Shown here: positions 1 to 64,000 of the stretch, in pieces
Layout: the number at the start of each line of letters is the position of its first letter
How positions within the stretch are numbered: position 1 is the stretch's first letter
NCBI GenBank assembly: GCA_964291405.2
Contig: OZ219926.1
Location: 512,001-576,000, forward strand
From: Thermodesulfobacteriota bacterium
GTDB lineage: Bacteria; Desulfobacterota; Binatia; Bin18
Length of the DNA: 64,000 bases
Direction: 5' to 3'
Translations under genes and position numbers: made by a program
Notes under the pieces: model-generated
What the model saw: the letters and a program-made list of their open reading frames with translations, nothing else
What the model was told of the DNA's origin: nothing
The model's database searches: none

Positions 1-110
1 GTGAACGGACGGTTGTCATGTCCGGACGCTACCCACGGGCAGCCGACAAGTCAACGCCGGGCGGGCCGCATATCCGACTCCTAATACCGGTCCGCAGGGT
101 GGGAGGGGGT

Positions 111-139
111 TTGAGTTCTTGAAGTGTATCAGGTAAGGT
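111..139 (+). promoter_or_regulatory. putative sigma70 promoter of the tRNA-Lys/tRNA-Glu pair
   Basis: TTGAGT (111-116), 17 nt spacer, TAAGGT (134-139), about 10 nt upstream of tRNA-Lys. Confidence 0.4.
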
Positions 140-149
140 GCGCTGAGCT

Positions 150-222
150 GAGCCGATAGCTCAGTTGGTAGAGCATCTGCCTTTTAAGCAGAGGGTCCCG
201 GGTTCGAGCCCCGGTCGGCTCA
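150..222 (+). tRNA. tRNA-Lys(UUU)
   Basis: Acceptor stem GAGCCGA/TCGGCTC; D-arm GCTC-AGTTGGTA-GAGC; anticodon arm TCTGC-CTTTTAA-GCAGA; T-loop GGTTCGAGCC; CCA not encoded. Confidence 0.96.
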
Positions 223-244
223 TCCCTCTTTTACAATCCATTCT

Positions 245-319
<75 letters not shown>

Positions 320-325
320 CTCTCC

Positions 326-1612
326 TCACACAAACATCCCCAGAGGCTCGAACTCCTCTCGGAGCAACGCCTTCGTATCATCATAGCCCAGCCATTCCTG
401 AATCAACGTAGCGTAGACACGCCGGAAGTCGGTCGTATAGCGCAGATTGCCGTCGTCCAAATCGGTCAGACTGGGCGGCGTGCTGTAGAAACCACCCTTG
501 ACCTTCTCCCCAATGACGTAGACCGGCGTGGCCGTACCGTGGTCAGTGCCTTTACTGGCATTCTCGGGGACGCGTCGGCCAAATTCGGTAAAGACCATAA
601 TCGCGACGTCATCGGCCCGACCGATGCGGTTGAGGTCTGCCATAAAGCCACGTAGCGCGTCGGTGGTATAGGTCAGGAGACGGAAGTGGAGATCGTTTTG
701 GTGGACGTGTGTATCAAAGACGTTGCCCGCATAACTGACGTAGTACAGCCGGGTCGGTATCTCGGCTTTGATTAAGGCCGCAACCTTGCGCAAATCAAGC
801 CCGAGACCGGCCGCCCGCACGCCGTAGTCGACCGGGGTCTGATAGTCCGCCCATGCCTGACGAACAAAGGCCGCGCTTTCCGTTGCGTTTTCAGCCAAGC
901 CAGTCAGGAAGTCCAAGGAAGCGTTGGGTGTTGCCCGCTTGTCGCTCAGCCGCGGGAAGAGCGGTTGTTGCTGGTGAACACCATTCCGTTTAAACCCTTC
1001 TGGGTCATAGAAGACCAGGGGCGAGTGATGGCGACTCCGCACGGCGAGGGATTGCGCGGTGGCAATATTGACCAGATAGTTGCGCTGCACCTCGGGGTCG
1101 AGCGTATCGGCCAGACGGCCTAACCAGCCAAGCTTTTCGCCCGCATGAGGACTGCCCGTATGCCAAAAGCCCATGGACGCAAAATGCGACAGGATCGGAT
1201 TGTCGTATCCGCAGGCGTGCACAATCGCCAGCTTGCCGTCTTTGTATAGATGCTCGAATCCGGCCATGGCCGGATGAAAGCCAAAGTGCGCGTCGATCTT
1301 CCGCACATCTTGGGCCGGAATACCAATGGTCGGGCGCTGCTGATAATAGGCATCGTCACTATATGGAATGATCGTATTCACCCCGTCGTTCCCACCCGAG
1401 AGTTCGACCACGACAAGAATGCGTTCCGGATGCGCATGGGGTGACGTCGCAGCCTCCACTTGCTTTGCCAGTACTGAGAACGGGCCGCGGGACACAAGGG
1501 GAGTACCAAGTAGTCCGGCCCCAACGCCGAGGCCGTACATGCCCACTCGGAGGGCGTCGCGCCGTGAGAGTGACCTATTCAATAGAGACGTTTTTACCGA
1601 GGTCTTAGCCAT
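326..1612 (-). CDS. DUF1501 family protein, Tat-exported
   Basis: SRRDAL twin-arginine signal; motifs LSGGNDG, SHF, FDTH, VFTEFGRR..ENAS.GTDHG; adjacent to a DUF1800 gene. Confidence 0.88.
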   Translation of the reverse strand: MAKTSVKTSLLNRSLSRRDALRVGMYGLGVGAGLLGTPLVSRGPFSVLAKQVEAATSPHAHPERILVVVELSGGNDGVNTIIPYSDDAYYQQRPTIGIPAQDVRKIDAHFGFHPAMAGFEHLYKDGKLAIVHACGYDNPILSHFASMGFWHTGSPHAGEKLGWLGRLADTLDPEVQRNYLVNIATAQSLAVRSRHHSPLVFYDPEGFKRNGVHQQQPLFPRLSDKRATPNASLDFLTGLAENATESAAFVRQAWADYQTPVDYGVRAAGLGLDLRKVAALIKAEIPTRLYYVSYAGNVFDTHVHQNDLHFRLLTYTTDALRGFMADLNRIGRADDVAIMVFTEFGRRVPENASKGTDHGTATPVYVIGEKVKGGFYSTPPSLTDLDDGNLRYTTDFRRVYATLIQEWLGYDDTKALLREEFEPLGMFV

Positions 1613-1631
1613 ACGCCTTATCCTTCGTTAA

Positions 1632-3542
1632 TTAGCCCAACTGATATTCTGGCGTGCTCATAATGAGATGGACCAGATGACGGACCGGCTCCTCCAGATA
1701 GGTCATCGCCGGTTTGATCGTATCTGTCCCCAGCTCCCGAGTGAGGAAGTCAATAAGCGCTTGTCGGTCGTCTTCCGCCAGGGGAACCCGCACTAGACGA
1801 TCAAGAAAATAATCAACGACCTCAGACGTTGTAGCAAGCCCAGCCTGGCGAGCGATGCTGGTCATGGAAAGCTGGGCGGCAAAACGAGGAATGGGTTTCA
1901 CCCGCCGAAAAGCTTCTTGCCAGCCGTGCGTGCTCCCGTAGCGAGTGTTATAGTCTTCGTCCGCTCCCGCCATCATATTAAACATGGACATGGACTCGGA
2001 GCCTGACGGGTCCATGGCGTTACCGGACATGGCGTTATCATCGGTCTCAATCGTCGCCGCCGTGATTTCATAGCCTTGGGCGATCTTGGTCGCCACCTTT
2101 TGGTTGGTCACCGGCATCCAACGGTCCGGTGGCCGAAAATTCACCATATCGGGAAAGAAGACCGCGCGAGCGAAGTTTCCGCGTTCAAGCAGCAAGGCGG
2201 GCGTGATCCAGCTCCGTCCCCCCTCCCAGCCCGCGACGTTCGGCGGATGAAAGAGTTCTTGGCCCAGGTCGCGAGTGGTCGTGTTGAAGTCGGGCACTCC
2301 GGGAATATTGGTCAGCCCGAGCTTGCGATAGGTCGAAATCACGAGATGCACTGGGCTTTTGATCTGGGTTCCGTAGGCTGGCGGACTGTAGAAGTCGCGC
2401 GAGAGAAAAATCGTCGCCAACAGCGGCGCGATTTCGTAGTGATGCTCTCGCAGGATTGCGCCGAGTTGCACCACCAGCTCGGGCGCGGGATTTTGTCGAA
2501 CAAAATAGCGATATAACTTTGCCGCAATAAAGCGGGCCGCCACATCCTGTTCCAGAATAATATCAATAATATCGGTGCCGTCGTAATTCCCGGTATGTTC
2601 GAGGAAGGTCTTCTGCCCGTCGTCGTGCAGCTCGGGTTTGACCACAAAGTCCAGCCCGACATGGGTCCAGCCGGTAAACGCCCGGGAGGCCTCGCGAATG
2701 TCAGTCTCGGTGTAGTTGCCCACACCCAGGGTGAAGAGTTCCAGGATTTCTCTGCCAAAGTTCTCGTTGGGGTGGCCTTTGATATTCTCCCCAGCATCCA
2801 GATAGACGAGCATGGCCGGATCCTGGGCGACGCCGATGAGGAGATCGCGAAAACTCCCATTCCCCCGTTGCCAGAATAATTCGAGCTGTTTGAGGAGCTT
2901 GCGGTAGTCCCGCACCTTGGTATCTGAGGTCGCAAAATGGCCGTGCCAGAACAGGGCCAATTTTTCCTGAAGCGGACGCTTTGTCACCAGCATACGCTGA
3001 GCCCACCACTGTCCGGCCCGTCGCATTTCCAGTGCGTCGGCCCGCAGCCAATAGAAAAAACGATCGACAACGGGCTGGAGGGGACGACTCCCGCCGGGTT
3101 TGACCTTGACCCCCATGGACTCGCCGTTGACACGGGCAATACGTACGGCATCAGCTCGACTTTTCGGAAACGGGTCAAGCGTTGGGTCGAACACCCCAGA
3201 TTCGTCGAACGGCGGGACGTGGCTGTTGTCCGTGTCTTGGTAGTGAACGAGATGACGAACGGCGGCGGCTGGCGTCATCGCAGCCAAGTGGTCAACTTCT
3301 TGGGGTGGGCCGCCAAAACCGGCCCGCTCCAAGAGATGGGCGGCCCGGTCCCGACTCCATTCTTGGGCGGTTATGGGCGTGAGGTCGCCCGTCCATGAAT
3401 GGGGTCCGGCTCGAAGACCCTGCTTCTGGGGACGAGCCTCCTCGGCGAAAAGGGGGGGTATCAGAAGGACGAGAAAGATACAGGTTCCAGTCCCTACCCT
3501 GCTGACGAGCCGACTCAGCCTCGGGCTCCAAATCCATTCCAT
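1632..3542 (-). CDS. DUF1800 family protein
   Basis: Motifs HLLERAGFG, LFWHGHFATS, AMLVYLD, PNENFGREILELFTLG, PPNVAGW, C-terminal STPEYQL; N-terminal signal peptide. Confidence 0.88.
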   Translation of the reverse strand: MEWIWSPRLSRLVSRVGTGTCIFLVLLIPPLFAEEARPQKQGLRAGPHSWTGDLTPITAQEWSRDRAAHLLERAGFGGPPQEVDHLAAMTPAAAVRHLVHYQDTDNSHVPPFDESGVFDPTLDPFPKSRADAVRIARVNGESMGVKVKPGGSRPLQPVVDRFFYWLRADALEMRRAGQWWAQRMLVTKRPLQEKLALFWHGHFATSDTKVRDYRKLLKQLELFWQRGNGSFRDLLIGVAQDPAMLVYLDAGENIKGHPNENFGREILELFTLGVGNYTETDIREASRAFTGWTHVGLDFVVKPELHDDGQKTFLEHTGNYDGTDIIDIILEQDVAARFIAAKLYRYFVRQNPAPELVVQLGAILREHHYEIAPLLATIFLSRDFYSPPAYGTQIKSPVHLVISTYRKLGLTNIPGVPDFNTTTRDLGQELFHPPNVAGWEGGRSWITPALLLERGNFARAVFFPDMVNFRPPDRWMPVTNQKVATKIAQGYEITAATIETDDNAMSGNAMDPSGSESMSMFNMMAGADEDYNTRYGSTHGWQEAFRRVKPIPRFAAQLSMTSIARQAGLATTSEVVDYFLDRLVRVPLAEDDRQALIDFLTRELGTDTIKPAMTYLEEPVRHLVHLIMSTPEYQLG

Positions 3543-3732
3543 GAGCTGTTCTCTCCTACTCCAGATATATACTCGTTGATCCGGCTACAGCACAAGATGC
3601 CAAAAAACACCCCCGGTTTCGCGTTCCTGTCCTTCGCTGCTCCCTTGCCTTGATGGGCGAGAGAATATATCCGCTTAGCCAAGCACCGAATTATCATTTT
3701 ACAATAGGCACTAAAGGTGGGGGGATTGGTCT

Positions 3733-6444
3733 ATGGCACATAACCTTTTTGATTCTTTGCAAACCTTTACCACCGCGGCTGGAAAAACCAGCCAGTTTTA
3801 CGCCCTGCCCCGACTCGAAAAGGCGGGCGTCGGACCAGTTTCTCGGCTTCCGATCAGTATCCGTATCGTGCTGGAGTCGGTCTTGCGCAACTATGACGGC
3901 CAGAAGATTACCGAAGAGGACGTCCGGACCCTCGCCAATTGGGGACCGACAGAAACCCGTACAGCGGAAATTCCCTTTGTGGTGGCACGGATTATCCTGC
4001 AAGACTTTACCGGCGTCCCCCTGCTGGTCGACTTGGCCGCTATGCGTTCGGCCGTGGCCAAGCTGGGCAAAGATCCCAAATTGATCGAACCTCTGGTGCC
4101 GGTGGACCTGGTGGTCGACCACTCTATTCAGGTCGATCATTCAGGGGTGGGAAACGCTTTACAACGGAATATGGAGATCGAATTCGAGCGCAATCAGCCC
4201 CGGTATCAATTTCTGAAATGGGGTATGCAGGCGTTCGATAGTTTTCAGGTCGTGCCGCCGGGTATCGGTATTGTCCATCAGGTCAATCTGGAATACCTGG
4301 CCAAAGGCGTTCTTGAGAGAGATGGCATCTATTATCCGGATACCCTAGTCGGCACGGATTCGCATACCACCATGATTAACGGCCTTGGGGTGGTCGCCTG
4401 GGGTGTTGGGGGGATTGAGGCAGAGGCCGGCATGCTAGGGCAACCGGTGTACTTTCTCACCCCGGATGTCGTTGGTATGCATATGACCGGCCGCCTGCGT
4501 GAGGGGGTCACCGCGACGGACCTCGTGCTGCACTGTACCGAGATGCTCCGCGCCGCCAAGGTCGTAGGGAAATTCGTGGAATATTTTGGCGAAGGTGCGG
4601 CCTCCCTGCCCCTGACCGACCGAGCAACGATTGCCAATATGGCGCCGGAGTATGGCGCGACTATGGGCTTTTTCCCGATTGATGAGGAAACCTGCAAATA
4701 CCTGACAGCCACGGGTCGAACCGAGGAACAGGTTGATGCGTTCCGGAGCTATTTCCAGGCCCAGCAGATGTTTGGCATTCCGCGCCGGGGTGAGGTGGAC
4801 TACAGCCAAGTACTTGAACTCGACTTGGCCGATGTGCAGCCTGGTCTGGCCGGTCCACGTCGTCCGCAGGACCGGATTGATCTTCCGGATATGAAGGAGA
4901 CATTCCAGGGACTCCTGACAACGCCGCTCAACGAGGGTGGTTTCCATGTCGACCAAGCGACGCTCGACCAGCGCCATGCCATACCGAAAGACGGACCTTC
5001 GAATTTCGGTGATATTGGACATGGGGATGTGCTCATTGCTGCGATTACTTCGTGTACAAACACCTCAAACCCGAGTGTGATGTTGGCAGCCGGGCTCATG
5101 GCCAAGAAGGCGGTCGAACGCGGCATGACGGTCAGACCGACGGTCAAAACGTCTCTGGGTCCGGGCTCGCGTGTCGTAACGGAATATCTGGAGAGAACCG
5201 GATTACAACAGTATCTCAACCACGTTGGCTTTCAGACCGTGGGCTATGGCTGCACCACCTGCATCGGGAACTCCGGCCCTCTTGATTCGGAGATCGAACA
5301 GACCGTCACACAGCATAATCTTGTGGCTGCCAGCGTCTTGAGCGGCAATCGCAACTTCGAGGCCCGCGTCCACCAAAATATTCGAGCGAATTTCCTGATG
5401 AGTCCACCGCTCGTCGTGGCATTTGCCCTGGCAGGTCGGGTTGATATTGACCTGACCAGCGAGCCCGTGGGCCAGGACAAAGACGGAACCGACGTCTATT
5501 TACGTGACCTGTGGCCGAGCGGGAATGAAATTCAAGACCTGATGGCATCCGCCATGGACTCAGACACCTATCGCCGGTTGTATACCGACTTTGAAGAACA
5601 AAATCCGCTCTGGAACGACATTTCCAGTTCAACCGGTGCAGTCTACGAGTGGAACGCGGAATCGACCTATATTCAGGAGCCGCCCTTCTTTGATGCTTTC
5701 GGCCTCCAGGCCGGGACGATTCAAGACATTACCGATGCCCGTCCGCTGGCCGTGCTGGGCGATTCCGTCACCACCGATCACATCAGTCCCGCGGGAGCGA
5801 TTAAGCCGGATGCGCCAGCCGGACAGTATCTCCAGGAGCATGGAGTTGCGGTCAAAGACTTCAATAGTTACGGCTCACGCCGCGGTAATGATCGCATTAT
5901 GACCCGGGGCACATTTGCCAACGTGCGGATTAAGAACTTGATGGTGCCTGGAGTTGAGGGTGGGGTCACGCAGTATCATGCGGCTCATGGGAATGGTGGC
6001 GAGCAAATGGCGATCTACGATGCGGCCATGCAATATCAGGCCGATGGCACCCCTCTGGTCGTGTTGGCCGGGCAGGAGTACGGCACGGGAAGTTCACGTG
6101 ACTGGGCCGCCAAAGGGACGCGGCTGCTTGGGGTGAAAGCGGTCATCGCCCAAAGCTTTGAGCGGATTCACCGCAGCAATTTGGTCTTTATGGGCGTGGT
6201 GCCCTGTCAGTTCAAAGAGGGCACCAGCGTGCAAACGCTGAGCCTTGACGGGACTGAGAGGTTTGATCTCATCGGCCTCAACGCTGACCTCAAACCTCTT
6301 CAGGACGTGACCTTGGTCGTCCGCCGTGCCAATGGACAATCAATAGATGTCCAGGTTACCGTTCGCATAGATACGCCCATTGAGGTCGAATACTACCGGC
6401 ATGGGGGCATTTTGCCCTACGTGTTACGGCAGTTGGTTGCCTGA
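3733..6444 (+). CDS. acnA: aconitate hydratase A
   Basis: 903 aa; [59 protein letters not shown]. Confidence 0.97.
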
Positions 6445-6569
6445 TGCTACGGGGCAATTCAAGAATTGCCCCTCTCCGACCATTCCCCCGGAGGCTCTTA
6501 TCGAGTGCTGTTTGCGGGCACTTTTTACCCTTGCAAAGTGCCTATTTGCTTCCTATGATCCGGCCAGAC

Positions 6570-7223
6570 ATGGTCTTACGAATCTTCTCTCTTCTTTTGA
6601 GTTTCTTCCTCGCTTGCCTCGCATTCCCACCAAAGGGCCAGTCCACGACTGATCTGATGGATCAGTATCTCTCTTTATCAGGTGCGTTTTCTTTTGTACG
6701 CCGGGCTCCAGAGGGGACAGAGTCAAAAAAGATCGTGCTGAGCGTCTTTGAGGATTTTCTGTGTCCACATTGCTATGACGTCTTCTCCAACCTCATCCCG
6801 GCACTCAAGCAAAAATATCCAAAGCAGCTCGATGTCCGCTTTCACGCGGTCCCGATTGTCCATGCGTCCTCTCAAATTCCAGCCCGGGCTTATGCCATCT
6901 CTCACGAGTTGGGGCTGAGTGAAGAGATGCAGCGCGCGCTGTTTCACGCACGCTTTGAGGAAGATATTGATACGGGTAGCCGAGCCGGCATCGCCCATGT
7001 CGCCCACCGCATCGGCCTCGATCCCGAATTGCTCCTGAGCCAGCTCGATGCAGACGGGGGGAAGGCTGAGCTTGAAGCAACCATTGCCCTGGGGAACAGC
7101 TATCATATTGAGGGGGTTCCGACCCTGATCATCGACGGTTGGATACGGGTGCAGGATCTCTCTCCTCAGAACATCGAAACGATTATTGACGAGCTACTTG
7201 AGCGTAAACGGGGGAAACCGTGA
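6570..7223 (+). CDS. DsbA-like thiol:disulfide oxidoreductase, exported
   Basis: FEDFLCPHC active site and cis-Pro GVPT motif; hydrophobic N-terminus; start moved downstream of the ORF-track start (6555 also possible). Confidence 0.85.
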   Translation: MVLRIFSLLLSFFLACLAFPPKGQSTTDLMDQYLSLSGAFSFVRRAPEGTESKKIVLSVFEDFLCPHCYDVFSNLIPALKQKYPKQLDVRFHAVPIVHASSQIPARAYAISHELGLSEEMQRALFHARFEEDIDTGSRAGIAHVAHRIGLDPELLLSQLDADGGKAELEATIALGNSYHIEGVPTLIIDGWIRVQDLSPQNIETIIDELLERKRGKP

Positions 7224-7318
7224 GTCCAAAGGAGAGCTGACTTTTCCCATCTGGCGAGACAGTCGTATGTTCGTCAGCACCCGCTAGGACCACAGTGCAA
7301 CGCAGACAGGGGGGTGGC

Positions 7319-9748
7319 ATGAGCACTGAAGAGCGTGGCTATTTATATACACTGGGGGAGCAGATTATTGCGCGGCGCAGGCTTGTTTTGCTGCTCGTTA
7401 CCGTCGCCACCCTGATTTTTGCCTCGTTTGCCGTCCAGCTCGACCTCGTCACGCGTTTCGACGAACAACTGCCGGAGAACCACCCTTTCATTCAGGTCCA
7501 TAAAACCTACGCGCCGACCTTTGGTGGGGCCAACGCCATCATGCTGATGTTGGAGGTTGAAGAAGGCACCATCTTCAATCAGGCCACGTTGACCAAGATT
7601 TTCAATATGACCCAGGCGTTGGAACGGGTGTATGGCGTAAATAACGAATTGGTCAACTCCATCGCCCACCGAACCAACCGCCGCGTGATCATGAAAAGTG
7701 GCGGGATGCAGGAAGTCGAGCCGGTCATGGAACGGGCACCCGAGACCGAGGAAGAAGTTGAACGCGTACGCCGGATCGTACATTCCTCACGGAATTTATA
7801 CGGCGTGCTGGTTTCGCTGGACGAAAAGGCCGCCCTGCTCAATGCCACTTTTATCGAGCAGCGGCTCGATTATCGGCGGCTGTTTGAGGAAGTCCGGCGC
7901 TCTATCGTTGAGCCATATGAGGATGACAACACACGGATTTATCTGGCCGGTCAACCGGCCCTGTACGGCTGGGTGTATTTCTACGCCAAGCAAGTCTACG
8001 TCATTTTTCTGGCAACGACGGTACTGCTGTGGTTGCTGCTGTACTGGTATTTTCACGATGTCCGAGGGGCGCTACGGCCCACCTTGACCGGTGTTATATC
8101 GGCCATTTGGGGGCTGGGATTTATCAAGATGATCGGCTTCAGCCTCGACCCCCTCACCCTCGTCATTCCCTTCTTTATTACCGCCCGGGCGGTCAGCCAC
8201 TCCGTCCAGATGCATGAACGCTATTATGAGGAGTATCGCAAGGCGAATGGGCAAAAAGAGCCGGCCATTATTGCCTCGTTCGCCGAGCTTTTCGTGCCCA
8301 CCCTGTCGGGTATCCTGACCGATGCCCTGGGCCTGTTGGTGATCCTGTTCGTGCCCATTGTGCTCTTGCAGAAGCTCGCCATTAGTGCGGCGGTGTGGAT
8401 TCTCGCCATTACCGTGAGCGAGCTCTTGCTGAACCCGATCGTCTACCACTACCTGCGTGAACCCGACATCCGAGTCGTTGAACGGCGCGAGAACGGGCTC
8501 TTCAGGCGCATTGTCTCGACTGCGGCGAATTTTCTCGTCTCCCCCGCAGGCAAAGGGCTGACGCTCGCCAGTTGGGCACTTGTTTTGGTCATAAGCGTCT
8601 ACTTCTGGCAAAATCTGGTGATTGGCGATCCAACCGCGGCCACCCCACTCCTGTACCGCGACTCTCCGCACAATACCGCCCATGCCCGCATCCAAGACAC
8701 CTTTGGTGGGGTTGAGCAGCTCATGGTTGTGGTTGAGCGTAAAGAACCGGAGAAAGAAGAGGCCGAAGACGCGAGCGAAAGCCTGAGTGCGCTCGACCGA
8801 TTTCGTCAGCAAAGCGAGGAGCCTTCATTGGCAACTCCTGAGGTCTTGCCCTGGATCGAACAATTTCAGCGTGCGCTCGAACGCGACCCGGCGGTAGGGT
8901 TGAGCTTCTCATTTGTGGATATTTTGTCGGTCGTAAATGGAGCCATTCATGAACAAGAACCCAAATGGGAGGTCCTTCCCCGACGCAGGAGTGAAGTCCG
9001 GCTCCTGCTCGCCTCCTACTTCTTCGGCACCTCATTTCAGGAAAGCGCACAGGTCATTGATCACCAGTATCGCTCTGCACCCGTCCGATTCTTTCTGACC
9101 GACCATCAGGGGGAAACCATTCGACGGGTTATTCAGCGGGCTCGCGCCTATATCGATGCCCACCCCAGTGACATCGCCCAGTTCCGGCTCGCCGGCGGCC
9201 CTATTGGCGTGTTGGCCGCTGCCAACGAAGAGCTGTTTCGGAATGATATTCTGGTTAATATTCTTGGTTTTGGCACGATCTTCCTTGTCCTCGTTATTAC
9301 CTACCGCTCGATCATGGCCGGGGTGTATATGATTATCCCTCTGCTCGTCGCGAACGCCGTGATTAACGCATATATGGGGGCCCGCGATATTGGTATTAAT
9401 ATCCATACCCTCCCAGTGGTGACGGTCGGCGTCGGATTTGGCATCGACTATGCCCTGTATGTTGTGAGTCGTATTATCGAAGAGCATCGGCTGGGTAGCG
9501 GGCTGGATGACGCGGTGAGGACGGCACTCGCAACGTCCGGGAAAGCGGTGACCTTTACCGCGCTGACCATGATCCTCGGTACGCTGTTCTGGACCATGTC
9601 CAGCCTCCGCTTTAGTGCAGAGATGGGGCTGCTACTCGCCCTCTGGATGGGGGTAAGTTTCTTGGCGACCATGACGCTTTTACCCGTTCTGGTTGCGCTC
9701 TTCAAACCGCGCTTTGTCACGGCACAGGCCGCCGGAGCCGCAGATTAA
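7319..9748 (+). CDS. MMPL/RND family transporter (copy 1)
   Basis: Two-repeat multi-TM architecture; FGGAN, ARAVSHSVQ, GVGFGIDYALY, SGKAVTFTALT motifs. Confidence 0.9.
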   Translation: MSTEERGYLYTLGEQIIARRRLVLLLVTVATLIFASFAVQLDLVTRFDEQLPENHPFIQVHKTYAPTFGGANAIMLMLEVEEGTIFNQATLTKIFNMTQALERVYGVNNELVNSIAHRTNRRVIMKSGGMQEVEPVMERAPETEEEVERVRRIVHSSRNLYGVLVSLDEKAALLNATFIEQRLDYRRLFEEVRRSIVEPYEDDNTRIYLAGQPALYGWVYFYAKQVYVIFLATTVLLWLLLYWYFHDVRGALRPTLTGVISAIWGLGFIKMIGFSLDPLTLVIPFFITARAVSHSVQMHERYYEEYRKANGQKEPAIIASFAELFVPTLSGILTDALGLLVILFVPIVLLQKLAISAAVWILAITVSELLLNPIVYHYLREPDIRVVERRENGLFRRIVSTAANFLVSPAGKGLTLASWALVLVISVYFWQNLVIGDPTAATPLLYRDSPHNTAHARIQDTFGGVEQLMVVVERKEPEKEEAEDASESLSALDRFRQQSEEPSLATPEVLPWIEQFQRALERDPAVGLSFSFVDILSVVNGAIHEQEPKWEVLPRRRSEVRLLLASYFFGTSFQESAQVIDHQYRSAPVRFFLTDHQGETIRRVIQRARAYIDAHPSDIAQFRLAGGPIGVLAAANEELFRNDILVNILGFGTIFLVLVITYRSIMAGVYMIIPLLVANAVINAYMGARDIGINIHTLPVVTVGVGFGIDYALYVVSRIIEEHRLGSGLDDAVRTALATSGKAVTFTALTMILGTLFWTMSSLRFSAEMGLLLALWMGVSFLATMTLLPVLVALFKPRFVTAQAAGAAD

Positions 9749-9984
9749 CCGCTTTGTCCGTGGAACACTTGAGGAGAAGAACCGAAGAAGAATATTCCCC
9801 CGATCCTGCCGCCCCTCCTCTGGGAGGGGGAAAAAGCCTCTTCTGAAACTATTGACAAATATGCCCTCTAATAAAGATAAAGCCATTATAGAAAGGATAC
9901 GATTATGAGCCGTGCCCCCCCGTGCTGACCAAACCACCGCTCGCATATATCTCGCAGGAATATTATAAAAAAGGAGAGGATTTT

Positions 9985-11310
9985 ATGAGAACCTATTGGT
10001 GGGCCAGAATTGCCTGCGCACTGACGCTCGTAGGCGCGATGAGTCTGTCAGCCCCGAGCTGGGTGGCTGCCGATGTCAACCCAGGGGACACCATTACCAA
10101 AGACAACATGGCCGAGGCAGGTGAACTCCTTATCCCAGGCATACAGTGGTTTGTCGAAAACGGCATGCCCATTAAGGTCATTGAGTATAAGAAAGTCAAT
10201 CTGCCTAAACTCTACGCCGAAGCGACCGAGAAATACTCAGGCCAAGTCCAAATCTCGGCCGACGGCCGGGAAATGTTAAACTACGTAGCCGGTCTCCCGT
10301 TCCCAAACATTGATCCCAACGACCCCCTGGCTGGGGCGAAGATCATGTGGAACCAGGAGCAGAAGCCTTCTTATGTGGACAACGTGGGGACCGAATGGAT
10401 CATGGAACTCGTCAATAACCGGGGCGAGATGGAACGTATGTACGGCTCCCAGTTCTGGCGTCGGATGATGTGGACCGGTCGTCTGTACACCGACCCCAAA
10501 CCGATTGTCCCGAACAACCCGCCAATGCGGTATACGGAGCAGTTTGGTCCGCTTTTTATTCCCAACGACCTGAAGGGCGCTGGCGTGCTCAATACGCGCT
10601 ATCTGCCGACGAACATTCCGGATGACTCCTATATGTATCTGCCTGAGCTGCGTCGTGTGCGTCGTATCAGCGTCGCAAACCGCTCGGATGCCTTCTGGGG
10701 CACGGACATGGATCTCGACTCCCTGTGGGGCATGAATTCCAAGCACGCGTACTGGAAGTGGCGCCTCTTGGCCGAAAAGCAAATTCTGGCCCCGGTCCAT
10801 ATGGGACAATACGGCACCAGAGATGTCTGGTGTGCACAGCCGGACGGCAGAAGCGGCGTGATCGCGGGTATGCCGTGCAATATCAACTGGGAAAAGCGCA
10901 ACGTCTACGTTGTTGAAGGACTCCCGGTTGCCTACAGCCAGTATGCCTATTCCAAGCGTATCATGTATGTCGACAAAGACTTCTGGGCTCAGAATTTCTC
11001 GGAAATGTACGACAACGGTGGTGAGCTGTGGAAGCTCTGGTTTAATATGTTTGAGTATGGCCCCCTGCCGTACGAAGGCTATCCGGTAAAACCGATCCGT
11101 GGTGCCAAATACAATTACACGGATGACTGGGCCTTCACTCCGCATGGGATGCAGATGGACCTCCAGCTTGCCCACTTCAGCAAGTGGGATGCGCCATCCG
11201 GCTATGAGAAGCGGGAAGACTGGATCAACGAGTGGTATTTCAACGAGGCAATTGAATTCAACACCTCCAAAGCGTTCTCGGTGAACTTCCTCATCCAGAG
11301 CGCCCGTTAG
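9985..11310 (+). CDS. DUF1329 family periplasmic protein (LolA-like fold), copy 1
   Basis: RBS AAGGAGAGG; signal peptide; GLPFPNIDPNDPLAGAKIMWN, YLPELRRVRR, YSKRIMYVDKD motifs. Confidence 0.87.
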   Translation: MRTYWWARIACALTLVGAMSLSAPSWVAADVNPGDTITKDNMAEAGELLIPGIQWFVENGMPIKVIEYKKVNLPKLYAEATEKYSGQVQISADGREMLNYVAGLPFPNIDPNDPLAGAKIMWNQEQKPSYVDNVGTEWIMELVNNRGEMERMYGSQFWRRMMWTGRLYTDPKPIVPNNPPMRYTEQFGPLFIPNDLKGAGVLNTRYLPTNIPDDSYMYLPELRRVRRISVANRSDAFWGTDMDLDSLWGMNSKHAYWKWRLLAEKQILAPVHMGQYGTRDVWCAQPDGRSGVIAGMPCNINWEKRNVYVVEGLPVAYSQYAYSKRIMYVDKDFWAQNFSEMYDNGGELWKLWFNMFEYGPLPYEGYPVKPIRGAKYNYTDDWAFTPHGMQMDLQLAHFSKWDAPSGYEKREDWINEWYFNEAIEFNTSKAFSVNFLIQSAR

Positions 11311-11321
11311 CCCTACGAGCC

Positions 11322-11357
11322 AGCGAGAGAGGTAACAGCCATGTTACCTCTCTCGCT
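11322..11357 (+). terminator. long hairpin after DUF1329 copy 1 (terminator or mRNA stabiliser)
   Basis: AGCGAGAGAGGTAACA-GCCA-TGTTACCTCTCTCGCT, a 16 bp perfect stem with no immediate U-tract. Confidence 0.6.
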
Positions 11358-11438
11358 CATAACAGACTAACCGGCGGCTTTTTCTCTATTTTCTTTTTTG
11401 CTAGGGTGCCCGTACTTTCATTTTGCGGAGGGGGAATT

Positions 11439-11804
11439 ATGGCCAGTGATACAGAGCAGGCAGGCGGGGACAGTAATCTTTCAAGAGCGGTTTGGTATTA
11501 CATCAGCGTTGGGGTGCTGTGGCTTGGGTTAATACTTACTGGCCTCGCCTTTGAGCGCCTCGGACTGACCACATCGTATCTGACAGGCATACTCCCAGGC
11601 GAGGTAAACAGCCTCAGGACACAGGTCGCAGAGCTTGAGGGCACCAACAAGGAACTCACCCACGATAGGGACCGCGCGGCGAAAACACGCAACACGCTTG
11701 AGGTCGAGGTGAATAAGCTGAAACGGCTCCAGCGGGAACTCGAGGCCGAGATTGATGCATTGAAAGCCGCGCCTGCCGCAGTGGCCACGCCCTCAGCGTC
11801 ATAG
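11439..11804 (+). CDS. hypothetical single-TM coiled-coil protein
   Basis: RBS GGAGGGG; one hydrophobic helix followed by heptad-rich segment; lies directly upstream of the ABC ATPase. Confidence 0.7.
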   Translation: MASDTEQAGGDSNLSRAVWYYISVGVLWLGLILTGLAFERLGLTTSYLTGILPGEVNSLRTQVAELEGTNKELTHDRDRAAKTRNTLEVEVNKLKRLQRELEAEIDALKAAPAAVATPSAS

Positions 11805-11834
11805 TCCAGCCAGCAAGATTTTTGTAGGGTTTTT

Positions 11835-12794
11835 ATGATCGGCGTTCAGAACGTTACCAAATATTATGGGCAAGTTTGCGCCCTTGACCGAGTTTCCTTT
11901 GATATCAAGAGCGGGGAAATTGTCGGCCTGCTCGGACCAAACGGTTCGGGCAAAACGACGCTCATGCGTATCCTAACCGGATTTTTTTCGGCAACGGAAG
12001 GGACAGTCCACGTGGCCGGGCTTGACGTGTCGACGTCTTCGCTTGCGGTCCGCAACCGTCTGGGCTATCTGCCGGAAAACGTCGTCCTCTACCCGGACAT
12101 GTCGGTCCGAGCATTTCTGAATTTCTGCGCTCGGATCAAGATTAATAGCGTGTCACAGCGGCGCACCAATGTTGAACGCGTCCTCAGCGAGTGCGCGCTT
12201 GAAGACATGGCTCATCGTCAAATGGGAACGCTGTCGAAGGGCTACCGCCAGCGGGTAGGGTTAGCCCAGGCTCTCCTGAGTGAGCCTGAGGTTCTCATCC
12301 TGGACGAGCCGACGGTTGGCCTTGATCCGAACCAAGTGATCGATATCCGTGAGCTCATCAAGGGACTGGGCGGGAAGGCAACCATCCTGCTGTCAAGTCA
12401 TATTCTGCACGAGGTGGAATTGACCTGCGAACGGGTGGTCATTATCGATAAGGGTCGCATCATTGCCGAAGATACCACGGAACGCCTGAGCGAGCGGATT
12501 CAGGGCATGGCAAGCGTGCTGGTCCGAGTGGGCGGACCGCGTCAAAGCGTTCTGCATGCACTACGGGCGATCAAGGCGGTCGCCCAAGTCACCGAGCAAA
12601 ACAAGAAAGACGGTGACGGACCAGAGGATGCTGTTTTTACGGTTCAGTCCTCCAATCAAGATATCGCCCGAGAGGTTGCCCAGACAGTAATCAATAACGG
12701 CTGGGCTCTGCATGAGCTCAGACCGGTCACCCTCGACCTTGAAGCCCTTTTTGTCCGTTTGACCAGAAGAGCAGAGCAAAAGGAGGCGGCGTGA
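11835..12794 (+). CDS. ABC transporter ATP-binding protein (GldA-like)
   Basis: Walker A GPNGSGKTT; signature LSKGYRQRVGLAQA; LILDEPT; SSHIL. Confidence 0.93.
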   Translation: MIGVQNVTKYYGQVCALDRVSFDIKSGEIVGLLGPNGSGKTTLMRILTGFFSATEGTVHVAGLDVSTSSLAVRNRLGYLPENVVLYPDMSVRAFLNFCARIKINSVSQRRTNVERVLSECALEDMAHRQMGTLSKGYRQRVGLAQALLSEPEVLILDEPTVGLDPNQVIDIRELIKGLGGKATILLSSHILHEVELTCERVVIIDKGRIIAEDTTERLSERIQGMASVLVRVGGPRQSVLHALRAIKAVAQVTEQNKKDGDGPEDAVFTVQSSNQDIAREVAQTVINNGWALHELRPVTLDLEALFVRLTRRAEQKEAA

Positions 12795-12888
12795 AGAGTC
12801 ACGGAGCCCGTCACATCTCAGCATCGAGGTCAGGCGATCAGCGTCATCGGGTAGAGAGTGGATAAGACATCTTATAAAAGGTGGGACG

Positions 12889-13638
12889 ATGTTTGCGAAT
12901 TTTTGGGCCGTCCTGAATAAGGAATTACGCTCGTATTTTCTGTCGCCGTTTATTTATCTGATCTCGGCGGTCTTCCTGTTGCTGAGTGGCTATTATTTTT
13001 ACTCCGACCTGGTTTTCTATGTCCAGTTTGGCTTTGGTCTGAATATCATGGAAAACTTTTGGCAGCTCATGTTCACCGACCTGCGTCTGGTCATCATGCT
13101 CACCGTCCCCTTCCTGACCATGCGTCTCTTCGCCGAAGAAAAACGGCTCGGCACGATCGAACTCTTGCTGACCTATCCGATGCGTGACGCCGACCTCTTT
13201 TGGGGCAAATTTGTCGCGTGTGCTATTGCCACGCTGTTTATGCTGTCATTCACTCTGATCTATCCAGTGTTGATGTTTGCCCTGCAACCGTTCAATTGGA
13301 CGCTGATAGTGCCTGGCTATGTTGGGCTGGTGATGCTCTCCCTGGCGTTTATCGCCTGTGGCCTGTTTATTTCGTCTCTCACGGATAACATCGTCGTTGC
13401 AGGTTTGGGTTCGCTCGGGACGCTGCTCTTTTTTTGGATTCTGAGCTGGAATGACGGGGCAACGCAATTCGGGCTCATCAGCACGATTGCCTCCGTCTCC
13501 ATGGTCACCCACTTCCAGAGCTTTGCTCTTGGGTTCATCGATGCAAAAGAAATCACCTTCTTTTTGCTCTTTATTATCTTTTTCAGCTTTCTGACCCTTC
13601 GCTCCCTGGAAGCGCGACAGTGGAGGGGACGCCGATGA
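12889..13638 (+). CDS. ABC-2 type permease (GldF-like)
   Basis: KELRSYFLSP and TMRLFAEEKRLGTIELLLTYP motifs; about 6 TM helices. Confidence 0.9.
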   Translation: MFANFWAVLNKELRSYFLSPFIYLISAVFLLLSGYYFYSDLVFYVQFGFGLNIMENFWQLMFTDLRLVIMLTVPFLTMRLFAEEKRLGTIELLLTYPMRDADLFWGKFVACAIATLFMLSFTLIYPVLMFALQPFNWTLIVPGYVGLVMLSLAFIACGLFISSLTDNIVVAGLGSLGTLLFFWILSWNDGATQFGLISTIASVSMVTHFQSFALGFIDAKEITFFLLFIIFFSFLTLRSLEARQWRGRR

Positions 13639-14999
13639 ATGCCAACGTTCGCAACACGATTAAACTCATTATTGGAACTCTGGGATTCTTTGCTCTGATT
13701 GTTGCTGTCCAATCTATCCTATCTGAATACAATCAGCGGCTTGACCTGACTCCACAGAAAAAGTTTACGCTCTCGCCGCGGGCGCAACAGGTCGTATCCG
13801 ACCTGAAACGCGATGTCCAGGTCATGGCCTTTGTTCACAGTGACCGTCCGGAAAATTTCTTTATCAAGGACATGCTCAGCCGCATGGCCAACCTCTCGCC
13901 GCACTTCAACTACAGTATTGTTGACATCAATCGGAATCCTGCCCTGGCCCGGGAATACCAGGCTACCCAATACGGAACCATGGTGTTTGAGTCGAGCGGG
14001 ATACGCAAAGGGACGCTGCTGGGTAGGGGCGAATCCGCAGCCGTTGCCACCCTGCTTCAGGTTTCGCGTGCACCAGGCGACAAAGTTATTTACTTTCTGA
14101 CCGGGCACGGGGAGGCGGCTCTGGCCGACGCCTCCCCGCAGCGGGGCTATAGCAAGCTCCGGGGGGCCCTGGTTGATGAGTTTTATGATGAGAAAAGCCT
14201 CTCACTCGGAGAGAGCGGAGCGGTCCCGGAGGATGCGACTGCGGTTGTCATCTTCGGCCCAACATCTGAGTTTCTCCCGTTTGAGTTGGAAGCACTGGAC
14301 GTCTATGTGCGGCGTGGTGGCGCCCTGTTCGTATTGCTCGATCCGGACAGCTCGCCCTCATTTGTTACCTTTCTTGAGAGATACGGCATTAGCCTGCCCC
14401 CCCTTATTGCAGTCGATCCCACTAAGCGTCTGTTTGCCGGCGAGATGTTGACCTTCCGGGCTTCCGCCACCAAGAAGCCGCACCCGATGATCCGCTCGGT
14501 TAATGCGCCGCCTATTTTTTCACTCGCCCGCGTGGTGTACATGGAGCCAGATGAGGAAAAGGGCCTGATGGCCACAGCTATTCTGGCTACCTCGCCCCAG
14601 GGCTGGGCCAGTGCCCAGGAAAACATCCCACGCACCGGGATTACAAAATTTGAGGAGGGGCGGGACTTTCGTGGCCCAATTCCTATTGCCGGTGAGATGG
14701 CTATTCGGACTGAGGATGCGCTCGGACGTATTGTGGTGTTTGGCGATGCGGATTTTGTCAATAATAATTTAGTCGAACAGGGCGGCAATAAAGACCTCTT
14801 CATCAATGCCATCAATTGGCTCGCCGATGACCAAACTCAGATGGCGGCCAGGCCGGAGACACAACAGTCGGGCGTCAATCAACTCTTTCTCTCCTCGGAT
14901 CAAATTCAGACCGTTCTTGTCACAAGCACCGTCATCGTGCCAGGCTCTTTCTTGTTAATCGGGGTGGGTGTCTTTACGTGGCGGAGGTATCACGGATGA
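13635..14999 (+). CDS. GldG-like ABC transporter auxiliary protein
   Basis: RLDLT..KFTLS, IYFLTGHGE, VFGDADFVNN, NKDLFINAINWL; N- and C-terminal TM helices; ATGA overlap with the permease. Confidence 0.88.
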   Translation: MNANVRNTIKLIIGTLGFFALIVAVQSILSEYNQRLDLTPQKKFTLSPRAQQVVSDLKRDVQVMAFVHSDRPENFFIKDMLSRMANLSPHFNYSIVDINRNPALAREYQATQYGTMVFESSGIRKGTLLGRGESAAVATLLQVSRAPGDKVIYFLTGHGEAALADASPQRGYSKLRGALVDEFYDEKSLSLGESGAVPEDATAVVIFGPTSEFLPFELEALDVYVRRGGALFVLLDPDSSPSFVTFLERYGISLPPLIAVDPTKRLFAGEMLTFRASATKKPHPMIRSVNAPPIFSLARVVYMEPDEEKGLMATAILATSPQGWASAQENIPRTGITKFEEGRDFRGPIPIAGEMAIRTEDALGRIVVFGDADFVNNNLVEQGGNKDLFINAINWLADDQTQMAARPETQQSGVNQLFLSSDQIQTVLVTSTVIVPGSFLLIGVGVFTWRRYHG

Positions 15000-15574
15000 C
15001 GTGGCAGCGGGTTGGGCTATACTACATTCTTGCCGTTGTACTCGGTGGATATTATCTCCTCTTTGAATGGCGTCCGGGCGGCCCGGAGGCGCCTATCTTT
15101 GAACCGCGTCCAGTCCGGGAGGGGACTTTTCTCACCCTCAAACGCGGCACGATTCATAGGCTCTCCATCCATCGCCAGAAGCACACCTTTGTCTCGCAGC
15201 GCAGCGAGGCTCAGCCGGGTGAGACTCAGGCGGAGTGGCGGACCCTTGAGCCGTCAGGTGCACCGGTCACCTCTGCGCTTGTGATCAGTTTTATTGAAAA
15301 CCTCACCCCGGATAGAAAGGTACCCATCGTCCATGAGGCCCCGGAGGATTTGACATCGTACGGTCTGGCCCCCCCTGCTTCAACCGTCATCGTTGAAGGC
15401 GATGGAGAGCAAGGCAAAGAAACCGTTTTCATTGGCGGCTATAATCCGACAAAAACGGCCGTCTATGCCCGTAAAGACGGCTCTCCCGAAGTGCTCCTAT
15501 TGGGCTATAATGTGAAATATTACGAAGACCTTATCTTTCAGGCGACACGGCGTGATACGGAAGAGAGTTCCTAA
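14996..15574 (+). CDS. DUF4340-like protein
   Basis: N-terminal TM; DLTSYGLAPP and IGGYNPTKTAVYAR motifs; usual position after GldG-like gene; ATGA overlap. Confidence 0.75.
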   Translation: MTWQRVGLYYILAVVLGGYYLLFEWRPGGPEAPIFEPRPVREGTFLTLKRGTIHRLSIHRQKHTFVSQRSEAQPGETQAEWRTLEPSGAPVTSALVISFIENLTPDRKVPIVHEAPEDLTSYGLAPPASTVIVEGDGEQGKETVFIGGYNPTKTAVYARKDGSPEVLLLGYNVKYYEDLIFQATRRDTEESS

Positions 15575-15617
15575 TCGGCGACCAGTCTTAAGCCGCCGCC
15601 CGAGCAAGAAGAGTCAG

Positions 15618-16184
15618 ATGAACAAGCACTCTCGGCGGTCTTGTTCAAGGCTGCTTACATTATCGCTTTTGTTTATCTGGCTCGCTGTGCTGCCCGGCTG
15701 CCAGTTTGAAGAAATAAGTATCCAGGACGACCTGACGACGTATATGGACCAGGCTCGCCTCTGGGCGGCGACCGAGGCAAAAATTAACAACGCGATCGCC
15801 AGCGCCCGAGAAGACCAGTTCGTTCATGACGACTTTGTACTGGAAACTATGCGCCCGGCAATTGGGGTCGCCCGGGAGTATGTTGTCGAGTTAGAGCGCT
15901 ATGAACCACAGTCCCCGGCCCTGATGCAGATACATCAGGGCTATATCGAATCCTGGCGCGCCCATGAGTTCGCCCTGGTGTCGGTCGTTGATGCGGTTGA
16001 GCGACAGGATTACATTCAGCTCTCACGGGCGAACGATGAGCTGCTGGAGGCGCAGCGCTCGGTTTCGGATGTTCTTGCCGCTCTTGCGCGGCTGCTGCGT
16101 GAAGCGGGCCTGGCCCCGGACACGCCGACCGGACGGCCGCTCGCCCCCCCGCGTGAGGGATTCAGCATTGACCCCTCTTCCTGA
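15618..16184 (+). CDS. hypothetical helical lipoprotein
   Basis: Basic N-terminus, hydrophobic stretch and lipobox LPGC; helical mature region. Confidence 0.65.
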   Translation: MNKHSRRSCSRLLTLSLLFIWLAVLPGCQFEEISIQDDLTTYMDQARLWAATEAKINNAIASAREDQFVHDDFVLETMRPAIGVAREYVVELERYEPQSPALMQIHQGYIESWRAHEFALVSVVDAVERQDYIQLSRANDELLEAQRSVSDVLAALARLLREAGLAPDTPTGRPLAPPREGFSIDPSS

Positions 16185-16373
16185 AAATACCTATTTCAGG
16201 ACGGCAAAAACACAGTCCCATCAAAGCCTGGCAAAAGACCCTGGATTTCCTCCCCTTCCGCAGTAGTAGAAAAAAACCTGCCGCTGAGCTATTGATCCTT
16301 ATCCCCACACTCCATATTACAGTGGGGAAGAAATCCCACTCAGGGCAGAGGTTTTCGAAAGGAGGCTTATATT

Positions 16374-17672
16374 ATGAAGCTGAGAGCAAATTTTTTCGCC
16401 GCGGTCGTATGCGCGGCAGCGGTAAGCTGGGTCGTCCCAGCCGCCGCGAACTTCCCCCAACCGGGGGATGTTGTCGATCAGAGCAATATGGCCGAGGCGG
16501 CTGATGTCCTCAATCCAACGGCAAACTGGATGATCAACCAGGGCATGAAGATGAAGGTCATCGAGTACCGCAAATACGAATGGCCCAGGTTGTACTCAGA
16601 GGCTACAGAAAAATTTGCCGGTCAAGTGAATTTGTCAGAAGATGGTCGGACGTTGACCAACTACGTCGCTGGGTGCCCGTTTCCTAACATTGACGTCAAC
16701 GATCCCCTCGCTGGCGCCAAGGCGATGTGGAACCACGAGTACTTTCCCGATTTCACGGACAACGTGGGCTGCCCCTGGATTCTCGAGCTTGTGAACTACA
16801 AGGGCGAGATGGAGCGCTTCTACGCCTCGCACTTCTGGCGGCGTATGAAGTGGGAAGGTCGGCTGGTCATGGACCCGAAGCCGATCGCGCCGTTTAACCC
16901 ACAGATCACCTATACCGAGCAATGGGGACCGCTGTACGCCCCCAACGATCTGAAGGGCGCCGGCGTGCTGAACTTCCGGTATACCCCGCTCGAAAATCCG
17001 GATGACTCGTATATGTATCTGCCCGAACTGCGCCGTGTACGTCGTATCAGTGTGGCGAACCGCTCAGACGCCTTCTGGGGCACGGACATCGATATCGACT
17101 CGATTTGGGGCTTCAACGCCAAGCCCGGCTACTGGACGTGGCGCGTCTTAGCCGAGAAAGAGACTCTTATGTCGGCCCATTCAGGCCATTATCAGAGTCG
17201 AGCCGTATGGGCCGCTGCACCGGACGGCCGGAGCGGGGCGACTGCCTTCCTGTGGTCAGACCAAGTGCAGTGGGAACGTCGGCCGGTATGGGTCGTCGAA
17301 GGCATCCCGACCGGGTATAACCAGTATGCCTACTCCAAGCGGGTTATCTACCTCGACAAGGAGTATTTCAACACCTCATGGTCAGAGACGTATGATCAGG
17401 GTGGTGAGATCTGGAAAACCTGGACTCAGCTCATGAATATTTCGACGAAGCCCTCAGACAAGTATATTGCGGCAGACTACGACGAGGAGCAGGTCTTTAC
17501 CCACAACGGTCAGGTGATCGATATGCAGATTACCCATAGCTCCAAGTGGGACTGCCCTCCGGGCTATGACGAATACTACGTGCCGAAGTATGACTGGTAC
17601 TTCAATACCGCCAAGGAGTGGAACACGCCTGAGGCGTTCACCGTGAATTTCCTGATCCAGAGCGCTCGCTAA
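16374..17672 (+). CDS. DUF1329 family periplasmic protein, copy 2
   Basis: RBS AAGGAGG; signal peptide; clear paralog of 9985-11310 (shares YMYLPELRRVRRISVANRSDAFWGTD and C-terminal NFLIQSAR). Confidence 0.88.
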   Translation: MKLRANFFAAVVCAAAVSWVVPAAANFPQPGDVVDQSNMAEAADVLNPTANWMINQGMKMKVIEYRKYEWPRLYSEATEKFAGQVNLSEDGRTLTNYVAGCPFPNIDVNDPLAGAKAMWNHEYFPDFTDNVGCPWILELVNYKGEMERFYASHFWRRMKWEGRLVMDPKPIAPFNPQITYTEQWGPLYAPNDLKGAGVLNFRYTPLENPDDSYMYLPELRRVRRISVANRSDAFWGTDIDIDSIWGFNAKPGYWTWRVLAEKETLMSAHSGHYQSRAVWAAAPDGRSGATAFLWSDQVQWERRPVWVVEGIPTGYNQYAYSKRVIYLDKEYFNTSWSETYDQGGEIWKTWTQLMNISTKPSDKYIAADYDEEQVFTHNGQVIDMQITHSSKWDCPPGYDEYYVPKYDWYFNTAKEWNTPEAFTVNFLIQSAR

Positions 17673-17701
17673 ACGTCACAGCCCCCTGCCCTGTTGTGAT
17701 G

Positions 17702-17739
17702 AAAAAATCCCCCGTACAACCCTGTACGGGGGATTTTTA
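17702..17739. terminator. bidirectional intrinsic terminator-like hairpin
   Basis: AAAAAATCCCCCGTACA-ACCC-TGTACGGGGGATTTTTA. Confidence 0.8.
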
Positions 17740-17912
17740 TTTTGATAAGAGGGTTCTTCGTTTTGAGGAGGAAAGTGGCGACAAGGTCGAGGCAACCATA
17801 CTCCATCGTCCCTTGACTTTTGTCGTAAAAAAATGCAAAGGACGGAAGGCACGAAATCTTGTTGGGGAGTCCTCGTGCAAGTCGTCCACACCAAAAGGGA
17901 GGTCACCACATT

Positions 17913-19048
17913 ATGAATACCAATAGGGCCTGCTTGGCCCGGAGATGCACCAGCCTTTTCGCCTTGCTGTTTACTCTTGCGACCCTACTTGGCCTGGCGG
18001 GCTGTCACGGAGGACAGCCAACCGAATGGAGCACATCATTGCTTGCGCGGACCGACAAATTTTTTGGTGCAGCCCACGTCACGGACGACACCTTTGTCGT
18101 TGTGGGCTACGCCGGACGCATCCTGCGGACTGAAGATGCGGGAAACACCTGGGCAGACGTTGATAGCGGTGTGATCTGGTCGCTCAACAACGTCAGCTTC
18201 TCCGGTGAGCATGGCTGGGCAGTCGGCCATAATGGGGCCGTCATTCACTCTCGGGACGGCGGGAAAACGTGGGCTCCACAAACCGCGGACACGGACAAGA
18301 CCCTGATGGCGGTCTCCTTTGTTGACCAACTGCACGGCTGGGCGTGTGGCGATGAATCAACCTGGATGTGGACCGACAACGGTGGAGAAACCTGGAACGT
18401 CGAGCGTATGGACGTGTCCCAGATCGGCCTGTCCGAGTTCACCAGTCTGGCCGTGCCTGACATCATCTATTACAGCGTGCAGTTTCTGGACAAAAACACC
18501 GGCTGGATAGTCGGTGAATACGGCAATGTCCGCTATACCACGGATGGCGGCAAAACCTGGGGGGCACAGCACGACACTCTGCTCGATGAACTCGTTGAGC
18601 AGGGGGCGTGCGGGACGTCATGGTGATGGGTGCGTTTTTCAAGGTACACTTTAGTGACCCCGATAATGGAGTGATGGTCGGCGCCGGTGGGGCGATTGCG
18701 AAAACCACTGACGGCGGTCAGAACTGGACCTGGATCGCGCGTGAGGGCAGCAATGCAGATGTCCCGGCACTGCATCTCTACGATGTTGATACGCCGGGTG
18801 GAAACGGTCGCCTTGTCCTCGCTGGCATGAATGCGGTCGTGCTTGATACCACCGACAGCGGGGCCAACTGGGGTCCGACCCAGACGCCGGATGGGGTCTA
18901 CACCTGGATCAATGCTGTTGCGTTTGGGGAAAATGGCAAGGGCGTTCTGGTCGGCGGGAAAGGCACCATCATGATCACCAGCGATGGGGGCAAGAGTTGG
19001 GAGGTGGTTGAGCAGGAAGTGGAAGAAGAGGAGGCCGCCGCGCATTAG
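17913..19048 (+). CDS. YCF48-like BNR/Asp-box beta-propeller lipoprotein (1 bp frameshift near 18602-18608)
   Basis: Lipobox LAGC; repeated S/TxDGGxTW Asp-boxes continue across two ORFs (17859-18626, 18608-19048) joined at a G5 run. Confidence 0.85.
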
Positions 19049-19116
19049 TTCGGCGGCTGAACGTCGGCGCACAGCAGCATCACGCAGAGTGAAAGATTAG
19101 CAAAAAGGAGAAAACC

Positions 19117-21507
19117 GTGGCTGAGAGAAAGATACCGACTATTGAAGAGCTCGAAGCGCATTCCAGGGATCGTGCCGCCCTCTATCGTTTGGGAGAGGGC
19201 CTGATCCGCAACCGCTTTCTGATCACGATCGGGGTGTTGCTTATCACCGGCTTTATGGCCTGGCAGGCGTTATCGATCCAAATGTCGACCAGCTTTAACG
19301 ATCTGCTGCCCTACCGCCATCCGTTTGTCCGCGTGCATTTCCGCTTTGCCGATCAATTCGGCGGGGCGAACAATGTGAACGTGATGCTGAAAGTGGATAA
19401 GGGTGACGTCTTCACAGTCGGTCTGCTCAGAAAAGTCTACGATATGACGCAGGCCATGGACCGCGTCACCGGGGTGAACCACGACCAGATCGAGTCGATC
19501 GGCCACCGCACGACGCGTTATCTCACCGTGTCAGGAGGAACGATCGCCACTCCCCCGGTCATGCGGCGTCCACCCAAGACGGACCGGGAAGTCGCCGAAA
19601 TCCAGGAGATTTGCTACAACACCGAAACCATTTACGGCCAGTTGGTCTCCCTGAACGGTCAGGCCCTCCTGCTGAAAGCCAACTTCATTGAGGGTAGACT
19701 TGACTACAGGACCGTCTTTGAAGAGATTCGCCGGACCGTCAAAGAACCGTTTGAGACTGCCGAGGAGACGATCTGGGTGGCCGGCGAGCCCCAGCTCTAC
19801 GGCTGGATCTACTACTACGCGAACGAGGTGTTCTACATCTTCCTCGCCGCGGCGGCAGTGTGCTGGATTTTGCTCTACCTGTACTTCCACGATTGGCGGG
19901 GGGCATTGCGCCCGACCATCACCGGCGTTGTATCGGCCTTTTGGGGTCTGGGTATCCAGGCCATGATGGGCTTCTCCATGGACCCGCTGGCTTTGGTGAT
20001 TCCATTCTTTGTCACGGCCCGGGCCATAAGCCATTCGGTGCAGATGCACGAACGCTATTATGAGGAATACCACAAGTGGCAGTGGAATAAGGAAAAGGCG
20101 ATTGTCGCCGCGTTTGCCGAATTATTCGTGCCAACCCTGAGCGGTATTATTACCGACTCGTTGGGCATGCTCGTCATCGTGGTTGTGCCGGTGGTCATCC
20201 TGCAGAAGATCGCCATCTCGGCCTCGATCTGGGTCGCCTCGGTGGCGATCAGCGAACTGCTCATGAACCCGGTGGTGTACTACTACCTCAACGCGCCTGA
20301 CCCGGAAAAGGTCCTGAAACGCGAGAACGGCTGGTTCCAGCGTTTTGCCGACGTATGCGCAGCCTGGATCACGACGCCCAAAAACGCCAGGATGATTGTT
20401 ATCTTCTGGGTTGTTTCCTTTCTCATTGCCCTGACCCAGATTCGGCACCTTACCATCGGCGACCCGACCGCGGCCACGCCGCTGTTGCATCTGGAGTCGC
20501 CGTATAATCAGGCTCATATCGAGATTCAGAAGTATTTCGGTGGAATTGAGCCCCTCATAATTGTGGTTGAGGGACGAGACAAAGAAGTGCTCAAGAACCC
20601 CGATTTATTGCGGCAACTTGAAAAATTCCAGCGTCACATGGAACGCGACAGGGACATTGGCTACAGCTTCTCGCTGGCTGACATCATTCAGGCCATTAAT
20701 ATGACTTTCTATGATATGCAGCCACGCTGGGGCTCCATCCCGGCCAGTTCCCGGCGGGTGAGTTCGCTCTTCTTCTACTATTTTGCCGGAACACCACCCG
20801 GCGAGTCATCGAAATTTCTCGACCCGAGCTATACGGTTTCACGGGTGACGTTCTACTGCGCCAATCACCAGGGAGATAATATCGCCCGGATTATCCAGGA
20901 AGCGCGGAAATTCGTTGCCGACAATCCCCTGCCCAATGCAGACTGGCGTCTGGCCGGTGGTTTGATCGGGGTGACGGCCGCGGCGAATGAAGAGATCCTC
21001 AAAAACAACCTGTATATGCACGGCCTGGGTTTTGGGACGATCTTCCTGATCGTGATGTTTACCTACCGTTCCCCGGTCGCCGCAGTTGTGATGATGATCG
21101 GCCTGTTTCTGGCCGACGGTGTGGTGAATGCGTATATGGGTTTCCGTAATATCGGCATCAACTTGCAGTCGCTGCCGGTGGTGACCGTCGGGGTGGGATT
21201 CGGCATTGACTACGCCTTATATATCGTCAGTCGAGCGGTGGAAGAGTATGACGGCGATATCAACGACGCCGTCCGCCTGGGACTTGCGACAGCGGGGAAA
21301 GCCGTGGCCTTTACTGCGGCAACCCTGATCACCGCGACGGTCCTGTGGGCATTCTCGAACATTCGCTTCTGTTCGGAAATGGGCCTGCTGCTGGCGTTGT
21401 GGATGGGTATCAGCTTCCTCGGCGCCTGTACCTTTGTCCCGTCGGCATTGGTGCTCTGGCATCCGAAGTTCTTTGTTCGGGCGGCCAGGGAAGGTATTAT
21501 TGCCTAA
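19117..21507 (+). CDS. MMPL/RND family transporter (copy 2)
   Basis: RBS AAGGAG with GTG start; paralog of 7319-9748 (ARAISHSVQMHERYYEEY, GVGFGIDYALY). Confidence 0.9.
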   Translation: MAERKIPTIEELEAHSRDRAALYRLGEGLIRNRFLITIGVLLITGFMAWQALSIQMSTSFNDLLPYRHPFVRVHFRFADQFGGANNVNVMLKVDKGDVFTVGLLRKVYDMTQAMDRVTGVNHDQIESIGHRTTRYLTVSGGTIATPPVMRRPPKTDREVAEIQEICYNTETIYGQLVSLNGQALLLKANFIEGRLDYRTVFEEIRRTVKEPFETAEETIWVAGEPQLYGWIYYYANEVFYIFLAAAAVCWILLYLYFHDWRGALRPTITGVVSAFWGLGIQAMMGFSMDPLALVIPFFVTARAISHSVQMHERYYEEYHKWQWNKEKAIVAAFAELFVPTLSGIITDSLGMLVIVVVPVVILQKIAISASIWVASVAISELLMNPVVYYYLNAPDPEKVLKRENGWFQRFADVCAAWITTPKNARMIVIFWVVSFLIALTQIRHLTIGDPTAATPLLHLESPYNQAHIEIQKYFGGIEPLIIVVEGRDKEVLKNPDLLRQLEKFQRHMERDRDIGYSFSLADIIQAINMTFYDMQPRWGSIPASSRRVSSLFFYYFAGTPPGESSKFLDPSYTVSRVTFYCANHQGDNIARIIQEARKFVADNPLPNADWRLAGGLIGVTAAANEEILKNNLYMHGLGFGTIFLIVMFTYRSPVAAVVMMIGLFLADGVVNAYMGFRNIGINLQSLPVVTVGVGFGIDYALYIVSRAVEEYDGDINDAVRLGLATAGKAVAFTAATLITATVLWAFSNIRFCSEMGLLLALWMGISFLGACTFVPSALVLWHPKFFVRAAREGIIA

Positions 21508-21534
21508 AACCGCTATCCCTTCTTGACTGAAGGC

Positions 21535-21569
21535 AAAAGAGGCAGCCTCATGAGGCTGCCTCTTTTTTT
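21535..21569 (+). terminator. intrinsic terminator
   Basis: AAAAGAGGCAGCCTCATGAGGCTGCCTCTTTTTTT. Confidence 0.85.
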
Positions 21570-21832
21570 GTCCAAAGACTGGCACAGTGGCGGAACTGAA
21601 CGCGCACCCGGACGCCTTGAAAAAGATATTGGAAGAGCGGGGCTGAGATAACGTCGAAAGACTCAAGCGACGCTCCACTGGAGTACCCCCCCTACTTATC
21701 GTAGGAGCCACTCAAAGCAGGTCGTCTATATGTGAGAATGGACCGGGGGGGACAGGCGCGCGGTCACAATAGCCACGCGCGAGTTGTTACTAATAATGCG
21801 AAAAGGCAATCTGGAAAACAAAGCGGAGAGCT

Positions 21833-22120
21833 TTATTCCTGATTTTCCAGATCTTCCCCGCCCTTTTGCATCGCCCCTTCAGGGTTTGTCAGCAAGGACT
21901 CACCCAGGGCTTTCGGGTTCGCAGCCAATCCGGGCTCTCGGCTATCCTTATTGGCTTGCTTATACTGGTCGACCAAAGACGGTTTGGGCTCAGCATCCTT
22001 GACCTCTTCGATGGGGGGGGCGCCAAGTTCACACCCGCCCAGCACGACAATCGATCCAATTCCACATGCAATGAGCCCGTTCCGCAGCCATTTGCCGCAA
22101 TGAGAAAAAATATCCTGCAT
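21833..22120 (-). CDS. small hypothetical lipoprotein
   Basis: Lipobox LGGC after a hydrophobic stretch; divergent from the DUF1302-like gene. Confidence 0.55.
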   Translation of the reverse strand: MQDIFSHCGKWLRNGLIACGIGSIVVLGGCELGAPPIEEVKDAEPKPSLVDQYKQANKDSREPGLAANPKALGESLLTNPEGAMQKGGEDLENQE

Positions 22121-22363
22121 GGAGCGGTCTATTAAAGAAAGCCGACGCATTTGTCAAGAGCAGAAACACAGGAAGGAAATGCCGTCTGGGCAGTTGCAAA
22201 ATATGAAGAATAGCGCTAGAAGCAGCCTGGAATACCAAATCATCTTTTGCATAATGCATTGCACTAAGGATCTATGGGGAAAGGGGGTGACCTGCTGCAA
22301 CCAGGGAAACAGCAAGTGAGTCAAGGTAGGGAGGATAATTCTTTGTTACAGGAGGGAAAGTTT

Positions 22364-24663
22364 ATGATCAAACACAACGGGAAAAAGCATTCGGGCCTGA
22401 GAGGACTGGTGGCCGGGCTAGCCATCGCAGCCGGGCTCGTTTGGCTCACAAGCCCCGCGCAAGCGGTGGTCCGGGTGGGCGACTCAGAGATTCAAGTCGT
22501 GTACGAGATGCAGCACGCATTTCAATTTGACGGCAGCCCTGGAGATAATTTCGAGTGGGTGCAGTGGCGTAACGAGTTGCGCGTGGAGTACGAGTATCAG
22601 GATCTCGTGTCAACCGAGGGCGGGTTGTTCGGTAAGAACATCAAGATCCCAGGGGTGCGGCGCGCTGACTTCTCCTTCATGTATCGGGGCCGCTTTGACC
22701 CGGTCTATGAAGTCCGCGACAAGTATGACGATATGTACTCCCACCGCATCAAGCAGTTCAAGTCCTTTACCTTTCCCGAGAACGGCTTTCGGGAAATGAA
22801 TCTGGACGTGGACTTTGGGGATGTGATGGGCCACCGGCTGTCGATGAAGCTGGGCAAGCAGCAGATCGTGTGGGGGGAATCCGATCTGTTCCGCTCCATT
22901 GACATTGCCAACCCGCTACGGCTGGACCAGAACCAGGCGGTGGGAGAAGCCTTTGAGGACTTCCGGAGTCCGATCTGGGCCATCAAGTTTCTGTACGACA
23001 TCGGGAACGTCGGATCGTTCTGTCCAACGTCGGTCTGGAGTTGTTCTACACCCCGCGCTGGCGGTCACTCGTGCAGCACCTGGTCCTGGAAGGCGGCTGG
23101 GGCGGCCTGCGCTATGACGACCCGAACTATATTGGCGACGTGGAAGATTACTTTGATTCGCCAACCTCTCCTGGCACCTTAACCACCAAGGGCGTGCCTT
23201 GGGGGCCATACCATGACTACGCCCGGAGTCGTCACCCCTGGTCCGTGTTCCGGGTCGGGCGCAACCTGGCGAATATGGCCCCGGACAGCGGGTGTAATGC
23301 CGATGTCCCATGTACGGACGACGCCGCCGGCCGCGGCACCAACTTCCTGTACCGGATTGGCGGCGGTCGCCATACCCACCACATCCGCGGTACAAAGTGG
23401 AAAAACAGCATGGTCGGCGCACGGATGATGGGGAAGATTTTTGACAACTTCGACTTCACCCTGAACTATATGTACAAGCGCGTCGATCCGTATGCCGTGT
23501 TTGACCTGCCGTCCTTCTTCGGCACAGACCACGACGACGGTCTCGGCAGGGTGGACCAGTACGGTCGGCGACTCGGCTCCTTCAGCAACACTCTGCTGGG
23601 TTCACCCGGCGGGTTCTTTGCGCATGACCCGACCAACCCGAACAATATGCTCAACTTCCGTCGCGCCCTGGACCGGTGTTTCGAGGAGAATCGAGCCTCG
23701 TTTTTCAGCGGGGTCGACATGTTAGGTTACAGCCAGGACGGCAACCCGAACAACGACCGACTTGCGACCGCCTGCTTCGAGGTTGCCCACTCGTATCCGT
23801 GGACGAACGTGTTTGGCTTCACGGTTACCTATAATGACTTTGATTACACCGGTGCGGTGTTCCGCCTGGAGCAGAGTTGGTCGACCAACGAAGGGCGCAA
23901 CTGGGGCGGCTCGAACTATGGTGGGCAGTCTCAGGCGCACTTTGATGCGAAGTTGCAGCACGCTCGGGAGGTCTATCTGGACAGACTGGATGACAACCCG
24001 GAGTACGCCGCAGCGGTCGATCAATATGCGGCCGACAACGGGGTTGACCGTCGTGGCGCGGTATTCGGCGCACCGGACGTTGACCCGCTCATCACCGGAC
24101 CGCACAGCGATGGAGAAGGCAATCCCTGCGTACCGGGTGTGAACGTGTGTCCGGGCAAGAAGATCAACGGCGCGCGGATCAAACAGGGATCGTCTGTGTG
24201 GCGGAGCATGATCGGGTTTGACCTGATTCAGTCCATTCAGTCCTTTCCGGGCATGGGCTGGACACGCGGCCTGCCGGGCGGTATTGGTGACCAGGCCACC
24301 TTCTACACCTTCCAGGCCCTGACCACCTATCAGAACGATAACCGGCCCTCGGGCGTCAACGCCTTCACCAATGCGCCGCGAGACCGGCACCATCGGTTTA
24401 ATCAGTTGTACACCTTTGGCCTGTCGGGCTTCTACTTCCGAGGCAAACTGGAACCGCTGTTTGCGGTCGCCTACTCGGTGAACTCCAAGCATCCGCTGAT
24501 TCTGGCCCAGAGCTACTGGCACGGCTTCCTCTTCCGCAACCTCGACATCTTTGCCGGCACGGTCATGTATATGGGCGGCCGCAACGACACCGATGGTACG
24601 GGGCTGCACCTGTGGGCCGACCGCGATCTGTTCTGGATTCGCCTCCAGTACTACCTGCTGTAG
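22364..24663 (+). CDS. DUF1302-like outer-membrane beta-barrel protein, copy 1 (1 bp deletion near 23020)
   Basis: RBS GGAGGG; signal peptide; LGKQQIVWGESDLFRSIDIANP motif; C-terminal FWIRLQYYLL; split into ORFs 22274-23182 and 23041-24663, and comparison with copy 2 shows one missing base. Confidence 0.8.
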
Positions 24664-24682
24664 TCACATCGATAACCACTAA

Positions 24683-24714
24683 CCGGGGCGGGTATGATAC
24701 CCGCCCCTTTTTTT
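24683..24714 (+). terminator. intrinsic terminator
   Basis: GGGGCGGGTAT-G-ATACCCGCCCC followed by a T-tract. Confidence 0.85.
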
Positions 24715-24783
24715 CCCACCTCACCCGTAACACCTCCACTTACGTTTCTTGACTTTTCCATGTGGACGGCATTGGATAGGTGT

Positions 24784-25365
24784 ATGAAGGGTCTTCTGCT
24801 CACCTGCTTACTTTGGGCCGGGGCGCTAGTTGTCCCGCCTGTTCCCGGCTGGGCTCAAGACCGCTCGTCGGATGCAGCCAGCCGGGAAATTATTGAGCGA
24901 CTGACACGGGTCGAAACTCGGCTGGACGGATTAGAAGATAGCATCAGACAACTGCGGGAGGACATGAACACCCAGAACCAACAACTCCGCACGGATATGC
25001 AGCAACTGCGCGAGGACATGCAGCTTCAGAACCAGCAACTGCGCGAGGACATGCAGCTTCAGAACCAGCAACTGCGCGAGGATATGCAGCAACTCCGCGA
25101 AGACCTGAATCATCAATTGGACCGGCACTTTCAGCTCATCCTCGGCGTCCTGGCGGCCTTTACTTTCATGTTCATCAGCATCCTCGGCTTCGCCATTTGG
25201 GACCGTCGTACCATGGTCAGGCCATTTGCCGACAAGGTGAAAAATCTGGAAGACGACCTCTCAACAAAAGGCCGTCGGTTAGGTGTCATTCTTGATGCAC
25301 TTCGGTCCCTGGGACAGCGCGACGAGCGAGTCGCCGCCATTCTCAAACGCCTGAATCTGCTGTAG
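24784..25365 (+). CDS. signal-peptide, coiled-coil, C-terminal TM hypothetical protein (copy 1)
   Basis: Signal ending PGWA-QD; QQLREDM repeats; TM helix followed by WDRRTM. Confidence 0.75.
   Translation: MKGLLLTCLLWAGALVVPPVPGWAQDRSSDAASREIIERLTRVETRLDGLEDSIRQLREDMNTQNQQLRTDMQQLREDMQLQNQQLREDMQLQNQQLREDMQQLREDLNHQLDRHFQLILGVLAAFTFMFISILGFAIWDRRTMVRPFADKVKNLEDDLSTKGRRLGVILDALRSLGQRDERVAAILKRLNLL
25000..25082 (+). repeat. 33 bp in-frame tandem repeat (2.5 copies) encoding QQLREDMQLQN
   Basis: CAGCAACTGCGCGAGGACATGCAGCTTCAGAAC twice plus a partial copy. Confidence 0.9.
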
Positions 25366-25466
25366 CGCGTTTCACGTCAAGCTGTCGCCATACTGCCCCG
25401 CTCTCGTCATGCCGGACCTGACCCGGCATCCAGCGATCTCCCGTTTTTCCGTTCGGGTACATGACG
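25363..25466. repeat. REP-like palindromic element, copy A
   Basis: TAGCGCGTTTCACG, then CGTCATGCCGGACCTGACCCGGCATCCAG starting 42 bp after it, closed by ATGACG; related copy at 27893. Confidence 0.65.
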
Positions 25467-25560
25467 CATCGTTGTCATATTCGCTTAACATTTTCGCTTG
25501 ACATTCAGGCCATTAAAGTATTATCCATGGGGGACCAATCTTTTCAAAGGAGGGAAGGCT

Positions 25561-27818
25561 ATGGTCGAACGCACTAGGGGGCGAAGGCGAAGGGCAGGCC
25601 TGAGGGGATTCGTGGCCGGGCTAGCCATCGCAGCGGGACTTGTATGGTTGACGAGCCCCGCACAAGCGACGATCCGAGTGGGGAATTCGGAGATTCAAGT
25701 CGTGTACGAGATGCAGCACGCATTTCAATATGACGGCAGCCCAGGGGATAACTTCGAGTGGGTGCAGTGGCGCAACGAGATGCGCGTGGAGTACGAGTAT
25801 GGTGATCTTGTGACGCCCGAGGGCGGGTTGTTCGACAAGAACATCAAGATCCCGGGGGTGCGGCGCGCCGACTTCTCCTTTATGTATCGCGGTCGCTTTG
25901 ACCCGGTCTATGAAGTCCGCGACAAGTATGACGACATGTATCCCCACCGTATCAAGCAGTTCAAGTCCTTTACTTTTCCCGAGAACGGGTTCCGGGAGAT
26001 GAACCTGGACGTGGACTTCGGGAATGTGATGGGCCATGGGCTGTCGATGAAGCTGGGCAAGCAGCAGATCGTGTGGGGCGAATCCGATCTGTTCCGTTCC
26101 ATTGACATTGCCAACCCGCTACGGCTGGACCAGAACCAGGCGGTGGGCGAATCCTTTGAGGACTTTCGGACCCCTATCTGGGCGATCAAGTTCCTGTACG
26201 ACATCGGGAACGTCGGGACGTTTATGTCCAACGTCGGTCTGGAGTTATTCTACACGCCCCGCTGGCGACCCATCACTCAGCACCTGGTGTTGGAAGGTGG
26301 CTGGGGCGGCCTGCGTTACGACGACCCGAGCTTCATTGGCGATCCGACTGATTACTTTGATTCGCCGACCTCACCAGGCATCTTGACCACCAAGGGCGTC
26401 CCTTGGGGGCCATACCATGACTACTCCCGGATTCGCCATCCCTGGTCGTTGTTCCGGGTCGGGCGCAACCAGGCGAGGATGGCAGGTGATTCCGGGTGTA
26501 GTGGTTCAGGACCGTGTACGGACGATACCGCCGGCCGGAATGCAAACTTCCTGTACCGGATTGGCGGCGGTTCGAAAACCCACCATATTCGGGGCACGAA
26601 GTGGGACAACAGCATGGTCGGCGTGCGGTTGATGGGGAAGATTTTCGATAATTTTGACTTTACTCTGAACTATATGTACAAGCGCGTCGATCCGGGCGGC
26701 GTGTTCCATTTCGACACCTTCTTTGCCGACTCACCGCTCGATGCGGATGGCAAACGGACGGTGGGCTTGGACGGCCGCCCGCAATCGGCCGGATACGCAG
26801 GAGGTGTCCCAACGGAGGGGAGATTTGCGGGTAGAGCTGTCGCCCCTGGGACGTTTGTTCATGACCCGACTGACCCGACAATATGCTCAACTTCCGCCGC
26901 GCCCTGGACCGGTGTTTCGAAGATAACATTGCGACCAACTTCGTCGGGGTTGACATGTACGGCTACAGCCAGGATAGCAACCCGAACAACGACCGATTGG
27001 AACCGCGTGTTTCGACGTGTCTCACTGGATGCCGTGGACAAACGTGTTTGGGTTCACGGTCACGTATAACGACTTCGACTACACCGGTGCGGTGTTCCGC
27101 CTGGAGCAGAGTTGGTCCACCAATGAGGCGCGCAACATAGCACCGGTCGCGAACGGCGGCAGGTCTCAGGCGCACTACGAGGCGCGCGTAGCCGCGGCGC
27201 AAGCCAGGGCCATAGCAGAGGGCAGGACGGGCTCGCAGATTCCGACCCATCCCTTTACGGACGGCGACGGCAACCCCTGCGCCGAGGGACACGGCAGCTT
27301 CTGTCCCAGCCCACGCCAGCGCGTTGCGCGCATTAAGACCGGCACGTCTCGTGTGGCGGAGCATGATCGGCTTTGACCTGATTCAGTCCATTCAGTCCTT
27401 TCCGGGCATGGGCTGGGCACGCGGCCTGCCGGGCGGTATTGGTGACCAGACCACCTTCTACACCTTCCAGGCGCTGACCACCTATCAGAACGATAACCGC
27501 GCAACAGGCCTGAACGCCTTCACCAATGCCCCGCGTGACCGGCACAGTCGGTTTAATCAGTTGTACACCTTTGGCATGTCGGGCTTTTACTTCCGGGGCA
27601 AACTGGAGCCGCTGTTTGCGTTCGCCTACTCGGTCAACGCCAAGCAGCCGTTGCTTCTGGCCCAGACCTACTGGCACGGCTTGTACTTCCGCAACCTCGA
27701 CCTCTTTGCCGGCACGGTCATGTATATGGGCAGCACCAACCAGGTCGATGCCACGGGGCTGCACCTGTGGGCGGAGCGCGACCTGTTCTGGATTCGTCTC
27801 CAGTACTACCTGCTGTAG
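25561..27818 (+). pseudogene. DUF1302-like outer-membrane protein, copy 2, with three 1 bp indels (pseudogene or assembly errors)
   Basis: Close paralog of 22364-24663; frame breaks near 26878 (-1), 27000 (-1) and 27349 (+1) by comparison with copy 1; RBS and C-terminal FWIRLQYYLL intact. Confidence 0.75.
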
Positions 27819-27838
27819 ACTCACCAGTAACCACTAAC

Positions 27839-27870
27839 CGGGGCGGGTATTATGCCCGCCCTTTTTCTTT
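27839..27870 (+). terminator. intrinsic terminator (duplicate of 24683)
   Basis: GGGCGGGTAT-T-ATGCCCGCCC followed by TTTTTCTTT. Confidence 0.8.
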
Positions 27871-27892
27871 CCCTCCCTCGCCTCACCTCAGT

Positions 27893-28006
27893 TAGCGCAT
27901 TTCACGATAAGTGGTAGCCCTATTATTTCGTCTTCGTCATGCCGGAATGATCCGGCATCCAGAGACCGGGGGGTGGGGATGGATTCCTGTTTGCACAGGA
28001 ATGACG
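27893..28006. repeat. REP-like palindromic element, copy B
   Basis: TAGCGCATTTCACG, then CGTCATGCCGGAATGATCCGGCATCCAG starting 42 bp after it, and GGATTCCTGTTTGCACAGGAATGACG. Confidence 0.7.
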
Positions 28007-28098
28007 GACGGCTACACAGAATCGCGATTTGCGCGAGGTGGTGAGACGTTCCTTCCTGAAACCAGGAAGCATTGACGTGGGCAGCATTGTATAGACAC

Positions 28099-28578
28099 AT
28101 GAGGGGTCTTCTGCTCACCTGTTTACTCTGGACCGGGGCGCTGGTCGCCCTGCCCGCTTCCGGCTGGGCGCAAGATAACGCCACGGACGCAGCCGGCCAT
28201 GAGACTATCGAGCGGCTGACACGGGTGGAAACTCGCCTGGATGAAGGACTGAAAAGACTGGAAGGCAGCATCACGCAACTCCGTGAGGACCTCAGTCTCC
28301 AAAACCGGCAACTCCGTGAGGACATGCAGCAACTCCGGGCCGACATGAACAAACAGAATGAACAACTCCATGACCGACTGGGCAATTTTATGCTGCTCTT
28401 TACCGGCGTGATCAGCATCATCGGGGTTATCCTGGCCAGCATCATCGGGTTTACCGGACGGGAACGGAAAGGGGCAAGGACGGAGCGGAGTGAATTGGCA
28501 GACATCCGCGCTGCCTTACACGCCTGGGCCCAACGCGATGAGAACGTTGCCGCCGTGCTCAAACAGTTCAACCTGTAG
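28099..28578 (+). CDS. signal-peptide, coiled-coil, C-terminal TM hypothetical protein (copy 2)
   Basis: Paralog of 24784-25365 (GLLLTCLLW, IERLTRVETRLD, QLREDMQQLR, QRDE.VAA.LK..NL) with fewer repeats. Confidence 0.75.
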   Translation: MRGLLLTCLLWTGALVALPASGWAQDNATDAAGHETIERLTRVETRLDEGLKRLEGSITQLREDLSLQNRQLREDMQQLRADMNKQNEQLHDRLGNFMLLFTGVISIIGVILASIIGFTGRERKGARTERSELADIRAALHAWAQRDENVAAVLKQFNL

Positions 28579-28612
28579 CCATTCTGCTGTAGCTTCGACA
28601 ATCGTATCGAGC

Positions 28613-28655
28613 AAGAAAAAAGGGGGGTCGCATAATGGACCTCCCTTTTTTCTTT
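28613..28655. terminator. bidirectional terminator-like hairpin
   Basis: AAGAAAAAAGGGGGGTC-GCATAATG-GACCTCCCTTTTTTCTTT. Confidence 0.7.
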
Positions 28656-28722
28656 GGGTGAAATATGGGAAGATGCCGCCTGCTTGCGTAGGGTCAGAAC
28701 AAATTGAAGGAGGAGTATCAAT

Positions 28723-30411
28723 ATGGCGACAGTTGACGGCGGGACGCTGATTGGACGGATATTACAGGAACAGGACGTGAAGTATATGTTTGCCGTGAAT
28801 GGCGGACACACCTTCCCCATTCTGGCCACCCTCAGAGATAATGGCATCAAACTCATCCACATGCGCCACGAGCAAGCCACCGCCTATGCCGCGGATGGCT
28901 ACGCCCGTGTGACCGGCAAACCCGGCATCTGCTGTGTCACGGCCGGTTGTGGCCTGACCAATGCGGTGACCGGCCTGTGTGGCGCCGGTCTGACCAATAG
29001 TGCGGTCGTCTGTCTCGCGGGTCAGCACCCCACTACCGAGGACTTTATCGGCTCCTTCCAGGAAGCCTACGGTTCGGATGTGGTGAGTTCGTTCTCGAAA
29101 TTTGCCAAGCGCGTACTCGACTGGTCAACCATTGAAATCGACCTGCGGCAGGCATTTCGGGAAGCCACCTCAGCCCCCCAGGGCGTCTCCCTGCTCGAAA
29201 TTCCAACCAATATTCTCTACCACCAGGAGGACGAGTCCAAACAGCGCAAAGGCGCAAAAGTCTATGGTCCGGATGAACTCCGCTTCCAGGGTGACCCGCG
29301 CCAGATTGAACGCGCGGTTGAACTCATCTTTCAGGCGAAAAAACCGCTCATTGCCGGTGGAGATGGAATTTTCTGGTCCGGGGCCGAGGCCGAACTGAAA
29401 GAATTGGCCGAACTCACCAGTACCCCGGTGTACTGCCGTCGCGCCGGCCAGGGTGCGGTTGACGAAGACCACCAACTCGCCATTCGTGGCGCGTGGAAAA
29501 AGCCGTTTACGGGCGAAGCCGATGTGGTGCTGGCCATTGGCTTCAAATTCTGGAGTGGAGAAAAATTCGGGCAACCCCCAACCTGGAGCGATAAAGCCAC
29601 CTATATCCAGGTCGATGCCACCGCCCAGCGGGTTGGCTGGCACGTCCCAGCCGAAGTCGGCATTGTCGGCGACCCCAAGCTGGTGCTGCGTCAGATGATC
29701 GACACGGCCAAGGCGATGCAGCTTGACTTTAGCGCCAAGCGGGAGAGTCCCTGGCTCCAGAACATGGTTGAGGTGCGCGAGAACTATAATAAGCTCATCA
29801 GCGACCGTGAGCAGCAGCATCACGGTGCCACCCCTATCCACCCCGACCGTCTGGCCAAGGACCTCACCTCTGTTATCGATAAGGATGCAACCCTCATCGT
29901 CGACAGCTTCACGCTGAGTGGCTACACGAGCCAGTGGTTTACCGCCCATGAGCCGGGTCAGATTGTCGACGCCGGGCCACTGGCCCCAGTCGGACACGGC
30001 GTGGGGATGGGTATTGGGGTGCAGCTCGGGCGTCCGGGCAAACAAGTCATCGTGGTCAGCGGTGACGGAGGTCTGGGCATCGGCGGCATGGATATGGAGA
30101 CCGCAGCCAAATACAACATCCCGATTATTACCCTGCTGTGGAACAATAGCTCGTGGGGGCCGACGTTTGAGTCCATGCCCCTGCTCAAAGGCCGTACGGA
30201 CCCGTTCGATATGATTAAGGACATTCGCTATGACAAGGTGTTTGAACCTATGGGTGTCTACACCGAGCATGTGGAGCAGCCGGACGAGATTATTCCGGCT
30301 CTGGAGCGCGCCCTCTCCTCCGGTAAGACCTCGCTGATTAACGTGTTCGGCGATAAGAGCGTCGGGCACCCATCGCTCGGCGGGAACTTGTTAGGCTCAA
30401 CTCAGGTCTAA
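28723..30411 (+). CDS. thiamine pyrophosphate-dependent enzyme (2-hydroxyacyl-CoA lyase / acetolactate synthase-like)
   Basis: RBS AAGGAGG; RHEQATAYAADGYAR motif; TPP motif GDGG...NN. Confidence 0.88.
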   Translation: MATVDGGTLIGRILQEQDVKYMFAVNGGHTFPILATLRDNGIKLIHMRHEQATAYAADGYARVTGKPGICCVTAGCGLTNAVTGLCGAGLTNSAVVCLAGQHPTTEDFIGSFQEAYGSDVVSSFSKFAKRVLDWSTIEIDLRQAFREATSAPQGVSLLEIPTNILYHQEDESKQRKGAKVYGPDELRFQGDPRQIERAVELIFQAKKPLIAGGDGIFWSGAEAELKELAELTSTPVYCRRAGQGAVDEDHQLAIRGAWKKPFTGEADVVLAIGFKFWSGEKFGQPPTWSDKATYIQVDATAQRVGWHVPAEVGIVGDPKLVLRQMIDTAKAMQLDFSAKRESPWLQNMVEVRENYNKLISDREQQHHGATPIHPDRLAKDLTSVIDKDATLIVDSFTLSGYTSQWFTAHEPGQIVDAGPLAPVGHGVGMGIGVQLGRPGKQVIVVSGDGGLGIGGMDMETAAKYNIPIITLLWNNSSWGPTFESMPLLKGRTDPFDMIKDIRYDKVFEPMGVYTEHVEQPDEIIPALERALSSGKTSLINVFGDKSVGHPSLGGNLLGSTQV

Positions 30412-30429
30412 GGAAAGAATCGCCAATCC

Positions 30430-30462
30430 AAAAAAGGGCAGGCATAATGCCTGCCCTTTTTT
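30430..30462. terminator. bidirectional intrinsic terminator
   Basis: AAAAAAGGGCAGGCA-TAA-TGCCTGCCCTTTTTT between convergent genes. Confidence 0.85.
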
Positions 30463-30502
30463 CTTGGTCCATATAGGTCTCACTGTCCCCTGAGCAACCG
30501 CC

Positions 30503-30757
30503 CTACCCGCCCTCTTTGCGCATCACGATTTCGATTTCATCAAGCGGAGAAACCCCTCGATTGCGAATATGACAGTTCCAGCCGGCAAACTGGCGTAAGT
30601 ACGTAAACACTTCCCGGACCAGACCTGGCTTTACTTCTCTTTCCCATTCGTTCAGCCATTCGTCCCCCTCAAAATCGTCATCGTCCCATGCCTCGGGGGG
30701 GATGTCCGCACTCAGAGAGAAGCGCAGATTGAACCGATGCTCATCTTTTTCTGCCAT
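30503..30757 (-). CDS. small acidic hypothetical protein
   Basis: 84 aa ORF 9 bp downstream of the DsbA-like gene; folded-looking composition (FNLRFSL, HIRNRG..P..EIEI). Confidence 0.65.
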   Translation of the reverse strand: MAEKDEHRFNLRFSLSADIPPEAWDDDDFEGDEWLNEWEREVKPGLVREVFTYLRQFAGWNCHIRNRGVSPLDEIEIVMRKEGG

Positions 30758-30766
30758 ACAGCGCCT

Positions 30767-31387
30767 TTATGTGACGCCCAGCGCCGCCAGGTCTTCCAGA
30801 TAGGCTTCCGCCGGCACCATGCCGATTTGGCGCCGTTTCCCGCCAATCAGGACGGTCGGCACCGCACTCACGAAATACGTATTCATCGCGTCTTCGCACT
30901 GCTGACGCACCTGGTCCTGGAGGGCGGTATCCTCAATATCGTGCAGGAAGGTGTTCATATCGAGACCCACCTGCCGGGCAATCTCCACGCAGGTCTCCTT
31001 TTCAATCAGACTCTTGTTCTCGATAAAAAAGGATCGGAAGAGTCCGGAGTGAAAGCGGAGGAAGGCGTCTTCGCCCTGACGCTGGGCGGCCGTACCGGCT
31101 TCCAGACCGGGCATGCTCCAGCGTGGAAATTCCGCATGCGGCCACATGGAATATTCCAGGCCATCCGGTTCAGCCAGGGCTGACGCCCGCTGCCAGGCCT
31201 GCTCCACATAGCTGTCCTTAAACTGAAACGAGCGAGCCTCATAATGCGGACGAAGGGCAAAAGGATGCCATTTGACACTGACTCGATCACCAAAGCGTTC
31301 CTTGATTTTGCGAAGCCGCTCCGCGGCCGGGAAACACCACGGTCACAGATAGTCCGAGAATTCGATGATTTCAATTGGTGTATCCAT
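30767..31387 (-). CDS. DsbA/FrnE-like oxidoreductase with in-frame UGA at codon 15 (probable selenocysteine, UxxC)
   Basis: ATG at 31387 with GGGGGG RBS reads MDTPIEIIEFSDYL-U-PWCFPAAERLR and stays in frame into ORF 30767-31207, which has the AVPT cis-Pro motif; SECIS-like hairpin follows the UGA. Confidence 0.85.
31310..31345 (-). promoter_or_regulatory. putative bacterial SECIS element
   Basis: UGA-CCGUGGUGUUUCCC-GGCCGC-GGA-GCGGCU; G-led apical loop 20 nt after the UGA. Confidence 0.6.
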
Positions 31388-31533
31388 ACGGTTACCCCCC
31401 TGTTGTACTGCCCCAGTTCTACCCGAAACAGGCTACGCCGACCAGGGGCCGGTCCAATCCCTTGCATTTTCCACAAAACAGCAGTACCACCATAAAAATA
31501 CTAGACACCGCATCACAGTAAGGAGAACGAGTC

Positions 31534-32652
31534 ATGCGAGTCATTGATGGAGATGCCCATTTTCTCGAACCGTTGGATCTTTTTCGGCGCTATATTGACC
31601 CTACCTACCGCGAGCAGGCGATGCAGATTGAAACCGACCGGGTGAGCGGGGAAAAAAAGTTTCTGGTCAACGAGAAACCCATGCAGATCTTCGATGTCGA
31701 ACAATTTCTGAGCGCGGTTGCCGGCTACGGCCAAAAGGAACAAGGCCGGGACCTGAACACCTTCGACCGGTACCATTATTACAGTACTGAGTGGTCAGAC
31801 ATGGGCCAGCGGGTGCAATTCCTCAATGACGAACAGATGGCCTGCCAGGTCATCTACCCGACGCTCGGCCTGTTCTGGGAGGGCGAGGTGGACGACCCCT
31901 ATCTGGCCGACGCCCACTGCCGCGCGTATAACACCTGGACATTTGAGGTGTGCCACTCACACAAGGACCGTCTCTACCCTGCAGCGCATATCTCACTCCG
32001 TGACCCGCAGTTGGCCGTGCGAGAAATGGAACGCGTCGCCAAGCTTGGCTGCCGGACGATCTTTGTGGCGGCCGCACCCATTGACGGCAAAAGTTTTGGC
32101 TTACCGGAGTACGATCCGGTCTGGGCCGCGGCCCAGGACCTCGACCTGAGTATCGGTCTCCACCTCGTCGGTCATAAAAACTACACCGGCAGCGAGTGGT
32201 TCCGGGATCGCGACCCCGGCTTTATGTATCTGACCATGAGTATCATCCAAGACCCGCGTCATGCCGTGACGGCCATGATGTATGATGGCGTGTTTGAACG
32301 CTTTCCCAAGCTGCGGGTCGCGACCATCGAGGCTATGGTCGGCTGGATAGGCGAGTGGCTGGAGCGGGTAGACTATCGCTACCAGTACATGGGCCACACC
32401 TCACAGATGAAACGTCCGGCGAGCGAGTATTTTGCCCGCAATATCTGGGTCAACGGCGACCCGGAGGAAAAAATGTTTCCCCTGATGGTTCAGTTTGCCG
32501 GCGACGACCGCTTCTTCATTGGCTCCGACTATCCGCACGCCGAAGGATTCGTCGATCCGGTCCAGAAGGCGCGGGATGTCCTCTCCTCCTTACCGGCGGA
32601 GTCCGTGGATAAGATTCTGGGCACCAACGCGGCGACGTTCTACGGTATTTAA
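31534..32652 (+). CDS. amidohydrolase family protein (Amidohydro_2-like)
   Basis: IDGDAH metal motif; YPTLGL; GVFERFPKLR; GSDYPHAEG; RBS AAGGAG. Confidence 0.88.
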   Translation: MRVIDGDAHFLEPLDLFRRYIDPTYREQAMQIETDRVSGEKKFLVNEKPMQIFDVEQFLSAVAGYGQKEQGRDLNTFDRYHYYSTEWSDMGQRVQFLNDEQMACQVIYPTLGLFWEGEVDDPYLADAHCRAYNTWTFEVCHSHKDRLYPAAHISLRDPQLAVREMERVAKLGCRTIFVAAAPIDGKSFGLPEYDPVWAAAQDLDLSIGLHLVGHKNYTGSEWFRDRDPGFMYLTMSIIQDPRHAVTAMMYDGVFERFPKLRVATIEAMVGWIGEWLERVDYRYQYMGHTSQMKRPASEYFARNIWVNGDPEEKMFPLMVQFAGDDRFFIGSDYPHAEGFVDPVQKARDVLSSLPAESVDKILGTNAATFYGI

Positions 32653-32703
32653 TAGTCCTGACACGTTGAGCCAGCATGGGACGTTGTCTCCATGCTGGCT
32701 CCC

Positions 32704-33462
32704 TCAGCCTTGCAGCAGACAGAGAATCTCGTCGTGCAACTGCCCGTTCGAGATCACCGCATCCCCGGTGTAAATAGACGGTGTTCCGGCAAAGTCGGAG
32801 AACCGTCCGCCCGCTTCGGTGATCAGAATCCTGGTTGCCGCCACGTCCCAGGGCTTGATCTCCGGCTCCAGGGCGACCTCGGCCAGCCCCTTCGCCACCA
32901 GACTGTGTCCTAACGCATCCCCAAAGCCTCGCTGTCGAGCGGTCGCATCGACCAAGCGCAAAAAAGGTTGCCAGCACGGCCGGGCTTTCAGGTCATTCAG
33001 GCCGCCATGAATCAGCATGGCATCGTGCAGTTGGGCCACCTCCGAGACAGACACCTGTTTGCCATTGGCAAAGGTTCCCTGCCCTTTCTGGGCATACAGC
33101 AGGTCGTCAAGGGCTGGTGCGTACATCACACCGGCAGTGATTTCCCCGTCTTCTTCAAGAGCGATGAGCGTGGCAAAAAAAGGAATCCCGCGAATAAAAT
33201 TCTTGGTGCCGTCAATAGGGTCGATAATCCACCGGGCGGACGTGTTGCCCGGCTGCTCGCCGAGTTCTTCGCCCAGAAAGCCATGGTCCGGGAAGTGCGT
33301 GTGCAGCACGTCGATAATGCGTGCCTCACACTCCCGGTCGGCTCTGGTGACGGGGGTACGATCAGCTTTCAGCTCAACCGTCAGATTGGTTTTGAAATAG
33401 CGCAGGGCAATATCGCCAGCGGCATGCGCGGCGGTTACCGCAGCGTGAAGAACAGGGTCCAC
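32704..33462 (-). CDS. inositol monophosphatase family protein (HisN-like histidinol-phosphatase)
   Basis: KADRTPVTRAD, GEE, WIIDPIDGTKNF, KPWDVAA; GTG start 1 bp after the SDR stop. Confidence 0.85.
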   Translation of the reverse strand: MDPVLHAAVTAAHAAGDIALRYFKTNLTVELKADRTPVTRADRECEARIIDVLHTHFPDHGFLGEELGEQPGNTSARWIIDPIDGTKNFIRGIPFFATLIALEEDGEITAGVMYAPALDDLLYAQKGQGTFANGKQVSVSEVAQLHDAMLIHGGLNDLKARPCWQPFLRLVDATARQRGFGDALGHSLVAKGLAEVALEPEIKPWDVAATRILITEAGGRFSDFAGTPSIYTGDAVISNGQLHDEILCLLQG

Positions 33463-33463
33463 G

Positions 33464-34255
33464 CTAGAGCAGCCCCCGAACCGCGCCACCATCAATCTGA
33501 AGGCTCGTACCCGTAATATAACTGGCCGCCTCCGAGGCCAGAAAGACAATGCCGTTGGCCATTTCTAGCGGCTCTCCAATCCGGCCGAGCGGCACGTCTT
33601 TCCCACCTTCCTCTAGAGCCTGTTCCAGGGAGATACCGGCCTTTTCGGCCCGGATGGCCAGCGCCCCGGTGAGGCGGTCGGTGAGAATGCGGCCGGGTAA
33701 GACCGTGTTGACCGTGATATTATACTTGCCAACCTCGCGCGACAGCGTCTTTGCCATGCCGACCACGGCTGGACGCACTCCGTTCGACAGGATGAGACCG
33801 TCAAGCGGTTCTTTGACCGACATGGACATGACGCTGACGATACGGCCCCAGCGCTGCTTTTGCATATAGGGCAACGCTTTGCGAATCAGCCGGACGGTGC
33901 TGAGAAAATTAAGCGCAAAAGCCTGCTCCCAGGCGGTGTCGTCCATGTCTCCAAAGCCGCCCAATGGCGGGCCGCCAGTATTCGGTACGAGGACATGAAC
34001 GGTGCCAAATTTGGCAACGGTCTCATCGACCAGCCTTTCGGCTGCTTCGGCTTGCGCAAGATCTCCGGCTACGGCTAATACCTCGGCTCCTGTCTCACTC
34101 TGCATCTCGCGCGCAGCCTTGTCCAAGAGCTCCGGGTTACGGGCGCAGATGACGACTTTTGCGCCCTCTTTGGCAAACGCTAATGCGGTCGCCTGACCAA
34201 TACCCTTACTGGCGCCACCGACAATGACAACTTTATCCTTGAGACCGAGATCCAT
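33464..34255 (-). CDS. short-chain dehydrogenase/reductase
   Basis: GGASKGIG, NTGGPP, SNGVR, ITGTSLQIDGG; atypical active site lacking YxxxK. Confidence 0.88.
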   Translation of the reverse strand: MDLGLKDKVVIVGGASKGIGQATALAFAKEGAKVVICARNPELLDKAAREMQSETGAEVLAVAGDLAQAEAAERLVDETVAKFGTVHVLVPNTGGPPLGGFGDMDDTAWEQAFALNFLSTVRLIRKALPYMQKQRWGRIVSVMSMSVKEPLDGLILSNGVRPAVVGMAKTLSREVGKYNITVNTVLPGRILTDRLTGALAIRAEKAGISLEQALEEGGKDVPLGRIGEPLEMANGIVFLASEAASYITGTSLQIDGGAVRGLL

Positions 34256-34296
34256 ATATCTCTCCTCATGCGTTCTGGTCGCGTCTCTTTGGTCGC

Positions 34297-35172
34297 CTAC
34301 AGATACCCCTTTTTCTCATAAAACCCGCGGACCGCTGACTCAAAGCCCTGCGGATTATCTCCCATGACAGAATGGCCAGCCTTGGGTACGAGGGCAAACT
34401 CCGAACCAGGAATCAGTTCTTGTAGGTCCCGTGCGCCATCCAACGAAAAGACATCGCTCTCGCCGCCCTTGACCACCAAGGTCGGACATTGGATCTTTTT
34501 GACCGCCGCAGACAGCTCTGCCTGCATCTGCTTGACATCAACCTTACGGTGACCGTCGCTGAAATACGTATCGTATTTCCAGGTCCACTTGCCCCCTGGA
34601 GTCTCTTTGAGATTATACACCACCGTATATTTGCGTATGACTTCGAGCGGACGCCGTGGATTAAACCGATGAATCACCTCTGCCGCCTGATCCAGGGAGT
34701 CGAACTCACGGTAGTTTTTCATAAAATCACGAATATGCTTGATGCCTTTGGGCTCTACTCGCGGGCCAACATCCACGACGACCAGGGCTTCGACTTTGTC
34801 GGGACATTTTGCCGTGAAGGCGAGCGAGTTTGCCCCCCCCATCGACATGCCAGTCAGAAAGAAACGCTCCAGACCGAGCGCATCGGTGAAGGCATCGGCA
34901 TCCTCGACCATGGAGGCGCGTGAATAGTCCTTATCGGCAGCCCAGTCCGTATCCCCATGGCCACGCTGATCGAAAGCCATGACGTGAAAATGGTCAGACA
35001 TGGCCGCGGCAAACAGATCCCAGGTATGACAGGTCTGCCCTACCCCATGCAGCAGGACTAATGGTGGCTTTTCCGGGCTACCCCAGTCGAGGTAGTGAAA
35101 CCGCAGTCCGTTCGCCTGAACGTATTGATCCGTGAATTGTTTCGCGTCCGAGTTTGATTCCTGGGCCGTCAT
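34297..35172 (-). CDS. alpha/beta fold hydrolase
   Basis: LLHG, DQRGHGD, GMSMGG nucleophile elbow, AGH. Confidence 0.9.
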   Translation of the reverse strand: MTAQESNSDAKQFTDQYVQANGLRFHYLDWGSPEKPPLVLLHGVGQTCHTWDLFAAAMSDHFHVMAFDQRGHGDTDWAADKDYSRASMVEDADAFTDALGLERFFLTGMSMGGANSLAFTAKCPDKVEALVVVDVGPRVEPKGIKHIRDFMKNYREFDSLDQAAEVIHRFNPRRPLEVIRKYTVVYNLKETPGGKWTWKYDTYFSDGHRKVDVKQMQAELSAAVKKIQCPTLVVKGGESDVFSLDGARDLQELIPGSEFALVPKAGHSVMGDNPQGFESAVRGFYEKKGYL

Positions 35173-35250
35173 GCATCGTCCTCCTTTGGTGCGCTTCCCC
35201 TGCACTGTTGAGGGGCTACAATAAAGGAAAAGCTGCGGCCGGGAAAGGTA

Positions 35251-35898
35251 TTAGAGCAGTGACCGCACCACCTCGGGCGTGACTTCTCCGAGGTCGGACA
35301 AGACGAGGGCCGCCTGACTAAAGTCGTTGTTTTGGGTGTATGCGTTCGGCACGGCGATGCAGGCAATGCCGGCTCTGGCAGCCGCTGTGACGCCACGATA
35401 CGTGTCTTCCACGACCACGCACCGCTCTCGGGCCAAGCCGAGCTTTTTTGTCGCAGCTAAGAAGGCATCCGGCTCGGGTTTCGCCCGTTCATAATCCTGG
35501 CGCGCGACCGTGTGATCGAAAAACCGATCGAGGTCAAATTTCCTCAGGACGAAGTCTAAATGTTCGCGCTGGCTATTGGTTGCAACAGTCAGTCCAAAGT
35601 GCTGAGACAACTGGGTGAGGGTCTCCTCCACATAGGGCATCAGCGAGACTTCCGTTTTCAACAACTGAAGAAAAATGGGCGAGCGAAGCTGGCGCAAGGT
35701 GGCCGGCGCGACTGGCAATTTGTGCTTTTCTACAATGTATTCGGGTCCGATTCCCCGGGCGATCCAGTACTCTTCATATTCGCGTTGGGTCACGCTGACG
35801 CCATACGGCTTGAGCACTTCACTATACGCGCGGTAGTACAGCCCCTCAGAGTCAATCAGAACCCCGTCCAAATCGAAGATGACGCCAGCGTCTCCCAT
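35251..35898 (-). CDS. HAD family phosphatase (beta-PGM/CbbY-like)
   Basis: FDLDGVLIDSE, ATNS, KPEPD, VEDT motifs; upstream alternative starts at 35964/35970 lie at or in the repeat element. Confidence 0.88.
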   Translation of the reverse strand: MGDAGVIFDLDGVLIDSEGLYYRAYSEVLKPYGVSVTQREYEEYWIARGIGPEYIVEKHKLPVAPATLRQLRSPIFLQLLKTEVSLMPYVEETLTQLSQHFGLTVATNSQREHLDFVLRKFDLDRFFDHTVARQDYERAKPEPDAFLAATKKLGLARERCVVVEDTYRGVTAAARAGIACIAVPNAYTQNNDFSQAALVLSDLGEVTPEVVRSLL

Positions 35899-35962
35899 CC
35901 CTCGCTCACTTTCTCCAACACGCAATTCATTCGTTGCCTGTTTTGTAGTATGCTCTTTGGCC

Positions 35963-36074
35963 ATAAGCATTCAGTATTGATACTGAATGGTAATTGATAT
36001 GCCGAATGGTATAAAGGAAAACAATGCTATGCAGCATAGAGCATTACCGCTCAGAAGAAATTCTGAGCGCTCCC
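35963..36074. repeat. AT-rich multi-hairpin interspersed element (single-unit copy)
   Basis: ATAAGCATTCAGTATTGATACTGAATGG...CGCTCAGAAGAAATTCTGAGCGCTCCC, near-identical to the ends of 38935-39307. Confidence 0.92.
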
Positions 36075-36301
36075 TGAAGGCGGCCCAAGACGATCCGTCC
36101 GCAGCCTGGGTCGAGATATTTCGTGAGCTTGGCTTTCCGGCCTACCCTGTTCGGGTAGACGGAGACATGGTCTGTATTATGGCCCCGGCGGCGGATTGTC
36201 CGCGTTTACTCGAAGAGACCATCCGTGAGCCGCTGATTCAACATGGCAAAGCCCTGGGCTACCGGTTTATTACACTCGACATCGGACACTTTGTGGAGTA
36301 A
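36029..36301 (+). CDS. small protein resembling the LarE C-terminal domain, N-terminus derived from the repeat element
   Basis: FRELGF...VRVDGD...KALGYRFITLDI resembles LarE C-termini; start MQHRALPLRRNSERS is identical to that of mnmA. Confidence 0.5.
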   Translation: MQHRALPLRRNSERSLKAAQDDPSAAWVEIFRELGFPAYPVRVDGDMVCIMAPAADCPRLLEETIREPLIQHGKALGYRFITLDIGHFVE

Positions 36302-36313
36302 CGGACAGCGTGC

Positions 36314-36688
36314 TCACTGCGTATCAAGGTCGGCTCGGGCCTGCTCCCAGTCCTGACCGTTGAAGCGCTCGATTTCCAACTCTTCCAGATTCACGCCCTC
36401 CACACAGCGCAGATTCACATCGATCATATCGGGGTGTGAACGCGGGATATAGTACGAAGAGATGCCACACGTAGAACAAAAGTAATGCTTGGCCGTCTTG
36501 GTATGAAATTCGTACAGGCTGAGGGCGTCTGAAGAAGACAGTAAGTGAAAGCGCTCAGGTTCAACTATCCAGTGCAGAAAACCCTTCTTCCGGCAGATTG
36601 AGCAATTACAGTCCAGTACCCGATCAATCTGACCGGAGACCTCAAACCGGACACGCCCGCAATGACAACCTCCTGTGTAGCTTGGCAT
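36314..36688 (-). CDS. GFA/CENP-V family protein
   Basis: GGCHCG, CNCSIC, FCSTCG zinc motifs. Confidence 0.92.
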   Translation of the reverse strand: MPSYTGGCHCGRVRFEVSGQIDRVLDCNCSICRKKGFLHWIVEPERFHLLSSSDALSLYEFHTKTAKHYFCSTCGISSYYIPRSHPDMIDVNLRCVEGVNLEELEIERFNGQDWEQARADLDTQ

Positions 36689-36822
36689 ATTCGCCTCTCA
36701 TCAGCCTCGACATTCTCGGCGGAGGTCTCATGACCTCTCCCCTGCATAGCAAGAAACAACCGACCAGAGAAGCCGTCAGGCCCTTGACCCTTTGAGTCCC
36801 CAAGCGATATGAGGGAGCAGAT

Positions 36823-36899
36823 CGGGGTGTGGCGCAGTCTGGTAGCGTACTCGCTTGGGGTGCGAGTGGTCGGCCGTTCAAATCGGCTCACCCCGACCA
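36823..36899 (+). tRNA. tRNA-Pro(GGG)
   Basis: Acceptor stem CGGGGTG/CACCCCG; anticodon arm CTCGC-TTGGGGT-GCGAG; GTTCAAATC T-loop; CCA encoded. Confidence 0.96.
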
Positions 36900-36975
36900 C
36901 ATTGGCTCCGTGAGGAGAGGCGATCACACCGGTGGTCGCCTTTTCTTTTTCTCAGCTTTCTGGTGGAATATCGCT

Positions 36976-37728
36976 ATGATGATTCTGGTGTCGAACGACG
37001 ACGGTATCCAGTCAGAAGGCCTCCGTTGCCTCGAAGAAACCCTCGCCGGTGTTGGTGAGGTCTATACCGTTGCTCCCGACAAAGAGCAAAGCGCGGTCAG
37101 TCATTCGCTGACCTTACACCGGCCCCTGCGGATCGAAGAGGTCGCCCCACACCGCTTTGCCGTCAACGGCACTCCGACCGATTGTATCAATATTGCCGTC
37201 AAGGGGTTTTTACCCGTTCGGCCCGATCTGATCGTTTCAGGCATCAACAAAGGGCCGAATATGGGAGACGATATTACGTATTCGGGTACGGTTGCCGCTG
37301 CACTGGAAGGAGCCCTTTTAGGTATTCCGGCCATTGCCGTTTCGCTGGTAACGTTTACCCCTCCCTACCATTTCCAAGCGGCCGCCGAGTTCTCGGCCAT
37401 GCTGGCAGCCGAAATCCAGACTCCTCGGTTTCCAGCGGACAGCTTGTTGAACGTCAACGTGCCGAACCTGCCGCCTGACCAGATCAGAGGCTATCGTTTT
37501 ACCCGCCAGGGCAAACGGCACTACGGTGAGAATATCGACGTCCGCACGGACCCGAGAGGCAGAAAATACTACTGGATCGGTGGTGATGACCTTGGCTTCG
37601 ATCCCATAGAAGGCTCGGACTGCGTCGCCGTCCACGACGGTTATATTTCAGTCACCCCCTTACGCGCGGACCTCACCCACCACAGCGCCCTCGAAGCCCT
37701 TCAAGACATCCGGCTACCGTGGCGCTAG
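36976..37728 (+). CDS. surE: 5'/3'-nucleotidase SurE
   Basis: ILVSNDDGI, GTPTDC, SGINKGPN.G.DITYSGTV, ISVTPL. Confidence 0.95.
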   Translation: MMILVSNDDGIQSEGLRCLEETLAGVGEVYTVAPDKEQSAVSHSLTLHRPLRIEEVAPHRFAVNGTPTDCINIAVKGFLPVRPDLIVSGINKGPNMGDDITYSGTVAAALEGALLGIPAIAVSLVTFTPPYHFQAAAEFSAMLAAEIQTPRFPADSLLNVNVPNLPPDQIRGYRFTRQGKRHYGENIDVRTDPRGRKYYWIGGDDLGFDPIEGSDCVAVHDGYISVTPLRADLTHHSALEALQDIRLPWR

Positions 37729-37750
37729 GGAACGGATCGGCCGACACTCC

Positions 37751-38938
37751 ATGCAGCAGATCTATCTTGACCATAACGCAACGACGCCCATACGGCCGGA
37801 AGTCGTAGAGGCCATGTTGCCCTACTTCACAGGGACATTCGGCAATCCGTCAAGCGTGCATTGGGCCGGTCGTCAAGCCAAACAGGCCCTGGAAACGGCG
37901 CGTGACCATGTGGCGGAGCTGATTGGAGCCAAATCCTCAGAAATACTGTTTACCAGCGGTGGGACAGAGAGTAATAATCTCGCCGTGCATGGGGTGCTCA
38001 AGCCTCGGGGAGTAACCCCCTTTCGTATCGTGACCACGCCCATCGAACACTCGTCTGTTCTGGCAACGATTAAAGCCCTCGGTACCGCCATCGCGTCTGT
38101 TGAGGTTGTGACGCTTGCGGTAGATGACCAGGGGCGCGTCAGTCCGAGCGCTCTTGAAGCCGCCCTGACCCCGGACACCGCCCTCGTGAGCATCGGGCTT
38201 GCCAACCACGAGATTGGTACCCTCCAGCCGATCCGGGAGTTGAGCCCCATGATTCGGGGGCGCGCTATTCCGTTCCATGTGGATGCGGTCCAGGCGGTGG
38301 GGAAAATCCCCGTTGATGTGAACCAACTCGGGGTCGATATCTTATCCTTGTCCGCGCATAAAATTTATGGTCCCAAAGGGATCGGGGCGCTATATGTACG
38401 GCAGGGAACAGCGTTGTCTGCGGTTTTTCGTGGCGGCCCCCAGGAGCGTGAAAAACGGCCCGGCACGGAGAATGTGGCTGCCGCCGTCGGCTTTGGATAC
38501 GCTGCTCAACTCTGCGCCCAAGATATTGAATCAACGCACCCACGTCTGATACATCTCATAACTCGCCTGTGGGACGGCATACAGCAGCATATCCCGGATG
38601 TCGTCCGGTACACGCCAACGCAGGCCTGCTTACCGAATACCCTGAATGTCGGCTTTGCGGGAGCCTCAGGCGAAGGCTTAATGATGGGCCTTGACCTCGC
38701 CGGTGTTGCCGTTTCCACTGGCTCAGCGTGTGCGGCAGGGTCGGTTGAGCCGTCTCATGTTCTCCTGGCTGTGGGCTGCGACGAGGCCGGGGCCAGGAGC
38801 GCGATTCGGTTTAGTGCAGGCAGAGACACGACGGAAGAAGACATCGAAACGGTCATACGGATACTGCCTGGTATTGTGGAACGAGTCCGAAAGGCGGGTC
38901 GTAGCGGGGAAGAGGAACGACCGCTCAATTCTCTATAA
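37751..38938 (+). CDS. iscS: cysteine desulfurase (IscS/NifS family)
   Basis: YLDHNATTP, FTSGGTESNN, SAHKIYGPKG, STGSAC. Confidence 0.9.
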   Translation: MQQIYLDHNATTPIRPEVVEAMLPYFTGTFGNPSSVHWAGRQAKQALETARDHVAELIGAKSSEILFTSGGTESNNLAVHGVLKPRGVTPFRIVTTPIEHSSVLATIKALGTAIASVEVVTLAVDDQGRVSPSALEAALTPDTALVSIGLANHEIGTLQPIRELSPMIRGRAIPFHVDAVQAVGKIPVDVNQLGVDILSLSAHKIYGPKGIGALYVRQGTALSAVFRGGPQEREKRPGTENVAAAVGFGYAAQLCAQDIESTHPRLIHLITRLWDGIQQHIPDVVRYTPTQACLPNTLNVGFAGASGEGLMMGLDLAGVAVSTGSACAAGSVEPSHVLLAVGCDEAGARSAIRFSAGRDTTEEDIETVIRILPGIVERVRKAGRSGEEERPLNSL

Positions 38939-39307
38939 GCATTCAGTATTGATACTGAATGGTAATTGATATGCCGAATGGCATGCAGGAAGACAATGCT
39001 ATGCCGCATAGAGTATTGATACTGAATGGTAATTGATATGCCTGAATGGTAATTGATATGCCGAATGGTATGAAGGAAGACAATGCTATGCCGCATAGAG
39101 TATTGATACTGAATGGTAATTGATATGCCGAATGGTATGAAGGAAGACAATGCTATGCCGCTGAATGCCGAATGGCATGCAGGAAAACAATGCTATGCCG
39201 CATAGAGTATTGATACTGAATGGTAATTGATATGCCGAATGGTATGAAGGAAGACAATGCTATGCAGCATAGAGCATTACCGCTCAGAAGAAATTCTGAG
39301 CGCTCCC
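38935..39307. repeat. tandemly amplified copy of the AT-rich element (about 4.5 units of 67 bp, with internal duplication and deletion)
   Basis: Unit AGTATTGATACTGAATGGTAATTGATATGCCGAATGGYATGMAGGAARACAATGCTATGCMGCATAG starts at 38945, 39012, 39099 and 39206, plus a partial unit near 39162; no unique spacers. Confidence 0.95.
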
Positions 39308-40404
39308 CCAACCTTCAAGAGAACCACGGCACCCGCGTCCTTGCAGCGCTGAGTGGCGGAGTGGACAGTGCAGTCGCAACGGCTCTGCTTGTCGAGGCCG
39401 GCTACGAGGTTATTGCCATTTCCATGCTGCTCGCCGGATCGGCCGAGGGCCATGCGGGTAGTTGTTGCTCTATTGATGATTTTCAGGATGCACGCCGTGT
39501 GGCCGAACAACTCGGCATTCCGTATTACGTCCTCAACCTGAAAGAAGCCTTTCAAACGCGCGTCATTGATGTTTTCACTCAGGAATACCAGCACGGTCGG
39601 ACACCGAACCCCTGCCTGCTGTGCAACCGTGATCTCAAGTTTGACCTCTTATGGCAACGCGCACGCGAACTCGACGCCACGTATGTGGCTACCGGTCATT
39701 ATGCCCGGATTGGTTGGGATGAAGTGACCCGGACGGCCCGTCTCTTACGCGGTGCAGATCCGTATAAGGATCAATCGTACTTCCTGTTTACCCTCAACCA
39801 AGCCCAACTCAAACGCACCCTCTTTCCGGTTGGTCATCTGACCAAAGAGCAGGTCCGGGCCAAGGCACATGCGCTGGACTTGCGCATAGCCGAAAAGCCG
39901 GAGAGTCAGGATATTTGTTTTGTCCCGGATGGGAATTATGCTCGCTTTCTCGAACAGCGAATAGCATCTGATCGCGTTGTGTCAGGGGAAATTGTTGATC
40001 AGACGGGGCAGGTTTTAGGTTCACATTCTGGCATCCATCGCTTTACAATCGGCCAGCGACGCGGCCTGGGGCTCGGCGGATTGACTCAGCCTCATTATGT
40101 CACCCACATTGACCCTGCATCCGGCCGCGTGACCGTTGGTACACAGGAGCAACTCAAGAGGTACGGCCTTCGGGCAAAAGACGTCAATTGGGTATCAGGC
40201 AATCAACCGGAGAAAATCCAGGTTGCGGCCAAAATTCGCTATCGTCAGGACCCTATTGCCGCAACGGTCAGCGCCACCACCGCCACCACCGCAGAGGTGT
40301 GGTTTCAGGAGGCGTCTCCAGCTATCACGCCGGGACAGGCAGTCGTATTTTATGACGGCGATCTCGTGCTGGGCGGTGGCTGGATTGAGAGTCCTCTACC
40401 GTAA
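39262..40404 (+). CDS. mnmA: tRNA 2-thiouridine(34) synthase MnmA
   Basis: SGGVDS, TPNPCLLCN, ATGHY, KDQSYFL, ESQDICF, TIGQRRG, TPGQ; the start lies inside the repeat element. Confidence 0.95.
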   Translation: MQHRALPLRRNSERSPNLQENHGTRVLAALSGGVDSAVATALLVEAGYEVIAISMLLAGSAEGHAGSCCSIDDFQDARRVAEQLGIPYYVLNLKEAFQTRVIDVFTQEYQHGRTPNPCLLCNRDLKFDLLWQRARELDATYVATGHYARIGWDEVTRTARLLRGADPYKDQSYFLFTLNQAQLKRTLFPVGHLTKEQVRAKAHALDLRIAEKPESQDICFVPDGNYARFLEQRIASDRVVSGEIVDQTGQVLGSHSGIHRFTIGQRRGLGLGGLTQPHYVTHIDPASGRVTVGTQEQLKRYGLRAKDVNWVSGNQPEKIQVAAKIRYRQDPIAATVSATTATTAEVWFQEASPAITPGQAVVFYDGDLVLGGGWIESPLP

Positions 40405-40418
40405 AGGATGCTGTATTC

Positions 40419-41804
40419 ATGTCGCTTGTCACCTCACTTGACATGACCTCTTCACCGCACACCTCGCGTCGTGTTGCCATCACCACCCTAGGTTGCAAAG
40501 TGAATCAGTATGACACGGCTACGCTGCAAGAGCGTCTCTCTGCAGCAGGCCACCAGTGTATCCCGTTTAGCGATGCGGCCGAAGTCTACATCATCAATAG
40601 CTGCACAGTCACCAATCAGGCAGACGCTGAGAGTCGCCAGTTGGTACGCCGGGCGAAGCGGCGCAACCCGGATGCCCTGGTTATTATGACCGGTTGTTAT
40701 GCTCAGGTGAGTCCCGAGGCCGTGGCTCACATACCCGAAGTGGACTATGTTGTTGGTCTCAATCGGCCCGATGATCTGGTGCGCCTGGTTGCTCAGGGAG
40801 CCCCAGCCACTCAGCCACCAGACCAGAATATTTTTGTCAGCAAGCTGCGGACCGCCAAGCATGAAGCCACACCAGGTATCAATACATTTGGGGCAGCGAC
40901 CTTTCAGGGCCAGACTCGGGCGTTTCTCAAAATTCAGGAAGGCTGCGACCTCTTCTGTACGTTTTGTATTGTGCCCATGTCACGCGGGAAAAGTCGCAGT
41001 ATTGCACCGCGTGTCATCCTGGAGCAGCTCGACCGCCTGGCCGACCAAGGCTTTCAGGAAGTAGTTCTGACCGGTATTCATCTGGGCGGCTATGGCGCAG
41101 ACCTCAATCCCCATGTCAGTCTAATCTGGTTGCTCGAAGCCCTGGAGGAACGGCGACCGGTTCCGCGAGTGCGTCTGAGTTCGCTCGACCCGCATGAAAT
41201 CAGCCCAGCCCTCATACAGCTCCTCACTCACTCCGAGATCCTGTGCCCCCATTTGCATATCCCTCTCCAATGGGGGGAGGATTCCATCTTGGCTCGGATG
41301 CGAAGGCGATACGACACTGCTCTCGCCAGAGACATTCTGACCGAACTGCGGGAGCGTTTACCAGACGCGGCCTTGGGGACGGACCTCATTGTCGGCTTTC
41401 CCGGTGAGGGCGAGGCGGAATTTGCCCAGGGAATAAGATTTTTGGAGGAAAGCCCCTTCACGTATTTTCACGTCTTTCCCTATTCAGTCCGGAGCGGGAC
41501 AACCGCGGCAAAGTTCACAGACCGAGTCCCCCCATCCGTTATCCAGGAGAGAGCAAGACAGGTTCGTGCACTCGGCGAACGCAAGAAGGCGGCCTTCATC
41601 CGTCAGTTTGAGTCTGAGACTTTACCGGTTCTTTTTGAGCATCAGCGGGACAGAGCCAGCGGACGACTCAAGGGCTATAGCCGCAACTATATCAGAGTCT
41701 ATGCGGACGGCAGTGATGACTACATGAACCGGGAAGTTCCGGTGAGAATGGCGCGGGCCGATGAGGGGTTACTGTCCGGTACTATTCTTCAGGACGCCGC
41801 ATGA
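40419..41804 (+). CDS. mtaB: tRNA t6A37 methylthiotransferase MtaB
   Basis: TLGCKVNQYD, INSCTVT, TGCYAQ, KIQEGCDLFCTFC, VLTGIHLG, HVFPYS. Confidence 0.93.
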   Translation: MSLVTSLDMTSSPHTSRRVAITTLGCKVNQYDTATLQERLSAAGHQCIPFSDAAEVYIINSCTVTNQADAESRQLVRRAKRRNPDALVIMTGCYAQVSPEAVAHIPEVDYVVGLNRPDDLVRLVAQGAPATQPPDQNIFVSKLRTAKHEATPGINTFGAATFQGQTRAFLKIQEGCDLFCTFCIVPMSRGKSRSIAPRVILEQLDRLADQGFQEVVLTGIHLGGYGADLNPHVSLIWLLEALEERRPVPRVRLSSLDPHEISPALIQLLTHSEILCPHLHIPLQWGEDSILARMRRRYDTALARDILTELRERLPDAALGTDLIVGFPGEGEAEFAQGIRFLEESPFTYFHVFPYSVRSGTTAAKFTDRVPPSVIQERARQVRALGERKKAAFIRQFESETLPVLFEHQRDRASGRLKGYSRNYIRVYADGSDDYMNREVPVRMARADEGLLSGTILQDAA

Positions 41805-41830
41805 AGAGTTGTGCTCGCGCTTTAAGACCT

Positions 41831-42544
41831 ATGTCTGATTCGACTGACATCACTGCTCTTCAGTCCATCCTCGGGTATACATTTACCAACCCAGCTCTCC
41901 TCCAACTCGCCTTAACGCACCGGTCTGCCCAACTTGAGGAGGGCGAAGAGCAAAACGAAAAACTGGAATTCTTAGGCGATGCCGTTTTAGGGCTCGTGAT
42001 GAGCGACCTCCTTTTCCGTCAGTTCCCTCAATACCGTGAAGGAGACTTATCAAAGATGCGCGCCTCGCTGGTCAACGCGGAAGTGCTCGCAGTCAAAGCC
42101 CAGACCCTCTCTCTCGGAGACTGGCTGCGTATGGGACGGGGCGAGGAGCGTAGCGGCGGCCGAGGCAAACCCTCTATCCTGGCCGCTGCGTACGAGGCCA
42201 TACTGGGTGCCATCTACCTCGATGGCGGCTTCCTTCCCGTCACCCTGCTCGTAGCCAAGCATTTTGCCGAAGACCTGCAAGAGACAGAGCGGATGGCCGC
42301 GTTTGATAGCAAAACCCGTTTACAGGAAATCACTCAAAAAATATTTAAACAAACCCCGTCCTACGAGGTTATCAAGGTGAACGGGCCTGACCACGAAAAG
42401 CGGTTTGTCAGCCAAGTATCCATAGCCGGGGAAATATACGGCCGGGGCGAGGGACGCAGCAAAAAACGCGCGCATCAGGCAGCAGCGTCCCAGACTCTCG
42501 AACTGCTCAAGCAGAAGAATCTCACGTCGCTGAAAGACGTATAA
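41831..42544 (+). CDS. rnc: ribonuclease III
   Basis: ALTHRS, NEKLEFLGDAVL, EAILGAIYLDGG, C-terminal dsRBD (KTRLQE...GPDH). Confidence 0.95.
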   Translation: MSDSTDITALQSILGYTFTNPALLQLALTHRSAQLEEGEEQNEKLEFLGDAVLGLVMSDLLFRQFPQYREGDLSKMRASLVNAEVLAVKAQTLSLGDWLRMGRGEERSGGRGKPSILAAAYEAILGAIYLDGGFLPVTLLVAKHFAEDLQETERMAAFDSKTRLQEITQKIFKQTPSYEVIKVNGPDHEKRFVSQVSIAGEIYGRGEGRSKKRAHQAAASQTLELLKQKNLTSLKDV

Positions 42545-42552
42545 ATCGGGGC

Positions 42553-43635
42553 ATGATCTATTCCTTTCTGCGCCCGCTGTTTTTCGCCCTCGACCCTGAA
42601 CATGCCCACCACCTGTCACTCAATGCGCTGAAACTGCTCCAGGCGTCTCAGCGAAGACCAACGCCAGTATTCAGCCATCCACGGCTCGCCCAAGACCTCT
42701 GGGGCCTCCACTTTCCCAATCCCGTCGGTCTGGCAGCCGGCTACGACAAAAATGCGGCGGTTCCCCTGGTCTGGTCTACCCTGGGATTCGGGTTTGCCGA
42801 ATTGGGTACAATCACAGCCAAAGCTCAGCCTGGTAATCCAAAGCCACGTATTTTTCGTCTTGCTCAAGACAGGGCGCTCATTAACCGCTTGGGTTTTAAC
42901 AACGATGGCGCGCGCGCTATCGCCCAGCGCCTGCCGTCCCTTTTGTCTCCTCACAGTTCTCGGCCTATTCCTTTGGGCTTCAACATCGGCAAATCAAAAA
43001 TTACCTCCCTCAGCGATGCCGTGGCAGACTATCTCGAAAGTTGCGAAAAACTCCTCCCTTTTACAGACTATCTGGTTGTGAACGTCAGCTCTCCCAACAC
43101 GCCAGAACTCCGTAAACTGCAAGAGGCCGAACGATTGGGCCGATTACTCGAAGCCCTCCTTGCCTCTATGCAACAGTTCGCCGAGACGGCGCACGCTTCC
43201 CCTAAACCCCTCTTGGTCAAAATCGCCCCGGACCTCGACGCGGCCGCCATTGGAGAAATCGCCCAGCTTGCTCTGTCTGTCGGTGTCTCCGGCTTGATTG
43301 CGACAAATACCACCGTTGAACGGTCCGGACTCCGCGCAGGATCACATGAAACAGGCGGTCTGAGTGGCCACCCCCTTGCAGCACGCGCTCGCACAGTGCT
43401 ACGCACTGCCTACCGCGCGGTTGAAGGCAGGCTGCCCATCATTGGTGTGGGCGGGATATTCTCGGCAGAGGAGGCGTACGAACGCATACGTGCCGGGGCA
43501 TCATTGGTCCAGATTTATACCGGGCTGATTTATGAAGGCCCTTTTCTCGCCCAGCGGATTGTGCGGGGGCTGATACGAATTATAGAGAGAGAAGGATTGC
43601 CCCACCTCCGAGACGCAGTCGGCAGCGACGTCTAA
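42553..43635 (+). CDS. pyrD: quinone-dependent dihydroorotate dehydrogenase
   Basis: NPVGLAAGYDK, INRLGFNN, VNVSSPNTP, KIAPD, GGLSG. Confidence 0.95.
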   Translation: MIYSFLRPLFFALDPEHAHHLSLNALKLLQASQRRPTPVFSHPRLAQDLWGLHFPNPVGLAAGYDKNAAVPLVWSTLGFGFAELGTITAKAQPGNPKPRIFRLAQDRALINRLGFNNDGARAIAQRLPSLLSPHSSRPIPLGFNIGKSKITSLSDAVADYLESCEKLLPFTDYLVVNVSSPNTPELRKLQEAERLGRLLEALLASMQQFAETAHASPKPLLVKIAPDLDAAAIGEIAQLALSVGVSGLIATNTTVERSGLRAGSHETGGLSGHPLAARARTVLRTAYRAVEGRLPIIGVGGIFSAEEAYERIRAGASLVQIYTGLIYEGPFLAQRIVRGLIRIIEREGLPHLRDAVGSDV

Positions 43636-43713
43636 CCTATCTATGCCAGCAGAGCGGTCGAGATCCGCCTGGATTTTATCGGCCTCCATACTCTGGCACA
43701 CCAGTGCTGCGCT

Positions 43714-44877
43714 TTAGCCAACAACACACGCCTGAGCCAAATCGGAAAATAACGCCCAGCGCTCAATGCTCCGCGGCTCCTCAATAAGACCGCTGGTCAG
43801 ACCCACGAAAGTGAGGGCACGAACCGGGTCGGCCCAGGCCATGATGCTGCTGGCACCGGCATGGCCGTATGTTCGTGGCGAGGCGAGCGTACCAAAATAT
43901 GAGGGGAAGATGCCGCTCCCGCGTACCCAATACCCCAAGCCGCGATTCGCCGGGGCAACCGGCCATTGTTTTGCCACGCGTATGGGTTCGATCAGCCGGT
44001 CTTCCATATCACCGGTGTGAATCGTGGTCGCCAGCTCAACCAGGGCTGGACTGAGCAAACGGACGCCGTCAAGCTCGCCCCCGTTGAGCCACATTTGGTA
44101 GAAACGCGCCAAATCATACACAGTGGAATACGAGCCACCGCCCGGAATAGCTGCGGCCTGCACTTCAGGGGCGTTGAAGGCTTCCAGAAACGACATGGGA
44201 AACGGAACGCCACCCTCATCGAGTGCTTGGACTGGCACCCGGCGTTCTTGCATATCGGACCGGACGCCCATGTAGGAGTCGTGCATGCCTAATGGGCCGT
44301 ACAGATCCTCTTGGCACATTTGGGCAAAGCTGCGCTTACCACCGTCTACCCGGCGGGCAATCTCAGCTAAAATCCACGACCCCGTCAGCGCGTGATAGTG
44401 TACGGCTTTCCCCGGTTCAAACTCTAACGGCTGGGCACAGATGCGGGCGATCGTGGCATCCCAATCTCCCCACTTTGACATCGGCCAGTCTATAGCCATA
44501 GTCGGGAATCCAGCCGTGTGAGTCATCGCCTGAGAGACGGTGACACTCCGCTTGCCGGCAGCGGCAAACTCCGGGATATAATCCGCGACTTTATCAAACA
44601 GCTTGACCTCACCTTGGTCAACTTTCATGAGTAACATCGTAGCGGTGATGGGCTTAGTGGTCGAAAACAAACAGAAGATGTCATCCGTTTTTGCTACCCG
44701 ACCCTTGGGCGGTTCCGAGTGGCCAAGCGCTCGCGCGGCAACGATCTTGCCGTGTCGGGCAAGTAGAAACGCGCCACCAAACAACCAGCCTTCCTCGATT
44801 TTACGCTCCACTACTGAAAAAAAACGTTCGACCCTGGTCGGGTCCATACCAACTGCTTGAGGTTCAACTGTCTGCAT
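43714..44877 (-). CDS. serine hydrolase, beta-lactamase-like (family VIII esterase)
   Basis: FSTTK (SxxK), THTAG, FEPG...YH, GHAG. Confidence 0.88.
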   Translation of the reverse strand: MQTVEPQAVGMDPTRVERFFSVVERKIEEGWLFGGAFLLARHGKIVAARALGHSEPPKGRVAKTDDIFCLFSTTKPITATMLLMKVDQGEVKLFDKVADYIPEFAAAGKRSVTVSQAMTHTAGFPTMAIDWPMSKWGDWDATIARICAQPLEFEPGKAVHYHALTGSWILAEIARRVDGGKRSFAQMCQEDLYGPLGMHDSYMGVRSDMQERRVPVQALDEGGVPFPMSFLEAFNAPEVQAAAIPGGGSYSTVYDLARFYQMWLNGGELDGVRLLSPALVELATTIHTGDMEDRLIEPIRVAKQWPVAPANRGLGYWVRGSGIFPSYFGTLASPRTYGHAGASSIMAWADPVRALTFVGLTSGLIEEPRSIERWALFSDLAQACVVG

Positions 44878-44916
44878 GCTTTATCCTCCCTTTGGTAAGT
44901 GTCTGTGGCACTCCGG

Positions 44917-45738
44917 TTAAGCCTCTGGTGGCTTTATCGTCATCCCCATAATGTTATAGCCACCGTCAATATGCACGATCTCACCGGTAATTTTTTCAGC
45001 CATTGGGCTGCATAAAAAAAGCGCCACTTTACCTGCATCCGTGTTCCGAATTTCCTCGCGCAACGGTGCATATTCGCGCATATGATTCTGCATAATCTCG
45101 AAACCGGGGATACTGGTTCCGGCCTTAGTCGCAGTCGGACCGGGCGAAAGCGCATTGACTCGGATACGATGCGGCGCCAGGTCAAAGGCAAGATTCCTGA
45201 TGATATTGTCAAGCGCCGCCTTGGTAATACTCATGAGTTGGTAGCCGGGAATGACCTTTTCGCCTGCGTAATAAGTCATGGCCAAAATGCACCCGCCCCG
45301 GTCCTTCATGAGCGGGAACGCGCCCCGTGCCAGCGTAATCAGCGAATACGCGCTGACATCCATGGCCAAAGCAAAATCCGCGCGTGAGATGTTCACGAAA
45401 CGTTGCCCAAAAGACGTTGGCGGGGCATACGCAATGGAGTGAATCAGATAGTCCAGATGTCCGAACTCCTGCTCGACCTGTGAGAAAAGTCGTTCAACCT
45501 GTTCGTCCTTACTCACATCGCACTCAGCAATCAGCGGATTATTCAGTTGGTCCGGGATATCTCCCATCATACGCCGGACGGCTCTCCGCTGAATGGAGAG
45601 GGCAATCCGAGCGCCGCCGTCGTTGAGCATCTTGGCGATGGGCCAGCCTATGGAATTTTCGTCCAGCACACCCGCGACCAGGGCGGTTTTCCCAGAGAAG
45701 TCAAGCAAGCTTCCCACATTTTCATTACGATCAACCAT
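44917..45738 (-). CDS. fabI: enoyl-ACP reductase FabI
   Basis: SIGWPIA, CDV, HSIAYAP, SAYSL, YQLMSITKAAL, ITGEIVHIDGG. Confidence 0.85.
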   Translation of the reverse strand: MVDRNENVGSLLDFSGKTALVAGVLDENSIGWPIAKMLNDGGARIALSIQRRAVRRMMGDIPDQLNNPLIAECDVSKDEQVERLFSQVEQEFGHLDYLIHSIAYAPPTSFGQRFVNISRADFALAMDVSAYSLITLARGAFPLMKDRGGCILAMTYYAGEKVIPGYQLMSITKAALDNIIRNLAFDLAPHRIRVNALSPGPTATKAGTSIPGFEIMQNHMREYAPLREEIRNTDAGKVALFLCSPMAEKITGEIVHIDGGYNIMGMTIKPPEA

Positions 45739-45782
45739 TCTCCCTCCAGTTCCCCCGTGCGGCCCTTGCGCCGTGAAAGACT

Positions 45783-46226
45783 TCACACAAACTTTCTGCG
45801 GTGCGGAAAGGTCAGCGCCAACAGAATAAGAAGTATCACGGCATAGAACAGCCCAAAGCCAACGATGCGCTCGGACTCGTTATAGACCCGTGCCCATATC
45901 ACGTATGAGACCAGCATATAACCAACGCTGAACACGACCAGATGCCAGCCAAAACGCCGCATTGTCCAGAGATGATACGCGAGGCTGCCCGCAACCAGCA
46001 GTTGCAAGGCGTGCATGAGTTGGGCAGACAGGCCGAACACGCGAAAGCCCAAAATGACACTGACCGGACCTTCAGCATAGGACCGCTCAAACGGAGCAAT
46101 AATGTCCCAGACAATAAACAGGCCCGCATAGGCAGCCACCAGACACGCCGCAATAGTCACCATAAGCGGACGTGTCGGACGAGACGAATAGCGGGGCTGA
46201 GTGTGCGTCGCGGCCATCAAGCACAA
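45783..46226 (-). CDS. hypothetical membrane protein (about 4 TM)
   Basis: Hydrophobic ORF in a same-strand run between the crotonase gene and fabI. Confidence 0.65.
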   Translation of the reverse strand: MCLMAATHTQPRYSSRPTRPLMVTIAACLVAAYAGLFIVWDIIAPFERSYAEGPVSVILGFRVFGLSAQLMHALQLLVAGSLAYHLWTMRRFGWHLVVFSVGYMLVSYVIWARVYNESERIVGFGLFYAVILLILLALTFPHRRKFV

Positions 46227-46255
46227 AGACCCTCAAGGGTCTCCTTTCCCGGTGT

Positions 46256-47044
46256 TTATTGCCCGGTGAATCGGGGCTCCCTTTTCTCCACAAAAGACTG
46301 AATCGCCTCTCTATGGTCTGCCGTATGAAAACAGTGCTTTTCTATCGATAGGGAAGTATCGAGAACGAGGTTGACCGTGTCACGGAGAATTTTATTCACC
46401 GAGACCTTGGTCCCCCGAATCGCCATACGCGGGCCATTCGCCATTCGGGTCGCAAAGGCCAGGGCTTTTTCCATAAGCTGATCCGCGGGAACGACATGGT
46501 TGACAAGACCGATACGCTCGGCCTCTTCGGCTTTCACTAAGTCGCCGGTCATGAGAAACTCCTTGGCTTTAGCCGTCCCAATCAACCAGGGCCAGATAAT
46601 GGCTCCCCCGTCTCCAGCAACCACTCCGACGCGGACATGAGGGTCACCAATTTTTGCGTTATCCGCCGCATAAATGACATCGGAGAAGAGCGCCAGGGTG
46701 GCGCCCAAGCCGGTTGCCGGACCGTTGACCGCAGCGATAATCGGCTGTTCCACTTCCAGCATGTCGATAATGATCTTGCGCGCCTCGATGAAGAGCGCGT
46801 CCAACTGCGCGGACGTCATATCCTGGAACCACTTGATATCACCACCCGCACAGAACGCGCGGCCTTTGCCCGTCAGTACCACAGCCTCCGTCTCAGTATC
46901 CTGAGCGATATCGGCAAAGATCTGGGACAGTTCGGTATGCAACTGGGCGTTAATGGCATTCAGGGCTTGCGGACGGTTGAATGAGACCGTCAACACCTTC
47001 CCTGCGCGTTCTGCGTGGAGACATTCGTAACGGCTATAGTCCAT
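46256..47044 (-). CDS. enoyl-CoA hydratase/isomerase family protein
   Basis: NRPQALNA, AFCAGGD, AAVNGPATGLG; DPH...GDGG variant lacking the usual catalytic Glu residues. Confidence 0.92.
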   Translation of the reverse strand: MDYSRYECLHAERAGKVLTVSFNRPQALNAINAQLHTELSQIFADIAQDTETEAVVLTGKGRAFCAGGDIKWFQDMTSAQLDALFIEARKIIIDMLEVEQPIIAAVNGPATGLGATLALFSDVIYAADNAKIGDPHVRVGVVAGDGGAIIWPWLIGTAKAKEFLMTGDLVKAEEAERIGLVNHVVPADQLMEKALAFATRMANGPRMAIRGTKVSVNKILRDTVNLVLDTSLSIEKHCFHTADHREAIQSFVEKREPRFTGQ

Positions 47045-47137
47045 TGGCTCTCCCTCCTTTTCTTCTTAACCAAGGCAGCCTATCATCAGGGCGGCTTATT
47101 ATCGGTCAGGCAGCATCAACGATCAAGGGAAGGTGTT

Positions 47138-48106
47138 ATGCGGATTTACTTTTGCCGACAGGGTTTGACTTATGTGTGCCGTATCCTTCGACAGGAATTG
47201 CCTGAGGATGACGTTCTTGATTGCCCACCCGATGCTGTTCCGGAAGCAGCCCGGCACGCGGATGTCTTGATCCCAACAGTCTCACCTATCGGCAGCGATG
47301 CGCTACAGTCGCCTCGGCTGCAGCTCGTTCAGCAGTACGGCGCGGGTTTGGACTCGGTCGATATTCCGGCGGCTACCGCTGCGGGTATCTACGTGGCGAA
47401 TGTGCCAACGGCCGGAACTGGCAATGCCGAGTCCGTTGCCGAGCTTGCCCTGTTTTTCATGCTCGGTCTGGCCAGAAAATACCGGCAGACTCAAGAGAGT
47501 ATCCAAAACAGAGTCCTGGGATCACCGATGGGGCAAGCCCTCAAGGGTAAAACAGTCGCCATTATTGGCTATGGCGGCATTGGGCGGGCCCTTGCCTGGC
47601 GTTTGACCAGCTTTGAAATGCACATCCTGGCCGTTTCCCGCCGGGGACCAACGGCAGACAAGTCTGATGACGGTCCGTCCATCGTCCAGCACGTTGCGCA
47701 GGACGAATTTCATGCCGTCCTACGAGAAGCCGATTTTGCAATTACCGCCCCGCCTCTGAATGACGAAACGCGCGGCCTCATGGGCCAAGCCGAGTTCGCC
47801 TGCCTGAAGCCGGAAGCCTTTGTGATCAACGTCGCCCGTGGGCCGGTATTAGACTACACGGCCCTGCTGGCCGCCCTAAAGGAGGGCCGTATTGCCGGCG
47901 CGGGTCTGGACGTGTTCTGGTCCGAGCCCTTTGATCCGAACGACGAAATTTTCCAGTACAACGTCCTGGCGACCCCGCATATAGGCGGCGCAACCGATGT
48001 CAGCCTCCAAGGCATAGCCAAGCGGGTGGCTGAGAATGTAAACCGGCTACGCAGGGGCGAAATGCCTCTGAACTGCGTCAACGCAGAGGTGAAGCCGAAG
48101 GGGTAA
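47138..48106 (+). CDS. D-2-hydroxyacid dehydrogenase family protein
   Basis: GAGLDSVD, GYGGIG, INVARG, GLDVFWSEP, TPHIGG. Confidence 0.9.
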   Translation: MRIYFCRQGLTYVCRILRQELPEDDVLDCPPDAVPEAARHADVLIPTVSPIGSDALQSPRLQLVQQYGAGLDSVDIPAATAAGIYVANVPTAGTGNAESVAELALFFMLGLARKYRQTQESIQNRVLGSPMGQALKGKTVAIIGYGGIGRALAWRLTSFEMHILAVSRRGPTADKSDDGPSIVQHVAQDEFHAVLREADFAITAPPLNDETRGLMGQAEFACLKPEAFVINVARGPVLDYTALLAALKEGRIAGAGLDVFWSEPFDPNDEIFQYNVLATPHIGGATDVSLQGIAKRVAENVNRLRRGEMPLNCVNAEVKPKG

Positions 48107-48205
48107 TTTTCAAAATATTCCCGGTATCCAGGTATGCAGAGATCAAAGAGAACGCCTTTCCACCTCGAAGTTGCCGCATAGATTTCTGTTTCCAAACCCA
48201 GCAAT

Positions 48206-48237
48206 AAAAAAGGCAGAGAGTTTTCTCCTCTCCGCCT
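48206..48237 (-). terminator. intrinsic terminator of citrate synthase
   Basis: On the minus strand AGGCGGAGAG-GAGAAAA-CTCTCTGCCT-TTTTT. Confidence 0.7.
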
Positions 48238-48260
48238 CGTATCGGGTTGCGAAATAAATG

Positions 48261-49394
48261 CTACGGTCGTTGTTCTGACGAGATATACGGGGATTGGTGA
48301 CTCCCGGTGTATACCTGTGTCGGTCGAAAGATACGGTTGTTCTTGAGCTGCTCGTGCCAGTGGGCCAGCCAGCCAGCCACCCGGGCAATGGCAAAGATCG
48401 GTGTGAACTGATCGATGGGAATGTCCAGCTTGTCATAGACTACGCCGGAGTAAAAATCGACGTTCGAGGCAATCCCTTTTGCTCCGACCCGCTCGCTGAT
48501 GATCTTCTCAACCTCTTGGGCGACCTTGTACAGCGGATGCTCACCCTTGGCTTCAAACAGCTTGAGGGCCAGACCTTGCAGAGCGTTCGCTCGTGGGTCC
48601 TTGACCTTGTATACCCGGTGACCCATGCCCATGATTTTTTGTTTGGCTGCCAGACGCGCTTCGATAAACGGCTTGGCATTGTCCACTGTTCCGATCTCCT
48701 GGAACATCTTGAGCGCTTGCTCATTAGCTCCGCCGTGGAGGGGACCGGTCAGGGCGCCAATAGCCGACGACACCATGGTATACGGGTCGGCCTCGGTAGA
48801 CCCGACGACCAAGCCGCTGAACGTCGAGGCATTCATCGTATGCTCAGCGTGTAGAATCAGGCATACGTCCATAATCCGCGCATCAAGCGGGTCGGGCTCC
48901 TCCTCGTTTAGCATCCACAGAAAATTCGCCGCATGAGACAGATCGTCCCGTGGCCGAACTGGTTCGTCGCCGTGGCGCATGCGCTCAAAGGCCGCCACAA
49001 TGGTCGGCATCTTGGCAATGAGGCGAATGGTCGACCAGTAGCGCTGCGTTTCATCTCGGATATCCCGGGCTGGATAAAACATACCCATGGCGGCCACCGC
49101 GGCCTGGAGCATGTCCATGGGATGACCATTTTCCGGCATGCATTTCATCATATCGAGAATGCGATACTTGACCCGCCGGTGGGTACGCAGATCTTGATCA
49201 AAGTTCTTGAGTTCGTCACGAGTGGGCAGTTTCCCAAACAGGAGCAGATACGCTACTTCCTCATAGGTACTCTTCTCAGCCAGCTCCTCAATTGAGATGC
49301 CACGGTATTCCAGGATGCCCTCTAGGCCATTAATGAAGCCGATTTCCGACTCCATAATGGGCACCCCTTCTAGTCCGGGTACCAGTTTTTCCAT
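48261..49394 (-). CDS. gltA: citrate synthase (short, ~377 aa type)
   Basis: PGLEGV, HAEHTMNASTF, GPLHGGAN, GMGHRVYKVKDPR, NVDFYSG, IFRP; 2-methylcitrate synthase activity cannot be excluded. Confidence 0.88.
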   Translation of the reverse strand: MEKLVPGLEGVPIMESEIGFINGLEGILEYRGISIEELAEKSTYEEVAYLLLFGKLPTRDELKNFDQDLRTHRRVKYRILDMMKCMPENGHPMDMLQAAVAAMGMFYPARDIRDETQRYWSTIRLIAKMPTIVAAFERMRHGDEPVRPRDDLSHAANFLWMLNEEEPDPLDARIMDVCLILHAEHTMNASTFSGLVVGSTEADPYTMVSSAIGALTGPLHGGANEQALKMFQEIGTVDNAKPFIEARLAAKQKIMGMGHRVYKVKDPRANALQGLALKLFEAKGEHPLYKVAQEVEKIISERVGAKGIASNVDFYSGVVYDKLDIPIDQFTPIFAIARVAGWLAHWHEQLKNNRIFRPTQVYTGSHQSPYISSEQRP

Positions 49395-49449
49395 ATATCA
49401 ACCTTTCTACGCGTTCACCAATCTTCCGCATGTAAGCCAGGATATGACC

Positions 49450-49821
49450 TTAGCCCATCTGTTTGTTAAACGATTCGAGATCAAAGTAATCGCGCCAGGC
49501 AGAGATCTTACCATCCGTAATTTCAAATATGCCCGCCACGGGTAAGGAGATCGTCTTTGGTCCCATGACAAAGATATCAACCCGCTCGTTCATCACCACG
49601 TTTCCCGATGAGGTGGTATATTTGATCTCGAACTGCGCGCTTTGCGCATTCTTTAAGAACGGCTCGGCAAAGGCGCGGATTGCGGCGTGGCCGACACAGG
49701 GCTCCATGGGGATATTGTGATAGAAGCAATCTTCGCTCAGATAGCCCAACAGTTCATCCACGTTCAGGTTTGACCAGGCGTTACAGAAATCCGTAACTAA
49801 TTTTTCGTTTTCTGCACTCAT
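49450..49821 (-). CDS. limonene-1,2-epoxide hydrolase family (SnoaL-like) protein
   Basis: YHNIPM, VMNERVD, WRDYFD motifs. Confidence 0.88.
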   Translation of the reverse strand: MSAENEKLVTDFCNAWSNLNVDELLGYLSEDCFYHNIPMEPCVGHAAIRAFAEPFLKNAQSAQFEIKYTTSSGNVVMNERVDIFVMGPKTISLPVAGIFEITDGKISAWRDYFDLESFNKQMG

Positions 49822-49971
49822 AACAAGATCCTCCTTCGATATTGGTTGGACGCTGGGACCCCAGCTGCCCTGTTATTCCTATCGGAAATGGGCCATGCAT
49901 AGCAAGCCTCTATCTGATTCGGTCTTTCAGGTTCTGTTGACGCCCGAGCAAGCCTTGTTTACCCTGCACGG

Positions 49972-50499
49972 ATGGCTGACTTTTATCACCCTTTTGCTCC
50001 AACAGCAGACACACTTCGTGCCCGCCGGCCTGAAGTCAGCGAGATCCTCCCCAACCTCTTTGTTGGAGAATACCCGAGCGTTGAAGACATTTCGTGGCTC
50101 AGACAAACCTTCGGAATATCTGCTGTTTTAAGCCTCCAGGATGCCGAGGATCTCACCCTGAAGGAATTAGATATCACCGCCCTTCATAGCGCCTATCGTA
50201 CCAATCAGATGACATTCCTCCGAACGCCTGTGGCTGATTATAATTGTGACAGCTTGGCTGAAGCTCTGCCTCAGGCCCTTGAGTTACTCCAGACCAACCT
50301 CCAGAGTGGCAACCGGGTATTCCTCCACTGTAATGCCGGCTGCAATCGTGCCCCAACAGTTGCGATTGCCTATCTGCATGCTTATCACGCCATGTCACTC
50401 GAGGAAGCACGCGACTTTTTTAAGGCGCGTCGTCCCTGCGGCCCATATATGAACGTGCTGTATCGGTATTTTGGCCAAGAGACGGGGTACGAAAGCTAA
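49972..50499 (+). CDS. dual-specificity phosphatase (laforin/LSF2-like)
   Basis: HCNAGCNRAP (CX5R); ILPNLFVG; AVLSLQ; RPCGP. Confidence 0.85.
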   Translation: MADFYHPFAPTADTLRARRPEVSEILPNLFVGEYPSVEDISWLRQTFGISAVLSLQDAEDLTLKELDITALHSAYRTNQMTFLRTPVADYNCDSLAEALPQALELLQTNLQSGNRVFLHCNAGCNRAPTVAIAYLHAYHAMSLEEARDFFKARRPCGPYMNVLYRYFGQETGYES

Positions 50500-51641
50500 A
50501 AAAAGCTCGCAAAAACACTATCTGCCACCAGCAACCCCTTGGGGGTAAGTTTGACCTTTCCTGCACTCTGGGTCATGAGCCCTTCACTCATCATATCGGC
50601 CGCGTGCGGAAACTGCTCAAAGAAGGGTCGTCCAAACCGCCTCGCAAATCCACTCAAGGACATGCCATCCATCTGGCGGAGATTGAGAAAAAGAAACTCG
50701 CCACGCGCCTGCTCTTCGGTCAAGTGTTCGACATACTGGTCTGCCCGGCCCGCAGTGAGCGCCATCTCCATATAGGTCTTTGGATTCCGTATATTGCTCC
50801 AGCGTACTCCCCAGTCTGGCGTACACGAGAACGAATGCGCTCCAGCTCCCAGCCCGAGATAGGCCCCGCCCTGCCAATAGCGCAGGTTATGTTGAGATGC
50901 GTACCCAGGTCGGGCAAAGTTAGAGATTTCATACCGCTCGTAACCATGAGCGGCACAGGCCGCCTGGGCTTGGGAGTACATGGCGACCTCGGTCTCTTCA
51001 TCCACCGGTTGCAATACCCCTTTTTGGCGCATTGCATAAAATGGAGTGTTCTCCTCATAGGTCAAACCGTACATCGAGATATGCTCCGGTTCACAGCCAA
51101 AGGCCTGATTGAGGTCGCGCGTCAGCAAGTCCAGCGTCTGATTCGGTACGCCGAATATGAGGTCGATATTCAGATTGGAAAAGCCGGCTGCTCTGGCAAG
51201 CTCGATTGACCGCAGCGCCTCCTCTCCTGTATGGAGTCTGCCCAGCGTCCGCAGCACAGACGGCTCAAATGACTGGATGCCAAGACTCAGTCGGCTCATC
51301 CCGAGCGCCTGATATCCAGAGAGCGGGTCGAGCGAAACCGTAGCCGGGTCAGCTTCAAGAGACACCTCTAAGTCAGGAGCTAGCGGACAGTGCTCGGCAA
51401 CGCGGATGAGGAAACGCTCCAGCGATTCTGGCTGAAAGAGCGACGGTGTTCCGCCACCGAAATAGATTGTCTCAAGCGTTCCGCCTTGCCAGGGCGGAGT
51501 CTGCATATAGCAGGCAAACTCTTTGCACAGGGCGTCTATATAACGCGCCTCAGGCCAGCTCTGTGCGGCGTAGGCGTTAAAGTCACAGTAGGGGCATTTG
51601 CTGAGACAATAGGGAATATGAACGTAGAGAGAAAAGGGCAC
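50496..51641 (-). CDS. hemW: radical SAM heme chaperone HemW
   Basis: SLYVHIPYCLSKCPYCDFN, FGGGTPS, YEISNFA, HNLRYW (HNxxYW), GLGAGAHS. Confidence 0.92.
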   Translation of the reverse strand: MPFSLYVHIPYCLSKCPYCDFNAYAAQSWPEARYIDALCKEFACYMQTPPWQGGTLETIYFGGGTPSLFQPESLERFLIRVAEHCPLAPDLEVSLEADPATVSLDPLSGYQALGMSRLSLGIQSFEPSVLRTLGRLHTGEEALRSIELARAAGFSNLNIDLIFGVPNQTLDLLTRDLNQAFGCEPEHISMYGLTYEENTPFYAMRQKGVLQPVDEETEVAMYSQAQAACAAHGYERYEISNFARPGYASQHNLRYWQGGAYLGLGAGAHSFSCTPDWGVRWSNIRNPKTYMEMALTAGRADQYVEHLTEEQARGEFLFLNLRQMDGMSLSGFARRFGRPFFEQFPHAADMMSEGLMTQSAGKVKLTPKGLLVADSVFASFF

Positions 51642-51650
51642 GGCTCAGCC

Positions 51651-52265
51651 TCACTTCCCATATTTTCTCAGGACGGCAACCACAATACCGCGTACTTCCA
51701 CCTCCTCTTCTCGCGCAAGAATCGGCTCCATGCTCGGGTTGGCGGGTTGGAGGCGAATCAGGCCATCGGCTTGTCGATGGAATTTCTTGACGGTCGCCTC
51801 CCCCTTGACCAGCGCGACAACAGTCTCCCCATTGTCCGCGCTGGGGCGTGGCTCGACAACGATAAAATCACCATCGAGAATGCCCTCGCCAACCATCGAT
51901 GCGCCCTGGACACGGAGCGTAAACGCGGTGTGTGGTCGACGGACGAAATCAACGGGCACCGCAAGTCTCGCCTCGGTTTCCAAGGCCTCAATGGGCGAGC
52001 CCGCCGCCACTTCTCCCAGCAGCGGTAGCTCAACGGCTTCGACTGACTTCTCAGGTGGCGTGAGTTCAATGGCTCGGCTCAGGTTCCACGTTCTGGTAAT
52101 CAGACCTTTGCGTTCGATATTCCTCAAATGTTTATGGACTGTTGCCAGCGAGGAGAGGCCGAAGTGAGCACCAATTTCCTCAAGGGTTGGGGCATAACCA
52201 TGTTCTTCAACATAGGCGGCCAGATAGTCCCAGATTTCTTTTTGTCTTCGGGTCAGCGTCATCAT
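51651..52265 (-). CDS. lexA: SOS repressor LexA
   Basis: LTRRQ winged helix; AAG cleavage site; GASM (Ser) and ATVKK (Lys). Confidence 0.95.
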   Translation of the reverse strand: MMTLTRRQKEIWDYLAAYVEEHGYAPTLEEIGAHFGLSSLATVHKHLRNIERKGLITRTWNLSRAIELTPPEKSVEAVELPLLGEVAAGSPIEALETEARLAVPVDFVRRPHTAFTLRVQGASMVGEGILDGDFIVVEPRPSADNGETVVALVKGEATVKKFHRQADGLIRLQPANPSMEPILAREEEVEVRGIVVAVLRKYGK

Positions 52266-52290
52266 GTCCTCTTGTCAGCGTTATGTCAGC

Positions 52291-52305
52291 GAACAGAAGG
52301 CGAAT
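52291..52305 (-). promoter_or_regulatory. putative SOS box (GTTC-N7-GTTC type)
   Basis: GAAC-AGAAGGC-GAAT on the plus strand, 26-40 bp upstream of the lexA start. Confidence 0.5.
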
Positions 52306-52408
52306 CAAGCTGGCCGGCGACACGCCGTCTCCCTCTCGGTCTGTTTCCATTGTCAAATCCAAGTTTTAGTGATAGGGGCTGCGTGGGATACTGAGTGAAA
52401 CGAGTCAC

Positions 52409-52951
52409 GTGATGCGATATGTTGTTCTGATACTCGTCAACCTGTTTTTTCTTATTCAGCCACTCTCCTCCGGCTTTGCCAATGAACCCTTAAAAGAAAG
52501 TCTGGAAGAATTTATAGCCGGCGTCCAAAAGGTCATAGAGCAGACGGACCCTGTTTTTCGAGACAGCATCTTGCTTCAGTGGGCAAAGCTCACCTTTGGT
52601 ATACGGCATATGACCTATATTGTGGACACCCGCGATCCGGAAAAAACTCTCGGTATCGTCACTTTTACCTGCAAAGTGACACAGAGCGACTTTTTTGAGA
52701 CCAAGGAAGAAGCTGAACAGGCGCCCATCAAGAATATGATTCCACGCCTTATCCCATGTCGGGCAACTTATGAGTGGAAAGCAGATAGGTGGGAGTATAC
52801 TGGTGGGGCAACCTATATCCGCGGTGGCGACTGGAAGCCCATCCCCACCGATAAACCCGACGCCTTTCCCCAGCTCTACTTCAACCTGATGAAAGGTCCG
52901 CCTACCAGCTCGCTGAGTCTCCCGAGTACGCAAGAAGAGGCCTCGTCTTAA
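52409..52951 (+). CDS. exported hypothetical protein
   Basis: Signal peptide ending GFA-NE; two Cys; no recognisable family. Confidence 0.6.
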   Translation: MMRYVVLILVNLFFLIQPLSSGFANEPLKESLEEFIAGVQKVIEQTDPVFRDSILLQWAKLTFGIRHMTYIVDTRDPEKTLGIVTFTCKVTQSDFFETKEEAEQAPIKNMIPRLIPCRATYEWKADRWEYTGGATYIRGGDWKPIPTDKPDAFPQLYFNLMKGPPTSSLSLPSTQEEASS

Positions 52952-53026
52952 TTTCGGGAACTGTTTGCGGATGACGAACGCGCTTGCGCAGGGCATGGGG
53001 CGCCATACCTCCAAGAGAATGCGCTG

Positions 53027-54007
53027 ATGGCTCACCCCCCGAGTTCTTTCTCATCGTCTCACCAACAGAGTGTCCCGCTTCGAGCCGGTGTGGTTGGGGT
53101 GGGCTATCTGGGACGCTTTCATGCCCAAAAATATGAACGTTTGGAGGGTGTCGATTTAGTTGGCGTTGTCGATACCAATGCCGCGCGAGCTGAAGAAGTC
53201 GCCCAGGAGTGTCAGACCTCAGCCCAGACCGACTATCGCACGCTGTTTGGAAATGTAGACTGCGTAAGCATCGCCGTACCAACCCAACTACACGCCACAG
53301 TCGCCCATGATTTCCTCGTGCAGGGTATTGACGTCCTCGTTGAAAAACCCCTCACGGCAACCGGCGCCGAAGGCCGTCGCCTCGTTGACCTCGCGCATGA
53401 GCACGGCTGCATACTCCAAGTCGGACATTTGGAACGCTTTAATCCTGCACTCCGGTCGTTGACTGGCATATTAACCTTACCACGCTTTATTGAGTGTCAT
53501 CGCGTCGCGCCCTTTATTGAGCGCGGGACAGATGTTGATGTGGTGCGGGATTTAATGATTCATGATTTGGACGTGATTCTCAGCCTGGTCCGTTCACCGG
53601 TTGTATCCCGCGAGGCGTTTGGCGTACCCGTCCTGACGGACGACCCGGATATCGCGAATGTCCGCCTGCGGTTTGCTTCAGGCTGCATCGCGAATATTAC
53701 TGCCAGCCGGGTGGCACTCAAGCGAGAACGGAAGATGCGCGTTTTCCAGCCCGACACCTATCTTGTTGTGGATTATGGTGCGCATACCATACGCATTTGT
53801 CGCCGCGAGCCGGCAGCAAACGAGACAGCTATGCCCAACCTCTCTTTTGAAGAGCGTACGGTAGGGGGCGAAGACGCGCTGGAAGAAGAAATCAGAGCGT
53901 TTCTCCGTTCCGTGCAGGACCGCAGCACACCGCTTGTCAGTGGCCTGGACGGTCTCCAAGCCCTGGAAGAGGCCGAGCGCATTGTTGAAAGCTTGGAGAT
54001 TCCCTAG
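53027..54007 (+). CDS. Gfo/Idh/MocA oxidoreductase (GnnA-like UDP-GlcNAc 3-dehydrogenase)
   Basis: GVGYLGRFHA, VEKP, GHLERFNPA, DLMIHDLD; overlaps the lpxB start. Confidence 0.82.
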   Translation: MAHPPSSFSSSHQQSVPLRAGVVGVGYLGRFHAQKYERLEGVDLVGVVDTNAARAEEVAQECQTSAQTDYRTLFGNVDCVSIAVPTQLHATVAHDFLVQGIDVLVEKPLTATGAEGRRLVDLAHEHGCILQVGHLERFNPALRSLTGILTLPRFIECHRVAPFIERGTDVDVVRDLMIHDLDVILSLVRSPVVSREAFGVPVLTDDPDIANVRLRFASGCIANITASRVALKRERKMRVFQPDTYLVVDYGAHTIRICRREPAANETAMPNLSFEERTVGGEDALEEEIRAFLRSVQDRSTPLVSGLDGLQALEEAERIVESLEIP

Positions 54008-55152
54008 TGCGGATTCTGCTCGTTGCTGGGGAAGCTTCAGGTGACGTGCACGGAGCCGATCTTGCCTTAGCCCTGAAGGCACAGCAACCGCAGCTTGACA
54101 TCTTTGGGGTGGGTGGACCTGCTCTGCGGGCGGCTGGTATGCAGACCCTGGTCGATTCGGCCGCCATCGCCGGCATGGGCCTATTCGAGGCAGCCGATAA
54201 GCTCACCGCCCTGTTACGAACCTATCGTGAACTGACCCAAATCCTGCGCACACATCCCCCGGATTTGCTGGTGCTGATTGATTTTCCAGAGTTTAATTTG
54301 CGGCTGGCAAAAGTCGCCAAGCGGGTCAACGTCCCCGTCTTTTACTATATTAGCCCTCAGGTCTGGGCTTGGCGGAGGAAGCGGGTCTACACGATTGCTA
54401 AGTGGGTGGACCTACTTGCCGCCGTGTTTCCGTTTGAGCCAGACTTTTATACCGCACATGGCTGCTCGGTTGAATTTGTTGGTCATCCGCTGGTCGGTCG
54501 CGTCCGGCCAACCCGTTCTCGAGCCGACACTCTGCGTCACTACCACCTCGATCCGGCTCGCAAGACGATTGTCCTGCTGCCGGGCAGTCGAACGCAAGAG
54601 ATACGCTATTTGCTCCCCCCGCTCCTTCACGCAACAACCGCTCTGGGAGATACGTATCAATTTATTCTCGCCGTCGCCTCAACGCTTGACCTCGACCAAA
54701 TCGAAACAATGGTCCGCTCCCACTCGGCCGCCATTCAGATTGTCCAAGGGGATACCTATAACGTCGCGCATGCCGCCGACCTCGCCATCGTGGCCTCTGG
54801 CACTGCTACGCTGGAGATGGCCCTGCTCGAACGGCCCATGGTGATTGTGTATCGTCTGGCTCCAGTGACCTATGCCCTGGCTCGTTTGTTTGTCCACGTC
54901 CCCTTCATTGGTATGCCCAATCTCATTGCCGAGCGTCAGGTTGTGCCCGAGTTGATTCAAAGTGCCGTCACACCAGAGCGGATTGCCGCGGAGGCGCGGC
55001 GGTTGCTAACCGATGCCCAGGCATATAGCGTTGCCCAAGAAGGGTTACGGGAGGTACGGACCAAGCTCGGGGAGCCTGGAGCCGCCAAACGTGCGGCGGA
55101 CTTGATTTTCAATTTGTTGGCCAAGCGCTCATTGAGTCTCGCGGAGTTATGA
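54007..55152 (+). CDS. lpxB: lipid-A-disaccharide synthase
   Basis: AGEASGD, IDFPEFN, SPQVWAWR, FVGHPL, LLPGSR, SGTATLE. Confidence 0.95.
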   Translation: MRILLVAGEASGDVHGADLALALKAQQPQLDIFGVGGPALRAAGMQTLVDSAAIAGMGLFEAADKLTALLRTYRELTQILRTHPPDLLVLIDFPEFNLRLAKVAKRVNVPVFYYISPQVWAWRRKRVYTIAKWVDLLAAVFPFEPDFYTAHGCSVEFVGHPLVGRVRPTRSRADTLRHYHLDPARKTIVLLPGSRTQEIRYLLPPLLHATTALGDTYQFILAVASTLDLDQIETMVRSHSAAIQIVQGDTYNVAHAADLAIVASGTATLEMALLERPMVIVYRLAPVTYALARLFVHVPFIGMPNLIAERQVVPELIQSAVTPERIAAEARRLLTDAQAYSVAQEGLREVRTKLGEPGAAKRAADLIFNLLAKRSLSLAEL

Positions 55153-56888
55153 CTGTTTACCGGCGTCTGCTGTTGTATTTGCGACCATACCTCTACCGTG
55201 CGTTTCTTCCCGCAGTCGTGTGCATGGTCTTGTTCAGTGCCACAAACGGCGTATTGCCCTTTCTGGTCGAACACGTGTTTGACGATATTTTTGCCGACAA
55301 GAATCTCTCTGCCCTCAAGACCCTTCCTCTCATTATTATCCTGACCTTCAGTTTTCGGAGTGTGTGTAATTTTGGTCATATCTATCTGATGGAATACGTA
55401 GGCCAACGGATCGTTGAAGATTTACGCAATACCCTGAATGCCCATCTTCAATCGCTCTCGCTGTCTTTTTTTCAGCGCCACCCAACGGGCACCCTGATAT
55501 CGCGGGTAACGAATGACACCCTGCTCGTCCGCCAGGCGCTCACCCAGGCCACGGCCTCAATGATGCGAGATGCAACGACGCTGATGGTCCTGGTGACGGT
55601 GGCGTTTATCAAGGATTGGGTTCTCGCCAGTATCGCCTTCATTGCCTTTCCCGCAACCATCCTGCCGCTCATGCGGATCTATCAGAAGGTCCGTCGTTTG
55701 AGTCGCAAAGGCCAAGGCTCACTCGGGTATTTGTCCGCATTGTTGCAAGAAACCATCCAGGGGACGCGCGTGGTCAAAGCCTTTGGCATGGAAGGCTATG
55801 AACGACAGCGCTTTGCCGCCGAAAATCACAGGCTGTACAAGCATGCCATTCGGGCCGGACGACTCAAGGCATTCGTGCCTTCCATGGTCGAACTCCTGGC
55901 AGCCTGCGGCATTGCCGGGGTTGTCTGGTATGGCGGGCTGAGCGTTATTGAGGGGGAACGCACCCAGGGTGAATTTGTGGCGTTTCTGACGGCCATGCTG
56001 CTGATCTATCAGCCCTTCAAGCATCTTACCCGAACGCAGACCGCGGTGCAGAACGGATTGGCTGGGGCAGAACGGTTGTTCGAGGTCTTGGACGAGGGCA
56101 GCGATGTTCAAGACCGGTCGCAGGCGCACAGCCTGTCACGATTCAGGCAGCGTATCCAGTTCCACGATGTCTCCTTTCGCTATCAAGAGGAGTTGGTCTT
56201 ACGACATATCAACCTCACAATAGACACAGGGCAGGTCGTGGCCTTAGTCGGCCCCAGTGGAGGCGGCAAGAGTACCCTGGCCGATTTAATTCCGCGCTTC
56301 TACGATGTCAGTGAAGGACAGATTACTGTAGACGGAACAGATCTGCGCGACCTGACTCTCGCCTCATTGCGCTCCCAGATTGCCGTGGTCACCCAATCCA
56401 CTTTTTTGTTTAATGACACCGTACGCAATAATATTGCCTACGGTATGCCGCAACGGCCAGAGGAGGAGATTATTGCCGCGGCCAAGGCCGCCCATGCCCA
56501 TGACTTCATCATGGCGCTCCCGGAGGGATATGCGACCCAGATTGGCGAGCTTGGGGTGCTGCTGTCCGGAGGTCAACGCCAACGGCTCGCTATTGCACGG
56601 GCGCTCTTGAAAAACGCACCCATGTTGATCCTTGATGAGGCGACCTCTTCCCTTGATAACGAATCAGAGCGCCTGGTCCAAGACGCCATCGGCCGCCTGA
56701 TGGTTGGGCGGACCGTGCTTGTGATTGCCCATCGCTTATCAACTATTCAGAAGGCCGACCGGATTGTGGTCTTAGACAACGGACGCATCATGGAAGAAGG
56801 GCCGCATGAGGAACTTTTGGCGCACAACACCCACTACCGACGTCTGTATGAGCTCCAGTTTCGCGCCGAGCCGCGTTCGGCTGCTTGA
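55149..56888 (+). CDS. msbA: lipid A export ABC transporter MsbA
   Basis: TM domain plus NBD (GPSGGGKST, LSGGQRQR, LDEATS); lipid A operon context. Confidence 0.9.
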   Translation: MTVYRRLLLYLRPYLYRAFLPAVVCMVLFSATNGVLPFLVEHVFDDIFADKNLSALKTLPLIIILTFSFRSVCNFGHIYLMEYVGQRIVEDLRNTLNAHLQSLSLSFFQRHPTGTLISRVTNDTLLVRQALTQATASMMRDATTLMVLVTVAFIKDWVLASIAFIAFPATILPLMRIYQKVRRLSRKGQGSLGYLSALLQETIQGTRVVKAFGMEGYERQRFAAENHRLYKHAIRAGRLKAFVPSMVELLAACGIAGVVWYGGLSVIEGERTQGEFVAFLTAMLLIYQPFKHLTRTQTAVQNGLAGAERLFEVLDEGSDVQDRSQAHSLSRFRQRIQFHDVSFRYQEELVLRHINLTIDTGQVVALVGPSGGGKSTLADLIPRFYDVSEGQITVDGTDLRDLTLASLRSQIAVVTQSTFLFNDTVRNNIAYGMPQRPEEEIIAAAKAAHAHDFIMALPEGYATQIGELGVLLSGGQRQRLAIARALLKNAPMLILDEATSSLDNESERLVQDAIGRLMVGRTVLVIAHRLSTIQKADRIVVLDNGRIMEEGPHEELLAHNTHYRRLYELQFRAEPRSAA

Positions 56889-56929
56889 CACCTATGTTCA
56901 ATTCAACTCAATCTCCCGCTGACCCTGCC

Positions 56930-57631
56930 ATGGCTGACTCTTTACCCCATCCGTTCAGCCGACAGCCACACTTCCCATTCAGCGAAGAGCTCAAAATTCG
57001 TCTCTGGGCAGGTCTCACCTTTGCTCTGCTGTGGTTACTCAAGGTGACGACCAGGAAATGTTATGTCGGTGTAGACGATTTGTTCGCACGCTGGGAACGG
57101 GGCGAACAGGTCATCCTGGCCTTTTGGCATAGCCGTATCGTGCTAATGCGCTTTGGCTATCGCGGCTCAAAGGCCTGTATCATGAATAGTATCCACCGTG
57201 ACGGAGAAATTATCACTCGTGTGCTCAAACGCTTCGGTATTGCTGCGGTCCGAGGATCGTCTTCTCGCGGTTGGGTCAGCGGACTCAAAGGTCTGATCGA
57301 GGCGTATCGACTCGGTTACGATCTTATCGTTGTTCCAGATGGACCCCGTGGACCTTGCCAGCAGGCCAAATCCGGCGTACTCCAGCTTGCCCGCACCACC
57401 GGCGCTCCTGTATACCCGACCGCATATAGTGCGGCGTGGCATATCAGAATTGGGAGTTGGGATCGTCTCATGATCCCCTTCCCTTTTAGTCGAGTCGTCT
57501 ACGTGGTGGGGTCGCCTATCTCCGTTCCAGCAGAGACGACCCCCGCGCAACTGGAACAGAAGCGGCAAGAACTGGAAGAGCGTTTACGGACCATCACCGG
57601 GCAGGCCGACACGTATTTCGCACACTCATGA
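56930..57631 (+). CDS. DUF374 / lysophospholipid acyltransferase (LpxJ-like)
   Basis: FWHS, S.HRDGE, RGSSSRG, PDGPRGP, SWDR..IPFPFSR. Confidence 0.82.
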   Translation: MADSLPHPFSRQPHFPFSEELKIRLWAGLTFALLWLLKVTTRKCYVGVDDLFARWERGEQVILAFWHSRIVLMRFGYRGSKACIMNSIHRDGEIITRVLKRFGIAAVRGSSSRGWVSGLKGLIEAYRLGYDLIVVPDGPRGPCQQAKSGVLQLARTTGAPVYPTAYSAAWHIRIGSWDRLMIPFPFSRVVYVVGSPISVPAETTPAQLEQKRQELEERLRTITGQADTYFAHS

Positions 57632-58932
57632 GTCTCGCGGTCTATAATGTTCTTTTGACGGCGTTCATTGTTATCGCTTTTCCCTTTGCGGTTATAGCGC
57701 TCATTCTGAGGCCACGCTATCGTATCGGCCTGGGGCAACGCCTCGGTCGGCTACCCTCGGACGTTATCCAGCTGACACGGGATACAGCACCGTTCTGGCT
57801 CCACGCTCCCTCTGTTGGTGAGCTCCTCGCCACTCGGCCCTTCTTATACGCGCTGAAGGAGCGCTTTCCAGACACACCGCTTGTAGTCTCAGTGCAAACC
57901 ACGACGGCCTATCAAACCGCAATCGAACGGTGTCCCGAAGCAGATGGGGTGTTCTATTTCCCACTCGACTATCCGCTTGTGAGTCGTCGCGTCCTCAAAC
58001 GGATCGGACCACAGGTATTCTTTTTCACCGAGACGGAAATGTGGCCAAATATGTTAGCGAGCCTTGCACGCCAACGTATACCGGCCCTCCTGGTGAGCGG
58101 CCGCTTCTCCAGACGCGCACAACAGCGCTATGGCCTGCTCTCCCCCGTCTTTCGTCCAATCTTGCAGAGCATTACCGCATGTTGCATGCAGACCCAGGAA
58201 GATACGCACCGCCTTATTGCCGCTGGCGCAAATGCTCAACGTGTGCAGGTGACAGGAAATTTCAAGGTTGACGGAGTGAATGGCGGTGGAGACGCAGGCA
58301 GGACAATTTTAGCCCAGGCAGGTTTGGGCGACCGTCCACTACTTATTGGCGCAAGCACCCATGATTCCGAAGAGGCAGTCCTCCTCCAAGCCGTTCGGGA
58401 GCTTCGAGGTGAGCTGCCCTACCTTCTGTTACTTCTTGCTCCCCGGCATCCCGAACGATTTTCTTCAGTCGAGGCTTTATTACAACGGCAGGACTGGCGC
58501 TATATCAAACGTAGTGCGTGCTCTGCGCCGTCCCCCCCTGACACCGAAGTGTTTCTCTTGGATACACTTGGAGAGCTTGTCAGTTTCTATGCTGCGGCTT
58601 CCCTCGTCTTTGTTGGTGGCAGTCTGATTCGAGGTCCTGGCGGGCATAGTATGATTGAACCGGCTCTTGCCGGAGTCCCGGTCTGTTTTGGTCCGTATAC
58701 GCATAATTTTTCGTCGATTGTCGCAGATCTGAAAAAAACCCAGGGAGGAATTGAAATTTACGACGCGCACAGTTTATATGACGCCGCTCTGCCGTTGCTG
58801 ACCGATGCCGACTTACGACAAAAAACAGGAGCGCTGGCGCGTAAAACCATCGAGCAGCAACAAGGCGCGGTTGAGCGCACCTTAGACGTTGTCCTTCAGC
58901 ACTGTCCGACCCGCGCTCCTTCCCATCCCTAG
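57628..58932 (+). CDS. waaA: 3-deoxy-D-manno-octulosonic acid transferase
   Basis: WLHAPSVGE, ETEMWPN, ASTH, APRHPER, DTLGEL, FVGGSL, GGHSMIEP. Confidence 0.93.
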   Translation: MSLAVYNVLLTAFIVIAFPFAVIALILRPRYRIGLGQRLGRLPSDVIQLTRDTAPFWLHAPSVGELLATRPFLYALKERFPDTPLVVSVQTTTAYQTAIERCPEADGVFYFPLDYPLVSRRVLKRIGPQVFFFTETEMWPNMLASLARQRIPALLVSGRFSRRAQQRYGLLSPVFRPILQSITACCMQTQEDTHRLIAAGANAQRVQVTGNFKVDGVNGGGDAGRTILAQAGLGDRPLLIGASTHDSEEAVLLQAVRELRGELPYLLLLLAPRHPERFSSVEALLQRQDWRYIKRSACSAPSPPDTEVFLLDTLGELVSFYAAASLVFVGGSLIRGPGGHSMIEPALAGVPVCFGPYTHNFSSIVADLKKTQGGIEIYDAHSLYDAALPLLTDADLRQKTGALARKTIEQQQGAVERTLDVVLQHCPTRAPSHP

Positions 58933-58939
58933 CCTGCGT

Positions 58940-60046
58940 ATGGTTTTCCCCCAGCGTCTCGTCCAGAAAATCTGGACTCGTCAGGGCGTCCTCGGCGTGT
59001 TGGGCTGGCTGGCGGCCGTTCCACTCTCGCTCCTGTTCTCATCCGTCGTCCGAGTCCGCAATTTTTTATATGAAAAGGGTATCCTTCGCAGTGTACAGCT
59101 CCCCCTCCATATCATTAGCGTGGGTAATCTTACCGTTGGCGGAACGGGGAAGACGCCCTTCGTTCTCTGGCTCGCTCGTTTGCTGCACGCCCAGCGTTAC
59201 CGGGTCACCATTCTCTCCGGAGGATACAAAGGGCAGAATAAAGGGGTCACAACAGTGGGTACGGACGGTCGGGCCCAGGCAACGCCGGAAGAGGTTGGAG
59301 ACGAAGCCGTGATGCTGGCCAGAACCTTTTCCGGTGTTGTTCTAGCCGGACGCGACCGTGTCCGAGCGGCCCGGCTAGCACAAGAAACCTATGGTATTGA
59401 GGTATTGATTCTGGATGATGGCTTTCAGCATCGACGCTTGGGCCGTAGCATCGACATTATGCTGCTTGATGCCCAACAAAGAGAAACCGCTGAGTGGTTG
59501 CTCCCCGCCGGTCCATTCCGCGAACCGTCTACCTCCATACACCGAGCAGACCTAGTCGTTGTGACGAAGGGGGAGACGGTACAGGCTCAGCAGGATTACG
59601 CTGCCTCCCTTCACATACGGGAGAAACCCCTCTTTTTTGCGAATTCACGTCCGGCTGCGCTTGTTCACTCTATACGTGGAGAATGGCAAGAGTTACCTTT
59701 ATTCTTACTGGCGCATAAGAACGTTATGACAGTAAGCGGTGTTGCCACTCCAGATCTGTTCCACCGTTTTGTCAGAGAGGCAGACGCGAAAATTATAGAC
59801 ATGATGGTATTTCCAGACCATCATGTCTATACAGAAGGGGACTGGCAAACGATTGTATCAGCCAGCCGAGCGTGTGATCTTGTGGTGACAACGGAAAAAG
59901 ATCTGGTGAAGCTTGAGAAGTTCCCGTTTGCCACGGATAAACTCGTTGCTCTCCGTATCGATATGGAGGTCAACGATGTCAAGCAGTTCTTAGCGTTTAT
60001 TGAGTCTCAACTGAAAGGAATAGGAAAGCAAAAAAACGGAGAGTAA
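58940..60046 (+). CDS. lpxK: tetraacyldisaccharide 4'-kinase
   Basis: SVGNLTVGGTGKTP, GDE, LDDGFQH, PAGPFRE, FPDHH, TTEKD.VK. Confidence 0.95.
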   Translation: MVFPQRLVQKIWTRQGVLGVLGWLAAVPLSLLFSSVVRVRNFLYEKGILRSVQLPLHIISVGNLTVGGTGKTPFVLWLARLLHAQRYRVTILSGGYKGQNKGVTTVGTDGRAQATPEEVGDEAVMLARTFSGVVLAGRDRVRAARLAQETYGIEVLILDDGFQHRRLGRSIDIMLLDAQQRETAEWLLPAGPFREPSTSIHRADLVVVTKGETVQAQQDYAASLHIREKPLFFANSRPAALVHSIRGEWQELPLFLLAHKNVMTVSGVATPDLFHRFVREADAKIIDMMVFPDHHVYTEGDWQTIVSASRACDLVVTTEKDLVKLEKFPFATDKLVALRIDMEVNDVKQFLAFIESQLKGIGKQKNGE

Positions 60047-60053
60047 GAGCGCT

Positions 60054-60791
60054 ATGGCAGCTCCGTTCCTTATTCAAGCCGTCTCCGACCTTCTGGCTGA
60101 TATTCCTGACGAGGGGAAAACCCTCCTCGATGTCAGCTGTAAAGAAGGGGACGTTTTAGCGTCGTTACAACATCGACGTTTCACGCTTCGGGGGACCAAC
60201 TTTGAAGCCAACGGGCCGGATAAGAACGGGGTCCCTATTGATTACAGTGTGGACCTGCGAGAGCGACTGCCCTACGACGATGCAAGTTTTGATGTGGTTT
60301 TGCTGGTTGAGGTCATTGAGCATCTGTCCGACCATCAAGCTGCGCTAGGCGAGTTAGCGCGTATTCTCAAACCCGGCGGATCGCTGATTTTGACTACACC
60401 CAATGTTATGCGTCTAAACTCGCGGGTGCATTTTATGCTCAGCGGATATCACAAGACCAAACGACGCTTTATTCCATTTGAGACTCCCCTCAACCACGCC
60501 CATCGGTTTCACAACTACCCGATTGAGCTGCCGATTTTATACTATCTGTGTAAGCAAAACGGGCTCCATCTGGAACGCCTGGGCCACAGCAAGGTCAAGC
60601 TCTACTCACGGTTCTTGCTCGCGACGCTGGGTTTACCCGTGATGGTCTATACCTGGTACACGCTGTGGATACGTGAGAAAAACCCGAGCCAGCGACTGGA
60701 GAACAGAAAGCTGCTGCGCTGGCTGTGTCACCCCCGTCTTCTGATCGAAGACAATTTAGTGTTACGACTCCAGAAAGTTGAGACCGTCTGA
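60054..60791 (+). CDS. class I SAM-dependent methyltransferase
   Basis: LLDVSC.EG (variant motif I), LPYDDASFD, EVIEHL, RILKPGG..ILTTPN. Confidence 0.85.
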   Translation: MAAPFLIQAVSDLLADIPDEGKTLLDVSCKEGDVLASLQHRRFTLRGTNFEANGPDKNGVPIDYSVDLRERLPYDDASFDVVLLVEVIEHLSDHQAALGELARILKPGGSLILTTPNVMRLNSRVHFMLSGYHKTKRRFIPFETPLNHAHRFHNYPIELPILYYLCKQNGLHLERLGHSKVKLYSRFLLATLGLPVMVYTWYTLWIREKNPSQRLENRKLLRWLCHPRLLIEDNLVLRLQKVETV

Positions 60792-61855
60792 TGGAGCGTC
60801 TCCTCGTTGCCCAGACCGGTTTTCTTGGGGACGTGGTTTTGACTACGCCGCTCCTCAGCACCCTGCGGCGCGAACTCGACCTGGAGTCACTGACCGTCCT
60901 CACCACCCCCCAGGCACAACCGCTCGTCCAAGATCATCCCGCAGTGGACAACGTTCTCGTCGATAGCAAACGCGGGAACGACCGAGGGTTTCGCGGTCTG
61001 CTGCAAACGGCTCGTCGACTCCAACGCCAGCACTTTACGCTAACGGTCGCACCGCATAAATCCTTTCGGACTGCTCTGCTGCTGGCCCTGGCTGGCATTC
61101 CCCACCGTGTTGGATTTCGCCAAAGTCCCGGTTGGTTCTTGTATCATCAGACCGCCCAGCGAGACACCGACCGACACGAAGTTGAACGTATTTTATGCAT
61201 TATGCGGGCCTTCGGTCTTGAGCCCGAATCCTGCGACCGTACACCATATGTCGCCTATCACCCAGCTACCCGGACCAATGTCCAACGATTCTTTGACGAG
61301 GCCCAGATTGCCGCCTCCGACCCGGTGTTTATCGTGTGTCCAGGCTCGGTCTGGTATACAAAACGCTGGACAACGGCAGGCTATAGTGCCTTAGTTCGTT
61401 CGCTGGCACGTAACTACGGACGCGTGGTGTTGTGTGGCGGACCGGATGACGTGCCCATAGCGCAGGAGGTCGAAGATCAGGCCCAGGTGGCGGGCCTGCT
61501 CAACCTTGCTGGTCAGGCCGACCTGCAAACGTTTATGGCTCTCATTGATCGGGCTCGGGTGGTCATTAGCAATGATAGTGCGCCTCTGCACCTTGCCGTT
61601 GCGCGGCAGGTGCCGGTTGTTGCGATCTTTTGTGCGACCACGCCAAGCTTGGGGTACGGCCCGTATAGCGACAATGCGGTAATCGTTGAAGAAAAGGAGT
61701 TGTTTTGTCGCCCCTGCCGTCGGCACGGTGGCCCTTCCTGTCCGCGTGGCACTGAAGAGTGTATGCAACTGGTCACAGCCCACGATGTTCTAAACGGTGT
61801 TGATAGGCTTCTCAAACGATCTGTGCCTCGTACTGTGCAGATAAGCCAGGGCTAG
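60791..61855 (+). CDS. waaF: LPS heptosyltransferase II (GT9)
   Basis: FLGDVVLTTP, PGSVWYTKRW, SNDSAPLHLA, CRPC..HG...CP....CM. Confidence 0.85.
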   Translation: MERLLVAQTGFLGDVVLTTPLLSTLRRELDLESLTVLTTPQAQPLVQDHPAVDNVLVDSKRGNDRGFRGLLQTARRLQRQHFTLTVAPHKSFRTALLLALAGIPHRVGFRQSPGWFLYHQTAQRDTDRHEVERILCIMRAFGLEPESCDRTPYVAYHPATRTNVQRFFDEAQIAASDPVFIVCPGSVWYTKRWTTAGYSALVRSLARNYGRVVLCGGPDDVPIAQEVEDQAQVAGLLNLAGQADLQTFMALIDRARVVISNDSAPLHLAVARQVPVVAIFCATTPSLGYGPYSDNAVIVEEKELFCRPCRRHGGPSCPRGTEECMQLVTAHDVLNGVDRLLKRSVPRTVQISQG

Positions 61856-61865
61856 TAGCGTTCCC

Positions 61866-62189
61866 ATGACACTCCAAGAACGCTTTGCCGCACTCAATGC
61901 CACAACGTCGGCAACCGCCAAAGAATGGGCAAGACAAAACAAGCAGGTTAAATCCTGGCATTTTATCTTTTCCCCTCTTGGCGCATTCTTTTCCTCTTAT
62001 CTTGGCAGGGGCAAGTGGCGACACGGAATGACTGGCTTGACGATAGCGTTGTTCGATTCCTACGCCGTACTTGTCACGTATGCCAAGCTGTGGGAAATTC
62101 AAAACGTACTGACAGATGAGGCCCCTAAACCTCAAGACAGCTCATCCACCTCTTCCAGTCATGCACACTCGGACGCGGCTTCAGGGTAA
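61866..62189 (+). CDS. small protein resembling the C-terminal tail of WaaE/KdtX-type GT2 glycosyltransferases
   Basis: PLGAFFSSY...G..GL.IALFDSY..LVTYAKLWE. Confidence 0.55.
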   Translation: MTLQERFAALNATTSATAKEWARQNKQVKSWHFIFSPLGAFFSSYLGRGKWRHGMTGLTIALFDSYAVLVTYAKLWEIQNVLTDEAPKPQDSSSTSSSHAHSDAASG

Positions 62190-62216
62190 GCTTGCTACGC
62201 ATACATCCCTGGTACG

Positions 62217-62945
62217 ATGTTCGCCATCTTCCGTTCGCTTTCCCCCCCCAAAGGATTTACCGCATATACCACCCCCGGTAGCTGGTGGCTCAAAGACGGC
62301 TACGGGCGGGCACTGTGGGCCGCTCTGGCAAAAATCAAAGACGGTAAGGCTGACCGTCTCCAGGGCGGACGAGGCATAATCCAGCGCGTTCCGTTCGACA
62401 CCCAGAGCCCGGCTATCGTCCGACGCTATCAACGTGGGGGCCTGGTTCGCCATTTTGTGGACGACCTGTATTGGGATCGTCCACCACGCCCCTTTGCAGA
62501 ACTCTGCACGACAGTCATAGCCCACGAGCGTGGTGTTCCGACGGTTGAAGTCCTGGGCGCTGGGGTTGAGTGGCAGTCTTTTGGATTGTATCGAGGAACC
62601 CTCATCACTCGTGAAGCCCAAGGGTTCCTTAACTGGCGGGAATGGCTGCAAACCAAACCGCCAGTTGAGGAACGGCAGGTTGTTACTGACAAAGTCTTGC
62701 AGACGGTCGACACCATGCATGAGCACGGCATCTTTCATGCGGACCTCAACCTTACGAATATTCTCGTTCGGAACGACTCCAGTCAGCACGAGGTGCTCAT
62801 TATCGACTTCGACCGGGCACGCATCTTTCCCACGCCTCTCCCCTCTTCCCATCGCAAACGAAACCTTGCTCGCCTTCGACGATCAATGGCAAAATTTGAC
62901 ACCGAGCAAGAGTTGTTTGAACAAGGAACAACTCTTGAGGTGTAA
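62217..62945 (+). CDS. LPS kinase (KdkA/InaA family)
   Basis: GGRG, RRYQRGG, HADLNLTNIL, IIDFDRA, NLARLRRS. Confidence 0.85.
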   Translation: MFAIFRSLSPPKGFTAYTTPGSWWLKDGYGRALWAALAKIKDGKADRLQGGRGIIQRVPFDTQSPAIVRRYQRGGLVRHFVDDLYWDRPPRPFAELCTTVIAHERGVPTVEVLGAGVEWQSFGLYRGTLITREAQGFLNWREWLQTKPPVEERQVVTDKVLQTVDTMHEHGIFHADLNLTNILVRNDSSQHEVLIIDFDRARIFPTPLPSSHRKRNLARLRRSMAKFDTEQELFEQGTTLEV

Positions 62946-63101
62946 TAGAGGGCTGTCCGACCTATTCCGCCAGGATCAAAAATGATGAGCTCGCTAGGTC
63001 TATCTACCGTGAGAGAGGTCAGAGCCGCTTACGGGCCCAAATTATAGGTTTTCGCCCGGAGCTAGGAGACGAAGGAGCATATTTATTATACCATCCGTAG
63101 C

Positions 63102-64000
63102 GTGACGCGACCCGCTGTTGCTATCCAACCTGATCGCATTCTCATCCTCCTCTTCGGGGCAATTGGGGATGTGACCCGGGCGCTGCCCTTACTCACTCGA
63201 GTCCGGCTGGGCTATCCACAGGCGCACATCGCCTGGGCGGTAGAACCAGCGTCAGCTCCTTTGCTTGAAGCGCACCCTGCCCTCAATGAAATATTGCTCT
63301 ATAACCGGTCTCAAGGGCCTCGGCAGTTTTGGCCCTTTCTCCAAATGATTCGGTCTAAACAGTTTGATCTGGTCCTCGACCTGCAGCGCCATGCCAAGAG
63401 TGGCTTGGTCAGTCTCTGGTCGCGGGCACCGGTTCGGCTGGGGTTTCATCGTCAGAACACCAAAGAAGGCAATTGGCTGTGTAATACACATACGATTGAT
63501 CCCATTCCAGACTTTTCTCTCAAACTTCGACAATATTTACGTTTTGCGGATACTCTGGGTCTGCCCGATGACAGGGTAGTATTTGACCTCCGGCTGCGGG
63601 AGGAAGAAGAGCGCTATATAGACACCTTACTCGCCGATACCCCGCGTCCTTATGTGACCTTTTTTCTTGGCTCGCGATGGCCAAGTCGATTCTGGTTTCC
63701 AACGGCAACCGCTCAGGTGGCACGAACCCTCCAGCAAGAGTATGATATGGGCACAGTGTTGATTGGGGGACCGGGAGAGGTGGTGTTTGCGAGCCAAGTC
63801 AGCGTCGCGCTGGGGGAGGCAAAAGCAACCGATTTGAGTGGGAAAACTAGCCTGCGTGATCTGATTGGCATTTCTTCGCGTACCCGGCTCTGCATTGGAC
63901 CAGATTCAGGCCCCATGCATATTGCCGCAGCAGTTGGAACGCCCGTGATTTCCCTGTGGGGCGCCACAAGCCCTGTCCGCTCGGCACCATGGGGCTCGGA
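63102..64000 (+). CDS. glycosyltransferase family 9 (heptosyltransferase), truncated by the window end
   Basis: Not in the ORF track; GTG at 63102 reads MTRPAVAIQPDRILILLFGAIGDVTRALP; GPDSGPMHIAAAVGTPVISLWG near the end. Confidence 0.88.
   Translation, partial: MTRPAVAIQPDRILILLFGAIGDVTRALPLLTRVRLGYPQAHIAWAVEPASAPLLEAHPALNEILLYNRSQGPRQFWPFLQMIRSKQFDLVLDLQRHAKSGLVSLWSRAPVRLGFHRQNTKEGNWLCNTHTIDPIPDFSLKLRQYLRFADTLGLPDDRVVFDLRLREEEERYIDTLLADTPRPYVTFFLGSRWPSRFWFPTATAQVARTLQQEYDMGTVLIGGPGEVVFASQVSVALGEAKATDLSGKTSLRDLIGISSRTRLCIGPDSGPMHIAAAVGTPVISLWGATSPVRSAPWGS

Follow-up and report, generated by a model that had tools for sequence, protein, structure and literature searches.

An AmeABCD-type gene set kept beside a GldA/F/G-like ABC-2 module: a putative composite envelope-transport locus of Binatia

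Introduction

The closest described relatives of the locus considered here are gene sets of the AmeABCD type. AmeABCD itself is required to tolerate monoterpenes and to expel dyes (PMC6394551), and the four families of such sets are cofit in several bacteria (10.1101/072470). Structure predictions place DUF1329 proteins with DUF1302 proteins, or with the BNR protein and the RND transporter (PMC10866462, PMC13499233). Such cassettes function without an ABC partner in Castellaniella and Pseudomonas, and an ABC complex predicted for SAR11 includes DUF4340 among its subunits (PMC13712998).

The locus lies within a window, by which we mean the whole stretch of 64,000 nucleotides that was analysed, from an uncultured sponge-associated bacterium of the class Binatia; the stretch is present in sponge metagenome runs. 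A preliminary description made from the sequence had reported a doubled DUF1302-DUF1329-YCF48-MMPL system with an embedded ABC module, an arrangement unfamiliar to its author, and the literature searched likewise contained no account of an ABC module paired with an Ame-type set. We lean towards reading the locus as a single composite unit for envelope transport, conserved in Binatia, in which genetic coupling joins an AmeABCD-type set to a GldA/F/G-like ABC-2 module that includes a DUF4340 protein.

Components of the locus

The gene set occupies positions 6444-28578 of the plus strand (Table 1), and Pfam and NCBIfam HMM scans recovered every family that had been named earlier, in the same order: a DsbA-like protein, two HAE3/MMPL RND transporters, two DUF1329 proteins, the GldA/F/G-like ABC-2 module with DUF4340, a Ycf48-like propeller and two DUF1302 barrels. 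The genes listed earlier are all on one strand, as described, and one small lipoprotein gene within the span (h105) runs the other way.

Table 1. Features of the locus, with positions in the window and the main supporting match or motif.
Feature	Position	Strand	Evidence
DsbA-like periplasmic thiol:disulfide oxidoreductase	6444-7223	+	PF01323 4.7e-18 (Pfam)
MMPL-1, HAE3-type RND inner-membrane transporter	7295-9748	+	PF03176 3.3e-34
DUF1329-1, LolA-like periplasmic protein	9922-11310 (ORF from GTG 9922)	+	PF07044 2.7e-48; PF17131 (LolA_like) 4.6e-15
CC132, 132-aa protein, one TM helix and coiled coil	11406-11804	+	sequence; TM 31-49
GldA-like ABC ATPase	11835-12794	+	PF00005 1.8e-35
GldF-like ABC-2 permease	12889-13638	+	PF12679 5.7e-10
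GldG-like accessory protein	13620-14999	+	PF09822 5.6e-23; PF23357 3.9e-09
DUF4340 single-domain protein	14978-15574	+	PF14238 1.8e-13
Lipo210, four-helix-bundle lipoprotein	15618-16184	+	lipobox LPGC
DUF1329-2, second LolA-like periplasmic protein	16374-17672	+	PF07044 7.4e-48
Ycf48-like BNR beta-propeller lipoprotein	17859-19048	+	PF14870 4.7e-22 and 3.2e-16 on two pieces
MMPL-2, second HAE3-type RND transporter	19117-21507	+	PF03176 1.1e-30
h105, small lipoprotein	21833-22150	-	lipobox LGGC
DUF1302-1 outer-membrane barrel, about 780-800 aa	22274-24663	+	PF06980 3.4e-13
CC223, coiled-coil membrane protein with QQLREDM repeats	24694-25365	+	sequence
DUF1302-2 outer-membrane barrel	about 25531-27818	+	PF06980 5.2e-15
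Second CC223-like copy	28072-28578	+	tblastn 45% identity to CC223, 203 residues

The Ame-type part consists of HAE3 RND transporters, a Ycf48-like lipoprotein (lipobox LAGC), LolA-like DUF1329 carriers and DUF1302 outer-membrane barrels. HAE3 (TIGR00921 in NCBIfam) is the nearest subfamily for both RND proteins, at 9.8e-48, under its cut-off, for MMPL-1 and 1.1e-47 for MMPL-2. The two are 49.6% identical and, judged by their sequences, are old paralogues and not a recent tandem copy. The closest solved relatives of MMPL-2 are MmpL3, MmpL5 and HpnN, which are exporters; HpnN and MmpL3 carry lipids to outer layers. DUF1329-1, which carries a signal peptide and matches the LolA-like structure 3bk5 in a profile search (E 3e-14), probably starts at ATG 9985, giving 9985-11310. 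DUF1329-2 is 58% identical to it; both match PF17131 in Pfam, and a strong hairpin lies 3' of the DUF1329-2 gene at 17703-17738. At the head of the locus the DsbA-like protein has a CPHC motif at residues 107-110 and an N-terminal signal or anchor, and its gene is conserved in the window's own family, f1, and in f2.

In NCBIfam the ABC ATPase scores 292 bits against GldA (TIGR03522, cut-off 402.6), the permease, with about 6 hydrophobic segments, 108.5 bits against GldF (TIGR03518, cut-off 288.5), and the GldG-like protein 53.8 against GldG (cut-off 389.85). The last has TM segments at 10-28 and 429-447 with a large periplasmic part between them, and its profile matches are thioredoxin-fold proteins and the IFT52 GIFT domain. 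The DUF4340 protein is modelled (pLDDT 84) with an N-terminal TM helix, a small alpha/beta periplasmic domain and a C-terminal helix. The genes are tightly packed: CC132 lies 30 nt from the ATPase gene, the permease and GldG-like genes overlap by 19 bases and the GldG-like and DUF4340 genes by 22, and the gene for Lipo210 follows the module after 43 nt. No Pfam family exceeded its cut-off for CC132, which is conserved in f1 only, with 43 ORFs in relatives immediately 5' of the ATPase gene. Lipo210, conserved in f1 and f2, is modelled as four helices (pLDDT 87); a PDB search gave generic four-helix-bundle matches only, and Pfam and NCBIfam held no family for it. A classical substrate-binding protein of an ABC importer is absent from the locus, and ABC-2 permeases without one are known as exporters.

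The span also contains genes outside the order given in the preliminary description. One is h105, which occupies the same place in the loci of the genus, is conserved within it and has no match in an NCBIfam scan. Another is CC223, a variable insert that is missing here in one relative (G025) and present in zero to five copies among relatives; the second CC223-like copy scores 178 against a custom-built HMM. A 330-aa ORF on the minus strand at 27888-28880 is matched in relatives only by ORFs antisense to CC223-like gene copies.

Four genes of the window look frameshifted, among them those for the Ycf48-like protein and both DUF1302 barrels; the frames are intact in the population. The Ycf48-like gene, one unbroken ORF in relatives, lacks one base near 18602 (G5 in the window, G6 in the relative L077) and is split there; contigs from runs X15, X16 and X3, and part of those from X1, have the extra base. 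A 1-base deletion at about 23020 splits DUF1302-1, and X15, X16 and most X1 contigs are one base longer at this site. Its unbroken orthologue in L077 aligns with PF06980 profile positions 3-345 of 541. Since read-derived contigs hold the missing base, these two frameshifts are likely to be assembly errors. DUF1302-2, a single ORF of about 762-771 aa in relatives, has at least two breaks, with frame changes near 26880, 27000 and 27350, outside the stretch covered by the contig comparison.

Conservation of the linkage

In a quick IQ-TREE phylogeny of GldG (72 rows) the window protein falls in a clade of 58 rows (SH-aLRT 99). In 51 of these a Ycf48, MMPL, DUF1329 or DUF1302 gene lies no more than 6 kb from GldG, and in 7 there is none so close. 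Shared ancestry inflates these counts, since the sampling is confined to one class, Binatia, and related genomes are not independent samples. The two other GldG paralogue clades, which include two further GldG modules of the host genome, have no cassette gene nearby (0/14 rows). Counted by family, a Ycf48-like gene, an RND gene or both lie within 4 kb of the module in eight of the ten families that have the clade (f1, f2, f5, f6, f8, f10, f11 and f13). The exceptions are f9, where cassette genes are missing beside the modules of G052 and three more MAGs (L079-L081) and where the 3.8-kb contig of G060 is uninformative, and f3, where they are missing in G046 and an RND gene lies 5.4 kb off in G054.

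Order varies by family and adjacency persists, as far as gene positions tell. In f10 the order is Ycf48-RND-ABC-GldG-DUF4340-DUF1329, in f2 it is DsbA-RND-ABC...-Lipo-Ycf48-RND-DUF1302, and in part of f1 it is DsbA-DUF1329-CC132-ABC...-Lipo-DUF1302-Ycf48-RND, a single cassette opened by the module. DUF1329 adjoins the module directly in f1 and f10 only, and the clade of MMPL-1 includes the RND proteins adjoining it in f6, f8, f10 and f13. The preliminary description had named a lack of linkage between the ABC genes and DUF1329/MMPL genes in relatives as evidence against a joint system; the relatives compared instead keep the ABC genes linked to Ycf48-like, RND or DUF1329 genes in families across the class, and on this comparative footing the module is no chance neighbour of the cassette. 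The doubling emphasized in the preliminary description holds for the window and is not part of the core: in some relatives (L065-L069 and L078) the ABC module is accompanied by a single RND gene, a single DUF1329 gene and either one DUF1302 gene or two, and by this comparison doubling is a feature of the lineage. Within the host genome only the window locus unites the ABC module with an Ame-type set.

Proposed function and alternatives

We infer the following route, including the physical coupling of the two sets, the order of steps, the direction and the substrate. The ATP-driven ABC-2 module would act on a hydrophobic or amphiphilic molecule, carrying it across the inner membrane or out of it; the proton-driven RND transporter with its propeller partner would pick the molecule up at the outer leaflet or at the periplasmic face and load it on DUF1329; and the loaded carrier would dock on the DUF1302 barrel, so letting the molecule reach or cross the outer membrane, while the DsbA-like enzyme may oxidize periplasmic components. 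Outward transport (export, efflux or lipid delivery to the outer membrane) is somewhat more likely than uptake. Nothing in the analysis points to the sterol or aromatic substrate that had been suggested.

It is rather unlikely, though worth weighing, that the Ame-type RND genes and the GldAFG-like ABC genes make up two independent systems, which adjoin by inherited synteny in one class and have no joint function. Some modules of the window's GldG clade have no cassette partner, namely those of f9 and part of those of f3, other GldG paralogues never have one, and Ame-type cassettes work elsewhere without an ABC partner, one plain Ycf48-RND-DUF1302-DUF1329 cassette being present in the host genome itself; sampling of one class, with its inflated counts, also leaves room for this explanation. 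Contigs from two RNA libraries of one study are very uneven: they cover the Ycf48 and MMPL-2 genes and give good coverage of the DUF1329 and DUF1302 genes, but among the listed pieces, a minority of the total, only one of 380 nt falls in the ABC module, in GldG, and contig depths across the module are 0-2. The unevenness may reflect separate transcript levels or nothing, since contig depth does not allow genes to be ranked and DNA carry-over is possible. Against independence, adjacency has outlasted rearrangements of order and content in those eight of ten families, linkage is limited to one GldG clade, and in part of f1 the module splits one cassette, with DUF1329 on one side of it and DUF1302 on the other.

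If the two sets do form a coupled system, its direction and role can be read in other ways. An inward route, in which DUF1302 and DUF1329 catch hydrophobic growth substrates at the outer membrane and pass them to inner-membrane components for catabolism, we judge unlikely. Beta-oxidation-type genes beside the module in other families fit uptake for catabolism as well as they fit export: an acyl-CoA dehydrogenase gene directly adjoins DUF4340 in G048 and G056, and in f5, f8, f10, f11 and f13 the surroundings of the module include genes for an enoyl-CoA hydratase, an SDR, an acyl-CoA synthetase, a ChsH2-type OB-fold protein and an MlaD protein. The host genome has 21 DUF1329 matches, Binatota are predicted alkane degraders (PMC8262859), and P. 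putida mutants in DUF1302, DUF1329, BNR and RND genes fail on Tween 20 and butyl stearate. Candidate substrates for such a route are fatty esters, lipids and hydrocarbons. It is opposed by the exporter function of the characterised RND relatives, the want of a classical importer binding protein, and the flanks in the window's own family, which are aconitase and a TPP enzyme, with no catabolic operon. That same setting, with the locus between these two genes, is a core-genome location fixed across f1; the TPP enzyme is also found 3' of the locus in f2 and close to the module in f6. It would suit a device of envelope biogenesis, which would export or mature a component of the cell envelope (outer-membrane lipid, pigment or lipoprotein) and would be no substrate or solvent transporter. 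The dedicated DsbA-like gene and three lipoprotein genes, the lipid delivery performed by HpnN and MmpL3, and the 'export of a cell wall component' that Price et al. proposed for the four-gene set (10.1101/072470) agree with this reading. We nevertheless consider it improbable, as neither the locus nor its borders hold biosynthetic genes for a candidate lipid and the Ame-type phenotypes reported in the studies cited here are tied to hydrophobic substrates.

Comparison with described systems

The composite locus that we favour shares with AmeABCD of Castellaniella defragrans the HAE3-type RND, the Ycf48-like propeller, the LolA-like DUF1329 and the DUF1302 barrel, and the same four families make up the cofit DUF1302/DUF1329/BNR(COG4447)/RND(COG1033) clusters of Shewanella, Kangiella and Pseudomonas. 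Unlike these sets, that of the window is headed by a DsbA-like gene, interrupted by an ABC block of five to six genes and partly duplicated, with two RNDs, two DUF1329 and two DUF1302 genes. Its DUF1302 proteins are about 760-800 aa long, whereas AmeA has 605 aa, and proteins of the window type match only about the first 350 of the 541 PF06980 positions.

LolCDE-LolA-LolB and other ABC-to-carrier relays likewise set an ABC transporter beside LolA-fold periplasmic proteins, a likeness that by this analogy is one of layout only, the window permease being of the ABC-2 and not the FtsX/MacB type. GldA, GldF and GldG of Bacteroidota are the best NCBIfam families for the window ATPase, permease and GldG-like protein, in identical gene order, but all three proteins fall far under the equivalog cut-offs, the host belongs to Binatia and a DUF4340 subunit follows GldG. 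The same four genes form a widespread and uncharacterised kind of bacterial module, ABC + GldG + DUF4340, one example being the complex predicted for SAR11 HIMB59 (PMC13712998), and two more modules of this general kind occur in the host genome. DUF4340 of the window clade is a short one-domain protein of about 190-215 aa, whereas ORFs of the L038 clade are about 1.4-1.5 kb. Only the window clade of such modules is linked to Ycf48, RND or DUF1329 genes. In the window an ATP-driven pump set stands beside a proton-driven one that would handle greasy molecules, and this pairing is kept across many related families.

Gene content and family assignments

The window corresponds to G000:C3:512001-576000 in the source genome (G000; 4.95 Mb in three contigs), and within it the gene list and the gene order set out in the preliminary description are borne out, on the plus strand, by an ORF listing together with Pfam and NCBIfam scans. 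Two kinds of gene missing from that list, a small lipoprotein gene and a coiled-coil membrane protein (CC223), are entered with the others in the table. Housekeeping genes flank the locus, that for aconitase on its upstream side and that for a TPP enzyme on its downstream side.

Table. Features of the locus, in window coordinates
Feature	Position	Strand	Remark
DsbA-like protein	6444-7223	+	CPHC motif
HAE3/MMPL RND-1	7295-9748	+	
DUF1329-1	9985-11310	+	
CC132	11406-11804	+	132 aa; single TM helix, coiled coil
GldA-like ATPase	11835-12794	+	
GldF-like ABC-2 permease	12889-13638	+	
GldG-like protein	13620-14999	+	
DUF4340 protein	14978-15574	+	
Lipoprotein Lipo210	15618-16184	+	
DUF1329-2	16374-17672	+	
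Ycf48-like propeller lipoprotein	17859-19048	+	
RND-2	19117-21507	+	
Small lipoprotein gene	21833-22150	-	
DUF1302-1	22274-24663	+	
DUF1302-2	about 25531-27818	+	
CC223, two copies	24694-25365, 28072-28578	+	coiled-coil membrane protein

Both RND proteins match PF03176 (118.8 and 107.2 bits, cut-off 20.5) and have the HAE3 model TIGR00921 as their best NCBIfam match, at a score below its cut-off (162.7 vs 351.9); RND-2 matches the structures of MmpL3, MmpL5 and HpnN. The DUF1329 proteins score 165.5 and 164.1 bits against PF07044 (cut-off 23.1) and their profile matches LolA-like structures, while the DUF1302 proteins score 49.9 and 55.9 bits against PF06980 (cut-off 23.2), in matches that take in just the first ~240-350 of the 541 profile positions. 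PF14870 matches both pieces of the Ycf48-like protein in the window and gives 122.3 bits with an intact orthologue. The DsbA-like protein scores 66.1 bits against PF01323 (cut-off 25.6), has its CPHC at residues 107-110 and does not reach the NCBIfam DsbA equivalogs (37.7 vs 290).

Within the ABC module, the GldG-like protein matches PF09822 (ABC_transp_aux) at 82 bits (cut-off 34.7). Its N-terminal DUF7088 part (residues 59-129, window 13794-14006) resembles thioredoxin-fold and protein disulfide oxidoreductase structures, with a match to 1a8l at E 1.4e-11, and the middle region gives a match to the IFT52 GIFT domain; the protein is without cysteine, and its thioredoxin-like fold is therefore not redox-active. 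The DUF4340 gene follows directly, with a 22-nt overlap, and its product matches PF14238 (51.6 bits, cut-off 25). In the DUF4340 model (pLDDT 84) a small alpha/beta domain lies between a TM helix and a C-terminal helix; the model has no Foldseek match at E <= 0.001, and its best VIA match, the putative lipoprotein 4r7r at Z 7.5, lies within the range of common arrangements. Lipo210 is modelled as a four-helix bundle (pLDDT 87) that matches generic four-helix bundles alone, and an Atlas fold search gave unnamed lipoprotein clusters. No sequence similarity was detected between Lipo210 and the DUF4340 protein, or between CC132 and CC223. A complex prediction for GldG 35-425 with DUF1329-1 30-441, run without controls, gave ipSAE values of 0.00 and 0.00 and bears neither way on binding.

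In proteins of the CC223 type, a signal or TM segment is followed by a coiled coil, built of QQLREDM-type repeats, and by a second TM helix. Their number in the interval from the DUF1302 genes to the TPP gene varies among genomes, from none (G015, G025) through one (G006, G017) and the two of the window to five in tandem (G013), and the type is also seen at 10608-13561 of the neighbourhood locus L004. A minus-strand ORF at 27888-28880 has matches in relatives solely among ORFs antisense to CC223 copies. Elsewhere in the window, a DUF1800/DUF1501 pair lies on the minus strand upstream of aconitase (326-3542), a position that DUF1800 keeps in G017. Genes for lipid A and core biosynthesis are clustered at 53027-61855 (LpxB, LpxK, an MsbA-like ABC exporter, DUF374, a Kdo transferase, a heptosyltransferase, a methyltransferase and an oxidoreductase), from which it follows that the outer membrane of the organism bears LPS.

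Linkage of the ABC module and the cassette in relatives

Of 61 genomes, G000 among them, 60 gave a GldG match at E <= 1e-20. Neighbourhoods were taken from 25 genomes in 10 families with the window's GldG clade, together with loci of other GldG paralogues; a four-sequence alignment search added 42 further loci, several from the same genomes and all from Binatia-type records. Genes in these neighbourhoods were labelled by phmmer and by HMMs built from the window's locus.

A quick IQ-TREE phylogeny for 72 GldG rows places 58 of them in the window's clade (SH-aLRT 99). The preliminary description had named, as evidence against a joint system, an ABC module that in relatives is unlinked to DUF1329/MMPL genes, and the neighbourhoods do not show such a lack of linkage: a cassette gene lies within 6 kb of GldG in 51 rows of the clade and the remaining 7 are unlinked, counts that overstate the evidence because related genomes are not independent. 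All 14 rows of two other GldG paralogue clades are unlinked, including the two other modules of G000 itself. Among the 42 added loci, 38 have at least one Ame-type gene (DUF1302, DUF1329, Ycf48-like or RND) beside the ABC module, three (L079-L081) have none within about 8-10 kb, and one is an uninformative 3-kb contig.

By family (f1, the window's own, to f13, all within Binatia), a Ycf48-like and/or RND gene lies <=4 kb from the module in f1, f2, f5, f6, f8, f10, f11 and f13. Of the two f3 genomes, one has an RND gene at a distance of 5.4 kb and one has none, and the family-by-family count found neither a Ycf48-like nor an RND gene near the module in f9. Gene order varies among families, yet the adjacency of the module and the cassette genes is kept. 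Of 89 stop-to-stop ORFs that flank the module in other families and had no assignment, 63 were scanned against Pfam, 26 terminal or overlapping ones being excluded; many of the 63 have no Pfam family and are probably not genes.

Within G000, which has 21 DUF1329 matches (20 above the family cut-off) and three GldG matches, no other locus combines the ABC module with the cassette, and a plain Ycf48-RND-DUF1302-DUF1329 cassette is found at C3:4208275-4215921. A second GldG paralogue of this genome (G000:C3:452589-455000; locus L039, 8588-10999) lies in an 804-aa open frame. No separate ABC-2 permease was detected beside the ATPase gene of that locus, and the frame may be a permease-GldG fusion.

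Core and lineage-specific parts

The full doubled set is present in the window's genus. Other f1 members have the order DsbA-RND1-DUF1329-CC132-ABC-GldG-DUF4340-Lipo-DUF1302-Ycf48-RND2, and six f1-type loci (L065-L069, L078) are without RND-1, so that a single cassette is split by the ABC block. The order in f10 is Ycf48-RND-ABC-GldG-DUF4340-DUF1329, and in f5 and f11 the sole adjacent cassette gene is the Ycf48-like one. In a FastTree phylogeny of 35 RND proteins, the module-adjacent proteins of f6, f8, f10 and f13 group with RND-1, and RND-2 belongs to a second clade, together with f1, f2 and f3, the split having support of 100. RND-1 and RND-2 are 49.6% identical and the two DUF1329 proteins 58%, and the doubling is therefore an old paralogy, not a recent tandem copy.

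The DUF1302 paralogues are 92% identical over their first ~205 residues (window 22400-23020 vs 25600-26220) and about 66% over the next 214-residue stretch, a pattern in the sequences that points to gene conversion between these tandem genes; one RNA contig joins 23010 to 26225. The f10 RND protein beside the ABC module in G053 (locus L019, 4412-7105) has a PDZ domain (PF13180, 2.1e-13, residues 238-299), which falls within the expected first periplasmic loop.

Reading frames and transcription

The Ycf48-like, DUF1302-1 and DUF1302-2 genes are each split in the window. A related locus with 96% DNA identity over the stretch (L077) has one base more than the window at about 18602 (G6 vs G5) and again at about 23020. 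The first extra base is present, at 18601 or 18604, in contigs of both RNA runs (X15, X16), in those of the DNA run X3 and in part of those of the DNA run X1; the second, at 23017 or 23019, is present in both RNA runs and at 30.3/43 of the depth in X1. Since read-derived contigs have the extra bases at these sites, these two genes are intact in the population, and their breaks in the window are most likely assembly errors. The read-contig comparison covered the 18602 and 23020 sites; the breaks in DUF1302-2, at about 26880-27350, lie beyond the stretch compared. Single-base deletions relative to close relatives (18602, 23020, 25538-27351) break three genes within 10 kb. Similar errors probably occur elsewhere in this assembly, and apparent pseudogenes in the genome therefore need checking.

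The stretch is found mostly in sponge metagenome runs, from 13 studies. Contigs of two metatranscriptome runs of one study cover DUF1329-1, DUF1329-2, Ycf48, RND-2 and both DUF1302 genes, a hint that several genes of the locus are transcribed. The RNA contig cover is very uneven, the DNA runs being flat, and its depths of 0 to 87 cannot rank genes. Over the ABC genes the pieces listed include just one, of 380 nt, in GldG, and contig depths are 0-2, a gap in cover that is no evidence of silence; none of the contigs listed bridges the ABC genes to their neighbours. Strong hairpins, long, G+C-rich and followed by T runs, lie directly after DUF1329-2 (17703-17738) and DUF1302-1 (24685-24707) and could underlie the hint of higher RNA levels for these two genes. 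A scan for sigma-70 promoters gave a chance-level result (13 observed vs 11.2 expected).

Interpretation and significance

Because the linkage of one GldG clade to Ycf48-like and RND genes is conserved and tolerant of rearrangement, it is on the whole probable, as judged from gene neighbourhoods, that the two sets share a function in moving hydrophobic cargo across the envelope, with ATP and PMF both serving as energy inputs. It is a good deal less likely that the ABC-2/GldG/DUF4340 proteins and the Ycf48-like and HAE3-RND proteins would form one inner-membrane supercomplex, an ATP-plus-PMF hybrid jointly loading DUF1329 carriers for the DUF1302 barrels. The Ycf48-like propeller would serve as its adaptor, a role suggested by its being the most constant neighbour of the ABC module across families. 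Such a supercomplex, if it exists, would amount to a two-motor conveyor across the envelope, for which no counterpart has been described.

ABC-2 permeases generally act as exporters and the solved relatives of the RND proteins are exporters as well, an analogy by which export is weakly favoured; uptake is somewhat less likely and would fit the beta-oxidation-type genes that neighbour the ABC module in other families. A lineage that keeps the two sets together offers, for both, the testable hypothesis that the same hydrophobic cargo is handled by them in successive steps.

Both halves of the locus occur widely and are poorly understood. In the accessible parts of the literature, phenotypes are described for mutants of the DUF1302/DUF1329/Ycf48/RND set (Pseudomonas, Shewanella, Castellaniella) without a mechanism, and the DUF4340 ABC module is described solely as a predicted complex with its substrate unstated. 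The locus bears on how uncultured, sponge-dwelling Binatia, predicted users of hydrocarbons and methyl compounds, move greasy molecules across a two-membrane envelope.

Comparison with known systems

The window's module has in common with the GldAFG gliding-motility transporter the GldG-type accessory domain (ABC_transp_aux), and its proteins score below the GldAFG equivalog cut-offs (TIGR03522, 292.1 vs 402.6; TIGR03518, 108.5 vs 288.5; TIGR03521, 53.8 vs 389.85). It agrees with the ABC, GldG and DUF4340 module in having DUF4340 directly after the GldG-like gene; the DUF4340 protein of SAR11 is a predicted ABC subunit (PMC13712998). The thioredoxin fold and CxxC active site of the DsbA family are both present in the DsbA-like protein. 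LolCDE/LolA combines an FtsX/MacB-type permease with a LolA-fold carrier, whereas the permease here is of the ABC-2 type (PF12679); the likeness to LolA lies in the DUF1329 carriers, which have a LolA_like domain (PF17131, 56-59 bits).

No ABC module joined to a DUF1302/DUF1329/Ycf48/RND cassette was found in the titles, abstract openings and text passages covered by the literature search, and the Binatota genome paper, within the same bounds, has no mention of MMPL or RND. In Castellaniella, tolerance to monoterpenes and the efflux of dyes both depend on AmeABCD (PMC6394551). The four families show cofitness in Shewanella, Kangiella and Pseudomonas, and a role in exporting a cell-wall component was proposed for them (10.1101/072470); in P. 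putida, mutants of the four-family set fail on Tween 20 and on butyl stearate (10.1101/2020.07.04.188060). Predicted structures place DUF1329 together with DUF1302, or with a BNR protein and RND (PMC10866462); the barrel of DUF1302 is given as having 18 strands, and its ipTM with DUF1329 is 0.84 (PMC13499233). All four AmeABCD families (HAE3/MMPL RND, DUF1302, DUF1329 and Ycf48-like) are also present in the window, where the DUF1302 proteins exceed AmeA in length by about 160-190 aa; AmeABCD is a contiguous four-gene cassette, whereas here the genes are parted by the ABC block and, in the window's genus, partly duplicated.
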